A stretch of DNA of 64,000 nucleotides from Acidobacteriota bacterium (GCA_965217775.1 CBDCJH010000002.1:2048001-2112000); one strand, 5' to 3'; positions 1-64,000 are shown, numbered from the stretch's first letter. Numbers and translations: made by a program. The notes: generated by a model not told the origin, from the letters alone.

Positions 1-349
1 GCAATACCACAAGAGCCTGCCCAATGTGCCCTCTCCCCTCCTCTACGAGGGTGTCATCTACCTGGTCAAGGACGGAGGTATCGTCACCACTCTCGATCCG
101 GGCACCGGCGCCGTCCTGAAGCAGGCAAGGCTGACGGAGGCCATGAGCCGGTATTTCGCGTCTCCCGTCGGGGGCGACGGCAAGGTTTATCTGCTCGGCG
201 AGAACGGCGACGTCTCGGTCCTGAGCGCCGCACCGGAATGGGAGGTGCTGGCCGTGAACCGAATGGGTGAGGATTGCTATGCCACGCCGGCGCTGGTGGA
301 CGGAAAAGTCTACCTGCGGACCCTCAGCGCCCTCTACTGCTTCGACTGA
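1..349 (+). CDS. PQQ-binding-like beta-propeller repeat protein, C-terminal part (5' end outside window)
   Basis: Propeller motifs PSPLLYEGVIYLV, ASPVGGDGKVY and ATPALVDGKVYLRT...LYCF; frame is open to the window edge. Confidence 0.8.
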   Translation, partial: QYHKSLPNVPSPLLYEGVIYLVKDGGIVTTLDPGTGAVLKQARLTEAMSRYFASPVGGDGKVYLLGENGDVSVLSAAPEWEVLAVNRMGEDCYATPALVDGKVYLRTLSALYCFD

Positions 350-694
350 ATAATCCACGCCGCCCGCGCGATTTAACCGACTACTCGGACGGATAGAGCG
401 ACGGAACGCAGGACAGGGATTTTGCGGCGAAACCTTGCGGCAAGGGCCTTCGCAAGTGTAATCTCCACAACTGTATGCCATGGTTCGGGTGATCGAAACA
501 AATGGCATGCGCGCCGGCGCTGAAAGCCCTGGATGGCGTCGAGACCGGTGAGGCGCCCTGCCGACCAGGCTCGGGAAACTCTTAATATCGAGCATTCGAC
601 AAGGTTGGAGGGACCGGCTTCTTTTCATGCCTTCTTTGTCATTGCTTCATATTCTTTTCGTATCCTCCGCAGTCGGGAATGGAGCGGAAACCCG

Positions 695-1978
695 GTGAAG
701 CGTACGGGACTGCTCATCCTCAGCACGCTGCTGCTGCAAGCGGGAGGCGTTTCCCTGACAGCCCAGACCTCATCGAGGGCCCAGGGAAAAGGCCAACAGG
801 AGCAGCACGATGAACCCGGGAAGAAGGAATCTTCAGACCGAACTCGGGACGACAACTCCCTGCGACCCTATTGGAAGGACGGAGTCCGGCTGGAGACACC
901 GGACAAGCGTGTGAGTCTCAAGATCGGCGGACGTATCCAGGCCGACTGGATGTGGATCAACGAGGATCAATCCGTGAGGGACGCCATCGGGGATCAGACC
1001 AGCGGCAGTGAATTCCGCAGGACGCGCCTGTACCTGTCGGGCGACCTGTTCGGGAACCTGAGCTTCAAGAGCCAGTTCGACTTCGCCGGGGGTTCGACGA
1101 CGCTGAAGGATGTATTCGTCGGCCTCAAGGCAATCCCAGGATTCGGGAACGTCAAGGTCGGTCACTACAAGGAACCCTTCAGCCTGGAGGAGCTCACCAG
1201 CAGCAACTACATGACCTTCGTGGAACGTTCCCTGCCCAACGCCTTCTCCCCTTCGAGAAACACGGGAATGACCGTCTACAACTCCCAATTGGGCCAGCGA
1301 TTGACCTGGGCCGCCGGCGTTTTCCGCGATACGGACAACGGTGGAACCAGCCTGGACGACGGCGTCGGCGGCACCTTTCGCCTGACGGGTGTGCCGGCCC
1401 TCAGCAAGCAGAAGGACAGGCTGGTACACATGGGTGTCAGCTACAGCGTGAGAAAACCCAGCAACAGCGTCCTGCGTTGGCGCCAGCGCCCGGAACTGCA
1501 TCTCACCGACCGTTACCTGGACACGGCCTCCTTTCCTGCTGATCGGGTTCGGCTGTTGGCGTTGGAAGGCGCCGTCGTGAGCGGACCCTTTTCGGTTCAG
1601 TCCGAATACATGAATTCGGCGGCCCGTTCCCAAATCGCCGGAGACCCCGTTTTCGACGGCTTCTATATCTATGCCGGCGTCTTCCTGACCGGAGAGCAGC
1701 GGAACTACAAGGCTTCCTCGGCTTCCTTCGACCGCGTGCGGCCCCGGAAAAATTTTGCGCCGGGAGAAGGGACGGGGGCCTGGGAGGTGGCGCTCCGGTA
1801 TTCCACTCTGGACCTGACGGACAGAGCCATCCAGGGAGGCCGCCTCACCAACCTGACGGCGGCCGTGAACTGGTATCTGAATCCGGTGGCCCGGATCATG
1901 TTCAACTATGTCTCCGGCGACCTGTACGAGGTCGGCGGCACCCACGCCGTGGTCACGCGGCTTCAACTGAACTTCTAA
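695..1978 (+). CDS. Phosphate-selective porin (OprO/OprP family)
   Basis: [42 protein letters not shown] and NWYLNP motifs; C-terminal Phe; signal peptide after GTG 695 with GGAG upstream; first gene of the pst cluster. Confidence 0.88.
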
Positions 1979-2008
1979 CCTTTGCAAACGGATGAGGAAT
2001 CAGGATCC

Positions 2009-2992
2009 ATGGCGAAAATAGTACGCTGCCTGTGTATTTCGGGGATTCTCCTGACTTCTTGCGGCGGTGGCGACGATTCGGGAGGGATGCGCGGTCGAGT
2101 CAGGGTCGATGGTTCCAGCACCGTATTCCCCATCACCGAGGCCGTCGCCGAAGAATTCCAGAAGCTCCACCGCGGGGTCCAGGTCACGGTGGGGATTTCC
2201 GGGACGGGTGGAGGATTCAAGAAATTCTGCGCCGGCGAGACCGATATCAATGACGCGTCGCGCCCCATCAAACCCACGGAAGAGGAGGCCGCCAAGGCGA
2301 ACTCGGTCCGGTTCATCGAATTGCCCGTGGCCTACGACGGTATCTCGGTGGTCGCCCATCCGGAGAACGACTTCCTGGACTATCTGACCGTGGAGGAGCT
2401 GCGGAAAATCTGGCAGCCCGGAAGCATGGTGAACCAATGGAGCGACATCCGTTCGGAATGGCCTGACAGGCCGCTCACGTTGTACGGACCCGGAACCGAT
2501 TCGGGGACCTTCGACTATTTCACCGAGGCGGTCAACGGAAAGTCGCAATTGTGCCGCCCCGATTTCACCGCCAGCGAGGATGATAACGTTCTGGTTCAAG
2601 GCATCGCGGGGGACCCGGACGCTCTGGGTTTCTTTGGCTTCGCCTACTACGCCGAGAACGCCGACCGCTTGAAGCTGATCCCCATCGACGGGGGCGACGG
2701 CCCGGTTTTTCCGTCCAACGAAACTATCAACACGAACACGTACAATCCCCTTTCCCGACCCATTCTCATCTACGTCAACGATCAGGCCCGACGGGAGGAG
2801 GTGGTGGCGTTCGTCGAATTCTACCTCCGGGAGGCTCCCAATCTGGTTCAGGAAGTAGGTTACGTGGCGCTGCCGGAAAAAGTTTACCAGTTGGCGTTGC
2901 ACCGCTTCACCATTGGCGTCACGGGGACGGTCTACGGCGGCGGACACGCTGCAGGCGCCTCGCTGCTCGATCTGTTCCAGGTGGGCGGCTAA
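2009..2992 (+). CDS. pstS: Phosphate ABC transporter substrate-binding lipoprotein
   Basis: [20 protein letters not shown] and DSGTFDYF motifs; lipobox LLTSC. Confidence 0.95.
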
Positions 2993-3039
2993 CCGCCGGC
3001 TGGCAGGACTGAAGTTCCTGCGCGCGATTCAGCACAGAC

Positions 3040-3939
3040 ATGACACTCCAGTTTCGGAAGAAAAGGAACGTTCGCGAGAAACTCATCGCATTGCTCCTGC
3101 TGAGTTGTGCCTGCGTCTCGGTCGCCACGACGGTGGCCATCATCCTGATTCTGCTGAAGGAATCGGCCCTCTTCTTCCGCGAAGTCCCCATTCTGGACTT
3201 CCTGTTCGGCACCCGCTGGACGCCGCTGCTGGAACCCCGATCCTTCGGCGTCCTGCCCTTGCTCTCCGGAACCCTGCTCATCGTCATCGGCTCGTCCCTG
3301 GTCGCTCTTCCGGTGGGCCTGGCCACAGGCATCTATCTGTCCGAGTACGCTTCGGACCGCGTCCGAGAGGTGGTCAAACCCGTTTTGGAAATCCTCGCCG
3401 GCATCCCCACCGTGGTGTACGGGTATTTCGCACTGACTTTCGTCACGCCGGTCCTGCAGACGTTTTTCAATCAGATCCGGATCTTCAACGCGGCCAGCGC
3501 CTCCATCGTCGTGGGGATCATGGTACTGCCCATGGTGGCCTCTCTCTGCGACGACGCCTTCCGAGCCGTCCCCAAGTCGCTCCGCAATGGAGCCTACGCC
3601 CTGGGCGCCACTCGGTTGGAAGTCACCTTGGGCGTCACCCTTCCCTCGGCGACGTCGGGTGTTGTGGCGTCGTTCGTTCTCGCGATTTCGAGAGCCATCG
3701 GCGAAACCATGGCGGTCACCCTGGCGGCGGGAGCGACTCCGAAGATGACCCTCAATCCGGCGGAGAGCATCCAGACCATGACGGCCTATATCGTCCAGGT
3801 CAGTCTCGGCGATACGCCGGCCGGCACCATCGAATACCAGACCATCTTCGCCGTTGCCGCCCTGCTGTTCGCCATTACCTTGCTCATGAACGTGATCGCC
3901 AACCGGGTGCTGCGCCGGTTCCGGGAGGTGTACGAGTGA
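3040..3939 (+). CDS. pstC: Phosphate ABC transporter permease
   Basis: YLSEYA, LAGIPTVVYG, GAYALGAT and SRAIGETMAV motifs; operon position. Confidence 0.95.
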   Translation: MTLQFRKKRNVREKLIALLLLSCACVSVATTVAIILILLKESALFFREVPILDFLFGTRWTPLLEPRSFGVLPLLSGTLLIVIGSSLVALPVGLATGIYLSEYASDRVREVVKPVLEILAGIPTVVYGYFALTFVTPVLQTFFNQIRIFNAASASIVVGIMVLPMVASLCDDAFRAVPKSLRNGAYALGATRLEVTLGVTLPSATSGVVASFVLAISRAIGETMAVTLAAGATPKMTLNPAESIQTMTAYIVQVSLGDTPAGTIEYQTIFAVAALLFAITLLMNVIANRVLRRFREVYE

Positions 3940-4793
3940 AGAGTCTGGCCGGCCGGCGGCGCCTGGCTTCCATCTTCCGCTACGCCTGTACCCTGGTGAC
4001 TTGGGGCGGCGTCCTCCTTCTGGCCATGCTGCTTTACCACGTCAGCCGCCAGGGAGTGGCTTGGCTCGACTTGCAGTTCCTGCAATCGTTCCCCTCCCGC
4101 TTTCCGGATCGGGCCGGTATCAAGTCGGCGCTCTGGGGAACCTGTTGGGTCATCAGCTTCACCGCCATCTTTTCCATCCCTCTGGGCGTGGCTTCCGCCA
4201 TCTACCTCGAGGAGTATGCGAGGAAGGGGAGGCTGGCTCGCTGGATCGAAATCAATCTCTCGAATCTTTCGGGAGTCCCTTCCATCGTATTCGGAATCCT
4301 GGGACTCGTCATCTTCGTCCGGATGATGGCTCTTGAGAGGAGCGTGCTCGCGGGAAGCCTGACCTTGGCGCTGCTGATTCTGCCCGTGATCGTCATCGCC
4401 GCACGAGAAGCGATCCGGGCCGTGCCCCAGTCCATCCGGCACGCGTCATACGCCCTGGGAGCGACCCGTTGGGAGACGGTGCGTCACCATGTGCTGCCTT
4501 CCGCCTTTCCCGGAATCTTGACCGGAGTCATTCTGGCCGTCTCCCGCGCCATTGGCGAGACGGCCCCTTTGATCATGATCGGTGCTCTCACCTACGTGGC
4601 CTTCGTGCCGGAGAATCCGTTGTCTCCCTTCACGACTCTTCCCATCCAGATCTTCAACTGGTCCTCGAGACCGCAGCAGGAATTCCACCATGTGGCCGCC
4701 GCCGGCATCATCGTGCTGCTGGTGGTCTTGCTTCTGATGAACGCGACTGCCATCTATATCCGGCATAGACTGGGGAAAAGAACGGGACGATAA
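3936..4793 (+). CDS. pstA: Phosphate ABC transporter permease
   Basis: GTG start overlaps pstC stop (GTGA); YLEEYA, GVPSIVFG and SRAIGETAPL motifs. Confidence 0.93.
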   Translation: MKSLAGRRRLASIFRYACTLVTWGGVLLLAMLLYHVSRQGVAWLDLQFLQSFPSRFPDRAGIKSALWGTCWVISFTAIFSIPLGVASAIYLEEYARKGRLARWIEINLSNLSGVPSIVFGILGLVIFVRMMALERSVLAGSLTLALLILPVIVIAAREAIRAVPQSIRHASYALGATRWETVRHHVLPSAFPGILTGVILAVSRAIGETAPLIMIGALTYVAFVPENPLSPFTTLPIQIFNWSSRPQQEFHHVAAAGIIVLLVVLLLMNATAIYIRHRLGKRTGR

Positions 4794-4814
4794 GTCCGGA
4801 CTCGCTTATTGGCT

Positions 4815-5567
4815 ATGAAGGAACCGATTCTGCAGACCGTCGATCTCAGCATCTTCTACGAAGGCATTCCAGCCATCCGGAACGTCTCGCTCTCCATCGA
4901 GGAACGTGGGATCACCGCCATCATCGGCCCGTCCGGCTGCGGCAAGAGCACATTGCTCAGGGCCTTCAACCGCATGAACGACTTGATCGAGGGAGCCCGC
5001 CATGAGGGCACGGTGCTCTACCGGGGCATGGACGTCTACGCTCCGGACGTGGACCCCGCCGATGTCCGGCGGCGGGCCGGAATGGTCTTCCAGAAGCCCA
5101 ATCCCTTTCCCAAGTCCATCTACAAGAACGTGGCGTGGGGGCCTTCCATCAATGGTTATCCCGGCAACTTGGACGAGAGAGTCGAACGGTCGTTGCGACA
5201 GGCGGCGCTCTGGGAAGAGGTGCGGGACCGGATGGACGAGTCGGCCATCAACCTCTCGGGAGGACAGCAGCAACGGCTCTGCATCGCTCGTGCCCTGGCC
5301 ATGGAGCCCGAGGTCATCCTGATGGACGAACCCTGTTCCGCGCTGGATCCGGTCTCGACCGCCCGCATCGAGGACCTGATGTTCGAGCTCAAGGAGCGCT
5401 ACAGCATCGTGATCGTGACCCACAACATGCAGCAAGCCTCCCGCGTCTCGCAACATACGGCCTTTCTGGAGAATGGTAAGCTGGTCGAGTTCGGTGAGAC
5501 CCAGACCATCTTCACGCGTCCCCAGGAAAGGCGAACCGAAGAGTACGTGACAGGACGTTTCGGTTAG
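4815..5567 (+). CDS. pstB: Phosphate ABC transporter ATP-binding protein
   Basis: [29 protein letters not shown] and DEPCSALD motifs; C-terminal YVTGRFG. Confidence 0.97.
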
Positions 5568-5632
5568 GAAGAATCGTGGGGCCGTAGTCCTACGGAGGTG
5601 AATTTGCTCGGATCCGGTCCGGGAGACTTGCC

Positions 5633-6322
5633 ATGACCAAGCACATGCTGCGCGATTTCGAAAACCTGAAGAGGAAGCTCCTCGGTTTGGGAGGCATCGT
5701 CGAGGAGGCCATCAACAACGCCATCCTGGCGTTGCTCGACCGCCGGCACGACCTGGCGGAAGGGGTCATTTCCGGAGACCGCCAGATCGATCTCAATGAA
5801 GTGGATCTGGAGGAGGACTGCCTCAAAGCCCTGGCGCTCTACCAGCCGGTCGCCAGAGATCTTCGTTTCATCATCGTGGTCCTGAAAGTCAACAACGATT
5901 TGGAGCGCATGGGCGACTTGGCCGTCAATATCGCCGAACGAGCCTCCTACCTCTCCGTCCACCCGGCGTTGAAGGTTTCGCTGGACTTCGCGCGAATGGT
6001 GACCGGCGTCCGCCGGATGGTGCGGGACAGCCTGGACGCCCTCATCCGGATGGACACCGACCTGGCCCGGACGGTCCTCACCATGGATGACGAAATCGAT
6101 GCCATCAACCGGGATATGTTCATCTCGCTGCAAGCACTGATGAAACAGGACTCCGACACGGTGGAGCGATCGGTCCACCTGCTGTCCACCTCCCGGAACC
6201 TGGAGCGGATTGCGGACCTTTGCACCAACATTGCCGAAGACGTGGTCTTCATGGTGGACGGCGATCTGATCCGCCATCGAAACAAGGACTACCGGAAGCC
6301 CGTTTCCCCGGATCAGAACTGA
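5633..6322 (+). CDS. phoU: Phosphate signalling complex protein PhoU
   Basis: QPVARDLR, DLERMGDLA and LERIADLCTNIAE repeats. Confidence 0.96.
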   Translation: MTKHMLRDFENLKRKLLGLGGIVEEAINNAILALLDRRHDLAEGVISGDRQIDLNEVDLEEDCLKALALYQPVARDLRFIIVVLKVNNDLERMGDLAVNIAERASYLSVHPALKVSLDFARMVTGVRRMVRDSLDALIRMDTDLARTVLTMDDEIDAINRDMFISLQALMKQDSDTVERSVHLLSTSRNLERIADLCTNIAEDVVFMVDGDLIRHRNKDYRKPVSPDQN

Positions 6323-6486
6323 TCGGCGGCGCTGCTCACGACCACCTCTCATCTGGCTTCCGTTGCTATGGGTGAGCCAGGTCCGGTCCACACCCCGACC
6401 GTCCCGGCCGCCAGTCCTCCCTGGCCTTGCAGAACAGGCATTTCCAATGCGTAAGGTTAAAATGACCAGAGAGCCGGAAAGCCAAG

Positions 6487-8802
6487 ATGTCTATCCACGG
6501 GTTCATATTGCAAGCGACCTACCGGATCGAGGCCCGGCGCCCCGTGGTTCATCTGTTCGGACGGCTGGAGAACGGAGATCCGTTTCTGGTCCGCGACGAC
6601 CGGGAGACTCCCCACTTCTACATCGCTTCGCGGCACCGTGCCCGGGCACGGAATCTGGGTGCGGAGTTCCTGACCCCGTCCGGCTTCCGCGCCCTGGATG
6701 GGACGCCTCTGGTGCGAGTCAATCTCCGGATCCCGTCCCACACTCCTGCCCTGCGCGATCGTCTCATCGAGCATCACATCCCCTGCCATGAAGCCGACAT
6801 CCCCTTTGCCACGCGATTCCTGATCAATCGCGGTATCCGGGGATCACTCGAGATCGACGGGGCGGGGCGCCGGGTCCCCGGACTGGGATGGGTCTACCGG
6901 AACCCCGGCCTGGCTCCGGCGAACCGGACACCCCGGCTCTCGACTCTCTCCCTGGATATCGAGACCGATCCCGGCGGCAAGACCGTGTTTTCGGTGGCTC
7001 TGCACGGCTGCGGGACTTCGGAGGTCCTGCTGCTGGACCCCGACGGAGGCGAATCGGCGGGAGGCGCCGTCTGCTTCCGGCGGAAGGAGGAATTTCTCCG
7101 GGCGTTCTGCGGGAGAGTCCGGGAACTGGACCCGGACATACTTACCGGCTGGAACGTGGTGGACTTCGACCTTCGGGTCCTGGACCGCCTGAGCCGGAGC
7201 TGCGGTGTCCCGCTCCAACTGGGGCGCGGCCGGGAGCCCATGCGGCTGCGGCCTTCGCGTTCCCCCTGGGCCAACCGGGAGGCCCGGATTCCGGGCCGGG
7301 TGGTGGCCGACGGGATCCACCTGCTCCGGGGATCCTTCGTCCGGCTCGAACGCTACTCCTTGGAATTCGCCGCCCGGCAGGTGTTGGGAGAGGGGAAGAC
7401 GCTCCATGGGGCCGACCGACCGACCGAGATCCTGGAGAGCTTTCGCAACGACCGCGAACGATTCGTACTCTACAACCGGACCGACGCCAGACTGGCCCTG
7501 GAAATCCTGGAAAAACTGAAGCTCGTCGACCTGGCCGTGGAGCGAAGCCGGTTGACCGGTCTCCCCATCGATCGGGTGAGCGGGTCCATCGCGGCCTTCG
7601 ATTTCCTCTACCTGACGGAGCTTCACAAGAGGCGCATCGCCGCCCCCAGCGTCGGCGCCGCCGCCAGTACGGCTCCGAGTCCGGGGGGCCACGTGCTGGA
7701 GCCCGAGCCGGGCCTCTACGAACAGGTTCTGGTCTTCGACTTCAAGAGCCTCTACCCCAGCCTGATCCGCACCTTTCAGATCGATCCGCTGGGCTACGTC
7801 TCCCGGCCCGAGCCGGATCAGGACCTCATCGTCGCCCCGAATGGGGCCGCCTTTCGGAGAACACCGGGCATTCTGACCGGGCTGCTGAACCATCTCTTCC
7901 CGCGCCGCGAAGCCGCCAAGGCCGCGGGCGACCAAGTCGCCAGCCATGCCATCAAGATCCTCATGAACTCCTTCTACGGAGTCATGGGCACTCCTGCCTG
8001 CCGCTTTTATCGACCCCAACTGGCCGCGGCCATCACCACCTTCGGCCGCGAGATCCTGCTCTGGTCCAGGGACCGTTTTCGAGACTACGGTTTCCGGGTT
8101 CTCTACGGAGACACCGACAGCCTCTTCGTGCTCTCCGGCGAGCAGACGACCTCCGCAGCTCAGGCCAAGGGCGAAGAGTTGGCGCGGCGCCTCAACCGGG
8201 ATCTGGAGCGCCACATCATCGAAAAATGGAGGGTGAAGAGCCGTTTGGAGTTGGAACTGGAGCGGCTCTACCGAAAATTTTTCATCCCGGCGACCCGCAA
8301 AGGGGGTCGAGGCGCCCGCAAGCGGTATGTGGGCTTCGTCGGTGACGGGCCCGATGCCGAGGTTGTCTTTACCGGTATGGAGGTGGTCCGGAGCGATTGG
8401 ACCGAGCTGGCCAGGAGGGTCCAGAAGGAACTGTACCGGAGACTGTTCACCCAAACGGATGTTCGACCCTACCTGCACGAAACCGTGGCTCGCCTCCGGG
8501 CGGGGCGCCTGGACCACCTTCTCGTCTACAGCAAAAAGCTGGGGAAACCGTTGAAGGAATACCGGAGCACGACTCCCCCTCACGTCGCAGCGGCTCGCAA
8601 GATGGCCGGCAAGCCCGGACGCCGGATCTCATATCTCATGACTCGGGCCGGTCCGGAACCGGCGGGCGAGACCACTGCCGACATCGATCGTGAACACTAC
8701 GTCCGGAAACAGGTGCGCTCGGTGTCCCAACCGGTACTGGACCACCTGGCCCTGAAGTTCAAGAAGGTCATCGGGGATGATCGTCAACTTGAGCTGTTCT
8801 GA
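6487..8802 (+). CDS. polB: DNA polymerase II (family B)
   Basis: Exonuclease motifs DIET and GWNVVDFD; polymerase motifs DFKSLYPS, KILMNSFYG, YGDTDS and KRY. Confidence 0.95.
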   Translation: MSIHGFILQATYRIEARRPVVHLFGRLENGDPFLVRDDRETPHFYIASRHRARARNLGAEFLTPSGFRALDGTPLVRVNLRIPSHTPALRDRLIEHHIPCHEADIPFATRFLINRGIRGSLEIDGAGRRVPGLGWVYRNPGLAPANRTPRLSTLSLDIETDPGGKTVFSVALHGCGTSEVLLLDPDGGESAGGAVCFRRKEEFLRAFCGRVRELDPDILTGWNVVDFDLRVLDRLSRSCGVPLQLGRGREPMRLRPSRSPWANREARIPGRVVADGIHLLRGSFVRLERYSLEFAARQVLGEGKTLHGADRPTEILESFRNDRERFVLYNRTDARLALEILEKLKLVDLAVERSRLTGLPIDRVSGSIAAFDFLYLTELHKRRIAAPSVGAAASTAPSPGGHVLEPEPGLYEQVLVFDFKSLYPSLIRTFQIDPLGYVSRPEPDQDLIVAPNGAAFRRTPGILTGLLNHLFPRREAAKAAGDQVASHAIKILMNSFYGVMGTPACRFYRPQLAAAITTFGREILLWSRDRFRDYGFRVLYGDTDSLFVLSGEQTTSAAQAKGEELARRLNRDLERHIIEKWRVKSRLELELERLYRKFFIPATRKGGRGARKRYVGFVGDGPDAEVVFTGMEVVRSDWTELARRVQKELYRRLFTQTDVRPYLHETVARLRAGRLDHLLVYSKKLGKPLKEYRSTTPPHVAAARKMAGKPGRRISYLMTRAGPEPAGETTADIDREHYVRKQVRSVSQPVLDHLALKFKKVIGDDRQLELF

Positions 8803-9991
8803 ACGGGTCCTCCTCCGCATCTGGGCGGGGGGGCTTGGTGGTGGCCGGCTCGATGAATTGGGCAATGATGAGAACGATCGCCGCCACCACAGATCCGATC
8901 TGGAAGATGAGAGCGTACCCAAAACGGTCCCACAGGAATCCGCCGACGAGCGGCAGGGTCACCGCCGCCACGTGGTTCAGGGTCACGCCGAGTGAGATGG
9001 TCGGGCGCAGGTCGGCGGTGCGGGCGATTCTGTTCAGATAGGTGCTCAAGGATACGGACGCCAGAAACAGGAGACGGTCCACGCAATAGAGGGCATAGAG
9101 CACCCACTTGTTCTGAATGAAGGAATAACCCCAGAAGATGAGGATCAACATCGCGTAGGCGGCACTGAGAATCTTGCGCTCTCCCAAACGGTCGATCAGG
9201 CGCCCGACCAGGGGCGCCGCCAGGACCGCCAGCAGGGTGTTGACGAACATGAGGATGATGATGTGCTCCGTGGTCGCGCCGTGGACGAAGACCATGGAGA
9301 AGACGGCGAAAATGACGAAGATCTGGCGCCGGCACCCTTGGAAGAAGGTCAGGAGATAATAGGTGAGGTACTCACGGCGGAAGACGAACCGGTCCTCGGA
9401 GGTGGCGGCCGCAGGGACCCGGACCGGAAACATCGCGAATCCTCCCAGGATCACCGCCAAACCGGCCGCCAGGAAGATCCAGCGGAAACCCACGAATCCG
9501 ATGAACCCGAAGGTCAGGGCCATGGCCAGCAGGAAGCCGAACTCGTCGATGCTTCGGAGTTGCCCCAGGCGCCTCCCTTTGTGGGCGTCCGACAGGGTCA
9601 GGGCCAGGGTCTCCCGCTGCGGAAGCCAGCCGTGAAAGCCCACGCTCCAAACCAGAGAGGCCAGGATCAGGCCGCCGACGGTGTGGACGCCGAAGTAGGC
9701 GCCGACGCCAATGCCCGTCAAGATGAGCAGAAACCCCGCCAGACGAGCCGCCGGGAACCGGATGGAGACGGCAATCAACGCCACCGTCAGGAGGCCGGGA
9801 ATTTCCCGGATCGACTCCAAGACGCCGAATTGTCGGGGCTGGATCCCGATCTCTTCGACGATGAAGTTGTTGAAGGTGGTCATGTAGACCGCGAACCCGG
9901 CGCTCAAGAGTCCGGAGGAAAGAGCCAGCAGTTTTAAGTCCCGGCTCCATCCCCTCAGGTCAGACGTGATTTTTTGCTGATTTTCCGCCAC
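8768..9991 (-). CDS. MFS transporter
   Basis: About 12 hydrophobic segments; ESIREIPG and GRLIDRLGER (MFS motif A-like). Confidence 0.85.
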   Translation of the reverse strand: MAENQQKITSDLRGWSRDLKLLALSSGLLSAGFAVYMTTFNNFIVEEIGIQPRQFGVLESIREIPGLLTVALIAVSIRFPAARLAGFLLILTGIGVGAYFGVHTVGGLILASLVWSVGFHGWLPQRETLALTLSDAHKGRRLGQLRSIDEFGFLLAMALTFGFIGFVGFRWIFLAAGLAVILGGFAMFPVRVPAAATSEDRFVFRREYLTYYLLTFFQGCRRQIFVIFAVFSMVFVHGATTEHIIILMFVNTLLAVLAAPLVGRLIDRLGERKILSAAYAMLILIFWGYSFIQNKWVLYALYCVDRLLFLASVSLSTYLNRIARTADLRPTISLGVTLNHVAAVTLPLVGGFLWDRFGYALIFQIGSVVAAIVLIIAQFIEPATTKPPRPDAEEDPFRTAQVDDHPR

Positions 9992-10119
9992 GGGTTGATC
10001 GGTCGCACCCGTATACGCGTTGAACCCGAGACTGTCAATTTAACCGCAGCAAATTGCGAACCGTTTCGGCGGCGGTTTGCGGACTCTCCCCCGGGACCGG
10101 AAGTGCTATAGTGTGGCCC

Positions 10120-11313
10120 ATGCCAAACGCCCGGCGTGAATTCCTGAAGGGCCTGACCGCGACCGTGAATCCGGTTCGGGATCCGTTCGGAGAGATTCTG
10201 GAAGCGGCCCGATCCGACGGATCGGAAGCGGCTTTCGGGTCCCTGATCTCGAACCTCAAGGCGGAGAAGAAATATCCGCTTCTGTTCGAGGCCAGGCTCA
10301 TGCAGAAACGCCACCAACTGCGGCTTCCGTTGATCCTGACCGAGCCGGCTGCGGGACTCGATCCCGAGACCCAGGGGAAATACGAGCAAGCCACCATCGC
10401 CGCCGCCCGGGAGGTAGGAAAACACTTCCTGGCCGACGGAGACATCATCGCTTCCTGGCCCTACTTCCGGGCCATCGGCGAGAACGGCTCCATTGCCGGG
10501 GCGATCGAGGCCATCCCCTCCGATGAAGCAGAGGACGCGGTCATCGAGATTGCCTTCTACGAGGGAGCGAATCCCAGCAAGGGATTCGAGATGATCCTGT
10601 CCCGATACGGAATCTGCCGAGCCATCACCTCATTCTCCCAGTTCCCGAGTGCGGACGGACAGGAGGAGTCGGGACGGCTTCTGGTGCGGACGCTTCACTC
10701 GGAACTGTTGGCCAACTTGAAGAGCAGCGTTCGGCGCCGGGAGGGGACGGCTCCGGCCACCGCAAGCATCAGCGAGTTGATCGCCGGCCGGGACTGGCTC
10801 TTCGAGGGCAACACCTACTACATCGATACGTCCCACGTCAGTTCCGTGGTCCAACTGAGTCCCCGGTTGGAAGATCGACACTCTCTGAATCTGGCTCTGG
10901 AACTCACCGACTACGGCCGCTGCCTGTCGGAGATGTTCCAGTATCCCGGCGAGCCTCCTTTCGAAGACCTCTATACGGACCACTCCTTCTACCTGAAGGC
11001 TATTCTGGGCCGTGAGGTCTCAGAGGGCGTGGCGCATTTCCGGAAGAAGCTGGGCGGATCCGACTCGGATCCGGATGGGACCGCCGCAGCCCAGGTCCTG
11101 GTGCGTCTCCTGGAGAGGATCGAACGCTACGACGAGGCCATCGAGGTCTCTGTGGAGTATTTGAAGGATTTTCCAGCCCACGAGCTGAAGTGCTCGTCGG
11201 CCCCCCAACTCTGCCAGATTGCCGGAGACTTCGACCGCCTCCGCAACGTGTCCCGGGACCAAGGGGACCTGCTGAGCTTCACCGCATCGGTGCTCTACGA
11301 CTCCAATAGCTGA
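10120..11313 (+). CDS. Hypothetical alpha-helical protein
   Basis: Long ORF with host-like codon use; no recognised catalytic motif. Confidence 0.7.
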   Translation: MPNARREFLKGLTATVNPVRDPFGEILEAARSDGSEAAFGSLISNLKAEKKYPLLFEARLMQKRHQLRLPLILTEPAAGLDPETQGKYEQATIAAAREVGKHFLADGDIIASWPYFRAIGENGSIAGAIEAIPSDEAEDAVIEIAFYEGANPSKGFEMILSRYGICRAITSFSQFPSADGQEESGRLLVRTLHSELLANLKSSVRRREGTAPATASISELIAGRDWLFEGNTYYIDTSHVSSVVQLSPRLEDRHSLNLALELTDYGRCLSEMFQYPGEPPFEDLYTDHSFYLKAILGREVSEGVAHFRKKLGGSDSDPDGTAAAQVLVRLLERIERYDEAIEVSVEYLKDFPAHELKCSSAPQLCQIAGDFDRLRNVSRDQGDLLSFTASVLYDSNS

Positions 11314-11377
11314 GTCCGGTCCCGGCGCCCACGGGAAACGCCGCCACGGGACGCCGAGTACTCGCGCACGCCAGGTG

Positions 11378-12226
11378 TCAACTGGCTGCGACGACTTTGT
11401 TCTTGAGTACTCCGACCCCGTCGATTTCCACGGTGACCTCGTCTCCAGGCTGCATGCCCTTGGTGGTCCCCGGGGTCCCCGTGAAAATCAGATCGCCCGG
11501 TTCCAGCGTCACGTACTTGCTGATGAAGCTGACCGACTCGGCGATTCCATGGATCATGTCGGAGATTTTGGCTTCCTGGAGAACCTCCCCGTTGACCTTG
11601 AGCACCATGTTCAGGTTGCTGTAGTCCACCCCCGAGAGGATGTAGGGTCCGGTGGGGCTGAACGTATCGGCGGCCTTGGCGCGCCACCATTGAACGTCGT
11701 TTCTCTGCCAGGTTCGGGCGCTGATGTCGTTTCCGCAGGTGATGCCCAGGACATGGTCCAGAGCCGCCTCCACCGACACGTTCCGGGCTTGCTTGCCGAT
11801 GACGATGACCACCTCGGCCTCGTAATGCACCGGATCCGTATCGGCCGGCTGGACGACCTCTCCTCCGTGGGCCAGCAACGAGGAGGGAAGCTTGATGAAG
11901 GGCTCCGGATAGGGGTTCGGCTCCGAATCCCCGATGTGGGACTTGTAGTTCCCGGCCAGGGCCAGAACCTTGGAGGGGTTCTTGCTGGGGACCAGAATGG
12001 TGACGTCCGACAGCGCGTGGGTGGTTTCGGTCTTTTCCCATTCGCCGTAAAGGTCCCCACTCAGTTGCCGGACCTGATCCCCCTCCAGGATGCCGTAGGC
12101 TTCCTGGCCGTCCATGCTGAACCGCAGATACCGGGTTCCTTGATCCTTGTGGCTCGAAGCCTGGCAGGCCTGGGTGAGTCCCAACCCCGCCATCAACAGG
12201 AATACGCTTGTCCGTCGCAACATCAT
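11378..12226 (-). CDS. Fumarylacetoacetate hydrolase family protein (probably exported)
   Basis: GNYKSH, HYEAE, NDISAR.WQ, AK..DTF and LEPGDLIFTGTP motifs; N-terminal signal-like segment. Confidence 0.92.
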   Translation of the reverse strand: MMLRRTSVFLLMAGLGLTQACQASSHKDQGTRYLRFSMDGQEAYGILEGDQVRQLSGDLYGEWEKTETTHALSDVTILVPSKNPSKVLALAGNYKSHIGDSEPNPYPEPFIKLPSSLLAHGGEVVQPADTDPVHYEAEVVIVIGKQARNVSVEAALDHVLGITCGNDISARTWQRNDVQWWRAKAADTFSPTGPYILSGVDYSNLNMVLKVNGEVLQEAKISDMIHGIAESVSFISKYVTLEPGDLIFTGTPGTTKGMQPGDEVTVEIDGVGVLKNKVVAAS

Positions 12227-12400
12227 TCAGATCCTCCAAAACGTTGATGACTATTCGGGAAGGGCGCCAGCATATAGCGGCCTTTCCGGCCGTGTCAACG
12301 GGCGGACGGCTACCCTGAATGGCGGTTTCGCGGATGTGAAAACCAGGAATTCCGGAGACCGGAGTCGAGGCGGATACTGCGCCGACGACTCCCCAGTCTC

Positions 12401-14050
12401 TCAGGCACGCCGGCCCACGACGTGAATCAGGATGAGGATGACTGTCGCGCCCACGGCCATCCCGACCCAGAGGTCGGCTCCCCAGGCTCCCACCAGGGCA
12501 TAGCCGGCCAGGGCGGCCACCACGGCCCCGAGAAGAGCATAGGGAATCTGGGTGCGCACGTGCTCCAGATGTTCGCACCCGCTGCAGATGGAAGAGAGGA
12601 CGGTGGTGTCGGAGATGGGGCTGCAGTGGTCGCCGAAGATGGCGCCGTCCAGGACGGCCGCCATGGCCAGGATCATCACCGGCTCGCCGCCCGATTCGTA
12701 TCCCAACTGGGCGGCCGTGGGGATGATGATGGCCATGGTCCCATAGCTGGTCCCGGTGGCGAAGGCCACCAATCCGGCGGTGACGAACACCGCCAGCGGA
12801 ACCCACTCGACGCTCACACCCTGCCGCAGCACGGCGACGGCGTAGTGCGCCGTCTCCAAGTCCCGGCATCCGGCCGAAAGGGCCCAGGCGCAGACGATCA
12901 CCACCAGAGCCCCCGAGATATGCCGGACACCCCCCAACCAGGCCAGAAGCCCCTCCCGCACCGTCATCACGCCCTGCAGGGCCGGCAGCAGGATCGCCAG
13001 AGCGGCTCCGGTGACGCCCGCGTAGAGCATGGCGAATGTGAGGGCCTCGCCGTCCTGGGCCGCGGCGGCCCGGATGAACACATCCTTCCATCCCGACAGG
13101 GAAGCCAGGTCGACACCTGGATCCCGGCTTCCCCAATAGTAGATCTGGATCATGATCAAGAGCAGCACCGTGCCGATGGGCACCACGGCGTTGTACCAGC
13201 GCGGCTGGATCGTCGACGACGCCTCCGGGCCCTGAAGGCCGGACGGCTCCGCGGACCGGCGCACCCGTCTCTCCACCTTCAACATGGGCCCGAAGTCGCG
13301 GCCGGTGGCCGCCACCACCACCACCAGGAACAGGGCGAAGACGCAATAGAACCGGTAGCCCATCGCCGAGAGGAAGAGCCCGTATCCACTGGCGTCCAAT
13401 CCCAGGTCCCGCGCCGCACCTTGCAGATAGGAGACCTCGGTCCCGATCCAGGTCGAGATCAGTGCCAGACCGGCGATGGGAGCAGCCGTCGAGTCGATGA
13501 GGTAAGCCAGCTTGGCACGGGACAGCTTGAGTCTATCGAACAGCGGCCGGACCGTAGGCCCGACGATCGCCGTGTTGGCGTAGTCGTCGAAGAAGATCGA
13601 GAACCCCATGCCCACGGTCGCCACCGATACCCCACGGCGTCCCCGCGCCAACCGCAGGATGAGGTTGATCATTCCATGGAGTCCCCCGCTGGCAGTGGTG
13701 ACGCTGACCAGGCCGAGCAGTGACGCCGTGAATCCCAGTATGGAGAGATGGAAGGAGTCCAGCACCGAATCCCAGAAGTAGTTCACGATCAGCGACTCGG
13801 CCATGCCGGCCGGCGAAGGCCAGGCATGAATCACTGCGGCGCTGGCGATGCCGAAGACAAGCGAAGGGACCAGCCAGCGGGTGATCAGAACCGAGACGAT
13901 GGCCACCAGCGGCGGGAGCAGGGCCAGCCAGGTCACGTCCACTTGCCGGGTGGACAGGTAGTCCCGGTCTACGGGCAGAAACGACAGGGCAAGGGCGATG
14001 ACCAACGCGATCGGAGCAACGATCAGAAGTCTCTTCTGCATGTCGTTCAT
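12401..14050 (-). CDS. Na+/H+ antiporter NhaC family protein
   Basis: IFFDDYAN, DSTAAP, FATGTSYGT and GAIFGDHCSPISDTT motifs. Confidence 0.9.
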   Translation of the reverse strand: MNDMQKRLLIVAPIALVIALALSFLPVDRDYLSTRQVDVTWLALLPPLVAIVSVLITRWLVPSLVFGIASAAVIHAWPSPAGMAESLIVNYFWDSVLDSFHLSILGFTASLLGLVSVTTASGGLHGMINLILRLARGRRGVSVATVGMGFSIFFDDYANTAIVGPTVRPLFDRLKLSRAKLAYLIDSTAAPIAGLALISTWIGTEVSYLQGAARDLGLDASGYGLFLSAMGYRFYCVFALFLVVVVAATGRDFGPMLKVERRVRRSAEPSGLQGPEASSTIQPRWYNAVVPIGTVLLLIMIQIYYWGSRDPGVDLASLSGWKDVFIRAAAAQDGEALTFAMLYAGVTGAALAILLPALQGVMTVREGLLAWLGGVRHISGALVVIVCAWALSAGCRDLETAHYAVAVLRQGVSVEWVPLAVFVTAGLVAFATGTSYGTMAIIIPTAAQLGYESGGEPVMILAMAAVLDGAIFGDHCSPISDTTVLSSICSGCEHLEHVRTQIPYALLGAVVAALAGYALVGAWGADLWVGMAVGATVILILIHVVGRRA

Positions 14051-14223
14051 GAGTCTCGCCGATTTCCCTTCCCGGCGCTCCACCAGAGATCCGGCCAAGC
14101 CCTTCCGGCCCTGCGACAGGTTACTCCCGCGCCATGACGCTCGGTGCTTCCGTCTCTCGTCTCTCGGCGTGAGGAAATCGGTCGCGGCGGTGCACCGGAC
14201 CGGCTGGTAGAATCGCCAACCAA

Positions 14224-15345
14224 ATGCAGTTTACCAGCGGCGAGTTGACGGCAGAACGGAAGAGAGCTCGTCTGGCGCGCTACCGGCGGGTCCGTGGGCG
14301 AGCTGCCCGATGGCTCCTGGACCAGATGAATCCCGACGGGTCCATCGGCGACGTGAGCGAGGGATATTTCTTCTACCGCGGCCCCTGGACCTTCTCCCTG
14401 GTGGGGGAGACCGAGGCGGCAAGCCGCCTCTGCGGTTGGATTAGAAGACATATGCTCCAGCCGGACGGCCGCATCGGCGGACCCTTCCGGAAGCTCAACG
14501 ACGCCTGGGCCTACCGGGACTCGGCTCTGATCGTGGGCGCTCAGATGGCGGGGCAATACGACCTCTCCCATGGTCTCATGCCGGCACTCCTGCGTTGGCA
14601 GGACCCGGCTTCAGGCGCCTTCGCCAACGACCGCCGCGAGGACGGGTCCAGGAGCGACGATCAGAGCATCCCCTACACCGCCGGGGGCGGCTTCGCGTGC
14701 CTGGCAACGGGAAATCTGGAGGCGGCGCGGTCGGTGGCGAGCTTCCTGCGAAGGATCTACGAGGCCCAGGACGAACTTCCGGACCGCTTCTACTACGACT
14801 GGTCCCGCGCCCGCCAAGCGCCCAACCGGGAATTTCCCCCGGATCGAGCCTTCTGGTTCGTGGTCGAGAATCGCGTCGCACGGCTCCAACGCTGGACCGT
14901 GGGGGGAATCGCCGCCGGGTTCCTCTGCCGCCTGTTTCTGGCCGACCGCGATCCGGACTACCTGGAGTTGGCGCGCCGGTACCAGGACTTCTCCATGGCC
15001 GCCACCGACGGCCAGTTCCGCTACGATCCGGTCTGCAAGAGCGGCTGGGGAAGTTCGTTGCTCTACCTCATCACCGGAGATCCCCGCTATGAGGCCTGGA
15101 CCTACCGCATGGGTGACTGGTTCGTCCGGCAACAGCACCGGGACGGCTACTGGCCCCCCACCGACGGCGAGTCCACGCCAGGACGCCTGATCCACAATGC
15201 CCTGGAATTCACCATGCACGTGGACACCATCATCTCCGGCCTCTCCTCCCGTGGAGGGGGGACATCCCTGTCCCCCTCTTCAGCGCAGCGTGGCACCGCC
15301 ATCCACCGGGATAACCACACCGGTGAGGAAATCCGCTTCCGGTGA
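14224..15345 (+). CDS. Hypothetical protein, probable (alpha/alpha) toroid fold; the tail reads through a palindrome
   Basis: QW-like repeats WLLDQMNPDGS, WQDPASGAF and WFVRQQHRDGYW. Confidence 0.6.
   Translation: MQFTSGELTAERKRARLARYRRVRGRAARWLLDQMNPDGSIGDVSEGYFFYRGPWTFSLVGETEAASRLCGWIRRHMLQPDGRIGGPFRKLNDAWAYRDSALIVGAQMAGQYDLSHGLMPALLRWQDPASGAFANDRREDGSRSDDQSIPYTAGGGFACLATGNLEAARSVASFLRRIYEAQDELPDRFYYDWSRARQAPNREFPPDRAFWFVVENRVARLQRWTVGGIAAGFLCRLFLADRDPDYLELARRYQDFSMAATDGQFRYDPVCKSGWGSSLLYLITGDPRYEAWTYRMGDWFVRQQHRDGYWPPTDGESTPGRLIHNALEFTMHVDTIISGLSSRGGGTSLSPSSAQRGTAIHRDNHTGEEIRFR
15253..15281. repeat. Short GC-rich palindrome (REP-like, GGAGGGGGGACA-n-TGTCCCCCTC)
   Basis: Near-identical copy at 53012-53040. 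Confidence 0.65.
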
Positions 15346-16041
15346 GGCCAGGAAAAGAACCGAGGCGGCGACGTCTTCCACCGTCGCCAATCGCCGCAGC
15401 GGAATCTGACCCAGGATCTTCTCCCGCATGCCGGGACGATCCAGCGTCTGCGCCGCGAGTTCGGTTTCCACGAAGGTGGGCGCGACGGCGTTGACGGTGA
15501 TGCCGTGCCGGGCCCATTCGAGAGCCAGCACGCGGGTCAACATGATCATGCCCGCCTTGCTGGAGCCGTAGGCCGCTCTTTCCTCACGGGCCACCAGCCC
15601 GGCCGCCGAGGCCACGTTGACGATGGTCCCCCGGCGCCGCGGGATCATCCGCCGCCCCACCTCCTGCGTCAGAAAGAAGGCCCCCTTGAGGTTGGCATCC
15701 AGAATCTCGTCCCACTGCTCCTCGGTCACCTGCTCGGCCGGCCGGGGGATGTTGACGCCGGCATTGTTGACCAGCACCTGAATGGGGCCTAGCTCCGCTT
15801 CCACGTAATCGACGACCGCCGGCATATCCTCCAGTCGCCGCACATCCAACGCCAAGGGCAGGGCCTGAGCCCCGAGGGCCTCGACTCTGCGGCAGGTCTC
15901 CTGTAGCGACGTCCGTCTCCGTGCCGTCAGCGCCAGGCGGGCTCCCGGGACCGCGAACCCTTCCGCCAATCCGACCCCGATCCCCCGGCTGGCTCCGGTG
16001 ATCAGAACTACCATTTCGTTCGCACTCCTTCTTTCAACCAC
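15280..16041 (-). CDS. SDR family oxidoreductase
   Basis: TGASRGIG, NNAG and YGSSK motifs. Confidence 0.93.
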   Translation of the reverse strand: MVERRSANEMVVLITGASRGIGVGLAEGFAVPGARLALTARRRTSLQETCRRVEALGAQALPLALDVRRLEDMPAVVDYVEAELGPIQVLVNNAGVNIPRPAEQVTEEQWDEILDANLKGAFFLTQEVGRRMIPRRRGTIVNVASAAGLVAREERAAYGSSKAGMIMLTRVLALEWARHGITVNAVAPTFVETELAAQTLDRPGMREKILGQIPLRRLATVEDVAASVLFLASPEADFLTGVVIPVDGGATLR

Positions 16042-17302
16042 ACCACCGGATCACCAGCCGGGAGAGCACGCGGGCGGCCTCCAGGACCGACTCCAGTTCC
16101 ACGTACTCGTCCGGCGCATGGAGATTTCCGCCTCGCGGGCCGTAGTAGATGGATTGCTCTCCCAGCTCGGCCTTGAAGTAACGGGCGTCGGCGGTGCCGG
16201 GAAAGGCATCCCGCTCCAGGTCCTTGCCAGTGACGCCGCGGTGACACTCTTCCAACAGGTCGACCAGACTGGAAGAGCCAGTCACGGGAGACGCGACCCA
16301 ACCTCGAGCCCGGAAACCGTTATAGCGGATCGTGGGCGGATTCCGGACCAGCCAGGAATCGTCCGCCGCCGCCCGGCGGACCTGCTCCTCGGCAAAGTTC
16401 CGGGCTCGTTCCGGCGGCCAGTCGATGGGAAACGACATGCGGCAACTGAACCGGCATTCGAGCGCCACGTTGGAAGGCCAGTCCCCTCCTTCGATCTGCC
16501 CGACGTTGAGGTTCATGGGCCGGGGCCGGTGATCGTACGCCGGATGCCGGAAATCCCGATTCAGAGCCTCGACGACCGCCGGCTTGAGGCGGTGAATGAG
16601 AGACGCCGCCTTCTCGACCGCGTTCACCTGGCGTCCCGGTTCTCCCACGTAGGCCGGCCGGCCCCGGACGCAGACTTCGAACCAGAGCACGCCCAGCGTG
16701 GCGGTCCAGACCTGGAGCCCGGTGGGCTCGGTCAGCACGGCGCCGTCAACCCTCCCCGAATCCAGCCGGCTCGCCAGCATTCCGTTACCCGTGCACTCCT
16801 CCTCGATGACGCTCTCCACCCGGACCGGCCCCCGTAGCCGGGCGCCCGACTCCCGGACCGCCGCCACCGCCAGCAGGGCCGCCACCAGTCCGCTCTTCAT
16901 GTCCAGGGCGCCGCGCCCGTACATCCGGCCTTCCCGAACCTCCGCTCCCCAGGGATCGAAGCTCCACCAGTGCAGGGGTCCGAGAGGCACCACGTCCACG
17001 TGCCCGTTCAGGACGAGGCTCCGTCCACCGGAGACGACGGGCGACAGAACACCCGCCACATTGGGCCGGCCTGCATAGTCCCGCTCCACGGGCACGAAAT
17101 CGGGGTCCGACTCCATGGCTGCGGGATCCGGATCCCACTTCCGGGTCTCCAGACCCAGGTCCAGGAGGCGCCGGTAGATCAGCTCCTGGCCCTCCGCCTC
17201 CTGACCCAGGAGCGTGGGACAACGGACCAGATCCGCCAGAAACCGCAGGTATTCCTGGCCCAGGGCTTCAACTGCGTCGACGGCACGATCCTCAGGAGTC
17301 AT
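16034..17302 (-). CDS. ArgE/DapE family (M20) deacylase
   Basis: LNGHVDVVP, GRGALDMKSG, IEEE and H.PDE motifs. Confidence 0.92.
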   Translation of the reverse strand: MTPEDRAVDAVEALGQEYLRFLADLVRCPTLLGQEAEGQELIYRRLLDLGLETRKWDPDPAAMESDPDFVPVERDYAGRPNVAGVLSPVVSGGRSLVLNGHVDVVPLGPLHWWSFDPWGAEVREGRMYGRGALDMKSGLVAALLAVAAVRESGARLRGPVRVESVIEEECTGNGMLASRLDSGRVDGAVLTEPTGLQVWTATLGVLWFEVCVRGRPAYVGEPGRQVNAVEKAASLIHRLKPAVVEALNRDFRHPAYDHRPRPMNLNVGQIEGGDWPSNVALECRFSCRMSFPIDWPPERARNFAEEQVRRAAADDSWLVRNPPTIRYNGFRARGWVASPVTGSSSLVDLLEECHRGVTGKDLERDAFPGTADARYFKAELGEQSIYYGPRGGNLHAPDEYVELESVLEAARVLSRLVIRWCG

Positions 17303-17317
17303 CCCTCGGGACCTCCC

Positions 17318-18838
17318 TCACTCGAACCAGAAAGAATAGAGATGGGCGTCCCTGAGGTGGAAGCGGAAGCGGACTTTCTGGCCACTGAGGGACTCCAGAC
17401 TGTCTTTTCCCTCCCAGTGCATCCGCACTTTCATCTGATCCGTGGTCAGTGGTCTGGAAGCGTGGCGGGTCCAACCGTCCAGAACCTTACGGCCCCCCGG
17501 GTTCCTGACTTCCACCCGAATTTCGCCCCGGGAGGCGTCCGCATTGACCCAGAGCTGGGTCCCGCCGAAGCGCAGGGTTCCGGTCTCGACGAACCCTCCC
17601 TTTTCGTCGGCCCAGAAGGAGACGAAACCGTCCCGGCGAAGGCGTGCCAGATGGATACCGCCCTGATAGGCGCCCCGGGCCGGGTAGCGGACATCCAGAC
17701 CGCTGTAATAGAACCAGAGCTCGTCCCCCTTGACGATGGGCCGCGACGCCGGCAGGACCTGAGCGGTGTCGATCCTTCCCTCACCCAGCCGGGAAACGGG
17801 CAGAAACGACTCGCGGGAGCCCACCTTCACCCAGTTGAGCAGGTCGCGGCTGGTGGCCAGCTTGGCCGAATTGACGCCGTCCTGGTTGTTGTGGTGGGGA
17901 GGAGTGATCCCGCTGGACTCGAAGTAGTTGGGCAGACCGATGTAGACGCCCTCGTAGGGGAAGATGGGCATCTTGTAGATCTCGGCGTTGTAGTTCTCCG
18001 GCTGATTGAATTGGGGGGTGTAGAGCCGGGGATCGACCAGGTGCTCCCGGATGCGCTGCTCCCCCAACTTCTGATCCAGAGCGTCGGCATGGAAAATGAG
18101 CTGGGGATCGGTCCATTGCTCGAAATCCCGGCTCAGGGAGAGGTAGACCGACCGGCCGAAAGGCCCCCGATGCTTGACGGTCAAAATGTATTGCCGGCCC
18201 AACTCGTCGTAGGTCAGTTGGGAGGTATCCTGGCTCGGTATGGGCGGAACCTCCAGTATCGTGAACTCGTAGCCGTCGGCGGAGACGACCGGCCGGCGGT
18301 CCCGCGGTCCCAGGACCCCCTTGTAGCGGCGCTCTCCGGTCCCTTGCGGATCCAGGATGACATGCTGGACGAGGGCGTCCGGCTCTCCCCGAACCGCCAC
18401 CAGATTGTTCTCCCGGGAGCCCCGGAACTCCTTGACCCCCAACACCGGCTTTTCCCAGACGATTCCCTCCCGAGAGCTGGCGAACGCGGTTTTCCCCGGA
18501 CCTCCGTGGTACCACATTTTCCAGACCTTCTCGCCGGGGTCCCAAGATGGGGCGCTGGTGACCTGGATCATCCGGCTCTCTACCGGAGTCGTCCCAGGAG
18601 CGGCGTATCGGCCCGGCTGGATCTCCCAGGGCCGGTCCGCCCGGACCACCGGACTTCCTTCGTACCGGTGAGGCTGGTGAACCCGGCGCTGGACCCGGTA
18701 GAGCGACCCCAGAAGAAAGTCGTCCAGGAAGAGCTGGCGGACTCCCGGAGTGAGCACCAGGTCGCCCGGACGCTGACCGGCTCCGTTCCCTGAAAACAAG
18801 GAAAGAACGATCCATCCCCCGACCCACAATGTGCGCAT
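17318..18838 (-). CDS. Exported hypothetical protein, glycoside-hydrolase-like beta-propeller
   Basis: Signal peptide; QLFLDD, A.S..GI.WEKP.LG, TSRDLLNW and LRRDGF motifs; C-terminal LYSFWF. Confidence 0.65.
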   Translation of the reverse strand: MRTLWVGGWIVLSLFSGNGAGQRPGDLVLTPGVRQLFLDDFLLGSLYRVQRRVHQPHRYEGSPVVRADRPWEIQPGRYAAPGTTPVESRMIQVTSAPSWDPGEKVWKMWYHGGPGKTAFASSREGIVWEKPVLGVKEFRGSRENNLVAVRGEPDALVQHVILDPQGTGERRYKGVLGPRDRRPVVSADGYEFTILEVPPIPSQDTSQLTYDELGRQYILTVKHRGPFGRSVYLSLSRDFEQWTDPQLIFHADALDQKLGEQRIREHLVDPRLYTPQFNQPENYNAEIYKMPIFPYEGVYIGLPNYFESSGITPPHHNNQDGVNSAKLATSRDLLNWVKVGSRESFLPVSRLGEGRIDTAQVLPASRPIVKGDELWFYYSGLDVRYPARGAYQGGIHLARLRRDGFVSFWADEKGGFVETGTLRFGGTQLWVNADASRGEIRVEVRNPGGRKVLDGWTRHASRPLTTDQMKVRMHWEGKDSLESLSGQKVRFRFHLRDAHLYSFWFE

Positions 18839-18845
18839 TCTCACC

Positions 18846-18910
18846 ATCGGCATCTCCCCAAGTGACTGTCCCCTCAACTCGCCACTCGATCGGCATCTCC
18901 CCAAGTGACT
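18846..18910. repeat. 22-bp direct repeat ATCGGCATCTCCCCAAGTGACT (x2) with a GTGACTGTCCCC REP-like core
   Basis: Copies at 18846-18867 and 18889-18910. Confidence 0.75.
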
Positions 18911-19038
18911 CACCCCTGAAATCGGCCCCTATCATGAAGCGACATGCTTGGGCGGGCAACCGTGGTGCAGAGCGATCGCGGCTGTGGTTCAATATCTGAA
19001 CAGGCAGCAACACCGAACAAGGTCATGAGAGGTCCAAA

Positions 19039-19419
19039 ATGAAGCGAGTTCACCAAATCTGTATTTCCTGCGTCCTGCTGGCCGGCTCGATTCTGGTCCT
19101 CGCCGGTCCGGACACCAGGACCGGAGTGCTCATGGACGCGGCCTGCGGCGCCCGTGTTGCGCCCAACGCCGAGAAGACGGCCAAGCACACGGTTGCCTGC
19201 GCCCTGATGGAGAGTTGCAAGGCCAGCGGCTTCGGTCTGGTCCTGGAGGGCCGGTTCCTCAAGTTCGACCCGGCGGGAGACGAGGAGTCCGTGAAGCTGC
19301 TGGAGAACGCCAAGGTCAGGGAGAACTTCCGGGTCGAAGTGACCGGCGAGTTCTCCGAGACCGACGTCAAGGTGTCCGCGCTGAAGGCAGCCAAGCGGGA
19401 GGGGTCGGGTCACAAATAA
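19039..19419 (+). CDS. Small exported hypothetical protein
   Basis: GAGG RBS; signal peptide; G.LMD..C...HT..CALM..C..SGFG motif. Confidence 0.75.
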   Translation: MKRVHQICISCVLLAGSILVLAGPDTRTGVLMDAACGARVAPNAEKTAKHTVACALMESCKASGFGLVLEGRFLKFDPAGDEESVKLLENAKVRENFRVEVTGEFSETDVKVSALKAAKREGSGHK

Positions 19420-20079
19420 TCGGTTCGTCCGCGCTCAAGAGGCCTTGAGGACTGCTTCGGTTAGTGACGTAACCCGATTGTTTGAAGGAGTTACCTATTT
19501 GCCCCGGTGCTCTTCCCCCCCATTCCGTCCACCGGGACGAAACGGATTCCCCTGACCCTTCGTGGCCGTGACCGGACGCGTCACCCCGGATTGTTTCGCG
19601 TCCGATGCTCCCGAGCCCGAGCGGCTGAACGCGGAGTCGGTGAGGCTCCGATCCGTACCACCCGTGCCCAACCGACCCGGTGACACCCCGCCCAGCCAGC
19701 GGGTAGCACCTCCAATTGTTCGAGCACCGACTGCGTCGTCTTCCTAACTGAACGCACGTTCACTTCATGCACATCGCGGGCGAGCCAGATCAATTCCGTC
19801 TACCACCTGCACGGCTTCGACGGCTCGGTTCCCGTACCGACTTCCATAATCCTCCTGGTCGGCCTACTGGCCCGCCTCTCTCGCCCTTCCACCAGGCACC
19901 CTGCTCTTCATCACCCGAGCAACCTCGTTAAGTCGGGGCTTGCTGGCAAAATACGACGTGTGCCGCAGCCGGGTTGCTGCTGTGCCCTCCCAATTGCCGC
20001 GAGTGAGGAGTGGTCCACAGCCAAGCCGACCGGTACGACAGGCCGTGGGCGTTAGCTTACCGCAGAACAAGGAAACCAC

Positions 20080-22245
20080 ATGACCGAATCGACACCGGGT
20101 CCATCCATTGCTGACGAAGGCCTGATAGCCGACATCGCCGCCAAGCACGGAAACGCAGCGGAATCACCTTTCGCCAACCTGACCAGCACGAACGCCGTCG
20201 GTCAGGTGCTGCTGTTGGATTATGACGCCGCCACCCTGGCGGTTCACGACTACCACAGGGAGCGTGCAGGGGGTTTGGCGCGCGGTATGTTCCTGATCTC
20301 AGGTTCCCCGCCCTCAAGCGAGGAAGCCACCTTTGTGCTGATGCGGGTGGCCGGGGCGAAGCGTCTCGCGAACCAGACCACCACCGATGAGGCGCGCCTT
20401 ACGGCTGCGCGCGAAAGCATCGGCCGGGAACTCTGGTCGGAGAAGCTCGCCACGTGGGTCGCGGACGAGATCGCGCTGGGCGGTGTGGAGGCTCGAATCC
20501 TCGGAACCATGACTTGGACCACCGGCGGAGTTCTACGGTTCGCCGAGGACATCGCCAACTACTACTCGGCGCGAGGGGCGTACGTCTGGAAGCCCACGGG
20601 TTCACTACTCGAGAGCATCGTCAATCTGACCCACCGGGGGAACAGCCTCGACCTGTCGGAACTGGGCATCTCCGCGGATTCGGGCGTTCGAGTCCGCATC
20701 GCGGAGACCCGCTTCGCGGCCGCTGAACCGCAGGGTGACAGCAGCGTGCACGTCCCCGTTCGGATCGATCCCACCGATCTGCTTAAGCGACGCACGGCGT
20801 TCTTCGGAATGTCTCGCAGCGGGAAGTCCAACGCGATGAAGATCACGGCCCAAGCCGTCTACCTGCTCCGCGAGGAGTACCGGGAATTCAGGGTTGGCCA
20901 GCTCATCTTCGACCCCAACGGTGAGTACGCCCAGGACAACCCGCAGGACGGGCGCGGCCTCCACCGCATCCATGAGCTGATGGGCGAACGGCGGCGTGGA
21001 GAGGTCGAGACGTACGGAACGTATGCTCCCCCCACCGACCCGGACCGCAAGATCACGAAGATCAACTTCTTCGGGAATCTGGTTCCTCCGTATCGCCGGA
21101 CCGATCTTGAGTTTGTAGAGAAGGCGCTGGAGCAGCTCGACGTGGGCCGCAAACTCATTCGGGAAAGGATGTCCGCAGAAACCACCCGGTTCACGACCAA
21201 CTTTCGCGACGCCGACCTATCGATTCCTGCGAATCTCAATGATCGTAGCGTCGCGACCCGTTTCCACCGTGCCGTAGTCGTCCATCAGACGGCGTTGGCG
21301 GCAGCAGGTTTCGACGCTCCATCGAGGCCCAATCTCATTGGTCTCTTCGGAAGGAAGCTGCTCGACGCGCTTCGTTCTGACGAGAACGACAAATCGGGCA
21401 ACGCCAGCCAGTATAGGCGGGCGGCCGATGTCCTGAGCGAGACTGTGCCGTCGTGGGATCGCCTCAGAGCTGCGTTCGAGGCGCTTGACAAGTTCATCAA
21501 CGACAAGAAGAGCTGCTACGACTCGTTCGAGGAGGCGTACACAAGGACCTCCACCTCCGGAGAGGACTGGGCAGACCCGCGCCTGAAGTCCGTCCTCAGT
21601 ATCTTCCGCACTCCCAACGGTGTTCTAACCTTCCAAGACCTGCGCGACCAGCACTCGAGCGCTACGGCTTCCGACTACGCCGACGACATCGTCGCGGACC
21701 TGAAAGCGGGGAAGCTTGTGATTTTCGACCAGTCGATCGGAGATCCCGAACTCAACCGACGGGCCGCCGAACGCATCATGTGGAAAGTCTTTCGCAAACA
21801 GCAGCGGATGTTCACATCGGGCGAGGATCTCCCGCCATGGGAGCGGCATGTCCTGGTGTACGTCGAGGAGGCCCACAATCTTCTGCCGCGCGGCGGAAGC
21901 AAGGATGTCCTGGCCACGGTGTGGGCGCGAGCAGCCAAGGAGGGCGGGAAGATGAACCTCGGGATGGTCTTGGCCACTCAGGCTCCGAGCTCGGTCCTTC
22001 CCGAGATCCTGAGCGAGACCGACAACTGGTTCATCTCGCACCTGAACTCGGACAACGAAGCCAAGGTAGTGGAGCGCTACTTGGACTTCGCCGACTTCAT
22101 CCCCCAGATTCGCCGGGTGTCCGAGCCGGGCTTCATCAGACTTCGGACCCTGTCCTCGGGATACACCGTGCCGGTTCAGTTGGACCGGTTTCGACTTCCG
22201 GATGCTCCATCCGAGCCGAGCGACGACCCCGGGACTTCGCGCTGA
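20080..22245 (+). CDS. HerA-like (DUF87) P-loop ATPase/translocase
   Basis: Walker A FGMSRSGKSN, IFDPNGEY, Walker B VYVEEAHN, AKEGGK...ATQ; N-terminal HAS-barrel-like region. Confidence 0.88.
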   Translation: MTESTPGPSIADEGLIADIAAKHGNAAESPFANLTSTNAVGQVLLLDYDAATLAVHDYHRERAGGLARGMFLISGSPPSSEEATFVLMRVAGAKRLANQTTTDEARLTAARESIGRELWSEKLATWVADEIALGGVEARILGTMTWTTGGVLRFAEDIANYYSARGAYVWKPTGSLLESIVNLTHRGNSLDLSELGISADSGVRVRIAETRFAAAEPQGDSSVHVPVRIDPTDLLKRRTAFFGMSRSGKSNAMKITAQAVYLLREEYREFRVGQLIFDPNGEYAQDNPQDGRGLHRIHELMGERRRGEVETYGTYAPPTDPDRKITKINFFGNLVPPYRRTDLEFVEKALEQLDVGRKLIRERMSAETTRFTTNFRDADLSIPANLNDRSVATRFHRAVVVHQTALAAAGFDAPSRPNLIGLFGRKLLDALRSDENDKSGNASQYRRAADVLSETVPSWDRLRAAFEALDKFINDKKSCYDSFEEAYTRTSTSGEDWADPRLKSVLSIFRTPNGVLTFQDLRDQHSSATASDYADDIVADLKAGKLVIFDQSIGDPELNRRAAERIMWKVFRKQQRMFTSGEDLPPWERHVLVYVEEAHNLLPRGGSKDVLATVWARAAKEGGKMNLGMVLATQAPSSVLPEILSETDNWFISHLNSDNEAKVVERYLDFADFIPQIRRVSEPGFIRLRTLSSGYTVPVQLDRFRLPDAPSEPSDDPGTSR

Positions 22246-23543
22246 TGCCCTATCCGAACGAGCGCGCCGGCTTTTCTGCTTTGGAAGACCTGGAGCGTCG
22301 CCGGATCGTCGAGGCGTTTGGAGATCGACTTGCGCAAGGAGTCAATCTTCCGCTCCAGCCGCTGCCTCCCTTCGAGCCGTTTCCGCAGCACAGACCAAGA
22401 CCCGTCGTCGTAGCGTTGGACGGGTCCAGCATCTACCACCGCATTCCAGCTCGACTGCCTGCAACTGAGGCGGGGTTGTTGTCCATTGCAATCGTCCGGA
22501 TCGATGTCCACCGGCTGGCGAATCTTGCTCAACTTCCCGAGAGCGGTGCGGTCGATCCGGTCCAGCTTCGTGATACCGAGGACGCCAGCACGCTGCAACT
22601 GGCTCTCCCCGGCCGCAACGCCCGATCGGCGGACGGTCAGTTGTCCCGCGATTGGTTTCGCAGTGTAGTCCAGGAAGTATTGGAATCGGGACATTTCGGG
22701 GGCGAGACTCTTGCAGAGACGCTCCACGCTCTCTTGGAAAAGACGCGCAACATCAAGTGCCCTAACCTCCTTTGTAACTCGAGACCCCTTACTCCACCGC
22801 CGGGCCGGATGCGATCACGGTGCCGGGGCTGTGGCACCATCGTACTTCTGTCGGACGCCCTTCGCGCGCAGGAGATCTTCAGCGACGAACAGCCATGCGG
22901 CGACGCTCATGGCCGCATTCGCCAAGCCTTCGAAATTCTGTGCTTGATGAACCTGTTGCGCGGCCTTGTTCAAACCGGGAACGGAAGAGCGGCCCTGCGC
23001 CGCATCGCATTCGTACTCGATGGCCCGCTGGCAGCATTCAGCACGATAGCCGCACTCCAGCCGGGAGTTCTACGGGAACTTGACCGAATCGACCGCCTGC
23101 TGTCACCGGGTCGCCTGCTGGTCATGTCCGCTGTCAAGACAGGTTCCTTCGTGCAGCACTTCTCAGAGCTGGACGAGGCCCCGGCACCGGATTCTCGCAT
23201 TCCGCGGGGCACGGCGTTCCTTCCCGACGACGACTACATCCGCGAGAACATCATTGCGCGGACCACGGACCAACCGTGGGGCCAGATCACTTACTTTGGG
23301 CGGCCTCTCGTGGTGAAGACCCACGACGGCCAGAGGTTGTTTCTCAACCTTGCACAGCCGGAAGCGGATCCGCCCCTCACGAACGCGCCCCGGCCCGTTG
23401 TGCTGAATGAGGCGATCGCCACTGCCGCGCGCCTTGGCGTCGGGCGCCACGAGTTTCTCCCGCTCCGGCGAGCCCACGCGAAGGCGGCCATTCCGCTCCG
23501 AATCGGTACAGCCATCATCGAGAGCCTGGCGAGACCACAATGA
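22245..23543 (+). CDS. NurA-like (RNase H fold) nuclease with a Cys4 insert
   Basis: ATG overlaps herA stop (TGATG); VVALDGS, FVLDGPLA, VKTG and C-terminal RRAH motifs; CPNLLC...CRGC. Confidence 0.8.
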   Translation: MPYPNERAGFSALEDLERRRIVEAFGDRLAQGVNLPLQPLPPFEPFPQHRPRPVVVALDGSSIYHRIPARLPATEAGLLSIAIVRIDVHRLANLAQLPESGAVDPVQLRDTEDASTLQLALPGRNARSADGQLSRDWFRSVVQEVLESGHFGGETLAETLHALLEKTRNIKCPNLLCNSRPLTPPPGRMRSRCRGCGTIVLLSDALRAQEIFSDEQPCGDAHGRIRQAFEILCLMNLLRGLVQTGNGRAALRRIAFVLDGPLAAFSTIAALQPGVLRELDRIDRLLSPGRLLVMSAVKTGSFVQHFSELDEAPAPDSRIPRGTAFLPDDDYIRENIIARTTDQPWGQITYFGRPLVVKTHDGQRLFLNLAQPEADPPLTNAPRPVVLNEAIATAARLGVGRHEFLPLRRAHAKAAIPLRIGTAIIESLARPQ

Positions 23544-24709
23544 CCACCTACGGCATCTCCCGGCTCCCTTGGCCGGCGCGCACGCCGCAGCATCGATGGT
23601 ATGGCTTGGGGCGCTACTACGCGATGTTCCCGGCGCCATTCGTCTCAAGTGCCGTCGAGGAATTCACGGGCCGCGGCGATGTGGTGATGGATCCCTTCTC
23701 GGGCAGGGGCAACGCCCCATACCTAGCCGCGGCCATGGGAAGGCCGAGCATCGCCGTGGACATTCTTCCCGTTGCGTGGCTATTTACCACCGCCAAGCTC
23801 AAGCCGTCGCGAAGCGCCGACCCCGTATTAGCGCGCCTGCGAGACATGCAGCGTTCGGTGCGGCCACAGGACCGCAAGTCCCGAAGCAAGTTCGAGACTA
23901 TGGCCTGGGCACCCGCCGTCCGGGGCTTCCTTCGCGCAGCCCGCCGAGAGCTGGACTGGAAGGAGACCCGCGCGGATCGCACCCTAATAGCGATCATCGC
24001 CCTGCACATGCAAGACAGCGGTCCCAACGGCCTGTCCAATCGGCTCTCCCCTACCGTGGCGCACTCGCCGTCATACGCCGTGCGTTGGTGGACCAGGCGA
24101 GGGCTTCTCCGTCCTCCCCAAACCGACCCAGTGGCCTTTCTCGCCGACCGGATCCGGTGGAGGTACACTTTCGGGATCCCGGATCTCGCTCGTTCCTTCA
24201 CCAGCTTGGGTGATGCCAGGAAAGAGCTCGAAGAGATGCCAAGGCACGACGTCAGGTTGCTCATTACATCGCCGCCGTACCACGGCGTGACCGACTATTG
24301 GAACGACCAATGGATTCGCCTCTGGCTTCTTGGAGCGAACATGCGCAAGAATTGGAAGCGGACGCAGAAGCACTCCAACCTTGCCGCCTACCGTGCATTG
24401 ATAGGGGATGTCTTCGCACGCACCAGAAGACATGTCCGCGCAGACGGCGTGGTCATCGTTCGGTGCGGCGACAAACCAACCACCGCGGACACCTGCAGGA
24501 AGGCGATTCAGTCCGCGTGGCCCTCGTGGGAGATTTTCGAGAGGCGGACCGAGGTGCGGCGACGCGGAACGGCAAGCGGCTACGGCCATGGTGCGAAGGT
24601 CATCCACGAAAAGGACATCGTTGCTGCTTCGCAGGAGTTGTCCGACAAGGCCCGCTCCTGGGCGGACAGCTCCCCCGACTCTAACCATCGAGAATCGAAC
24701 CGGAGCTAG
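23540..24709 (+). CDS. Site-specific amino DNA methyltransferase (N4-C or N6-A), motif I before motif IV
   Basis: YYAMFP, SAM-binding DPFSGRG and catalytic ITSPPY; ATGA overlap with nurA. Confidence 0.88.
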   Translation: MTTYGISRLPWPARTPQHRWYGLGRYYAMFPAPFVSSAVEEFTGRGDVVMDPFSGRGNAPYLAAAMGRPSIAVDILPVAWLFTTAKLKPSRSADPVLARLRDMQRSVRPQDRKSRSKFETMAWAPAVRGFLRAARRELDWKETRADRTLIAIIALHMQDSGPNGLSNRLSPTVAHSPSYAVRWWTRRGLLRPPQTDPVAFLADRIRWRYTFGIPDLARSFTSLGDARKELEEMPRHDVRLLITSPPYHGVTDYWNDQWIRLWLLGANMRKNWKRTQKHSNLAAYRALIGDVFARTRRHVRADGVVIVRCGDKPTTADTCRKAIQSAWPSWEIFERRTEVRRRGTASGYGHGAKVIHEKDIVAASQELSDKARSWADSSPDSNHRESNRS

Positions 24710-24834
24710 CGAATGACGAGGCGTTTGCCCACATTACCGGTCCACCCAACCCACCCGCGCCTCCTGGCCAAGGACCTCCTCACTGTCACCGCGGCGTGCG
24801 GCGGCGATGGCGGGGGAGACGGAGCGGGCGCCGC

Positions 24835-25130
24835 GCCATCAAGGTCGATGCGATCTTCGACCTGAGGGGGTCCACCGCCGACGTGGGGCCCGACTACGTT
24901 GGAGGCATGCGCGGCTACACCGACTGGACGAACATGCAAGGCGAGATCGAGGGCGGCCGATCGAGCAGATCTACAAGGATTGCGTCTGTCAGGCCCGACG
25001 CGCGGAGCAACTCGACGGCCAATTCGTCATCGAGCCCGCGATGACCTTCATGTGACGGGGCACCGGCGACACCGAGGAGTTGCGGCCCTCCATCGACGAG
25101 GGCGAAGTGCCCTTCAGTTTACCGCCGAGT
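24835..25130 (+). pseudogene. Degraded coding fragment (frameshift plus in-frame stop)
   Basis: Protein-like reading AIKVDAIFDLRGS...QGEIEG, frameshift near 24955, then PIEQIYKDCVC...MTFM*RGTGDTEELRPSIDEG. Confidence 0.5.
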
Positions 25131-25170
25131 CCTTCCCGCATGGGACGGTTGATGCCCGTCGGCCATCCCG

Positions 25171-27972
25171 CTACTCGGCCAAGAGACGGACCTGTTCCAG
25201 AACCGGAGTGCTTCCCCCATCCGGAGTGGTGAACAGAACCCGATATTGCAACCACCGGTCCCGTTCTCCGACCCGAATCTCACCCCCCGTGACATCAAAG
25301 TACCCTTCCTGACCTCCGGGTCCCGTCCAGCCGGACTGCTCCAGCTCCGCGTTCGAACCGGCGCTTCGGACCTGGAAGCGGATCGCGGTTCCATGGGGCG
25401 TTCGGGCTTTCCACTCCAGACGTCCGGACCGCACTCCGTCGGGGATCTCCAACGGCGCCGACGTGTACTCCTCCTCCAGACGCCGGTGGTAGATGTTGCC
25501 CACGTCGTGGCTGGTGCTGAAGTGGGGACCGAAACTCTGGATCCAGTCGCGGCGGGAGTAGGAATACCCCTCCTCCCCGCCCCAGAAAATGTTGGTGCCC
25601 ACGGCGTGGTCTCCGCGCTCCACGTGGTTGACCACGATCAGGTCCAGCCAGCGATCCTGGTTCAGATCGGCCACGGTGAGCGCCAGGGTGGACTCGCCCG
25701 GAAGAGTGGACCGGCGCGATTCGCTGTAGCTCCCGTCCGGACCGCCCCAGTAGATGAGGACGGGAAGCGAGCGGGTGGTGTACCCGTGGTAGTTGGTCAT
25801 CACGATGTCCAGGTACCCGTCCCGATTCAGGTCCGCCACCGATTGCTCTTCCGATTCAAAGGCCTCCAACTCCAGCGACCTTTTTTCCGAAAATCCGTCC
25901 CGGCTTCCCCACAGCAGCGTGGTCTTGCGCATGGGCCGGCCGAACCGCTCCGGGTCGTAGACCGCTCCCAGGATCAGGTCCAGCCAGCCGTCGGCGTTCA
26001 GGTCGGCGATCTCGGCGGTTGAGGCCGAGTGGACCTTCAGATGGAGGCGCCGATCCTCAACGTAGTTCCCCGATTCATCGCCCCAGAAGATCTCCGTATT
26101 GGGGGAATCGACGTCCGTGAAGATCAGGTCCAGGAAACCGTCGCGGTTGAAATCGGCCAGCGAGCTCACCATGGGACGCCGGCAACGGAGTGGCAAACGG
26201 GTTTCGCGGTCCGACCGGAAACCTGCCTGCCCACCCCAACGAATGAGACCCGTCGGATCGGGGGTGGTCGCGTCGGCCGAGCCGACGGCCACCACCAGAT
26301 CCAGGTGTCCGTCGCGATTCAGATCCGCAGTGGTGACCGAATAACCGCCGGTTTCAAGTTCCTCCGTACGGTCGGCAACGTAGCCGGCCGGATTTCCCCA
26401 GTAGACCCGTCCGGCGGGAAAGACCAGATCCACCCAGCCGTCCTGGTTCAGGTCGGCCTTGGTCATTAGTCCGCCCGTTCCCGGGAGCGCAGTCACGGAG
26501 GCCGTCGAGTAGTGATGCCGGGAATTCCCCCAGTAGATGAGGGAGTCGATGCGCCCGTGGGTGCCGCTGGAGCGGTTGATCAGCACCAGATCCGCATGTC
26601 CGTCCCGATTCAGGTCGCCTCCGCTGGCGCTCACGGGGCCGAAACCCTGGAGTTCCTTCCGGTGCGCCGGGTCGAACCCTTGGGGCCCGTTCCAGTAGAG
26701 GTAGGAATTCACATCATAGGTCTCGCCGCCATACTCGTTGGCGAAGACCAGATCCACCCACCCATCCCGGTTGTAGTCGGCCAACACCGCATCCGTGGCC
26801 GCCAGCGTGGGCAACTCGCTCCGGCGCTCCGGCGAGAACCCCGCCTGGCCGTTCCAGTAGACGTAGGAAGAGGAACCACGGCTGTTGGGCAGCACCAGCT
26901 CGGGAAGTCCGTCCCGGTTCAGGTCGCCCGTCCGGCTCTGCTTGGCTCCCTCTGCCGGCAATTCGATCCACGGCTTCCGGGCCGGTCCCCGCTCGCTTCC
27001 CCGGTGAAGCACCACCCGATCATCACTGTGGTTCAGAGTCAGATCCAGATGACCGTCCTGGTCCAAGTCGGCCAGATGGGCGCCGATGGGGTCGCCCCCC
27101 ATCCATTCGTCGCGCTCGGCACTTATGCCCTCCAGGCCTCCACGGTACAGGTAGGCACTCTTGTGCTGGGAATTGTTGTTGACAAAGACCAGATCCGCGT
27201 ACCCGTCTCCGTCCATGTCTCCCGCCGCGCAGTCGGCGGCGCTGACGGTCTCCACGACGCTGCGCCGTGACGTATCGAACCCCCGGGGGCCGTTCCAGTA
27301 GACGTATGACTCCAGGTGACGATCGAATCCGAAACGCTCGCCGCCTTCAATGCCCCGATTCGAAAAGGCCAGATCCACGAACCCGTCGCCGTTGAAGTCC
27401 CCGGCTGCCACTCCCCCAGCCAGAATCGTGGGCAGCTCGGTCCGGTGCTCCGCCTGGTAGCCGTTGGCGCCTCCCCAGTAGATGAGAGCCGACATGTCCT
27501 CCGAGTAGTTGTGGATGAAGTTGCAGAAGACGAGCTCAGGAAAGGAATCCTGGTTCAGATCCACCACGAGAGAACGGCCGCCGCCCGGGCTGGGCAACCG
27601 CGTCACCCCTCTTTCCCGGAGGCGGATCTGGCGGAGCAAGCGAGCAAGTGGCTGGTGGTCCGGAAGGTCCGGCAGGATGGACTCGGGTCCCCCGGTTCGA
27701 CCCCAGTAGACCAGGATGTCGGCGTTCTCCAGGACATCGTGGTCCTGACCCAGCAGGACATCCAGGTAACCATCGTTGTTCAGATCCCAACGGTGGATCA
27801 TCTCGACCGTCCCGGAGCGGGTCGCGTAGAGGTTGACCCCGCCGTCGCCCAGACGCCCCGCCGAGAAATCCTGGAAGGTGCTGTGGGTCACCCATGCCTG
27901 CTCCGCTCCCGCCGCAGTCGGTGCGGCCGTCACCACCGCAGCCAGGACCAGGAATCCGAACAATCTGCTCAT
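25171..27972 (-). CDS. Exported FG-GAP/VCBS repeat beta-propeller protein
   Basis: Signal peptide MSRLFGFLVLAAV; many D(L/F)N.DG..DL repeats each followed by (I/V)YWG. Confidence 0.9.
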   Translation of the reverse strand: MSRLFGFLVLAAVVTAAPTAAGAEQAWVTHSTFQDFSAGRLGDGGVNLYATRSGTVEMIHRWDLNNDGYLDVLLGQDHDVLENADILVYWGRTGGPESILPDLPDHQPLARLLRQIRLRERGVTRLPSPGGGRSLVVDLNQDSFPELVFCNFIHNYSEDMSALIYWGGANGYQAEHRTELPTILAGGVAAGDFNGDGFVDLAFSNRGIEGGERFGFDRHLESYVYWNGPRGFDTSRRSVVETVSAADCAAGDMDGDGYADLVFVNNNSQHKSAYLYRGGLEGISAERDEWMGGDPIGAHLADLDQDGHLDLTLNHSDDRVVLHRGSERGPARKPWIELPAEGAKQSRTGDLNRDGLPELVLPNSRGSSSYVYWNGQAGFSPERRSELPTLAATDAVLADYNRDGWVDLVFANEYGGETYDVNSYLYWNGPQGFDPAHRKELQGFGPVSASGGDLNRDGHADLVLINRSSGTHGRIDSLIYWGNSRHHYSTASVTALPGTGGLMTKADLNQDGWVDLVFPAGRVYWGNPAGYVADRTEELETGGYSVTTADLNRDGHLDLVVAVGSADATTPDPTGLIRWGGQAGFRSDRETRLPLRCRRPMVSSLADFNRDGFLDLIFTDVDSPNTEIFWGDESGNYVEDRRLHLKVHSASTAEIADLNADGWLDLILGAVYDPERFGRPMRKTTLLWGSRDGFSEKRSLELEAFESEEQSVADLNRDGYLDIVMTNYHGYTTRSLPVLIYWGGPDGSYSESRRSTLPGESTLALTVADLNQDRWLDLIVVNHVERGDHAVGTNIFWGGEEGYSYSRRDWIQSFGPHFSTSHDVGNIYHRRLEEEYTSAPLEIPDGVRSGRLEWKARTPHGTAIRFQVRSAGSNAELEQSGWTGPGGQEGYFDVTGGEIRVGERDRWLQYRVLFTTPDGGSTPVLEQVRLLAE

Positions 27973-30900
27973 GACTGGTCCTCCTGGTTCACCGTGCATG
28001 CGGGCCAGTACAGCACACCGGGTAGCAGTGAGGAAGGGGTCCCGTTTTCGTGGACGATTCGGATTCGGCGGAAACGCGGGGTGCGCCCCGCTCTGCGGCC
28101 AACAATCATAGCGGCTGGGTGGAATATTCACAACAATGACACGTAAATGACTCGAATGTTCACTCCATATTCACTCCAGAGGACTATACTTCTATCTTGA
28201 TCGTTCAATAGCTTCTGTTCACTTCGATACTCACTCATTGGAAGAAAGAGCTTGACATTGGCTGAACGGTGGCAATGCTTCTGGAGAACCGAGAGCCGGG
28301 ATTGCGCCTCCTCCCGGCCTGATTCCCACCCTTCTTTCGTCGCGCCCGCCTGGCCTCGGCACTCTGAGACTCCCCGCCCGCAAGACCGCTCCTGCAGCTC
28401 GGACCCTCGGTCCCGAGGACGCCTCACTCACTCTGCATCGACCTTCTCCCACCGCCTGGCGGCGGGCCTGCTGGCCGCGTTGGCCCTAACCGCCCCCGCT
28501 ATTGCCCAGGACGGTGCCGACCCCACGTGTCCAGGCGGGGGTTATAACCCGACGCCGACGGAGGTAGCAGTGACGGCGGTGCCCATCGTGGTCGAGTCCA
28601 CGACGGAGGAGTACTTCGTGCTCTATGTGAAGCACGATGTCGATGGCACGGAAGTGGAGATTCCGGTGGCGGTGACGTTGGGTGAAGCGGACACGACCAC
28701 GCTGGCCGAGAACGTGGAGGCCCTGCCCGCCGAGCGCTACCGGGTGGAGAAGTACCTTGTGGCCGACCCGGCCGACGTGGACGGCGACTGCATCGACGAC
28801 CTCACCGAACTGGCAGACCCGGTGGGCCTGAACCCGGTGAACCCTGCCGCGGCCATCCCACGCAGAGACGGGGTCGTCGCCATTCCCGATCTGGCAACAT
28901 TCGAGGCGATCTCCTTCGGCGGGTACCTCCCCAAGTTCGTTCTGCTCGGCATGAACACCGCCAGCCCGCGTCTCTACTTCATGAACACGAGAACCACTTT
29001 GATTCATGAAGAGTTCATGAATGCCGTCGGCATCGAATTGGGACAGGAGGGGATGATCGAAGGCAGTCTCATGAGTCGCGGGGATCTCGTTGCCCCCGAT
29101 GGCAGTCTGGGAGCCTACTGCTATTGGTGGCGACCTCGCCAGCACCCGTACTCCTTCAACGTCGTGGCGCGCGCCCATACGCTGCTTGCCGCCAGCATGC
29201 CGCTGCTCGAGGACGACTTGGTGTTTTACATATCGAACGACGCTCTTTCGCATGCTCAATCCGACTTGCCATTGTACAGGGAGTCCCGAATCCACCTCGT
29301 GTTCGACGACGAGTTCTTCCCCGAAACCGGTTTTCTGGCGTTGAATCCGGGGGAGGGGTACGGCCGGCTACGGGTCATGGACCCGGACGAGCGGCCTCAC
29401 CCGCGCGACATCGTGATCTACGAGGCACTGCCCAACGAGCTGCCCCGCGTGGCCGGCATCATCTCCACCGTGCCCCAGACGCCGCTGTCTCATGTCAACC
29501 TGCGCGCCGTGCAGAACGGCATCCCCAACGCCTTCATCCGCGATGCCCTCGACAACGACGAAATCGACGCTCTCCTCGGCAGCTACGTCCGCTACGAGGT
29601 GACCGAGGACGGCTGGGAGCTGCGCGCTGCCTCCCCCGAGGAAGTCGACTCGCACTACGAGTCTTCCCGCCCCGCCCAAGCGCAGACCCCGGAGCGGGAC
29701 CTCTCGTTCACCGGGATCACGCCCCTCAGCGAGATCGGTTTCGAGAACTGGAGGGCATTCGGCGTCAAGGCGGCCAACGTGGCGGTGCTGGGGACCCTGC
29801 GTTTCCCGGACGGGACCGTGCCCGACGGTTTTGCCGTGCCGTTCTACTTCTACGACGAGTTCATGAAGGCCAACGGGCTCTATGACGAGATCGAAGAGAT
29901 GCTGGCCGACCCCGCTTTCCAAACCGAATTCGATGAGCAGGAGGACGATCTCAAGGATCTGCGCAAGGCTATCAAGGATGCGGAGACGCCGCAGTGGATC
30001 ACCGACGCGCTGACCGCGATGCATGCGACGTACCCCGAAGGGCAATCGCTGCGCTACCGCTCCAGCACCAACAACGAGGACCTGCCCGGGTTCAACGGCG
30101 CGGGCCTGTACGACTCCAAGACCCAGAAGCCGGACGAGACCGAGAAGGACGGCATCGACAAATCGCTCAAGCAGGTGTATGCCAGCCTCTGGAACTTCCG
30201 GGCCTTCAGCGAACGGGAGTTCCATCGCATCGACCACCTGGCGGCGGCGATGGGAGTGCTGGTGCATCCCAACTACACCGACGAGTTGGCCAACGGCGTG
30301 GCTGTCAGCTTCGATCTTATCTACGGCCGAGAGGGACGCTACTACGTCAACACGCAGGTCGGCGAGGACCTGGTCACCAATCCCGAAGCGCACTCGGTAC
30401 CGGAGGAAATCCTGTTGGACGAGTACGGTTTTCATATCGTTCTTGCCACTTCCAACCAGGTCGAGCCGGGGGAACTTCTCCTGAGCGACGACCAAGTGAA
30501 TCAGTTGCGCCGGCATCTTGAAGTGATCCATGACCACTTCGAGACACTGTACAACCCTGCACCCGAGGAACCGTTCGCCATGGAGATCGAGTTCAAGATC
30601 ACCAGCGCCAACATCCTGGCGATCAAGCAGGCTCGCCCCTGGGTCTTCGACACCGCCTCGTCAACGGATATGGATGAGACCGCACCGAGGTTCTCTTCCG
30701 CGGTGGTGAACGGGGCGACGCTGACGCTGGTCTACAGCGAGCCGCTGGATTCGTCTTCGGTACCTGGGAACGACGCCTTCACCGTGACCGGAGGCAACCG
30801 GACGCGCAGGGTCACCCGAGTCCGGGTGAGCGGGCGCTCGGTGGAGCTGACGCTGGATCCGGCGGTGGAGGACGGGGAAACGAACCTCCGAGTAAGCTAC

Positions 30901-33900
30901 GCGGTCCCAACGGGGACGGGAGCGACTCCGATTCAGGACGCGGCGGGCAACGACGCGGCCGGACTGAGCGCCGAGCCGGTGACGAACGAAACGGCGGACA
31001 CGACTCCACCGGCCGTGAGCCAGTTGGAGATCACGTCGGACGCGGGATCGGATGCGACCTACGCGATCGAGGATGACATCGAGCTGACCGTGACCTTCAG
31101 CGAGGACGTCCTGGTGACGGGGAGGCCGCAGTTGACGCTGAGAGTGGGGGACCAGGACCGAACGGCGGACTACGAAAGCGTCACCGACGCGGAGGTGCTG
31201 TTCCGCTACCGGGTGGACAGGGGTGACATCGACACCAACGGAGTGAGCATCGCGGCGGACAGCCTGTCGCTCAATGGAGGAACCATCGAGGACGGCTCGG
31301 ACAACGAGGCCGACCTGGATCATCGCGCGCTGCGAAACCAATCGCGGCACAAGGTGGAGGGCATCAAACCGGAGTTGGCCGCCACCCGCGGAGCAGTCGT
31401 GAACGGAGCGCTGTTGACGCTGACCTATACCGAGACTCTGGACTCGGCGTCAACGCCGCCGTCCAGCGCCTTCTTCGTGTCGGGGGGCTCTTCGTCGCGA
31501 ACCGTTTCCGGAGTCGCATTGAGCGGGAGTACGGTGAAACTCACTCTCTCCTCCGCAGTGGCGCACTGGGAGACGGGGATCCGGGTGAGCTACACGGTCC
31601 CGGCCGGGATGGCGGCGGCCCCGATTCAAGACCGGGTCGGCAACAACGCAGACGGACTGAGCAGCGAGCCGGTGACGAACGAGACACCGGATCGCATCCC
31701 TCCGACGGTCACCTCGGTGGAGATCACTTCGGATCCTGCGGACGGCCGGGACGTCTATGGCATCGGCGAGGAGATCGAGGTCACGGTGACCTTCAGCGAG
31801 ACCGTCATCGTGTCCGGGACCCCGCGGGTGACGTTGAAGGTGGGGGAGCGGAATCGATCGGCGAACTACGAGAGTGTCGCGGGGGCCCTGGTGGCATTTG
31901 CCTACACGGTGGCCGTCAATGACAGCGACACCGACGGTGTGAGCATCGAGGCCGGCAGCCTGTCCGGCGGGACGATCCGGGATACCGCCAGGAACCATGC
32001 GGTCCGGACCCATATGGGGGTGGCGGCCGACACGGGGCAGAAGGTGGACGGCATCAAACCCAAGCTCGCGACCACCGACGGCGCCGTTGCGAACGCAACC
32101 GTACTGACGCTTGCCTACAGCGAGCCACTGGATGGGTCTTCGGTGCCCGGCAACGACGCCTTCTCGGTGACGGGAGGCAATGAGACGCGAACGGTCACCG
32201 GGGTCCAGGTGAGCGGGAGCGCAGTGGAGCTGACCCTGAGTCCAGCGGTAGAGCACGGGGAGACAGGGATCCGGGTGAGCTACACCATTCCGACGGGGAC
32301 GGGCGCGAACCCGATTCAGGACAGGGCAGGCAACGACGTGGATCGCCTGAACAACCGGTCGGTCACCAATCAAACGGGAGACACGACGGGCCCGACGGTC
32401 GAGATGGTGAGGATCACCTCCAATGCGGGATCGGATGGGACCTACACGGTGGATGATCTCATCGAGGTGACGGTGACGTTCAACGAGACGGTGGTGGTGA
32501 CGCGAACCCCGCGGTTGACGTTGAACGTCGGCGGGCAGAATCGAACGGCGGAGTATCTGAGCCTCACGGGAGCCGCCGTCAAGTTCGAGTACCGGATCGC
32601 CCGGGGCGACAACGACCGGGACGGCGTGAGTATCGACGCAGACAGCTTGTCCCGCGGTGGAGGAACGATCCGCGACGGAGCGCGGAATGACGCCACCTTG
32701 ACCCACGCGGGGGTGGCGGCCGATTCACGGCACCAGGTGGACGGGGTGGCGCCGGTGCTGGCCACGACCGACGGGGCGGTGGTGAACGGAACGAGGCTGA
32801 CGCTGGCCTACAGCGAGCCCCTGAGGTCGTCCTCGCGGCCGGCGGCGAGCGCCTTTACCGTGACGGGAGGGAATGAGGCACGGACGGTCACCCGAGTCCA
32901 GGTGAGCGGAAACGCGGTCTTGCTGACGTTGAACCCGGCCGTCACGGACGGGGAGAGCGGCCTCCGGTTGAGCTACCAGCCGGGGGGGAATCCGATCGAG
33001 GACGTGGTGGGGAACGCCGCGGACGGGCTGAACAACCGAACGGTCACCAACCGCACGGGAGACACGACGGGGCCAACAGTGGAGACGGTGAGGATCACCT
33101 CGAACGCAGGGTCGGATCAGACCTATGCGGCCGGCGAGACCATCGAAGTGACGGTGACCTTCAGCGAGACGGTGGTGGTGACGGGGACGCCGCGGCTGAC
33201 GTTGAACGTGGGGGGCCGGAGCCGGAGGGCGAACTATCGGGACGTCACGGGGGCGGCCGTGAGATTCGAATACCAGGTGGTTTCGGGCGACAGCGCCGCC
33301 TACGGGGTGAGCATCGAGGCGAACCGCCTGTCGGGCGGCACGATCCGCGACGGCGCCCGGAACAACGCCGTGCTGAACCACGCGCCGGTGGAGGCCGAGT
33401 CCCGGCACCGGGTGGATGGAATCAAGCCGGTGCTGGCGACGACCGATGGGGCGGTCGTGAACGGGACGACGCTGACGCTGGCCTACGGCGAGCCGTTGGA
33501 TTCCTCTTCGGTGCCGGCGACGGACGACTTCACCATGACAGGCGGGAGTGAAACCCGGACGGTCACCGGCGTCCGGGTCAGCGGAAACGCGGTGTTCCTG
33601 ACCCTGAGCTCGGCCGTCGCGGATGGAGAGAGCCGCCTCCGGGTGAACTACGAGCCCAGGTCGAATCCGATTCAGGACACCGCGGGGAACGACGCGGACC
33701 GGTTGAGCAACAGGAGCGTCACGAACAAGACGGCAGACACGACGGGACCGGCCGTGTCGACGGTTCGGATCACCTCGAGTGCAGGGTCGGACCGGACCTA
33801 CGGCGTGGACGAGACCATCGAGGTGACGGTGACGTTCAACGAGACGGTGGTGATCACCGGAACGCCGGAACTGACCCTGAACGTGGGCGGCGGGAACCGA

Positions 33901-36900
33901 ACGGCGGAGTATCGAAGCGTCTCGAACCAGGCGGTGAAGTTCGCCTACCGGGTGGTCACTGGGGACAACGACGAGGACGGGGTGAGCCTCGAGGCGAACC
34001 GGCTGTCGCGAGCCGGAGGGACGATCCGGGACGGCGCCGGCAATAACGCCATTCTGGACCATACGGCCGTGGCAGCCAGTTCGAGCCACAAGGTGGACGC
34101 GGTCGCCCCGGTCCTGGCGCTGACCGATCCGGTGGTGGTCAACAGGGCGACGCTGACGCTGACCTACAACGAACCGCTCAACACCTCTTCGCGGCCGGCG
34201 AACAGCGACTTCACCGTGGCCGGGGGCAACGAGACGCGCACCGTGACTCGGGTTCAGGTGACCGGGAGCACGGTTCGGCTGACTGTGAGTCCAGCGGCGG
34301 AGCACGGAGAGACGGGCATCCGCGTGACCTATGAACCCCGATCGAATCCGATCCAGGACCGGGTGGGCAACGATGCCGAGGGGTTCCGGGACCAGTTCGT
34401 AGACAACCGGACCCCGGACACGACGGCGCCGTCGATCGAAGGGATCGAGATCAGTTCCGATCCGGGAACCGACGAGACGTACGCGATTGGAGACATGATC
34501 TTGGTAACGGTGCGCTACGACGAGACGGTGACGGTGGACACGGTGCGGGGGACACCGACGCTGGATCTTCTTGTGGGAAACCGGAGAAAGCGGGCCAGCG
34601 CCGGCACGGGTCCCGCACGGGCAGTCGTGGTGTTTGTCTACACGGTGGAGGAGGGGGACGAGGACGAGGATGGAGTAAGCGTGCCCCGGGGGAGTATCGC
34701 GCTCAACGGAGGGAAGATCCTGGATCTGTCAAACAATGCGGCGGTGCGTAGCTATGAGGCAGTGGAAGCGCAAGCGGACCACAAGGTGGATGGGGCGGAA
34801 CCGGAGCTGGAAGACGTTACGGTGCATGGCTCGCGGGTGGCGCTGAACTACGACGAACCGTTGGACGAGGGCTCGGTGCCGTCGAGATTCGACTTCGCGG
34901 TGACGGTGGACGGGAACGATCGAACGGTCTCCCAGGTCCAAGTCAGGGGCAACAGCGTCATCTTGACGTTGGCCTCAGCCGTGGCAACGGGTGACACGGT
35001 GAGGGTGGACTATACGCCGGGATTCAACCCGATCCAGGACGAGGTGGGGAACGGGACCGAGATGTTGACCAATGAAGAAGCCGACCCACCGCTGGTGACC
35101 ATCGAAGCGAGGGAGGGGTCGGAGACGGTGGCGGAAGGCGACACGGTGGAGTTCACGCTGACGCGGGGGCCGCCCACGGAAGCGTCGTTGACCGTGAACG
35201 TGGAGGTCACCGAACGGGGATCGGTGATCGACACGTCGGGCGGCGATCCGCCGGACGAGGTGGTGTTCCCGGCCCGGCTGGAGACGGCGACACTGTCGGT
35301 GCGGACCGACGATGACGATGTGGCCGAGTCCGCCGGAAGGGTCACCGCCCGGCTGCGGCCGAGAGCCGAGTACCGGCTGGGCCCGACTTCGACCCGGAGC
35401 GCCCGGGTGACGGTCCAGGACAACGAAGTCTCGGCCCCGCCCCCACCACCTCCTCCTCCCCCTCCGCCACCACCGCCGCCACCGCCTCCTCCTCCGCCAC
35501 CGCCACCGCCGCCACCGCCTCCGGCTGCGACTGTGCCCACGGCACCGTTGAACCTGCAGGCAGAAGCCGGGGACGGTGAAGTGACGCTGACCTGGAAGGC
35601 CCCCGAGAGCGACGGCCGCTCTGCCCTCACCGGCTACCAGGTCCGAATCGACCGGGCCGGGGACTGGACCTCCATCGGTTCCACGGACCTGACCCATACC
35701 GTCGCCGGACTGACCAACGGCCGGACCTACGTCTTCGAGGTGCGGGCCGTGAACGAAGTCGGCCAGAGTCCCCCGTCCGACGCAGTCGAGTCCACGCCCA
35801 TGGCCGAGGAGGTGATCCTGGAGTTTGCCCATTTCGGCAACGGGGTTTCGGACAACGACGTGCTCATCACCTCCGACCTGGTGCTGGTGAACGTGGCCGA
35901 AGAAGAGATCCGTCCCGTCATCTATTTCTTCGACGGGGAGGGAAATCTGTTTGAGGCCGAGTCCGTGGTGGATGTCGGAGACGATCTGGAGATCCGGGAG
36001 GACGGAGGGCTGTCGCCCCGGACGGAGATCGCGTCGCTGGGCGAGCTGACGATCTCGACCCACGGCCGGGGCGAAGTCGTGACGGGATCGGTCCGGGTGG
36101 TTTCGGACGGACCCATCGGCGGGGTCGTGCGCTTCGACATCCCCGGAATCGGCGTCGCCGGCGTGGGCGCCAGCGAACCCACGGCGGACGCCCTGTTCCC
36201 GGCCCGGCGGCAGGCCGGCGGGATCCGCACCGCGGCGGCCATCCACAACCTGGGGATGGAGGCCGTCGACGTCCAGTGCCGGTTGCTGAAGGACGGCAGT
36301 GTGCTGGAAGAGGGGGAGATCCCGTTGAGCGCCAACGGCCAGGCCTCCAAGTTCATCGAGGAACTGTTCACCGCGACCGACACCACGGACTTCGTGGGGT
36401 CGGTCCGTTGTACGGTCCCGCACGGTGAACTGTTCACGGGAGTGGCGGTGGAACTGGATGCGGGCAACCGGATCTTCACCACCCTGCCAGTGGTGCCGAT
36501 CGGCCCGGAGGCTGCCGAAGATCAGGAAACGACCCTGACCTTCGCGCATTTCGCGAATGGAACTTCCGGCGACGGGACCTTGATCACCTCGGACCTGGTG
36601 CTGGTGAACGTGGCGGCGTCAACGGTTCGTCCCGCCGTCTACTTTTACGATCAGCGTGGGGAACTGCTGGAGCCGGAATCGATGGTGGAGGTCGAAGACC
36701 ATCTTCTCGTCCGAGAGGACGGAGGCTTGACCCTGCAAACGGCCATGGCCCGTCTGGGCGAGTTGACGATCTCGACCCACGGCCGGGGAGAGGTGGTGAC
36801 CGGATCGGTGCGGGTGGTGGCGAACGGACCCGTCGGCGGCGTCCTGCGCTTCGACATCCCGGGCGTCGGCGTGGCCGGCGTGGGCGCGAGTCAACCCACG

Positions 36901-37252
36901 TCGGACGCGCTGTTTCCGGCCCGGAGGCAAACGAGCGGGATCCGCACGGCGGCGTCCATCCGGAACCTGGAAGCGGAGCGGGCGACGGTTCGCTGCGGGT
37001 TGATGAGCGGGGGCGAGGAGTTGGAAGAAGTGGACATCCCTCTCAACGGCCATGGACAGTATGCTCGCTTCATCGAAGAGGTGTTCACCAGGACGGATAC
37101 GGCCGGCTTCGTGGGATCGGTACGATGCACGGCTCTTGGGGAAGGGACGTTCACCGGAGTGGCGGTGGAACTGGACACCGGCAACCGGATCTTCACCACC
37201 CTGCCGGTCGTGCCCATCCAAACCACAGTCCCTCAGCAGTAATTCCAACAGG
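27919..37252. repeat. Copy 1 of a ~9.3 kb direct duplication
   Basis: Colinear with 37475-46787 from CGGTGCGGCCGTCACC to TAATTCCAACAGG. Confidence 0.95.
28252..37242 (+). CDS. Giant exported protein: variable domain, phospho-His motif, PPDK_N ATP-grasp, SwmB/Ig repeats, Calx-beta-like domain, poly-Pro, FN3 and duplicated C-terminal domain
   Basis: Signal-like AAGLLAALALTAPAIA; VAGIIS...PLSHVNLRA..NGIP; GVKAAN, VPDGF, RSSTNNED...GAGLY, YASLW, EIEF and QARP motifs; 7 SwmB-like and 6 Ig-like alternating repeats. Start codon (TTG) uncertain. Confidence 0.88.
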   Translation: MTLAERWQCFWRTESRDCASSRPDSHPSFVAPAWPRHSETPRPQDRSCSSDPRSRGRLTHSASTFSHRLAAGLLAALALTAPAIAQDGADPTCPGGGYNPTPTEVAVTAVPIVVESTTEEYFVLYVKHDVDGTEVEIPVAVTLGEADTTTLAENVEALPAERYRVEKYLVADPADVDGDCIDDLTELADPVGLNPVNPAAAIPRRDGVVAIPDLATFEAISFGGYLPKFVLLGMNTASPRLYFMNTRTTLIHEEFMNAVGIELGQEGMIEGSLMSRGDLVAPDGSLGAYCYWWRPRQHPYSFNVVARAHTLLAASMPLLEDDLVFYISNDALSHAQSDLPLYRESRIHLVFDDEFFPETGFLALNPGEGYGRLRVMDPDERPHPRDIVIYEALPNELPRVAGIISTVPQTPLSHVNLRAVQNGIPNAFIRDALDNDEIDALLGSYVRYEVTEDGWELRAASPEEVDSHYESSRPAQAQTPERDLSFTGITPLSEIGFENWRAFGVKAANVAVLGTLRFPDGTVPDGFAVPFYFYDEFMKANGLYDEIEEMLADPAFQTEFDEQEDDLKDLRKAIKDAETPQWITDALTAMHATYPEGQSLRYRSSTNNEDLPGFNGAGLYDSKTQKPDETEKDGIDKSLKQVYASLWNFRAFSEREFHRIDHLAAAMGVLVHPNYTDELANGVAVSFDLIYGREGRYYVNTQVGEDLVTNPEAHSVPEEILLDEYGFHIVLATSNQVEPGELLLSDDQVNQLRRHLEVIHDHFETLYNPAPEEPFAMEIEFKITSANILAIKQARPWVFDTASSTDMDETAPRFSSAVVNGATLTLVYSEPLDSSSVPGNDAFTVTGGNRTRRVTRVRVSGRSVELTLDPAVEDGETNLRVSYAVPTGTGATPIQDAAGNDAAGLSAEPVTNETADTTPPAVSQLEITSDAGSDATYAIEDDIELTVTFSEDVLVTGRPQLTLRVGDQDRTADYESVTDAEVLFRYRVDRGDIDTNGVSIAADSLSLNGGTIEDGSDNEADLDHRALRNQSRHKVEGIKPELAATRGAVVNGALLTLTYTETLDSASTPPSSAFFVSGGSSSRTVSGVALSGSTVKLTLSSAVAHWETGIRVSYTVPAGMAAAPIQDRVGNNADGLSSEPVTNETPDRIPPTVTSVEITSDPADGRDVYGIGEEIEVTVTFSETVIVSGTPRVTLKVGERNRSANYESVAGALVAFAYTVAVNDSDTDGVSIEAGSLSGGTIRDTARNHAVRTHMGVAADTGQKVDGIKPKLATTDGAVANATVLTLAYSEPLDGSSVPGNDAFSVTGGNETRTVTGVQVSGSAVELTLSPAVEHGETGIRVSYTIPTGTGANPIQDRAGNDVDRLNNRSVTNQTGDTTGPTVEMVRITSNAGSDGTYTVDDLIEVTVTFNETVVVTRTPRLTLNVGGQNRTAEYLSLTGAAVKFEYRIARGDNDRDGVSIDADSLSRGGGTIRDGARNDATLTHAGVAADSRHQVDGVAPVLATTDGAVVNGTRLTLAYSEPLRSSSRPAASAFTVTGGNEARTVTRVQVSGNAVLLTLNPAVTDGESGLRLSYQPGGNPIEDVVGNAADGLNNRTVTNRTGDTTGPTVETVRITSNAGSDQTYAAGETIEVTVTFSETVVVTGTPRLTLNVGGRSRRANYRDVTGAAVRFEYQVVSGDSAAYGVSIEANRLSGGTIRDGARNNAVLNHAPVEAESRHRVDGIKPVLATTDGAVVNGTTLTLAYGEPLDSSSVPATDDFTMTGGSETRTVTGVRVSGNAVFLTLSSAVADGESRLRVNYEPRSNPIQDTAGNDADRLSNRSVTNKTADTTGPAVSTVRITSSAGSDRTYGVDETIEVTVTFNETVVITGTPELTLNVGGGNRTAEYRSVSNQAVKFAYRVVTGDNDEDGVSLEANRLSRAGGTIRDGAGNNAILDHTAVAASSSHKVDAVAPVLALTDPVVVNRATLTLTYNEPLNTSSRPANSDFTVAGGNETRTVTRVQVTGSTVRLTVSPAAEHGETGIRVTYEPRSNPIQDRVGNDAEGFRDQFVDNRTPDTTAPSIEGIEISSDPGTDETYAIGDMILVTVRYDETVTVDTVRGTPTLDLLVGNRRKRASAGTGPARAVVVFVYTVEEGDEDEDGVSVPRGSIALNGGKILDLSNNAAVRSYEAVEAQADHKVDGAEPELEDVTVHGSRVALNYDEPLDEGSVPSRFDFAVTVDGNDRTVSQVQVRGNSVILTLASAVATGDTVRVDYTPGFNPIQDEVGNGTEMLTNEEADPPLVTIEAREGSETVAEGDTVEFTLTRGPPTEASLTVNVEVTERGSVIDTSGGDPPDEVVFPARLETATLSVRTDDDDVAESAGRVTARLRPRAEYRLGPTSTRSARVTVQDNEVSAPPPPPPPPPPPPPPPPPPPPPPPPPPPPPAATVPTAPLNLQAEAGDGEVTLTWKAPESDGRSALTGYQVRIDRAGDWTSIGSTDLTHTVAGLTNGRTYVFEVRAVNEVGQSPPSDAVESTPMAEEVILEFAHFGNGVSDNDVLITSDLVLVNVAEEEIRPVIYFFDGEGNLFEAESVVDVGDDLEIREDGGLSPRTEIASLGELTISTHGRGEVVTGSVRVVSDGPIGGVVRFDIPGIGVAGVGASEPTADALFPARRQAGGIRTAAAIHNLGMEAVDVQCRLLKDGSVLEEGEIPLSANGQASKFIEELFTATDTTDFVGSVRCTVPHGELFTGVAVELDAGNRIFTTLPVVPIGPEAAEDQETTLTFAHFANGTSGDGTLITSDLVLVNVAASTVRPAVYFYDQRGELLEPESMVEVEDHLLVREDGGLTLQTAMARLGELTISTHGRGEVVTGSVRVVANGPVGGVLRFDIPGVGVAGVGASQPTSDALFPARRQTSGIRTAASIRNLEAERATVRCGLMSGGEELEEVDIPLNGHGQYARFIEEVFTRTDTAGFVGSVRCTALGEGTFTGVAVELDTGNRIFTTLPVVPIQTTVPQQ

Positions 37253-37474
37253 TCTAGGGGACAGTCTGTTTTTCCGCGTTCGCCTGCAAAGACATTGGCC
37301 GTCGGGCCGGCAGAGAAGGTGGCGCAGTTGCTGGAGACTTATCGGCAACAAGGTCGATATCGACGTCGCCGACACCCCATTCCCCAACTGGGCGGAGTGC
37401 TGTTTTCCCTGCGGGAGCAGCGCTCGAACGCCTTCGTCACGTAGACTCGCCTGATCTCCAACCGTCGATTCTGC

Positions 37475-37528
37475 CGGTGCGGCCGTCACCACCGCAGCCA
37501 GGACCAGGAATCCGAACGATCTGCTCAT
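37475..37528 (-). pseudogene. Duplicated 5' stub (signal peptide only) of the FG-GAP gene
   Basis: MSRSFGFLVLAAVVTAAP matches the start of 25171-27972; homology ends at the duplication edge. Confidence 0.8.
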
Positions 37529-37807
37529 GACTGGCCCTCCTGGTTCACCGTGCATGCGGGCCAGTACAGCCCACCGGGGAGCAGCGAGGAAGGGGTCCCG
37601 TTTTCGTGGACGACTCAGATTCGGCGGAAACGCGGGGTGGGCCCCACTCTGCGGCCAACAATCATAGCGGATGGGTGGAATATTCACACAATTGACATCT
37701 GAATGACTCTAACTTTCACTCCATATTCACTCCATAGGACTATACTTATCTCTTGATCGTTCCATAGCTTCTGTTCGCTTCAATACTCACTCATTGGAAG
37801 AAAGAGC

Positions 37808-40800
37808 TTGACATTGGCTGAACGGTGGCAACGCTTCTGGAGAACCGAGAGCCGGGATCGCGCCTCCTCCCGGCCTGATTCCCACCCTTCTTTCGTCGCG
37901 CCCGCCTGGTCGCGGCAGTCTGAGACTCCCCGCCCGCAAAACCGCTCCTGCAGCTCGGACCCTCGGTCCCGAGGACGCCTCACTCACTCTGCATTGACCT
38001 TCTCCCACCGCCTGGCGGCGGGCCTGCTGGCCGCGTTGGCCCTAACCGCCCCCGCTATTGCCCAGGACGGTGCCGACCCCACGTGTCCAGGCGGGGGTTA
38101 TAACCCGACGCCGACGGAGGTAGCAGTGACGGCGGTGCCCATCGTGGTCGAGTCCACGACGGAGGAGTACTTCGTGCTCTATGTGAAGCACGATGTCGAT
38201 GGCACGGAAGTGGAGATTCCGGTGGCGGTGACGTTGGGTGAAGCGGACACGACCACGCTGGCCGAGAACGTGGAGGCCCTGCCCGCCGAGCGCTACCGGG
38301 TGGAGAAGTACCTTGTGGCCGACCCGGCCGACGTGGACGGCGACTGCATCGACGACCTCACCGAACTGGCAGACCCGGTGGGCCTGAACCCGGTGAACCC
38401 TGCCGCGGCCATCCCACGCACCGACGGGGTCGTCGCCATTCCCGATCTGGCAACATTCGAGGCGATCTCCGTCAGCGGGGACCACCTCAAGTTCGTTCTG
38501 CTCGGCATGAACACCGACAGCCCGCGTCTCTACTTCATGAACACGAGAACCACTATGCTTCATGAAGAGTTCCTGAATGCCGTCGGCATCGAGTCGGGAC
38601 AGGAGGGGATAATCGACGGCAGTCTCACGCATCGCGGGAATCTCGTTGCCCCTGATGGCAGTCCGGGAGTCTACTGCTTTTGGTGGTATCATCGCGAGCA
38701 GCCGTACTCCTTCAGCGTCGTGGCGCGCGCCCATACGCTGCTTGCCGCCAGCATGCCGCTGCTCGAGGACGACTTGGCGTTTTTCATATCGAACGCCGCT
38801 CTTCCGCATTCTCAACCCTTCTTGCCATTGTTCAGGGAGTCCCGAATCCACCTCGTGTTCGACGACGAGTTCTACGGCGAAGCCAGTGTTCTGTTGTTGA
38901 ATCCGGGGGAGGGGTACGGCCGGCTGCGGGTCATGGACCCGGACGAGCGGCCTCACCCGCGCGACATCGTGATCTACGAGGCGCTGCCCAACGAGCTGCC
39001 CCGCGTGGCCGGCATCATCTCCACCGTGCCCCAGACGCCGCTGTCTCATGTCAACCTGCGCGCCGTGCAGAACGGCATCCCCAACGCCTTCATCCGCGAT
39101 GCCCTCGACAGAGACCGTATCGTCGCTCTCCTCGGCAGCTACGTCCGCTACGAGGTGACCGAGAGCCGCTGGTACCTGCGCGCTGCCTCCCCCGAGGAAG
39201 TCGACGCGCACTACGAGTCTTCCCGCCCCGCCCAGGCGCAGACCCCGGAGCGGGACCTCTCGGTCACCGGGATCACGCCCCTCAGCGAGATCGGTTTCGA
39301 GGACTGGAGGGCATTCGGCGTCAAGGCGGCCAACGTGGCGGTGCTGGGGACCCTGGGTTTCCCGGACGGGACCGTGCCCGACGGTTTTGCCGTGCCGTTC
39401 TACTTCTACGACGAGTTCATGAAGGCCAACGGGCTCTATGACGAGATCGAAGAGATGCTGGCCGACCCCGCTTTCCAAACCGACTTCGATGAGCAGGAGG
39501 ACGATCTCAAGGATCTGCGCAAGGATATCAAGGATGCGGAGACGCCGCAGTGGATCACCGACGCGCTGACCGCGATGCATGCGACGTACCCCGAAGGGCA
39601 ATCGCTGCGCTACCGCTCCAGCACCAACAACGAGGACCTGCCCGGGTTCAACGGCGCGGGCCTGTACGACTCCAAGACCCAGAAGCCGGACGAGACCGAG
39701 AAGGACGGCATCGACAAATCGCTCAAGCAGGTGTATGCCAGCCTCTGGAACTTCCGGGCCTTCAGCGAACGGGAGTTCCATCGCATCGACCACCTGACGG
39801 CGGCGATGGGGGTGCTGGTACATCCCAACTACACCGACGAGTTGGCCAACGGCGTGGCTGTCAGCTTCGACCTCCTCTACGGCCGATTGGGGAGCTACTA
39901 CGTCAACACGCAGGTCGGCGAGGACCTGGTCACCAATCCCGAAGCGCACTCGGTACCGGAGGAAATCCTGTTGGACGAGTTCGGTGGTTACTCCGTTCTT
40001 GGCATCTCCAACCAGGTGCCGCCGGGGCAACTGCTGATGAGCGAAGACCAACTGGATCAGTTGCGCCGGCATCTTGAAGTGATCCATGACCACTTCGAGA
40101 CACTGTACAACCCTGCACCCGAGGAACCGTTCGCCATGGAGATCGAGTTCAAGATCACCAGCGCCAACATCCTGGCGATCAAGCAGGCTCGCCCCTGGGT
40201 CTTCTACACCGATATGGATGAGACCGCGCCGAAGTTCTCTTCCGCGCTGGTGAACGGGGCGACGCTGACGCTGGTCTACAGCGAGCCGCTGGATTCGTCT
40301 TCGGTACCAGGGAACGACGCCTTCACCGTGACCGGAGGCAACCGGACGCGCAGGGTCACCCGAGTCCGGGTGAGCGGGCGCTCGGTGGAGCTGACGCTGG
40401 ATCCGGCGGTGGAGGACGGGGAAACGAACCTCCGAGTAAGCTACGCGGTCCCAACGGGGACGGGAGCGACTCCGATTCAGGACGCGGCGGGCAACGACGC
40501 GGCCGGACTGAGCGCCGAGCCGGTGACGAACGAAACGGCGGACACGACTCCACCGGCCGTGAGCCAGTTGGAGATCACGTCGGACGCGGGATCCGATGCG
40601 ACCTACGCGATCGGGGATGACATCGAGCTGACCGTGACCTTCAGCGAAGACGTCCTGGTGACGGGGAGGCCGCAGTTGACGCTGAGGGTGGGGGACCAGG
40701 ACCGAACGGCGGACTACGAAAGCGTCACCGACGCGGAGGTGCTGTTCCGCTACCGGGTGGTCACCGGTGACATCGACACCAACGGCGTGAGCATTGCGGC

Positions 40801-43800
40801 CGACAGCCTGTCGCTGAATGGAGGAACCATCGAGGACGGCTCGAACAACGAGGCCGACCTGGATCATCGCGCGCTGCGAAACCAATCGCGGCACAAGGTG
40901 GAAGGCATCAAACCGGAGTTGGCCGCCACCCGCGGAGCAGTCGTGAACGGAGCGCTGTTGACGCTGACCTATACCGAGACTCTGGACTCGGCGTCAACGC
41001 CGCCGTCCAGCGCCTTCTTCGTGTCGGGGGGCTCTTCGTCGCGAACCGTTTCCGGAGTCGCATTGAGCGGGAGTACGGTGAAACTCACTCTCTCCTCCGC
41101 AGTGGCGCACTGGGAGACGGGGATCCGGGTGAGCTACACGGTCCCGGCCGGGATGGCGGCGGCCCCGATTCAAGACCGGGTCGGCAACAACGCAGACGGA
41201 CTGAGCAGCGAGCCGGTGACGAACGAGACACCGGATCGCATCCCTCCGACGGTCACCTCGGTGGAGATCACTTCGGATCCTCCGGACGGCCGGGACGTCT
41301 ACGGCAGGGGCGAGGAGATCGAGGTCACGGTGACCTTCAGCGAAACCGTCATCGTGTCCGGGACCCCGCGGGTGACGTTGAAGGTGGGGGAGCGGAATCG
41401 ATCGGCGAACTACGAGAGTGTCGCAGGGGCCGTGGTGGCATTTGCCTACACGGTGGCCGTCAATGACAGCGACACCGACGGTGTGAGCATCGAGGCCGGC
41501 AGCCTGTCCGGCGGGACGATCCGGGACACTTCGAGGAACAACGCCGTCCGGACCCACTCTTCGGTGGCGGCCGACACCGGGCAGAAGGTGGACGGAATCA
41601 AACCCGTACTGGCGAGCACCGACGGGGCGGTCGCCAACGGAACGATGTTGACGCTGGCCTACAGTGAGCCTCTGGACTCCTCCTCAGTCCCGGGGAACGA
41701 CGCCTTCTCCGTAACCGGGGGCAGTGAGACGCGGACCGTCACGGGAGTCCGGGTGAGCGGAAGCGCGGTGGAACTGACCCTGACTCCGGCAGTGGAGCAC
41801 GGGGAGACGAGCCTCCGGGTGAGCTACACGATCCCGACCGGAACGGGAGCGACTCCGATCCAGGACACGGCGGGGAACGACGCGGACCGGTTGAGCAACC
41901 GGTCGGTCACCAATCAAACGGGAGACACGACGGGCCCGACGGTCGAGACGGTGAGGATCACCTCCAATGCGGGGTCGGACCGGACCTACGCGGTGGAAGA
42001 TCCCGTCGAGGCGACGGTGACGTTCAACGAGACGGTGGTGGTGACGGGAACCCCGCGGTTGACGTTGAACGTCGGCGGGCAGAATCGAACGGCGGAGTAC
42101 CTGAGCGTCACGGGAGCCGCCGTCAAGTTCGAGTACCGGGTCGCCCGGGGCGACAACGACCGGGACGGCGTGAGTATCGACGCCGACAGCTTGTCCCGCG
42201 GTGGAGGAACGATCCGCGACGGAGCGCGGAATGACGCCACCTTGACCCACGCGGGAGTGGCGGCCGATTCACGGCACCAGGTGGACGGGGTGGCGCCGGT
42301 GCTGGCCACGACGGACGGGGCGGTGGCGAACGGAACGATGCTGACGCTGGCCTACAGTGAGCCCCTGAGGTCGTCCTCGCGGCCGGCGGCGAGCGCCTTC
42401 ACCGTGGGCGGGGGCAGCGAGACTCGGACGGTCACCCGGGTGCAGGTGAGCGGAAGCGCGGTCTTGCTGAGGTTGAACCCGGCCGTGCAGGACACAGAGA
42501 GCGGCCTCCGGTTGAGCTACCAGCCGGGGGGAAACCCCATCGAGGACGTCGTGGGCAACGCCGCGGACGAGCTGAACAACCGACCGGTCACCAACCGCAC
42601 GGGGGACACGACGGGGCCGACAGTGGAGACAGTGCGGATCACCTCGAACGCAGGGTCGGATCAGACCTATGCGGCCGGCGAGACCATCGAAGTGACGGTG
42701 ACCTTCAGCGAGACGGTGGTGGTGACGGGGACGCCGCGGCTGACGTTGAACGTGGGGGGCCGGAGCCGGAGGGCGAACTATCGGGACGTCACGGGGGCCG
42801 CCGTGAGGTTCGAATACCAGGTGGTCTCGGGCGACAGCGCCGCCTACGGGGTAAGCATCGCGGCGAACCGCCTGTCCGGCGGCACGATCCGCGACGGCGC
42901 CCGGAACAACGCCGTGCTGAACCACGCGCCGGTCGCGGCCGAGTCCCGGCACCAGGTGGATGGGATCAAGCCGGTGCTGGCGACGACCGATGGGGCGGTC
43001 GTGAACGGGACGACGCTGACGCTGGCCTACGGCGAGCCTTTGGATACCTCTTCGGTGGCGGCGACGGACGACTTCACCGTGACGGGAGGGAGCGAGACAC
43101 GGACGGTCACGGGAGTTCGGGTGAACGGGAGCGCGGTGTTCCTGACGCTGAGTCCGGCCGTCACGGACGGAGAGAGCCGCCTCCGGGTGAACTACGAGCC
43201 GGGATCGAATCCGATCCAGGACACCGCAGGCAACGACGCGGACCGGTTGAGCAACAGGAGCGTCACGAACCGGACAGCAGACACGATGGGACCGGCCGTG
43301 TCAACGGTTCGGATCACCTCGAGTGCAGGATCGGACCGGACCTACGGCGTGGACGAGACCATCGAGGTGACGGTGACGTTCGAGGAGACGGTGGTGATCA
43401 CCGGAACGCCGGAACTGACCCTGAACGTGGGCGGCGGGAACCGAACGGCGGAGTATCGAAGCATCTCGAACCGGGCCGTGAAATACGCCTACCGGGTGGT
43501 CACGGGCGACAACGACGAGGACGGGGTGAGCCTCGAGGCGAACAGCCTGTCGCCAGCCGGAGGGACGATCCGGGACGGCGCCGGCAATAACGCCATGCTG
43601 GACCATACGGCCGTGGAAGCCAGTTCGAGCCACAAGGTGGACGCGGTCGCCCCGGTGCTGGCACTGACCGATCCGGTGGTGGTCAACGGGGCGACGCTGA
43701 CGCTGACCTACAACGAACCGCTCAACACCTCTTCGCGGCCGGCGGACAGCGACTTCACCGTGGAGGGAGGCAACGAGACGCGCACCGTGACTCGGGTTCA

Positions 43801-46777
43801 GGTGACCGGGAGCACGGTTCGGCTGACGGTGAGTCCAGCGGCGGAGCACGGAGAGACGGGCATCCGCGTGACCTATGAACCCCGATCGAATCCGATCCAG
43901 GACCGGGTGGGCAACGATGCCGAGGGGTTCCGGGACCAGTTCGTAGACAACCGGACCCCGGACACGACGGCGCCGTCGATCGAAGGGATCGAGATCAGTT
44001 CCGATCCGGGAACCGACGAGACGTACGCGATTGGAGACATGATCTTGGTAACGGTGCGCTACGACGAGACGGTGACGGTGGACACGGTGCGGGGGACGCC
44101 GACGCTGGATCTTCTGGTGGGAAACCGGAGAAAGCGGGCCAGCGCCGGCACGGGTCCCGCACGGGCAGTCGTGGTGTTTGTCTACACGGTGGAGGAGGGG
44201 GACGAGGACGAGGATGGAATAAGCGTGCCCCGGGGGAGTATCGCGCTCAACGGAGGGAAGATCCTGGATCTGTCAAACAATGCGGCGGTGCGTAGCTATG
44301 AGGCAGTGGAAGCGCAATCGGACCACAAGGTGGATGGGGCGGAACCGGAGTTGGAGAGCGTGACGGTGCATGACTCGCGAGTGGCGCTGAACTACGACGA
44401 ACCGTTGGATGAGGGTTCGGTGCCGTTGAGTTCCGACTTCGCAGTGACGGTGGCCGGGGATGATCGAACGGTGGTCCAGGTTCGGGTGAGCGGAAACAGC
44501 GTCATCTTGAGGCTGACCTCAGAGGTGACGGCGGGCGAACCCGTGATGGTGAGCTATACGCCAGGGTTCAACCCGATCCAGGACGAGGTGGGCAATGGGG
44601 TCGAGACGTTGACCAATGAACCAGCCGAGCCGCCCCTGGTGACGATCCAGGCCAAGGAGGGATCCGAGACGGTGACGGAAGGGGACACCGTGGTGTTCAC
44701 CCTGACGCGGGGGCCGCCGACGGAGGCCGCGCTGACGGTGAGTCTGGAGGTCACGGAGACGAGATCGATGATCGAAACCTCGGGCGGGTACGAACCGCCG
44801 GAGGAGGTGGAGTTCCGGTCCGGACAGGAGACGGCGACGTTGGAGGTGTTGACCGACGATGACGACGTTGCCGAATCCACCAGCCGGGTCACCGCCCGGC
44901 TGCAGCCGGGAGACGAGTACCGGCTGGGCCCGACTTCGACCCAGAGCGCCCGGGTGACGGTCCAGGACAACGAAGTCTCGGCCCCGCCTCCGCCTCCTCC
45001 TCCACCGCCACCGCCCCCTCCGCCGCCGCCGCCGCCGCCACCACCGCCTCCTCCGCCGGCTGCGACTGTGCCCACGGCACCGTTGAACCTGCAGGCAGAA
45101 GCCGGGGACGGTGAAGTGACGCTCTCCTGGGAGGCCCCCGAGAGCGACGGCCGCTCCTCCCTCACCGGCTACCAGGTCCGGATCGACCGGGCCGGGGACT
45201 GGATCTCCATCGGTTCCACGGACCGGACCCATACGGTCACCGGACTGACCAACGGCCGGACCTACGTCTTCGAGGTGCGGGCCGTGAACTCGGTCGGTCA
45301 GGGTCCTGCCTCCAACGCGGTCGAGGCCACGCCCATGGCGGAGGAGGTGATCCTGGAGTTCGCCCATTTCGGAAACGGCTATTCGGACAACGACGTGCTC
45401 ATCACCTCCGACCTGGTGCTGGTGAACGTGGCCGAGTCAGAGATTCGTCCCGTCATCTATTTCTTCGACGGGGAGGGAGATCTGTTTGAAGCCGAGTCCG
45501 TGGTGGACCTCGGGGACGATCTGGAGATCCGGGAGGACGGAGGGCTGTCGCCCCGGACGGAGATCGCGTCGCTGGGTGAGCTGACGATCTCGACCCACGG
45601 CCGGGGCAAAGTCGTGACGGGATCGGTCCGGGTGATGTCGGACGGACCCATCGGCGGCGTGGTCCGCTTCGACATCCCCGGGATCGGCGTCGCCGGCGTC
45701 GGCGCCAGCGAACCCACGGCGGACGCCCTGTTCCCGGCCCGGCGGCAGGCCGGCGGGATCCGCACTGCGGCGGCCATCCACAACTTGGGGATGGAGGCTG
45801 TCGACGTCCAGTGCCGGTTGATGAAGGATGGCAGAGTGCTGGAAGAGGGGGAGATCGAACTCAGCGCCAACGGCCAGGATGCCCAGTTCCTCGAGGAGCT
45901 GTTCACCGCGACCGACACCACGGACTTCGTGGGGTCGGTGCGCTGTACGGTCCCGGCGGGTGAGTCGTTCACGGGAGTGGCGGTGGAACTGGATGCGGGC
46001 AACCGGATCTTCACCACGCTGCCGGTGGTGCCGATCGGCCCGGAGGCTGCCGAAGACCAGGAAACGACCCTGACCTTCGCGCATTTCGCGAATGGAACTT
46101 CCGGCGACGGGACCTTGATCACCTCGGACCTGGTGCTGGTGAACGTGGCGGCGTCAACGGTTCGTCCCGCCGTCTACTTTTACGATCAGCGTGGGGAACT
46201 GCTGGAGCCGGAATCGATGGTGGAGGTCGAAGACCATCTTCTCGTCCGAGAGGACGGAGGCTTGACCCTGCGAATGGCCCTGGCCCATCTGGGCGAGTTG
46301 ACGATCTCGACCCACGGCCGCGGAGACGTGGTGACCGGATCGGTGCGGGTGGTGGCGAACGGACCCGTCGGCGGCGTCCTGCGCTTCGACATCCCGGGCG
46401 TCGGCGTGGCCGGCGTGGGCGCGAGTCAACCCACGTCGGACGCGCTGTTTCCGGCCCGGAGGCAAACGAGCGGGATCCGCACGGCGGCGTCCATCCGGAA
46501 CCTGGAAGCGGAGCGGGCGACGGTTCGCTGCGGGTTGATGAGCGGGGGCGAGGAGTTGGAAGAAGTGGACATCCCTCTCAACGGCCATGGACAGTATGCT
46601 CGCTTCATCGAAGAGGTGTTCACCAGGACGGATACGGTCGGCTTCGTGGGATCGGTACGATGCACGGCTCTTGGGGAAGGGACGTTCACCGGAGTGGCGG
46701 TGGAACTGGACACCGGCAACCGGATCTTCACCACCCTACCGGTCGTGCCCATCCAAACCACAGTCTCTCAGCAGTAA
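37808..46777 (+). CDS. Second giant exported dikinase-like/SwmB repeat protein (paralog of 28252-37242)
   Basis: Same domain order, intact frame, 2989 vs 2996 aa. Confidence 0.88.
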   Translation: MTLAERWQRFWRTESRDRASSRPDSHPSFVAPAWSRQSETPRPQNRSCSSDPRSRGRLTHSALTFSHRLAAGLLAALALTAPAIAQDGADPTCPGGGYNPTPTEVAVTAVPIVVESTTEEYFVLYVKHDVDGTEVEIPVAVTLGEADTTTLAENVEALPAERYRVEKYLVADPADVDGDCIDDLTELADPVGLNPVNPAAAIPRTDGVVAIPDLATFEAISVSGDHLKFVLLGMNTDSPRLYFMNTRTTMLHEEFLNAVGIESGQEGIIDGSLTHRGNLVAPDGSPGVYCFWWYHREQPYSFSVVARAHTLLAASMPLLEDDLAFFISNAALPHSQPFLPLFRESRIHLVFDDEFYGEASVLLLNPGEGYGRLRVMDPDERPHPRDIVIYEALPNELPRVAGIISTVPQTPLSHVNLRAVQNGIPNAFIRDALDRDRIVALLGSYVRYEVTESRWYLRAASPEEVDAHYESSRPAQAQTPERDLSVTGITPLSEIGFEDWRAFGVKAANVAVLGTLGFPDGTVPDGFAVPFYFYDEFMKANGLYDEIEEMLADPAFQTDFDEQEDDLKDLRKDIKDAETPQWITDALTAMHATYPEGQSLRYRSSTNNEDLPGFNGAGLYDSKTQKPDETEKDGIDKSLKQVYASLWNFRAFSEREFHRIDHLTAAMGVLVHPNYTDELANGVAVSFDLLYGRLGSYYVNTQVGEDLVTNPEAHSVPEEILLDEFGGYSVLGISNQVPPGQLLMSEDQLDQLRRHLEVIHDHFETLYNPAPEEPFAMEIEFKITSANILAIKQARPWVFYTDMDETAPKFSSALVNGATLTLVYSEPLDSSSVPGNDAFTVTGGNRTRRVTRVRVSGRSVELTLDPAVEDGETNLRVSYAVPTGTGATPIQDAAGNDAAGLSAEPVTNETADTTPPAVSQLEITSDAGSDATYAIGDDIELTVTFSEDVLVTGRPQLTLRVGDQDRTADYESVTDAEVLFRYRVVTGDIDTNGVSIAADSLSLNGGTIEDGSNNEADLDHRALRNQSRHKVEGIKPELAATRGAVVNGALLTLTYTETLDSASTPPSSAFFVSGGSSSRTVSGVALSGSTVKLTLSSAVAHWETGIRVSYTVPAGMAAAPIQDRVGNNADGLSSEPVTNETPDRIPPTVTSVEITSDPPDGRDVYGRGEEIEVTVTFSETVIVSGTPRVTLKVGERNRSANYESVAGAVVAFAYTVAVNDSDTDGVSIEAGSLSGGTIRDTSRNNAVRTHSSVAADTGQKVDGIKPVLASTDGAVANGTMLTLAYSEPLDSSSVPGNDAFSVTGGSETRTVTGVRVSGSAVELTLTPAVEHGETSLRVSYTIPTGTGATPIQDTAGNDADRLSNRSVTNQTGDTTGPTVETVRITSNAGSDRTYAVEDPVEATVTFNETVVVTGTPRLTLNVGGQNRTAEYLSVTGAAVKFEYRVARGDNDRDGVSIDADSLSRGGGTIRDGARNDATLTHAGVAADSRHQVDGVAPVLATTDGAVANGTMLTLAYSEPLRSSSRPAASAFTVGGGSETRTVTRVQVSGSAVLLRLNPAVQDTESGLRLSYQPGGNPIEDVVGNAADELNNRPVTNRTGDTTGPTVETVRITSNAGSDQTYAAGETIEVTVTFSETVVVTGTPRLTLNVGGRSRRANYRDVTGAAVRFEYQVVSGDSAAYGVSIAANRLSGGTIRDGARNNAVLNHAPVAAESRHQVDGIKPVLATTDGAVVNGTTLTLAYGEPLDTSSVAATDDFTVTGGSETRTVTGVRVNGSAVFLTLSPAVTDGESRLRVNYEPGSNPIQDTAGNDADRLSNRSVTNRTADTMGPAVSTVRITSSAGSDRTYGVDETIEVTVTFEETVVITGTPELTLNVGGGNRTAEYRSISNRAVKYAYRVVTGDNDEDGVSLEANSLSPAGGTIRDGAGNNAMLDHTAVEASSSHKVDAVAPVLALTDPVVVNGATLTLTYNEPLNTSSRPADSDFTVEGGNETRTVTRVQVTGSTVRLTVSPAAEHGETGIRVTYEPRSNPIQDRVGNDAEGFRDQFVDNRTPDTTAPSIEGIEISSDPGTDETYAIGDMILVTVRYDETVTVDTVRGTPTLDLLVGNRRKRASAGTGPARAVVVFVYTVEEGDEDEDGISVPRGSIALNGGKILDLSNNAAVRSYEAVEAQSDHKVDGAEPELESVTVHDSRVALNYDEPLDEGSVPLSSDFAVTVAGDDRTVVQVRVSGNSVILRLTSEVTAGEPVMVSYTPGFNPIQDEVGNGVETLTNEPAEPPLVTIQAKEGSETVTEGDTVVFTLTRGPPTEAALTVSLEVTETRSMIETSGGYEPPEEVEFRSGQETATLEVLTDDDDVAESTSRVTARLQPGDEYRLGPTSTQSARVTVQDNEVSAPPPPPPPPPPPPPPPPPPPPPPPPPAATVPTAPLNLQAEAGDGEVTLSWEAPESDGRSSLTGYQVRIDRAGDWISIGSTDRTHTVTGLTNGRTYVFEVRAVNSVGQGPASNAVEATPMAEEVILEFAHFGNGYSDNDVLITSDLVLVNVAESEIRPVIYFFDGEGDLFEAESVVDLGDDLEIREDGGLSPRTEIASLGELTISTHGRGKVVTGSVRVMSDGPIGGVVRFDIPGIGVAGVGASEPTADALFPARRQAGGIRTAAAIHNLGMEAVDVQCRLMKDGRVLEEGEIELSANGQDAQFLEELFTATDTTDFVGSVRCTVPAGESFTGVAVELDAGNRIFTTLPVVPIGPEAAEDQETTLTFAHFANGTSGDGTLITSDLVLVNVAASTVRPAVYFYDQRGELLEPESMVEVEDHLLVREDGGLTLRMALAHLGELTISTHGRGDVVTGSVRVVANGPVGGVLRFDIPGVGVAGVGASQPTSDALFPARRQTSGIRTAASIRNLEAERATVRCGLMSGGEELEEVDIPLNGHGQYARFIEEVFTRTDTVGFVGSVRCTALGEGTFTGVAVELDTGNRIFTTLPVVPIQTTVSQQ

Positions 46778-47122
46778 TTCCAACAGGACCCGCTCCGAGA
46801 TTCCCACGGCCGACTCAGGGTACGATAAGAACATGGTAGAGGTCGGCGCGTACGTCGGCCAGATCGGCTTTGGACCTCCTCGATCCGATCTTCGTCTGAA
46901 CCTGCTTCCCCTGTTCTCCTGACCGTGGCCACGGAGGAATATCAGGAGGCCTTGCACAGGTTCCTGAGTGAGTATGAAGCCGTCGAATCTGAAAAGAAGC
47001 GCTTGACCGATCAGCAGAAAGCGCTCGAAGAGGCAGAAACTGAACTGTCATTCCGTATTTGCGTCATTGGAATCCACGGGAGAAATCGCGGATTCGGGTG
47101 CCGAATGAGGAGGATCTCGCCG

Positions 47123-48316
47123 ATGCCGCGCAAGCTCAACTGGGGACTGGTGGGAGGCGGCGAGGGAAGCCAGATCGGAGGCGCCCACCGCATCGGCGCC
47201 AGGCTGGACGGACACTTCGAGCTGGTCGCCGGCGCCCTCGACATCGACCCGGTCCGGGCCCGCGAGTTCGCGATCCGGATGGGCATCGCCGAGGAACGGG
47301 CCTACGGGGACTGGAGCCGGATGCTTGAGTGCGAAAAGAGCCTGGGGCCAGACTCCCGGCTCGACCTGGTGACGGTCGCCACACCGAACTCCACCCACCA
47401 TGCGATCTCCAAGTCGTTTCTGGAGGCAGGCTTCCACGTGCTCTGCGAGAAGCCGCTGACGACGACTCTGGCGGACGGCGAGGACCTGGTCCGGACCGCC
47501 CGCGAGGCGGACCGGATCCTGGCGGTGAACTACGGTTACAGCGGCTACCCCATGGTGCGCCAGGCGCGGGCCATGGTTCGCGACGGCGAGCTGGGGCGGA
47601 TCCGGGTCGTGGTGGCGGAATTCTCGCACGGTTCGCACGCGGATGCCGCCGACGCGGACAACCCCAGGGTCGGTTGGCGCTACGATCCGGAGCAGACCGG
47701 CGTGAGCTCGGTGCTCGCCGATGCCGGCCTGCACGCGCTCCACCTGGCCTGCTTCGTCATCGGGAGCGACGTGACTCGCGTCTCCGCAGATTTCGTCTCC
47801 ACCATCAAGAGCCGGGAACTCGAGGACGACGCCCTGTTGGCGCTGCGATTCTCTGGCGGCGCGGTGGGCCGGCTCTGGACCAGCGCGGTGGCGGTCGGGC
47901 AGCAGCACGGCTTGACCCTGCGAGTCTTCGGAGAGCGCGGCGGGCTGCGCTGGGCTCAGGAGCATCCAAACCAGCTCTATTGGACCCCTTTGGGGCAACC
48001 GGTCCGGACGCTGGAACGAGGGGATGCCAGCCTCTCCGAAGAAGCAAACCTGGCTTCCCGGGTCACTGTGGGCCACGCCGAGGGACTGCCGAGCGCATTC
48101 GCCAACATCTACTCGAATCTCGCGGAGGCGATCCGCGCCCGGGAGGAAAGACGGGACCCAAATCCGCACGCGACCTGGTATCCGACCGGGGAGGAGGGCG
48201 TCCGGACGCTGGCCGTGGTCCACGCCGCCGCCCGGTCCGCGCGGAACGGAGGGGCTTGGGTCGAGGTCCGAATCCCACGTCAGCTTCTCTCAAAAAAACG
48301 TAGGGACACCCTGTAG
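47123..48316 (+). CDS. Gfo/Idh/MocA family oxidoreductase
   Basis: GLVGGGEGSQIG, TPN..H and CEKP motifs; start placed at MPRKLNWG. Confidence 0.9.
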   Translation: MPRKLNWGLVGGGEGSQIGGAHRIGARLDGHFELVAGALDIDPVRAREFAIRMGIAEERAYGDWSRMLECEKSLGPDSRLDLVTVATPNSTHHAISKSFLEAGFHVLCEKPLTTTLADGEDLVRTAREADRILAVNYGYSGYPMVRQARAMVRDGELGRIRVVVAEFSHGSHADAADADNPRVGWRYDPEQTGVSSVLADAGLHALHLACFVIGSDVTRVSADFVSTIKSRELEDDALLALRFSGGAVGRLWTSAVAVGQQHGLTLRVFGERGGLRWAQEHPNQLYWTPLGQPVRTLERGDASLSEEANLASRVTVGHAEGLPSAFANIYSNLAEAIRAREERRDPNPHATWYPTGEEGVRTLAVVHAAARSARNGGAWVEVRIPRQLLSKKRRDTL

Positions 48317-48466
48317 GGGTGACTTCCAGTCGCCTATTCCTCCGCTCCCCCGTGTGCTCCTTCCCCATGCTCTCCTGTCCACTTAAGGCCTTGGGAGTTC
48401 GGCGGTTGGAAACCGCCGCTCCAATCTTGTAGAGTGCCCCGCACGCACCCGAACGGAATTCAGCCG

Positions 48467-49483
48467 ATGCTCCACCGGATCCTCCTCGTCATTCTCTGCC
48501 TGCTGCCGATGGCCGCCTGCACCAGGTCCGGGCCCGGCGCTCAGAAGCCCAGGCTCGCGTACGTGACCAACGGGGTCGCCTCCTTCTGGACCATCGCCGA
48601 AGCCGGTGCGCTCAAGGCGGGCCGGGACCTGAACGTGGACGTGGACGTGCGGATGCCGGTGGAAGGCGTGCTGGACCAGAAACGGATCGTGGAAGATCTG
48701 CTGGCCCGGGGTATCGACGGCATGGCCATCAGCCCCATCGACCCGGACAACCAGGAGGACCTGGTCAACGAAGCCTGCGACCGCACCACCGTTATCACCC
48801 ACGACTCGGACGCGCCCCGAACCCGGCGGCTCTGCTATGTGGGGATGGACAACTACAGGGCGGGCCGCCTGGTGGGCAAGCTGGTCAAAGAAGCCATGCC
48901 CGAGGGAGGCTCGGTGATGCTCTTCGTCGGCCGGCTGGAGCAGCTCAACGCCTCCCAGAGAAGGCAGGGGGTGATCGACGAGGTGCTGGACCGTCCGGGA
49001 GAGACCATGGGTGCCGTCGATCCCCCGAATGCGGCTCTGAAGGGTGAGCGCTACACCATTCTGGACACCCGCACCGACCAGTTCGACCAGGCCAAGGCCA
49101 AGGCCAATTGCGAGGACGCCATTGCCCGCTATCCCGATCTGGGCTGCATGGTCGGACTCTTCGCCTACAACCCGCCCGCCTGCCTGGTGGCTCTGGAGCA
49201 GGCCGGGGTGGACGGGATCCACCTGGTGGGGTTCGACGAAGCCGACGCGACCTTGCAGGGCATCCTGGACGGCCGGATCCACGGCACCGTGGTCCAGCAG
49301 CCGTACCAGTACGGCTACGAATCGGTGCGGATCCTGGCGGGCTTGGCCCAAGGAGACCGCAGCGTCCTTCCCGAGAATGGATTCCTGAATATCCCGGCCC
49401 AGACGATCCGTGCGGACAACGTCCGGGAATTCTGGGACGATCTGAACCGCAAGATGGCGGAGGCAAAGGGCGCTACGCCCTGA
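48467..49483 (+). CDS. Sugar ABC transporter substrate-binding lipoprotein
   Basis: Lipobox MAAC; THDSD, YVGMDNY.AG, VGFD and VVQQPY motifs. Confidence 0.9.
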   Translation: MLHRILLVILCLLPMAACTRSGPGAQKPRLAYVTNGVASFWTIAEAGALKAGRDLNVDVDVRMPVEGVLDQKRIVEDLLARGIDGMAISPIDPDNQEDLVNEACDRTTVITHDSDAPRTRRLCYVGMDNYRAGRLVGKLVKEAMPEGGSVMLFVGRLEQLNASQRRQGVIDEVLDRPGETMGAVDPPNAALKGERYTILDTRTDQFDQAKAKANCEDAIARYPDLGCMVGLFAYNPPACLVALEQAGVDGIHLVGFDEADATLQGILDGRIHGTVVQQPYQYGYESVRILAGLAQGDRSVLPENGFLNIPAQTIRADNVREFWDDLNRKMAEAKGATP

Positions 49484-49520
49484 TTCCGGCGCAATTCCCT
49501 GCCCCGTAGCGACACACTCC

Positions 49521-51023
49521 ATGGCGACACCGGTCCTTGAAGCCCGGAAGATCAGCAAACGATTTCCAGGGGCCCTGGCTCTGGACCGGGCGGATCTCCA
49601 GGTCCACGGCGGCGAAGTCCTGGCCCTGGTGGGCGAAAACGGCGCCGGCAAGAGCACCTTGGTCAAGATCCTGGCGGGCGAGGAATTCCCGGACTCGGGA
49701 CAGATCCTCATGGATGGATCTTCCGTCCAAATGGCGTCGGTCCAGACCGCCACCGGGCTGGGTGTGAACCTCATCCACCAGGAACTGAACCTCTCGGACA
49801 ACCTGGACGTAACGGCCAACATTTTCCTGGGACGGGAGCCCCATCGTTTCGGATTCCTCAACCATCGCCGGCTGGAGCAGGCGGCCCAGCCGCTTCTGGA
49901 ACGGATCGGGCTCGACTGCCCTCCCTCCACCAAGGTTGCCCGGCTCTCCATGGGCCAGCGGCAGTTGGTGGAGATCGCCCGGGCGCTGGCGGCCCGGTCC
50001 CGGGTCCTGATCATGGACGAGCCCACGTCGAGCCTCTCCCAGGGCGAGACCCGGAACCTGTTTCGGACCGTTCGGGAACTTCGAGCCGAAGGGGCGGCGG
50101 TGATCTACATCTCTCACCGGCTGGGCGAGGTCAAGGAGTTGGCCGACCGGGTCCTGGTGCTGCGCGACGGCTCCAACGCCGGCGAGTTGGCCCAAGATGA
50201 GATCGATCACGACCGCATGGTGCGGCTCATGGTGGGCCGGGACATCTCCAGCTATTACGGTCAGGTTCCCGACCAGCAGGGCCCGGTCCGCCTGGAGGTC
50301 CGGGACCTGCGGACTCGGGACCATCCGGGGCACCGTCTCGAACTTGAGGTGGGAGCCGGGGAGATCGTCGGCTTGGCCGGGATGCTGGGATCGGGCCGCA
50401 GCGCGCTGCTGGGCGCCCTTTTCGGCACTGACCCGGCCTTGGGCGGCAGCGTTCGGATCGACGGTGCCCCGGCCCGGATTTCCAACCCCATCGAAGGGAT
50501 CCGGAAAGGCATCGCCCTGGTCCCCGAGGATCGGAAACAACAGGGTCTGATCCTCCGAATGGGTGTGGAGGAGAACATCTCGCTGGCCTCCCTGAGACAC
50601 CATCGGCTCCGGGGCGGCTTCATCAACCGCCGTCTTCACCGGCGCCAGACGGCCCATATGATCACCAGACTCGGCATCCGAACGCCCGGCGCCGAAACCA
50701 CCACCGAGCACCTCTCGGGCGGAAACCAGCAGAAGGTGGTTCTGGCCAAGTGGCTTTCCCTGAAACCGAAGGTCCTGCTCCTGGACGAGCCCACACGCGG
50801 CATCGACGTCGGCTCCAAACAGGAGATCTATCACCTGATCGAAGCGCTCTCCGAGGAAGGGACCGCCATCCTCTTCGCCAGCAGCGAGATGGAGGAGATC
50901 CTGAGACTCTCGCGGCGGGTCCTGGTGATGCACGAAGGGCGGATCAGCGGGGAGCTGTCCCAGGCAGACCTCCAGGAAGAAACGGTGGCCCGCCTGGCCA
51001 CCTCCCCGGAGGCAGCCGCATGA
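49521..51023 (+). CDS. Sugar ABC transporter ATP-binding protein (CUT2, two ATPase domains)
   Basis: GENGAGKST, DEPT, LSGGNQQK and DEPTRGIDVG motifs. Confidence 0.95.
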   Translation: MATPVLEARKISKRFPGALALDRADLQVHGGEVLALVGENGAGKSTLVKILAGEEFPDSGQILMDGSSVQMASVQTATGLGVNLIHQELNLSDNLDVTANIFLGREPHRFGFLNHRRLEQAAQPLLERIGLDCPPSTKVARLSMGQRQLVEIARALAARSRVLIMDEPTSSLSQGETRNLFRTVRELRAEGAAVIYISHRLGEVKELADRVLVLRDGSNAGELAQDEIDHDRMVRLMVGRDISSYYGQVPDQQGPVRLEVRDLRTRDHPGHRLELEVGAGEIVGLAGMLGSGRSALLGALFGTDPALGGSVRIDGAPARISNPIEGIRKGIALVPEDRKQQGLILRMGVEENISLASLRHHRLRGGFINRRLHRRQTAHMITRLGIRTPGAETTTEHLSGGNQQKVVLAKWLSLKPKVLLLDEPTRGIDVGSKQEIYHLIEALSEEGTAILFASSEMEEILRLSRRVLVMHEGRISGELSQADLQEETVARLATSPEAAA

Positions 51024-52156
51024 ACAAGTCGCGGGGCATTCTGCTCCTGTTGCTGGCGGTCTCCGCCTTCAGCGCGCTGATGAATCCGGACTTCCTGACG
51101 CCTTACAACCTGCAGAACATCATCCGTTGGACATCGCTGTTCGGGATTCTGAGCATCGGTGTGGCCTTCGTCATCATCACGGGGGGAATCGACCTCTCCA
51201 TCGGCTCCCTGGTGGGCCTGGTGGGGTGTCTGCTTCCATTGCTCCTGATCGACCAGGGCATGGGAGCCGCCGGGGCCCTGGGGACGGTCCTCGCCGTCAG
51301 CGTTTTGGTTGGACTCGCTCACGGACTCCTGGTCACCCGGCTGCGGCTCCAACCCTTCGTGGTCACCCTCTGCGGCCTGCTCCTGTACCGCGGGTACGCG
51401 CGTTATCTGACGGCAGACCAGACTCAGGGTTTCGGGACCGGATTCCAGGAACTCAAGCAGTTGGCCACCGGCAAACCCGTCACGCTGGCGGTTCTGGCCG
51501 CCGTGGCCGGAGCGGCCATTCTGATCTGGACTTTGGTCCGAAGAATCCGGAGACGGACCGACGCGGATCCCCCGGCGGCGAAGACCCGCAGGCTAGGTGC
51601 GGCGGCGGGCGCCCTGCTGGTTCTGGCCAGCGCCGCGGTCCGGTTCGGCGACATCCAACCAATCTCCCGAATCCTGATCCCGGCCCCCTTCCTGATCATG
51701 ATCGTCCTGGCGTTGCTGGCGGGGCTCTTCCTGAACCACACCATCTACGGCCGCTACCTGCTGGCCCTGGGCCGGAACCGGGAGGCCGCCCGCTATAGCG
51801 GGATCGACACCGACCGCATGGTGATCCTGGCCTACGTCATCTGCTCCCTCATGGCCGGCATCGGAGGCATCCTCTTCGCCCTCGACATCAATTCCATACA
51901 ACCGTCGGGACACGGCAACTTCTACGAGCTCTACGCCATCGCGGCGGCGGTGCTGGGGGGATGCAGCCTGCGGGGAGGCGAGGGCTCGATCCTGGGCGTG
52001 GTGCTGGGAGCCGCGGTCATGCGGGTGCTCTACAACGCCATCAATCTCCTGGGGATCCCCACCCAACTGGAGTTCGCCATCATCGGGGGAGTCATCCTGG
52101 CCGGCGTGGCGGGAGACGAGCTGGTCCGCAAGGTCGTGGCGCGGCGCCAGTCGTGA
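51020..52156 (+). CDS. Sugar ABC transporter permease (RbsC-like)
   Basis: GGIDLSIGS and YELYAIAAAVLGG.SL.GG.G motifs; ATGA overlap. Confidence 0.93.
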   Translation: MNKSRGILLLLLAVSAFSALMNPDFLTPYNLQNIIRWTSLFGILSIGVAFVIITGGIDLSIGSLVGLVGCLLPLLLIDQGMGAAGALGTVLAVSVLVGLAHGLLVTRLRLQPFVVTLCGLLLYRGYARYLTADQTQGFGTGFQELKQLATGKPVTLAVLAAVAGAAILIWTLVRRIRRRTDADPPAAKTRRLGAAAGALLVLASAAVRFGDIQPISRILIPAPFLIMIVLALLAGLFLNHTIYGRYLLALGRNREAARYSGIDTDRMVILAYVICSLMAGIGGILFALDINSIQPSGHGNFYELYAIAAAVLGGCSLRGGEGSILGVVLGAAVMRVLYNAINLLGIPTQLEFAIIGGVILAGVAGDELVRKVVARRQS

Positions 52157-52160
52157 CGGA

Positions 52161-52961
52161 TCAGTCCATCCGGGGCTTGGCGCCGTAGTATTTGAAGGAG
52201 GGGATGAGATGGCCGGCGGTGATGCCGCCATCCACCTGAATCACCTGCCCCGTGATCCAGTCGCTGTCGCTGCAGGCCAGAAAGACCGCCGCGGCCGCAA
52301 CGTCCGCCGGCGTCCCGAAACGGGAGAGGGGCGTGTACTGCATCCAGGCGGCATACAGCGGGCCGTCCTTGTCCGGGGGCGGATCCTTGGGTACGGGCAC
52401 GGCTCCCGGGGCGATGCAGTTGGCCTGGATGTTGTATTCCCCCAGATCGAAGGCGGCGCCGCGGGTGAAGTTGAGGATTCCCGCTTTGGTGGCTTCGTAG
52501 AGGGAGCAGTAGTGGGTTCCGCCCAGTCCATGGACCGACGACATGGTGATGATCTTGCCGCTGCCTTGGGACTTCATGGCCTGGGCGCCGATGCGGACCG
52601 TCAGGTAGGTTCCGATGAGGTTGGTCCGAACCAGCTTCTCGAACTCTTCCACCCGGGTTTCCAGCAGCGGTTTGGCCAGGCCATAGCCGGCATTGGCCAC
52701 GACGATGTCCAGGCGGCCGAAGCGGTCCAAAGCAGCATCCACCATGGCCTGGACCTGGTCCTCCCGGGAGATATCAGCCTGGACCAGGAGGCTCTTCCTG
52801 CCGAGGCTCTCCACCAGGTCGGCCGTCTCCTGTCCCCCCGCCCGGTCGCTGTGGTAGTTGACGACGCAGTCGGCGCCCTCCGCGGCGAACGCCCGGCAGA
52901 TGCCCGTACCCAGTCCCCCGGAAGACCCCGTCACCAGCGCCACCTTGTCCTTGAGTCTCAT
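52161..52961 (-). CDS. SDR family oxidoreductase
   Basis: TGSSGGLG, NAG and YEATK motifs. Confidence 0.92.
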   Translation of the reverse strand: MRLKDKVALVTGSSGGLGTGICRAFAAEGADCVVNYHSDRAGGQETADLVESLGRKSLLVQADISREDQVQAMVDAALDRFGRLDIVVANAGYGLAKPLLETRVEEFEKLVRTNLIGTYLTVRIGAQAMKSQGSGKIITMSSVHGLGGTHYCSLYEATKAGILNFTRGAAFDLGEYNIQANCIAPGAVPVPKDPPPDKDGPLYAAWMQYTPLSRFGTPADVAAAAVFLACSDSDWITGQVIQVDGGITAGHLIPSFKYYGAKPRMD

Positions 52962-53011
52962 GCGTCCCTCCCCGCCATCCATCTGAAGTGATCTCCGGTT
53001 TCGCTCACCCT

Positions 53012-53040
53012 GGGAGGGGGGACATTTTGTCCCCCTCTTC
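53012..53040. repeat. Short GC-rich palindrome (REP-like)
   Basis: GGGAGGGGGGACATTTTGTCCCCCTCTTC, matches 15253-15281. Confidence 0.65.
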
Positions 53041-53134
53041 GTCTCCTATCCGGAACCGCCGGCTGGAATGTCTCCACTCCCAAATTCCCTTTTTCTGCCG
53101 GGATTGAGCCGGCCCGCGCCCGGTGGGGACCTTC

Positions 53135-53254
53135 CTAGTCCACAAGGCGATCCTCAATGCTCGACACCCGTCCATCCAGCCTCTCCAGACATTCTTTAAT
53201 CTGGTAAAGAAAGAAACACATCACTGCTATTCCGACAACTGTGAGTACGCTCAT
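53135..53254 (-). CDS. 39-aa small membrane protein (TM helix plus short coiled coil), not in the ORF track
   Basis: AGGAGGGGGAAGT-ATG; MSVLTVVGIAVMCFFLYQIKECLERLDGRVSSIEDRLVD*. Confidence 0.6.
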   Translation of the reverse strand: MSVLTVVGIAVMCFFLYQIKECLERLDGRVSSIEDRLVD

Positions 53255-53583
53255 ACTTCCCCCTCCTGAACCCGTTTAAACAGATAAGCCGATTCAATGG
53301 AGTCAGGACAACCCATCGTGCCTCTCCACTAGCCTTTCATTGTAGACCAGACGTCTTTTGAACAGTGCCTCGTGCAGATCCGGAGCAACATCCCTGTAAT
53401 GCCGTGACGCGCACATGGACGCTGGACAGGATGATTCGCTACTCTCGGAGCCTCTCAATCACGCGCAGAAATGCAGTCCACCAACCCCGACATTTCGAAT
53501 CTCCGGCAACTCATGCGGTTGATGGAACGCGAGGGATGGAGCTGCCGAGCTCTATGAGCAGGGTGTCAGCTGGATCTCGACCC

Positions 53584-54591
53584 ATGCCGGACCGGCCCCT
53601 TCTTGACCGGGTGACCGTCGTCGCCGGCGCGACGCGCGGCGCCGGCCGCGGCATCGCCCGCATGCTCGGGGCGGCGGGAGCCACCGTCTACTGCACCGGT
53701 CGCAGCGTGCCGGGCCGCCCCGCCACGGCCGGGCGACCCGAGACCATCGAGGAGACGGCGGAGATGGTCACCGCGGAGGGTGGCCGGGGCATCGCCGTAC
53801 GCACCGACCACACCATCGAGTCCGAGGTCGAGCAACTCTTCACCCGCGTCCGCGACGAACAGGATCGGCTCGACGTCCTGGTCAACGACATCTGGGGCGG
53901 CGATGCGCTGACGGAGTGGGGATCGCCATTCTGGACGCTTTCCACGGCCCAGGGCATAGAGTTGCTCGAGCGCGCCGTCCACAGTCACATCATCACGAGC
54001 CGGCACGGTGCACCGCTGATGGTCGAGCGCAATGCCGGGCTGATCGTCGAGGTGACCGACGGCGATACGCTTGGGTATCGGGGAAACCTGTTCTATGACC
54101 TGGCCAAGAACGCCGTGATCCGGCTCGCCTACGCGATGGCCGCCGACCTGCACGCCCACCACGTCACCGCTCTGGCGATCACCCCGGGCTTTCTCCGCTC
54201 CGAGGCCGTGCTCGACGCCTTGGGCGTCACCGAGGCGAACTGGCGGGACGCCATCAAGAAAGATCCCTATTTCGCCGAGTCCGAGACGCCCTGCTTCGTC
54301 GGCCGAGCGGTGGCGGCGCTGGCCGCTGATCCCCATGTCGAGCAGAAGAACGGCGGACTGTTCTCAAGCTGGGGACTGGCAAGGGAGTACGGCTTCACCG
54401 ACCTCGACGGGCGGAAACCCGACTGGGGCCACTTCTTCACGCGCAAGGTGCAGGAAGTCATCGAACGGGACACGGCGCCGGACGACATGGACCGTTTCGT
54501 CGTTCGCTCCCGGCTCTACCAAGCCGAACTCGACCCGTCGGCGGTCGAGGAAGCCGCGCGCCTGCGCGCTTGGCTGAACCGACAGAAGTGA
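53584..54591 (+). CDS. SDR family oxidoreductase
   Basis: VAGATRGAGRG, VYCTGRS and YDLAK motifs. Confidence 0.9.
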   Translation: MPDRPLLDRVTVVAGATRGAGRGIARMLGAAGATVYCTGRSVPGRPATAGRPETIEETAEMVTAEGGRGIAVRTDHTIESEVEQLFTRVRDEQDRLDVLVNDIWGGDALTEWGSPFWTLSTAQGIELLERAVHSHIITSRHGAPLMVERNAGLIVEVTDGDTLGYRGNLFYDLAKNAVIRLAYAMAADLHAHHVTALAITPGFLRSEAVLDALGVTEANWRDAIKKDPYFAESETPCFVGRAVAALAADPHVEQKNGGLFSSWGLAREYGFTDLDGRKPDWGHFFTRKVQEVIERDTAPDDMDRFVVRSRLYQAELDPSAVEEAARLRAWLNRQK

Positions 54592-54656
54592 CGCGAATCG
54601 CTCTCCACTTCTTCCATCTCAAATTCACGATTCCTGGATGTTGCTATACTCGCGCG

Positions 54657-57428
54657 ATGAGAACACTCGGACTCCTCCTCTCCCTGATCCTTACCCTTTC
54701 CCCACTGCAGGCAGCCAGAAAGACCGTCTGGGTCGAAGACTCGTTTGAGGACTTCGCCGACGGGCGGCTGGACGCCTCCGGCCAGAACCTGTACGTGAGC
54801 CGGGACGGCTCCATCCGAACCATCCATCGCTTCGACCTGAACCAGGACGGATTCCTGGACCTGGTCTTCAACAGCACCCACGACACCGCCGGATACCTGC
54901 CGGGAACCCTGGTCTCGGTCAATTCGGACGGGAGCTTCCGTGAGTCCCCTCTGGCGGTGGAGGGGAGCAAGGGAATCGCCGCGGCGGATCTGAACCGGGA
55001 CGGCCACCCCGACCTGGTCTTCTGTCCCAACCACGGCGGCATCCAGAATCCGCGCCGGCTGCTGACCATCATCTGGGGAGGTGAAGACGGCTGGCCGGCC
55101 TCCCGGAGCAACGGGGTCCTTCCGGTGTACGGCGCCCAAGCCGTGGCCATCGCCGATCTGAACCGGGACGACTGGCCCGACATCGTGACTCTGAACCGGG
55201 AGGCGTGGCTTCCGGGACAACCCGAGGGCAACATCGTCCGCATCTTCTGGGGCAGCGAACGCGGATACCTTCTGGCGCGACGGTTGGATCTGGGTGTCCC
55301 AGACGGCACCGATCTCGTCGCCAAGGACCTGGACGGGGACGGAGGCCGGGACGTGGCAGTTCTGGCCAAACGCAACGTCCAACTGTTCTGGTCCGCGCCC
55401 GGCGGAAAGACGGAAGCTCCCGAATCGACCCGGATCCCGCTTCCGGGCACCGGAGGGATCTGCCTGGAGGCGGACGACGTGAACGGGGACACGCTCGCCG
55501 ACCTGCTGGTGGGCACGGGGGGAGACGACCTCTACATTGCGGAGGGGAGTCCGGGAAGACAGTTTCAGACGGCGGTCTCGATCCCGGCGTTTCCCGCCAC
55601 GCACCTGGCCGCGGGGCAGTTGGACGGGGACGGCTGGGTGGATCTCATCCTGGTGGATCTGGCCCTCTCCCGAGCTGGAGGAGGAGAAATCGCCGGAGCC
55701 GGCCGCGACTCTGACAAGGTCCGAGTGCTGTGGGGCGGTCCCTCCGGGTTTTCCAGAGAAGACCGTTTGGACCTGTACGCTCCCTTCGCCTCGGCTGCCG
55801 CCATCGGCGACTTGAACGCCGACGGTCACGCCGACGTGGCGCTGGCCCGCTACCAGGGCTCCGAAAGCTTCACCACCGATTCCTGGGTCTACTGGGGCAA
55901 CGGCGCCCGAGCGCTGGTACAACCGTCCCAGGGAGCTCAGACCATGGGCGCGACCGACGTCGTCGTCATCCCCGCCCGCGACTCGGTTCCGGCCCATGCC
56001 GCCTTCTCCAACAGCCGAAAGGGGACCGTGGACGAGAAGGTGCCGCTTCAGGTCTATTGGGGTGGTCCCAAGGGCTTCGACGCCGATTCCGTCTGGGAGA
56101 TCCCGTTTCAGAGCGGATACGAGTCCACCGGCGCCGATCTGAACGCCGACGGTTACGCCGATCTCGTGGTCCTGAACTCGGGCCACGGCGGCGCGGCGAC
56201 CCTGGCCTCACCCATTCTGGGAGCCAACATCCTGTGGGGAGGCGCCGGCGGGTTCGACCTGGAACGCCGGACGACGCTGCGCGAGCTCAATCTCGGGTCC
56301 AGCAACGTGGCCGATCTGGACCGGGACGGATATTTGGACTTGGTCCTAGGAGCCTTCGAGGACAAGGACCCGGAGACCGACGAAGAACTGGTCATCCACT
56401 ATGGGACAGACCAGGGATTTGACGGCAGCCGCAGAGCCGCCGTCCTCTCACCGGGACGGTCCACCGGATGCGCGGTGGCCGACTTCAACCGGGACGGATG
56501 GCTCGACATCGCCGTTAGCTCCAGCATGGCAGACCGGGTCCGAGTCTTCTGGGGCGGTCCCGGAGGGTTCGACGCGAAACGGCAGGGAGGCGTGGATTCC
56601 CCCATGCCCATCAGCCTGGAAACGGCGGACCTGAACCAGGACGGCTTCCTGGACCTGTTGGTGGGAAGCTACTACGACAAGCCGGCCGGGCACCACGACA
56701 CGGGAAGCCTCATCTTTTGGGGTTCGCAAGCGGGGTTCCGGGCATGGAACTCCCAGTGGCTGCCGGGATTCACACCCATCGGCCTGGCCGTAGCCGACTG
56801 GGACGGCGACGGGTACCTGGACGTCTTCTCTCCCCACTACCACGCCGAGCTCACCCGCGAGTCTCTTCCCTGCTACCTCTATTGGGGAGGACCCGATGGT
56901 CTGCAAACCCGGAACCGGACCATCCTAATCTGTGATTCGGCCCACGACGCCCAGGCGGGCGATTTCGACCGGGACGGACGCCTGGACGTGGCCGTGTCGT
57001 GCCATACCAAGGACGGCGACCACCACACCCATTCCCGAGTCTATTTCAACGACGGCAACCGCTTCGCCGATCCCCGGGTCCAGTTCCTGCCCACCATCGG
57101 GCCCCACTGGATGGGCGACCAGGACATGGGCCACATCGTCCATCGACGCTGGGAGCAGACGTACGAGTCGTCTGTGTTCCAGTGGGAGGAAACCGCCGGT
57201 GGCGCCACTCTCGAGTATCAGGCCGACGCCCCGGAAGGAACCAGCCTGGGCTTCGAGCTACGGACCGCGGACACGCCGGAGGCGCTGCAGGGAATCGACT
57301 GGAGACCCTTCGAGGCGAACACCACGGTGGAGGAGACCGACCGCTGCCTCCAGTATCGGGTGACCCTTAGGTCCGATAACGGAGACCGTTTCGCGGTTCT
57401 CAAGCGGGTCGCAATCTCGCTGGAATAA
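54657..57428 (+). CDS. Exported FG-GAP/VCBS repeat beta-propeller protein
   Basis: Signal peptide MRTLGLLLSL; repeated DLN.DG..DL and (F/Y)WG; paralog of 25171-27972. Confidence 0.9.
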   Translation: MRTLGLLLSLILTLSPLQAARKTVWVEDSFEDFADGRLDASGQNLYVSRDGSIRTIHRFDLNQDGFLDLVFNSTHDTAGYLPGTLVSVNSDGSFRESPLAVEGSKGIAAADLNRDGHPDLVFCPNHGGIQNPRRLLTIIWGGEDGWPASRSNGVLPVYGAQAVAIADLNRDDWPDIVTLNREAWLPGQPEGNIVRIFWGSERGYLLARRLDLGVPDGTDLVAKDLDGDGGRDVAVLAKRNVQLFWSAPGGKTEAPESTRIPLPGTGGICLEADDVNGDTLADLLVGTGGDDLYIAEGSPGRQFQTAVSIPAFPATHLAAGQLDGDGWVDLILVDLALSRAGGGEIAGAGRDSDKVRVLWGGPSGFSREDRLDLYAPFASAAAIGDLNADGHADVALARYQGSESFTTDSWVYWGNGARALVQPSQGAQTMGATDVVVIPARDSVPAHAAFSNSRKGTVDEKVPLQVYWGGPKGFDADSVWEIPFQSGYESTGADLNADGYADLVVLNSGHGGAATLASPILGANILWGGAGGFDLERRTTLRELNLGSSNVADLDRDGYLDLVLGAFEDKDPETDEELVIHYGTDQGFDGSRRAAVLSPGRSTGCAVADFNRDGWLDIAVSSSMADRVRVFWGGPGGFDAKRQGGVDSPMPISLETADLNQDGFLDLLVGSYYDKPAGHHDTGSLIFWGSQAGFRAWNSQWLPGFTPIGLAVADWDGDGYLDVFSPHYHAELTRESLPCYLYWGGPDGLQTRNRTILICDSAHDAQAGDFDRDGRLDVAVSCHTKDGDHHTHSRVYFNDGNRFADPRVQFLPTIGPHWMGDQDMGHIVHRRWEQTYESSVFQWEETAGGATLEYQADAPEGTSLGFELRTADTPEALQGIDWRPFEANTTVEETDRCLQYRVTLRSDNGDRFAVLKRVAISLE

Positions 57429-57507
57429 GCGGGCCCAGTCCCGACTCCCAGTCCCCTGGACACCGGAGGGTTCGGGGAACGCGTTCCAGCGGTGGCGACG
57501 ACCGGCC

Positions 57508-58611
57508 CTATTCTCCCTTCAACACCGAATCGATGAACCGGAAGGCTTCGTGCCGGACTTCGTCCGGGAACTCGTGGCCGCAGTCGGGATGCCGGACGAT
57601 GAGGTTCTTCTCATCGCCCAGGAGGCGGTAGACGGGCCTCGCCGCGGCGACGCAACGGTCGACGCTCCGCCATTGGAAGTTGCCGTCTCTCCGCGGGGCA
57701 TTTACGAAGATGGGACGCGGGGCCAGAGCACCCAGCAACTCGTGGAAGTCGAAGGGGATCTCCTCCAGCCGAAGCCGGTAGTTGGACAGCCGGGGCATGT
57801 AGCGGATTTGGCACCAGCCCTTCCCAAAGTACCACCGGGCCAAGTCCCCGCCGTAATAGTCCAGATAGGAATCGAATCCGCAACTGCTGACCACGGCCTG
57901 GATGCGCCGGTCCAGCACCGCCGTATAGATAGCGTTGTGCCCGCCCAACGATTGGCCGATGGCGGCGAATCCCTTGGTGGGGTCCACGTAGGGCAAGGAG
58001 GCCAGCAGGTCCAGGCCGCGGGAATTGTCCCAGATCGCCTTCATGGTGCCGCTCGCATAGCCGAGGGCTCCCAGATTCGGCCAGTAATTGGCCATGTGAG
58101 GATAGGCGGGCGAAAGGGTGACGTAGCCCCGCTCGGCCAGCTCCTTGGCGTAGGCGCGTCCACGCCGGGATCCCGATTCGACGACGACCTTGTGTCCCAC
58201 TTCCATGTTGGTCCCGTGCAGGCAGAGCACCGCCGGGGCCCGCCGCTTTCCCACCAGCACCTCCTTGGGAATGCAGAGGTACGCCGGAGTGCGCGACCCC
58301 GGTTCGGACTGGTAGGTGATGAGGCGCCGGACGTGGGTCCCGCGATCAACCTCCTCCACGACCCGAGGTTCCAGGGGGACCCGCCGATCCTCGCCGGGCA
58401 TCTTGCCCATCACCTCCTGCATCCCCCGGATGATCTCGGCTCGCCGAAGTTCCCAATCCGCCGGCATCTCGACCGGACGGATTTTTCCCTGGGAATCCCG
58501 ATATTGGAGTAGTTCGTTGCGGTCCAGGCGGACGTGCTCGCCACTGCCTGCGGCGACGGGTTCGATCACGACCAGGAAGAGTCCCCAGAAGAGGAGCAGG
58601 AATGAGCTCAT
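57508..58611 (-). CDS. Alpha/beta hydrolase (dienelactone hydrolase/esterase-like), exported
   Basis: LCLHG, nucleophile GQSLGG and C-terminal GHEF. Confidence 0.85.
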   Translation of the reverse strand: MSSFLLLFWGLFLVVIEPVAAGSGEHVRLDRNELLQYRDSQGKIRPVEMPADWELRRAEIIRGMQEVMGKMPGEDRRVPLEPRVVEEVDRGTHVRRLITYQSEPGSRTPAYLCIPKEVLVGKRRAPAVLCLHGTNMEVGHKVVVESGSRRGRAYAKELAERGYVTLSPAYPHMANYWPNLGALGYASGTMKAIWDNSRGLDLLASLPYVDPTKGFAAIGQSLGGHNAIYTAVLDRRIQAVVSSCGFDSYLDYYGGDLARWYFGKGWCQIRYMPRLSNYRLRLEEIPFDFHELLGALAPRPIFVNAPRRDGNFQWRSVDRCVAAARPVYRLLGDEKNLIVRHPDCGHEFPDEVRHEAFRFIDSVLKGE

Positions 58612-58648
58612 GGCATCGTCTCGGCGGTGCGGAAGGGCAGGTCCGGCA

Positions 58649-59602
58649 TCAGGGCGTGTCGAGGGATTCTCCCGGAGATACAGCTCCCGCTCTCTCGGTG
58701 ATGGGGAGATAGTCCCGGATGCTCCGGTTCTCGTCGAAGTTGAGGGCGTGTTTTCTGTACCTCGCGGTCTGGTCCAGGTCGCATTGGGCCACCACCAGTT
58801 CGTCCTTCAGCGTGGTTGCCATGGCTACGATCTCTCCCTCCGGCGAGATGATGCAGCTCTGGCCGATCTGACTCACCCCCGCTTCGACCCCGGCCTTGGC
58901 GACGCCCACCACCCAGACGCCGTTCTGGTAGGCGCCCGCCTGCATGCAGAGCAGGTTGTGAAACCGGGCCAACGGCGCCTTCCCGGGACGGTCCGGCCAC
59001 GAGTCGGGGGTGTTGTATCCCAGCAGAATCAACTCGGCGCCTCGCAGCGCCAGCACCCGGTAGGTCTCGGGCCAGCGGCGATCGTAGCAGGTGCACAGAC
59101 CCACGACTCCGCCGAAGGCACGCCAGGTTCGAAACCCAAGGTTCCCCCGATCGAAATAGTACTTCTCCAGGTTCTGGTACCGGTCCCCGGGTTGGAACTC
59201 GGCGTTTCCTGGCAGGTGGATCTTCCGGTACTTGCCGATGATCCGGCCGTCCTTGTCCACCAGGATCGAGGTGTTGTAGCGGCGCGCCTGACCGTCCTCC
59301 CGGGTCAACTCGGCGTAACCCAGGTGGAACCCGATGCCCAGCTCCTTGGCCTCGTCGAACAGTCTCTGCGTCTCCGGTCCCGGCATCTCCCGCTCGAACC
59401 AGGCGTCGATTTCGTCCTGGTCTTCCATGTGCCAGTGGGCGAAGAAAGCCGTCAGGGCCACTTCCGTGAAGACCACCAGGTCGCAATCGAGGCGGCTCGC
59501 CTCCCGCATCTGGGACAGCAACCGTTCCACGACGTCCGCGCGGGTTTCGGAGCGGGAGACGGGTCCGGACTGGGCTGCGGCAACGGTCAGGATTCGTGGC
59601 AT
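58649..59602 (-). CDS. N-carbamoyl-D-amino-acid hydrolase (nitrilase superfamily)
   Basis: E-K-C triad: FTEVALT, YRKIHLPG and CYDRRWPE; LGYNTP. Confidence 0.9.
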   Translation of the reverse strand: MPRILTVAAAQSGPVSRSETRADVVERLLSQMREASRLDCDLVVFTEVALTAFFAHWHMEDQDEIDAWFEREMPGPETQRLFDEAKELGIGFHLGYAELTREDGQARRYNTSILVDKDGRIIGKYRKIHLPGNAEFQPGDRYQNLEKYYFDRGNLGFRTWRAFGGVVGLCTCYDRRWPETYRVLALRGAELILLGYNTPDSWPDRPGKAPLARFHNLLCMQAGAYQNGVWVVGVAKAGVEAGVSQIGQSCIISPEGEIVAMATTLKDELVVAQCDLDQTARYRKHALNFDENRSIRDYLPITERAGAVSPGESLDTP

Positions 59603-59701
59603 GGTCTTCAGCCGTCAAGATGGCGCAAGTCAGCGCTTGGCGCAAGTATGACCTGCCACAGACAATGCGTTCGAGAGCAGTCACTGAACCCTTCGTATAC
59701 A

Positions 59702-60163
59702 ATGGCTCGGATGCTCGCCAAGCTTTTCCTCATTCCGGTATTCGTCTTCCTTTCGTTCTCCAGTATGGCGGGTGCCGACAAGGCGACTTTAAAGCGGATC
59801 GTAAGAAACATGATCTGCGTTTGCGGGTCGTGCTCCCACCTCGTAGACGACTGCGGAGACGAGTGCGGCATGGCTCCCCAAATGAGTGCCAATATCCAGA
59901 AGAGACTCGACAGCGGAATGACGGAGCAGGAAATCTTCGCGGTGTACGAGAGCGAGTTAGGACTCAAGATCCATGCTGCCCCCAAAACCGAGGGCTTTTT
60001 TCTTCTTGCGTGGGTCCTCCCCTTCGTCGCCCTGACCTGCGGGGGCGTTCTGGTCGTCATCTTCCTCAAGAACCGGAAAGAGCCCGAGCCGCAGTCGAAG
60101 ACCCGCCGCCGGCGCCTATCTGCCAAGCACCGCAAGATGCTGAACCGGGAACTGGCGGAGTAA
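59702..60163 (+). CDS. ccmH: Cytochrome c-type biogenesis protein CcmH-like
   Basis: Signal/TM segment, MICVCGSC...C..EC, AAP...GF.LLAWVLP TM segment. Confidence 0.75.
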   Translation: MARMLAKLFLIPVFVFLSFSSMAGADKATLKRIVRNMICVCGSCSHLVDDCGDECGMAPQMSANIQKRLDSGMTEQEIFAVYESELGLKIHAAPKTEGFFLLAWVLPFVALTCGGVLVVIFLKNRKEPEPQSKTRRRRLSAKHRKMLNRELAE

Positions 60164-60216
60164 GGCCCGGTGACGCGGGACGCCTATTCCGGCGCCCTTC
60201 CGACCCATCGAAACCG

Positions 60217-61374
60217 ATGGAGACCCCGCTGATCTTCCCGGCTTGGCTAGCCCTCTCGGGAGCTATCTTGGCTGCCATCTGGCTGGCGGGGGCATGGCAC
60301 CTCTCCAGTCGGATCCGCCGCCGGGTGCTGGAGCCCAGTACCCGAAGAGGCGCGCGGCCACTTGAGGTTCTCAAGGTCGAGCCGGACCGTGTGACCTTGG
60401 GAGTCCTTCCGGAGACCGGCTCCAGCCGCCGCTGGCGCCAGGAGGGTCTCTGGGGTCTGCGCTGGCCGGACGGCTACGCCCAGGCCGGCGAGATTTTGCA
60501 TCTCGGGAAGAGGAAGGTGACTCGAAGCCTTCGTCTTCTGAACGGAGATCCGGCGCCCGGGACCCGGGTGACACTCACCAGCTTCGCCTTTCCCGACAAC
60601 CCGCGAGACGCCTTTGGTTTGCCGGTCCAACCGCTACGGTACCGCTCACCACTGGGCCGATTCCCTGCCTGGTCGACCGCCGGTTCCCGCTCCACCTGGG
60701 TCATCTTCGTCCACGGAAAGCGAGCCGCACCGCCAAGCCGCGCCCTCCGTTCCTATCCACTGCTGAAGGTGGCGTCGGATCTGGGATTTCCGGGCTTGGT
60801 CATCTCCTATCGAAACGATCTGGAGGCCGCGCCCGCCCCGGACGGACGCCACTGGTACGGACTCACCGAGTGGGAGGATCTGGAAGGAGCCGCCCGCCAC
60901 GCGCGGGAGTCCGGGGCCCAAGACCTGGTCCTGGTCGGCTACAGCATGGGCGGGGCCTTGGTCATGAGCTTCCTGCGGCAATCGGACCTCGCTCGATCCG
61001 TCAATGGAATCATTCTGGACTCGCCGGTCCTGGATCTTGAGGCGACGTTGGACTTCGCCGCCCAACACAGGGGGTATCCCAGGATCTTTCGCCACGCGGC
61101 GAAAACCCTGGCTCGAGTTCGTTTCGGGGTCCCATGGAAGGAGTTGAATTACGTCAGGAACACGGGACACCTACAGGCGCCTACGCTGGTTTTCCATGGG
61201 GGCGTGGACACCCTGGTTCCGCTCCGAACCAGTCAGCTGCTGGCCCGCTCTCGCCCCGATCTGGTCCGGTGCGAGACGTTTCCCGGCGCCTCCCACGGTC
61301 GGGCCTGGAACCTGGATCCGGACCGGTACGAACGGGTCGCCCGGGAGTTCCTGAAGACCGTATCGAGCGCTTAA
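60217..61374 (+). CDS. Membrane-anchored alpha/beta hydrolase
   Basis: FVHG, GYSMGG, HG..D..VP and GASH motifs. Confidence 0.85.
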   Translation: METPLIFPAWLALSGAILAAIWLAGAWHLSSRIRRRVLEPSTRRGARPLEVLKVEPDRVTLGVLPETGSSRRWRQEGLWGLRWPDGYAQAGEILHLGKRKVTRSLRLLNGDPAPGTRVTLTSFAFPDNPRDAFGLPVQPLRYRSPLGRFPAWSTAGSRSTWVIFVHGKRAAPPSRALRSYPLLKVASDLGFPGLVISYRNDLEAAPAPDGRHWYGLTEWEDLEGAARHARESGAQDLVLVGYSMGGALVMSFLRQSDLARSVNGIILDSPVLDLEATLDFAAQHRGYPRIFRHAAKTLARVRFGVPWKELNYVRNTGHLQAPTLVFHGGVDTLVPLRTSQLLARSRPDLVRCETFPGASHGRAWNLDPDRYERVAREFLKTVSSA

Positions 61375-61591
61375 CCCGAATATATCACCAGATAGATAGA
61401 CAGAGGCCGAGATCGCGGGCCGGTGTTGCGTCGCCGAGGGCCGGAGTCGCGATGAACAGGCCGCCGTAGAACAGCAGTTGCGGCCAATACTCGCGGAGGA
61501 TGAACGGCCAGAGCCAAGCCTTCGACGTGTACCGGGAAGCGGACGGAGGTAGCCGAGCACGATGACATTCCGGGCACGGCAAGGCAGTGAT

Positions 61592-61623
61592 GTATAGAAA
61601 CAGTATATTTTCTATACTATAAT
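61592..61623 (+). promoter_or_regulatory. Inverted-repeat operator and -10 box of brnTA
   Basis: GTATAGAAA-N8-TTTCTATAC directly followed by TATAAT, 5 nt before the ATG. Confidence 0.65.
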
Positions 61624-61628
61624 TACTC

Positions 61629-61892
61629 ATGCCATTTGAGTATGATCCCGCTAAAAGCGCCACAAACAAGGCCAAGCATGGCATCGACTTCGACGAAGCC
61701 CAGGTGCTTTGGAAAGATGCTCAGATGCTGGAAGCACCGGCAAAAACCGATGACGAACCGCGCTTTCTGGTGATCGGAAGGATTGGCGAAAACCACTGGA
61801 CCGCCGTCTGCGCTCATCGTGGGGACAAGGTGCGGATCATCTCGGTGCGGCGCGCCCGGAAACAGGAGATCGATCACTATGAAAGCACGTGA
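61629..61892 (+). CDS. brnT: BrnT family toxin
   Basis: FEYDPAK...NKAKHGIDF, EPRF and RIISVRRA motifs. Confidence 0.93.
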   Translation: MPFEYDPAKSATNKAKHGIDFDEAQVLWKDAQMLEAPAKTDDEPRFLVIGRIGENHWTAVCAHRGDKVRIISVRRARKQEIDHYEST

Positions 61893-62112
61893 GTTCGACA
61901 GGAAATTTGATGCGGGAGAGGATGTTGGCGGCCATGTCGACTGGTCGAAAGCGAAACGCCCGAACGAGCGGATAAAGCGGGTGAATGTGGACTTCCCGAC
62001 CTGGGTTGTGGCCGGGCTGGACCGTCAGGCCCGGCACTTTGGCGTGACCCGCCAGGCGCTCATCAAGTTGTGGATCGCGGAACGGTTAAAGCGACGCGGC
62101 AACCGGACCTGA
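61879..62112 (+). CDS. brnA: BrnA/CopG-type antitoxin
   Basis: MKA.EFD.KFD.GED...KRVNVDFP.W....LD..A...GVTRQ.LIK.WIAERL; overlaps brnT. Confidence 0.88.
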   Translation: MKAREFDRKFDAGEDVGGHVDWSKAKRPNERIKRVNVDFPTWVVAGLDRQARHFGVTRQALIKLWIAERLKRRGNRT

Positions 62113-62172
62113 AGGCGAACTCGGGCCCGGCGTCCTGATGCCGTTGACGTGGACGTGGAGCAGGAGCAGAGC

Positions 62173-62241
62173 ATGAAGCTGGAAGATCTGCAGACCAACG
62201 CCACGGTGCGGGGCATCCTGTCCGACGGCCTTGCGTCGTAG
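62173..62241 (+). pseudogene. 5' stub resembling an SNF2-type helicase N-terminus
   Basis: GGAG RBS then MKLEDLQTNATVRGILSDGLAS*; family assignment from recall only. Confidence 0.45.
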
Positions 62242-62450
62242 GCGGGAGCGGCTGGAGAGTCGACTGCGCGAGTTGGAAGTCCTGCAACGTGGGGGTCAGG
62301 TTGCGAGCGCATTCGTCACTGCCGCGAGAGGAGGTGCCGAGAGGAGGTGACTGTCCCCCTTCTCTCGCCCGACGTTACTCTACCTTGACCACCCGATTCG
62401 GTGTCCTCTACGATTCACCCAAATTCCAGCCCCCAGAAAGGACGGCCATC

Positions 62451-63680
62451 ATGGTGAGATCGGAGAGGCGCTCCCAATTCATCAGCCGCCGGATGTTTTT
62501 CCAAAGTGCGAAGGCAGCCGGTACGACCGCATTGACGGCTTCGCTATTCGGAAAATCGTATCGCCCGCTCGAGGCTGGCAAGCAGTTGCGGATCGGTGTG
62601 GTGGGCGGCGGATTCGGCGCCGCGTTTCCCTGGCAGCGGCATCCCAACTGCAAGGTGACCGCGGTCGCTGATCTCAGGGCGGACCGGCGGAAAAGGCTGG
62701 AAGAGAGTTTCGAATGCTCTAACACCTATGCCGATTTCCGTGCCATGCTCAAGGACCCTTCAGTGGATGCAGTCGCCATCTTCACCGGGGCACCCCATCA
62801 CGTTCCGCACTGCGTGGAGGTCATGGAATCCGGTCGGCACGTCATCAGTGCGGTTCCAGCCGCCATAACCTTGGAACAGTGCCAGCAGCTTCTGGAGGCC
62901 GTGAAGCAGACCGGCCAGATCTACATGATGGCCGAAACCAGTTGCTTTCACCCAGCCACCATGACTGCCCGTAGACTGAGACAAGAAGGCAAGTTCGGGA
63001 GAATCTACTACACCCAGGGGGATTACATCCATGACCACGGCACCTACCTGGCGAAGGGGGAGATGCCGGAGTATCTGGAGCGGATGTTCTTTCACGAGGG
63101 TAAGCCGACATGGCGGTATGGCAACGCTCAAGGCCTCTATATCACCCATGCCAGCGGTCCGATCATTCATGTGACCGGCGAGAGCCTGGTTGAGGTCGCG
63201 GCGGTCGGAACACCGATGGACTACCCGTTCTTCAAGGAGAACCGGTACGGTAACCCGTTTGTGAACACCACCTTCTTCTTCAAGACGTCGGGTGGAAACT
63301 CCTCCCGAATCAACATCCACTGGTGGACCTCAGCTCCCGGCCGTGAAGGAGCGGATTATTTTGGGACCGAAATGTCGTTGTTCGAGAGGTGGAAGGGTCT
63401 GCGCCCTTCCGCTTACGTGACCCGTCCTCATTCAGAACCCGAACTTTTGCAGGCAGACCACTCGGCAGAACTGCCGCCGTCGCTGCGGAACGTTGGGGGA
63501 CACGGGGGTTCCCATCCCTTCATCATTCATGAGTTCGTTTCGGCATGTCTGGAGCAACGGCCCCCGTCGGTCGATGTCCATCAGGCCCTGTCCTATACTG
63601 CGCCCGGAATCGTAGGATTCCACTCGGCCCTAAAGGGTGGAGACTGGCTGAAGATTCCCGATTTTGGACCCGTCAGCTAG
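62451..63680 (+). CDS. Tat-exported Gfo/Idh/MocA family oxidoreductase
   Basis: SRRMFF twin-arginine signal; IGVVGGGFG, HVISAVP, YMMAET and GGHGGSH motifs. Confidence 0.88.
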   Translation: MVRSERRSQFISRRMFFQSAKAAGTTALTASLFGKSYRPLEAGKQLRIGVVGGGFGAAFPWQRHPNCKVTAVADLRADRRKRLEESFECSNTYADFRAMLKDPSVDAVAIFTGAPHHVPHCVEVMESGRHVISAVPAAITLEQCQQLLEAVKQTGQIYMMAETSCFHPATMTARRLRQEGKFGRIYYTQGDYIHDHGTYLAKGEMPEYLERMFFHEGKPTWRYGNAQGLYITHASGPIIHVTGESLVEVAAVGTPMDYPFFKENRYGNPFVNTTFFFKTSGGNSSRINIHWWTSAPGREGADYFGTEMSLFERWKGLRPSAYVTRPHSEPELLQADHSAELPPSLRNVGGHGGSHPFIIHEFVSACLEQRPPSVDVHQALSYTAPGIVGFHSALKGGDWLKIPDFGPVS

Positions 63681-63961
63681 CCGATCCCGGAGAGTCCGGC
63701 GGCTTGGGGAACTCGCGCGGCGAGACGAGGTGACCGTCCCCTTCTTCCGCGCCGACGGGCCTGGAATCCTGCGCCGCGAAAGGTTGTGGAATAGTAGTTG
63801 ACCAAGCGATTGGGAACTTGCTAGGTTGACCGACCGAATGGGGAAGCCACACTTACCTGAGCCCTTCGATGGGGCCTGCTGGTTTTAAATGGAGGGATGA
63901 GTTCCGCATCTGAAACTAACCGATGAGGATTGGCGGGACTGGTTGACTCGGGAGATTTGAG

Positions 63962-64000
63962 ATGACTCGATACCCGATTGTTTACACCTACAGAGAAGTC
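63962..64000 (+). CDS. Possible gene start truncated by the window end (MTRYPIVYTYREV...)
   Basis: GGAG upstream of ATG; only 13 codons visible. Confidence 0.35.
   Translation, partial: MTRYPIVYTYREV

Follow-up and report, generated by a model that had tools for sequence, protein, structure and literature searches.

The locus studied here raises the question whether a dikinase can be displayed on the outside of a bacterial cell and, if so, what it would phosphorylate there. To our knowledge, dikinases have been described only from inside cells, in the cytoplasm or in plastids, as they depend on ATP. The window that we analyzed, a stretch of 64,000 nucleotides from an Acidobacteriota genome, encodes two giant proteins that an earlier note had read from the sequence as surface proteins carrying a phosphotransferase head on an adhesin stalk, with the head showing the domain order of glucan water dikinases (GWDs). 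Based on structural models and family-wide comparisons, we propose that each head would be a surface-displayed and active histidine-relay dikinase of an unnamed family that acts on a small molecule or peptide and whose two copies have been retargeted, a composite reading to which we assign a probability of roughly 45%.

Two giant proteins from one tandem duplication

Both reading frames of around 3000 aa reported in the earlier note are present, and all motifs that it quoted were found at the positions given there, including His414 as a CAT codon at 29491 and 39047. By ORF calling and Pfam, ORF A (28252 to 37242, plus strand like all coding features described below; 2996 aa) is composed of a leader, the dikinase module, a stalk, and a doubled C-terminal domain, and ORF B (37808 to 46777; 2989 aa) is its tandem paralog with 93.8% DNA identity. 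The boundaries drawn by blastn place the two copies of the duplication unit at 27919 to 37252 and 37475 to 46787, and each unit also includes the upstream control region and the first codons of a divergent FG-GAP gene. Given this tandem duplication and the 93.8% DNA identity, ORFs A and B have to be counted as one observation and not as two.

No contig spanning the junction of A and B was found among the contigs matched, and the tandem layout rests on the assembly. In two sponge metatranscriptome libraries of a single study, contigs align to A over 202 and 325 bases with one difference, the latter (325 bases) inside the variable domain described below, though such contigs cannot show transcription. 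At 29017, the B-type base occurred in one RNA library and in a single further run. A pst/phoU operon is located 22 kb upstream of the ORFs, with no apparent link to them.

A predicted histidine-relay dikinase module

Structure prediction for the head with AlphaFold2 (aa 86-801, 716 aa, on an 85-sequence alignment), which the earlier note had suggested as a check, was confident (pLDDT 91, pTM 0.85). The model consists of four parts, namely a beta-sandwich with a loop, an alpha/beta domain, a domain comprising aa 360-463 with a swivel fold around His414, and an ATP-grasp. Fold searches with the whole model were filled by the swivel and ATP-grasp domains, and the Ig-like and alpha/beta domains are described from the model alone. 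The first part is an Ig-like beta-sandwich by its model strands (aa about 95-190; 28534 to 28821; the same in A and B) with a calcium-type DxDxDxxxDxxE loop, a putative calcium-binding site whose acidic residues are 97-99% conserved. This motif is found in 110/118 T9SS-type relatives vs 0/121 cytoplasmic relatives from Streptomyces.

The ATP-grasp, previously proposed from motifs, is of PPDK_N type (aa 485-801; 29704 to 30654 in A and 39260 to 40210 in B) and was readily recovered by Pfam (PPDK_N at aa 504-799, E 1.4e-24 and 3.7e-22; 87.4 bits vs a cut-off of 27). In the model, it matches rifampin phosphotransferase (RPH; 5hv1; Z 28.9, rmsd 2.5, 292 residues) and PEP synthase (2ols; Z 28.0). 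The assignment of the phospho-histidine domain (aa 360-463; 29329 to 29640 in A and 38885 to 39196 in B) held at the level of the predicted fold but not of the sequence family, with no match to PF00391 at E<=0.1. Since a profile built from this domain also fails to pick up a canonical PEP synthase, its assignment as a swivel domain is a structural one. Model residues 275-378 (aa 360-463) match pyruvate kinase (2e28; Z 10.2, rmsd 3.1 over 98 residues), Enzyme I (2wqd; Z 9.6), and the PPDK phosphoryl carrier (2fm4; Z 8.6) in a search against 48,161 solved chains, whose matches are residue ranges rather than residue-level superpositions of His414 on a known phospho-histidine. The residues after the histidine run gaplessly with PEP synthase (H-x4-A-x3-G-x-P register). 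His414 (29491 to 29493 in A and 39047 to 39049 in B), the putative phosphoryl carrier, begins a predicted helix, just like the histidine of known phospho-His sites.

Conservation was assessed over 346 aligned stretches that derive from 341 proteins, a partly redundant set of 267 search hits and 74 loci. His414 is kept in 338/341, K506 in 341/342, R603 in 339/340, S622 in 336/337, E780 in 325/327, Q793 in 324/324, and R795 in 322/324 of these, so that the ATP-binding residues are not degenerate across homologs, with K506, R603, and S622 each lost in just one. Two homologs with a substituted histidine, P0211 and P0245, have also lost grasp residues, and His414 is kept together with the whole swivel motif in both the exported (118/118) and the cytoplasmic (121/121) branch. 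K506, R603, and S622 correspond to RPH residues Lys22, Arg117, and Thr136 that are implicated in ATP handling in the available part of PMC4844700, for R603 and S622 via gapless alignment and for K506 via motif position. As already noted earlier, there is no PEP/pyruvate barrel, for which neither protein has a Pfam match. The predicted swivel fold, the ATP-grasp, and the conserved residues agree with the dikinase-type chemistry originally proposed and make catalysis via His414 very probable.

Predicted display outside the cell

Whether the module works outside the cell depends on how it is exported and anchored. The signal-peptide-like segment of the earlier note exists as a hydrophobic stretch ending in A-I-A (aa 69-85; 28456 to 28506 in A and 38012 to 38062 in B; hydropathy maximum 2.24 over 12 aa), but it begins ~65 residues past the first start, and by hydropathy there is no transmembrane-like stretch downstream of it in the chain. 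The only common start codons ahead of this stretch in ORF A are TTG 28252 and TTG 28258, whereas ORF B has an additional TTG at 37994, where A has TCG, that would yield an ordinary 23-residue signal peptide. Because the start codon is uncertain, the signal peptide is likewise uncertain, and the leader had no match in NCBIfam.

Among relatives, a hydropathy screen detected an N-terminal hydrophobic stretch in 194/266 module-bearing proteins vs 1/121 cytoplasmic Streptomyces relatives. Evidence for export that is independent of such hydropathy-based guesses comes from anchors, that is, a T9SS sorting domain in 93/120 relatives of the module protein P0253 among the matches listed as well as SLH and CWB2 anchors on other module proteins (34 proteins scanned).

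The stalk of A (30673 to 35061) has the architecture (Swm-Ig)x6-Swm, in line with the earlier description, with seven SWM_repeat stretches per protein detected by Pfam and six alternating Ig-type repeats by motif count. It is followed by a Calx-beta-like domain, a poly-Pro run, and FN3 (35107 to 35793); one Pfam fn3 match per protein substantiates the latter, while the Calx-beta-like domain retains its likeness in motif without a Pfam Calx-beta match. The doubled ~230-aa C-terminal domain (35812 to 37221 in A and 45347 to 46756 in B) is a probable anchor. It is common to 29 ORFs of the genome but had no sequence match in Pfam, NCBIfam, or PDB and, as a profile against PDB, nothing below E 0.7. 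The stalk is common to 13 ORFs, and the N-terminal parts of the 11 others are M12 metalloproteases (3), subtilases (4), or GSDH plus arylsulfotransferase (1); for the remaining three, no clear enzyme match was found in the scanned N-terminal parts. Since proteases and other enzymes sit on the same stalk, it appears to be a general display chassis and not a part of the dikinase. The surface location predicted earlier thus gains from several unrelated anchors in the family and from the proteases borne by the same stalk in this genome, and we consider it highly likely that the module is located outside the cell.

A putative acceptor domain shared with compact and cytoplasmic relatives

The nature of the acceptor hinges on the unnamed alpha/beta domain (aa 200-360; 28849 to 29331 in A and 38405 to 38887 in B), which spans ~160 aa, comprises 5 strands and 5 helices in the model, and includes the conserved residues K228, N245, H252, G271, and R346. 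K228, N245, H252, and R346 are 92-99% conserved in 333 module members. An Atlas search with this domain gave no usable match, and NCBIfam gave none. Multicystatin was considered and rejected as a relative (summed E 1.2e-4, single stretches E about 30), as the match reflects beta-hairpin likeness and was gone with a wider profile. A single-sequence model of the N-terminal half, calculated without alignment, reached pLDDT 33.

A profile of the alpha/beta domain gave weak matches in 11/300 genomes of the same phylum, all of them compact proteins of 620-680 aa that have the same three domains behind a signal-peptide-like N-terminus. A plasmid search additionally retrieved Streptomyces relatives of 668-670 aa without signal peptide whose genes are flanked by those for a BacD-like ATP-grasp ligase and an MFS transporter; their 120 homologs among the matches listed share 78-100% identity, and those with a name come from Streptomyces. 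Profile comparisons link the N-domains of the module to those of compact secreted proteins (E 2.3e-9) and the latter to the cytoplasmic ones (E 5e-19 over 140 columns), whereas the direct comparison of module and cytoplasmic proteins covers only 50 columns (E 1.6e-6, probability 90%). The module profile gave E 0.43 against one Streptomyces sequence and E 0.038 against two, reaching significance only with 21 cytoplasmic sequences. H252 is invariant (43/43), and F217, N245, and G271 reach 90%. Judging from these profiles, the N-domains of module, compact, and cytoplasmic proteins are homologous.

We then assembled 49 loci of the cytoplasmic branch, comprising two plasmid regions and 47 metagenome loci, of which 36/49 contain a related MFS gene and 5/49 a BacD-like ligase; of the 13 loci without MFS gene, 7 end at or near the gene's end. 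Position in the chain and these homologs suggest an acceptor-binding role of the alpha/beta domain. Because homologs of this domain adjoin a transporter and a dipeptide ligase, a small molecule is favored over the glycan that had been among the acceptors first envisaged, a proposal that is weakened accordingly, and we tentatively regard a small molecule or peptide as the acceptor. A and B have not retained the acidic E-x-x-E/D and KPxN motifs found in the compact and cytoplasmic branches, so that their acceptor may have changed class or been lost.

A different reading of the same domain is that the heads phosphorylate a glycan or protein surface of the host or matrix in a GWD-like manner. The domain order is indeed that of GWD in the available text of PMC13553574, a long stalk would suit an immobile target, the sibling heads are mostly proteases, and aromatic residues abound on the N-domain's variable surface (aa 289-302). 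However, no CBM was detected by Pfam in A, B, or 34 relatives, the domain has an alpha/beta fold that is unlike the 20-helix central domain of GWD described in that text, and the cytoplasmic homologs pair with a small-molecule transporter. We therefore view polymer phosphorylation as quite unlikely.

Divergence of the two copies is concentrated in the putative acceptor domain

The two heads are identical over aa 86-200 and 93% identical in the His and grasp domains, but only 77.5% identical over aa 201-360. This region shows 41 non-synonymous and 3 synonymous differences (pN 0.111, pS 0.029), an excess with p=0.003 in a one-sided Fisher test and ~0.013 after correction for four regions, though the region was picked after seeing the identities. 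For comparison, the dN/dS of the stalk is 0.22, and 16 other disjoint pairs with >80% identity have a pN/pS of 0.30 in the acceptor-domain region, which indicates that the excess is specific to the A/B duplicate. The changes fall on positions that are variable in the family (mean conservation 0.39 vs 0.60, p=5e-6) and spare K228, N245, H252, and R346. This pattern, seen in one pair and in a region chosen after the fact, is consistent with post-duplication selection for a new target. A and B thereby constitute a natural experiment with heads that differ at ~36 positions of the acceptor domain and hardly in the catalytic core.

Two other origins of these differences were considered and rejected. 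For a DGR, a sensitive blastn of the assembly finds only two copies and no template; differences involving base A amount to 25/44 in the variable region vs 16/35 in the grasp. Of 13 reverse-transcriptase matches, 11 belong to dispersed, nearly identical copies resembling group II introns. Had a divergent allele been imported as a mosaic, silent differences should be elevated too, but only 3 are present.

If the phosphate on His414 were passed to water, the heads would be ecto-nucleotidases that convert extracellular ATP to AMP and 2 Pi in order to damp purine danger signals of the host or to harvest phosphate, with the N-domain serving for binding or targeting. RPH variants retain ATP pyrophosphatase activity in the available part of PMC4844700, and GWD can transfer to water according to a figure legend of PMC13553574. 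The grasp and His motifs of the module are far more conserved than its N-domain (about 0.8-0.96 vs 0.43-0.7), and both the loss of the acidic motifs from A and B and a spread over unrelated symbionts that fits a shared host-facing need (see below) would be compatible with this function. Yet the conservation of K228, N245, H252, and R346 suggests a working second site, diversifying change of the N-domain is not needed for ATP hydrolysis, and a plain apyrase would be a cheaper means of splitting ATP, which leaves pure hydrolysis an unlikely explanation.

A mobile module on unrelated export anchors

Homologs of the head are abundant, with 1950 among 8000 scored candidates and 4224 clusters at E<=0.001, where ordinary PEP synthases appear at the weaker end, or 1291 at E<=1e-30; in species genomes, at least 531 of at least 557 pattern matches were confirmed. 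The best 74 loci, with identities of 60-78%, represent Binatia, Latescibacterota, Dehalococcoidia, Poriferisodalis, Aldehydirespirator, three Acidobacteriota lineages, and others as well as the archaeon Cenarchaeum, groups which we take to be typical sponge symbionts. The large proteins that bear the module in these loci are unrelated, and it occupies their start, middle, or end, so that the picture of a head on a stalk applies to A and B but not to relatives with the module mid-chain or C-terminal.

A quick tree of 53 rows (SH-aLRT only; drawn without 23 near-duplicate Dehalococcoidia loci and the 4 broken loci) mixes phyla, with 14 label changes for Chloroflexota vs 15.3 in shuffled labels and four cross-phylum sister pairs with support of 98-100; paralogy could be a partial source of this mixing. 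The module is present in 0/8 genomes of the same genus, and the full form in 1/30 relatives searched, a rarity that points to its recent gain in this genome. The head thus is a mobile module of a large family that is mixed across phyla and sits on unrelated export anchors. No conserved partner gene across phyla was found near the module in the 74 loci, where the recurrent neighbors are further giant surface proteins in 48 loci and, in 12 Dehalococcoidia loci, a two-component pair. For viral contigs, 0/4 candidates were confirmed. Members are labeled "PEP/pyruvate-binding domain-containing protein" in databases, and no description of the family was found in a literature search that reached few subscription papers.

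The distribution also bears on the idea of a non-catalytic or marginally active protein, i.e., an adhesin or nucleotide-sensing module that would keep its residues for ATP binding while the variable domain evolves against a host receptor. Module copies are broken in 4/74 loci, one chain (P0121) contains two of them, the module is embedded among adhesin repeats, and the fast non-synonymous change between A and B would fit a host-contact surface, for which such change is typical. We nevertheless find this very unlikely given that His414 and the swivel motif are 99% conserved together with the grasp residues in exported and cytoplasmic branches.

A model for extracellular phosphotransfer

For the reading that we prefer, a surface-displayed dikinase with a small-molecule or peptide acceptor, a catalytic cycle can be modeled on RPH, PEP synthase, and GWD. 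Mg-ATP, drawn from the host or lysed cells outside, would be bound by the ATP-grasp, and His414 would attack the beta-phosphate so that the gamma-phosphate is freed as Pi and AMP leaves. The swivel domain would then turn toward the N-terminal alpha/beta domain, where K228, N245, H252, and R346 may hold the acceptor and the phosphate would be passed on. This acceptor would most likely be a small diffusible molecule or a short peptide or amine outside the cell, probably in the sponge host, which might be inactivated, trapped, or turned into a signal by phosphorylation. Regarding evolution, the module would have been gained recently by transfer, joined to the resident stalk, and duplicated, with the copies then selected toward different acceptors.

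Where the ATP would come from is the hardest question for this model, and we found nothing relevant in the literature on the supply of extracellular ATP in this niche. Thousands of proteins with such machinery on export anchors would conversely imply usable extracellular ATP in their habitats together with a phosphorylated product that awaits discovery. In its broadest form, the model describes a surface enzyme that is traded among animal-associated bacteria and an archaeon and uses host-derived extracellular ATP to phosphorylate small molecules or peptides of host or competitors outside the cell, possibly forming N-P bonds, with an acceptor domain of undescribed fold that is shared with an orphan Streptomyces dipeptide pathway and was retargeted via duplication and positive selection. 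We consider this full scenario rather doubtful, but if true, it would establish extracellular dikinases as a class for the first time and reveal a new way in which a sponge and its microbes exchange chemicals. Homology to the compact 620-680-aa forms, including those of cultured Streptomyces, makes the chemistry testable without culture of symbionts.

Comparison with known systems

We know of no surface-displayed RPH, and the NCBIfam model for RPH (NF041857) scored 45.7 vs a cut-off of 999 bits. RPH of Listeria monocytogenes (5hv1), as far as described in the available part of PMC4844700, is the best structural match of the grasp and resembles the module in its key ATP residues, its three-part design of grasp, swivel, and acceptor domains, and, in the favored reading, its small-molecule acceptor. 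It differs in its order, which is grasp-acceptor-His in RPH and acceptor-His-grasp here.

For potato GWD1, the available text of PMC13553574 describes two CBM45 modules followed by a 20-helix central domain and an ATP domain that aligns better with RPH than with PPDK, just like the ATP domain of the module. Compared by this published description only, the module differs in having an Ig-like domain, with no CBM match in Pfam, and a 160-aa alpha/beta domain in place of the helical one. The link to GWD proposed earlier is thus upheld for the order of acceptor domain, His, and ATP-grasp but not beyond, and we rejected the assignment of the module as a glucan water dikinase. A relative with a helical domain (L100) gave no GWD match in a search against PDB.

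PEP synthase and PPDK (2ols, 1dik, 2fm4) share the PPDK_N grasp, the swivel fold, and the gapless H-x4-A-x3-G-x-P register with the module, which unlike them has no PEP/pyruvate barrel, a reversed order, and no G-G-x-T-x-H motif and stays far below the cut-offs of their NCBIfam equivalogs (72.8 vs 598 and 9.2 vs 843 bits). TalE, a ~79 kDa PEPS/PPDK homolog and N-P-bond-forming dipeptide kinase of the phosphoramidon cluster, phosphorylates the amine of Leu-Trp according to the available part of PMC6482885. By this description, its gene is grouped with those for an ATP-grasp dipeptide ligase and an MFS transporter, and the layout around the Streptomyces relatives recalls talB/talD/talE by analogy. 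The window genes differ from TalE in being predicted to be exported and in lacking such partners; this operon is found with cytoplasmic relatives only, neither beside the window genes nor as a shared neighborhood in the 74 module loci.

With regard to the stalk, A and B, which have seven SWM repeats each, resemble other giant surface proteins with SwmB repeats (Pfam PF13753). They differ in that Ig domains are interposed between the repeats and that the enzyme heads on such stalks, present in 13 ORFs of the genome, are exchangeable. With its ATP-grasp, predicted swivel fold, and retained histidine and ATP residues, the module is, as modeled, a member of the His-swivel dikinase superfamily (PEPS/PPDK/RPH/GWD) and a predicted-exported form of this known enzyme superfamily with an unnamed acceptor domain.

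Duplication surroundings and other gene clusters

The two units of the tandem duplication that carry the giant surface proteins ORF A and ORF B are separated by a dispersed repeat of around 190 bases (37293-37482), which recurs in the genome as 11 more copies of 90-95% identity. The window also encodes two large proteins with FG-GAP repeats (25171-28131 and 54570-57428), and the gene of the former points away from ORF A and had its first codons copied by the duplication. Elsewhere in the window, we found a phosphate uptake cluster composed of porin O/P, a binding protein, a permease, an ABC ATPase, and PhoU (533-6322) as well as a row of three genes encoding a HerA/DUF87-type ATPase, a 587-aa ORF, and a DNA methylase-like ORF (20080-24709) that is possibly a defence or mobile module. 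Reverse-transcriptase matches occur at 13 places in the source genome, 11 of them being close copies of around 520 aa or truncated forms.

The window's contig also encodes a sibling stalk protein (L085; 2607286-2619900 of contig C2 in G000) that bears a glucose/sorbosone dehydrogenase and an arylsulfotransferase, and the latter is a further group-transfer enzyme on the stalk chassis of ORFs A and B.

Compact, variant, and cytoplasmic relatives

Of 300 genomes from the phylum, 11 encode compact members of 620-680 aa with a signal-peptide-like segment but no stalk (L111-L121). Inspection of neighbours by eye revealed a similar glycosyltransferase-like ORF adjoining L114, L116, and L119, and probably L121 as well. 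Among variant copies of the dikinase module, P0211 and P0245 are decayed or pseudo-enzyme forms that miss the histidine and some grasp residues, and P0121 is a single chain of 3227 aa with two full modules.

In the cytoplasmic branch, an orphan Streptomyces operon (L123, 8169-12849; L124, 8166-12993) combines a BacD-like ligase, a His-before-grasp dikinase, and an MFS protein, with a PAS-HTH regulator encoded divergently, and is a candidate route to a phosphorylated dipeptide. In 6 of the 49 loci of this branch (L133, L135, L142, L143, L147, and L154), the dikinase has an H+-pyrophosphatase gene close by.

A second His-before-grasp family

A further exported-looking family with His-before-grasp order, distinct from the dikinase-module family, is represented by L097, L098, and L100 (genomes G017-G019). 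These proteins span around 1000 aa in total, including a differing N-terminal region of around 500 aa whose sequence suggests a helical structure and which gave no match in a PDB sequence search. Their build may be nearer to that of GWD.
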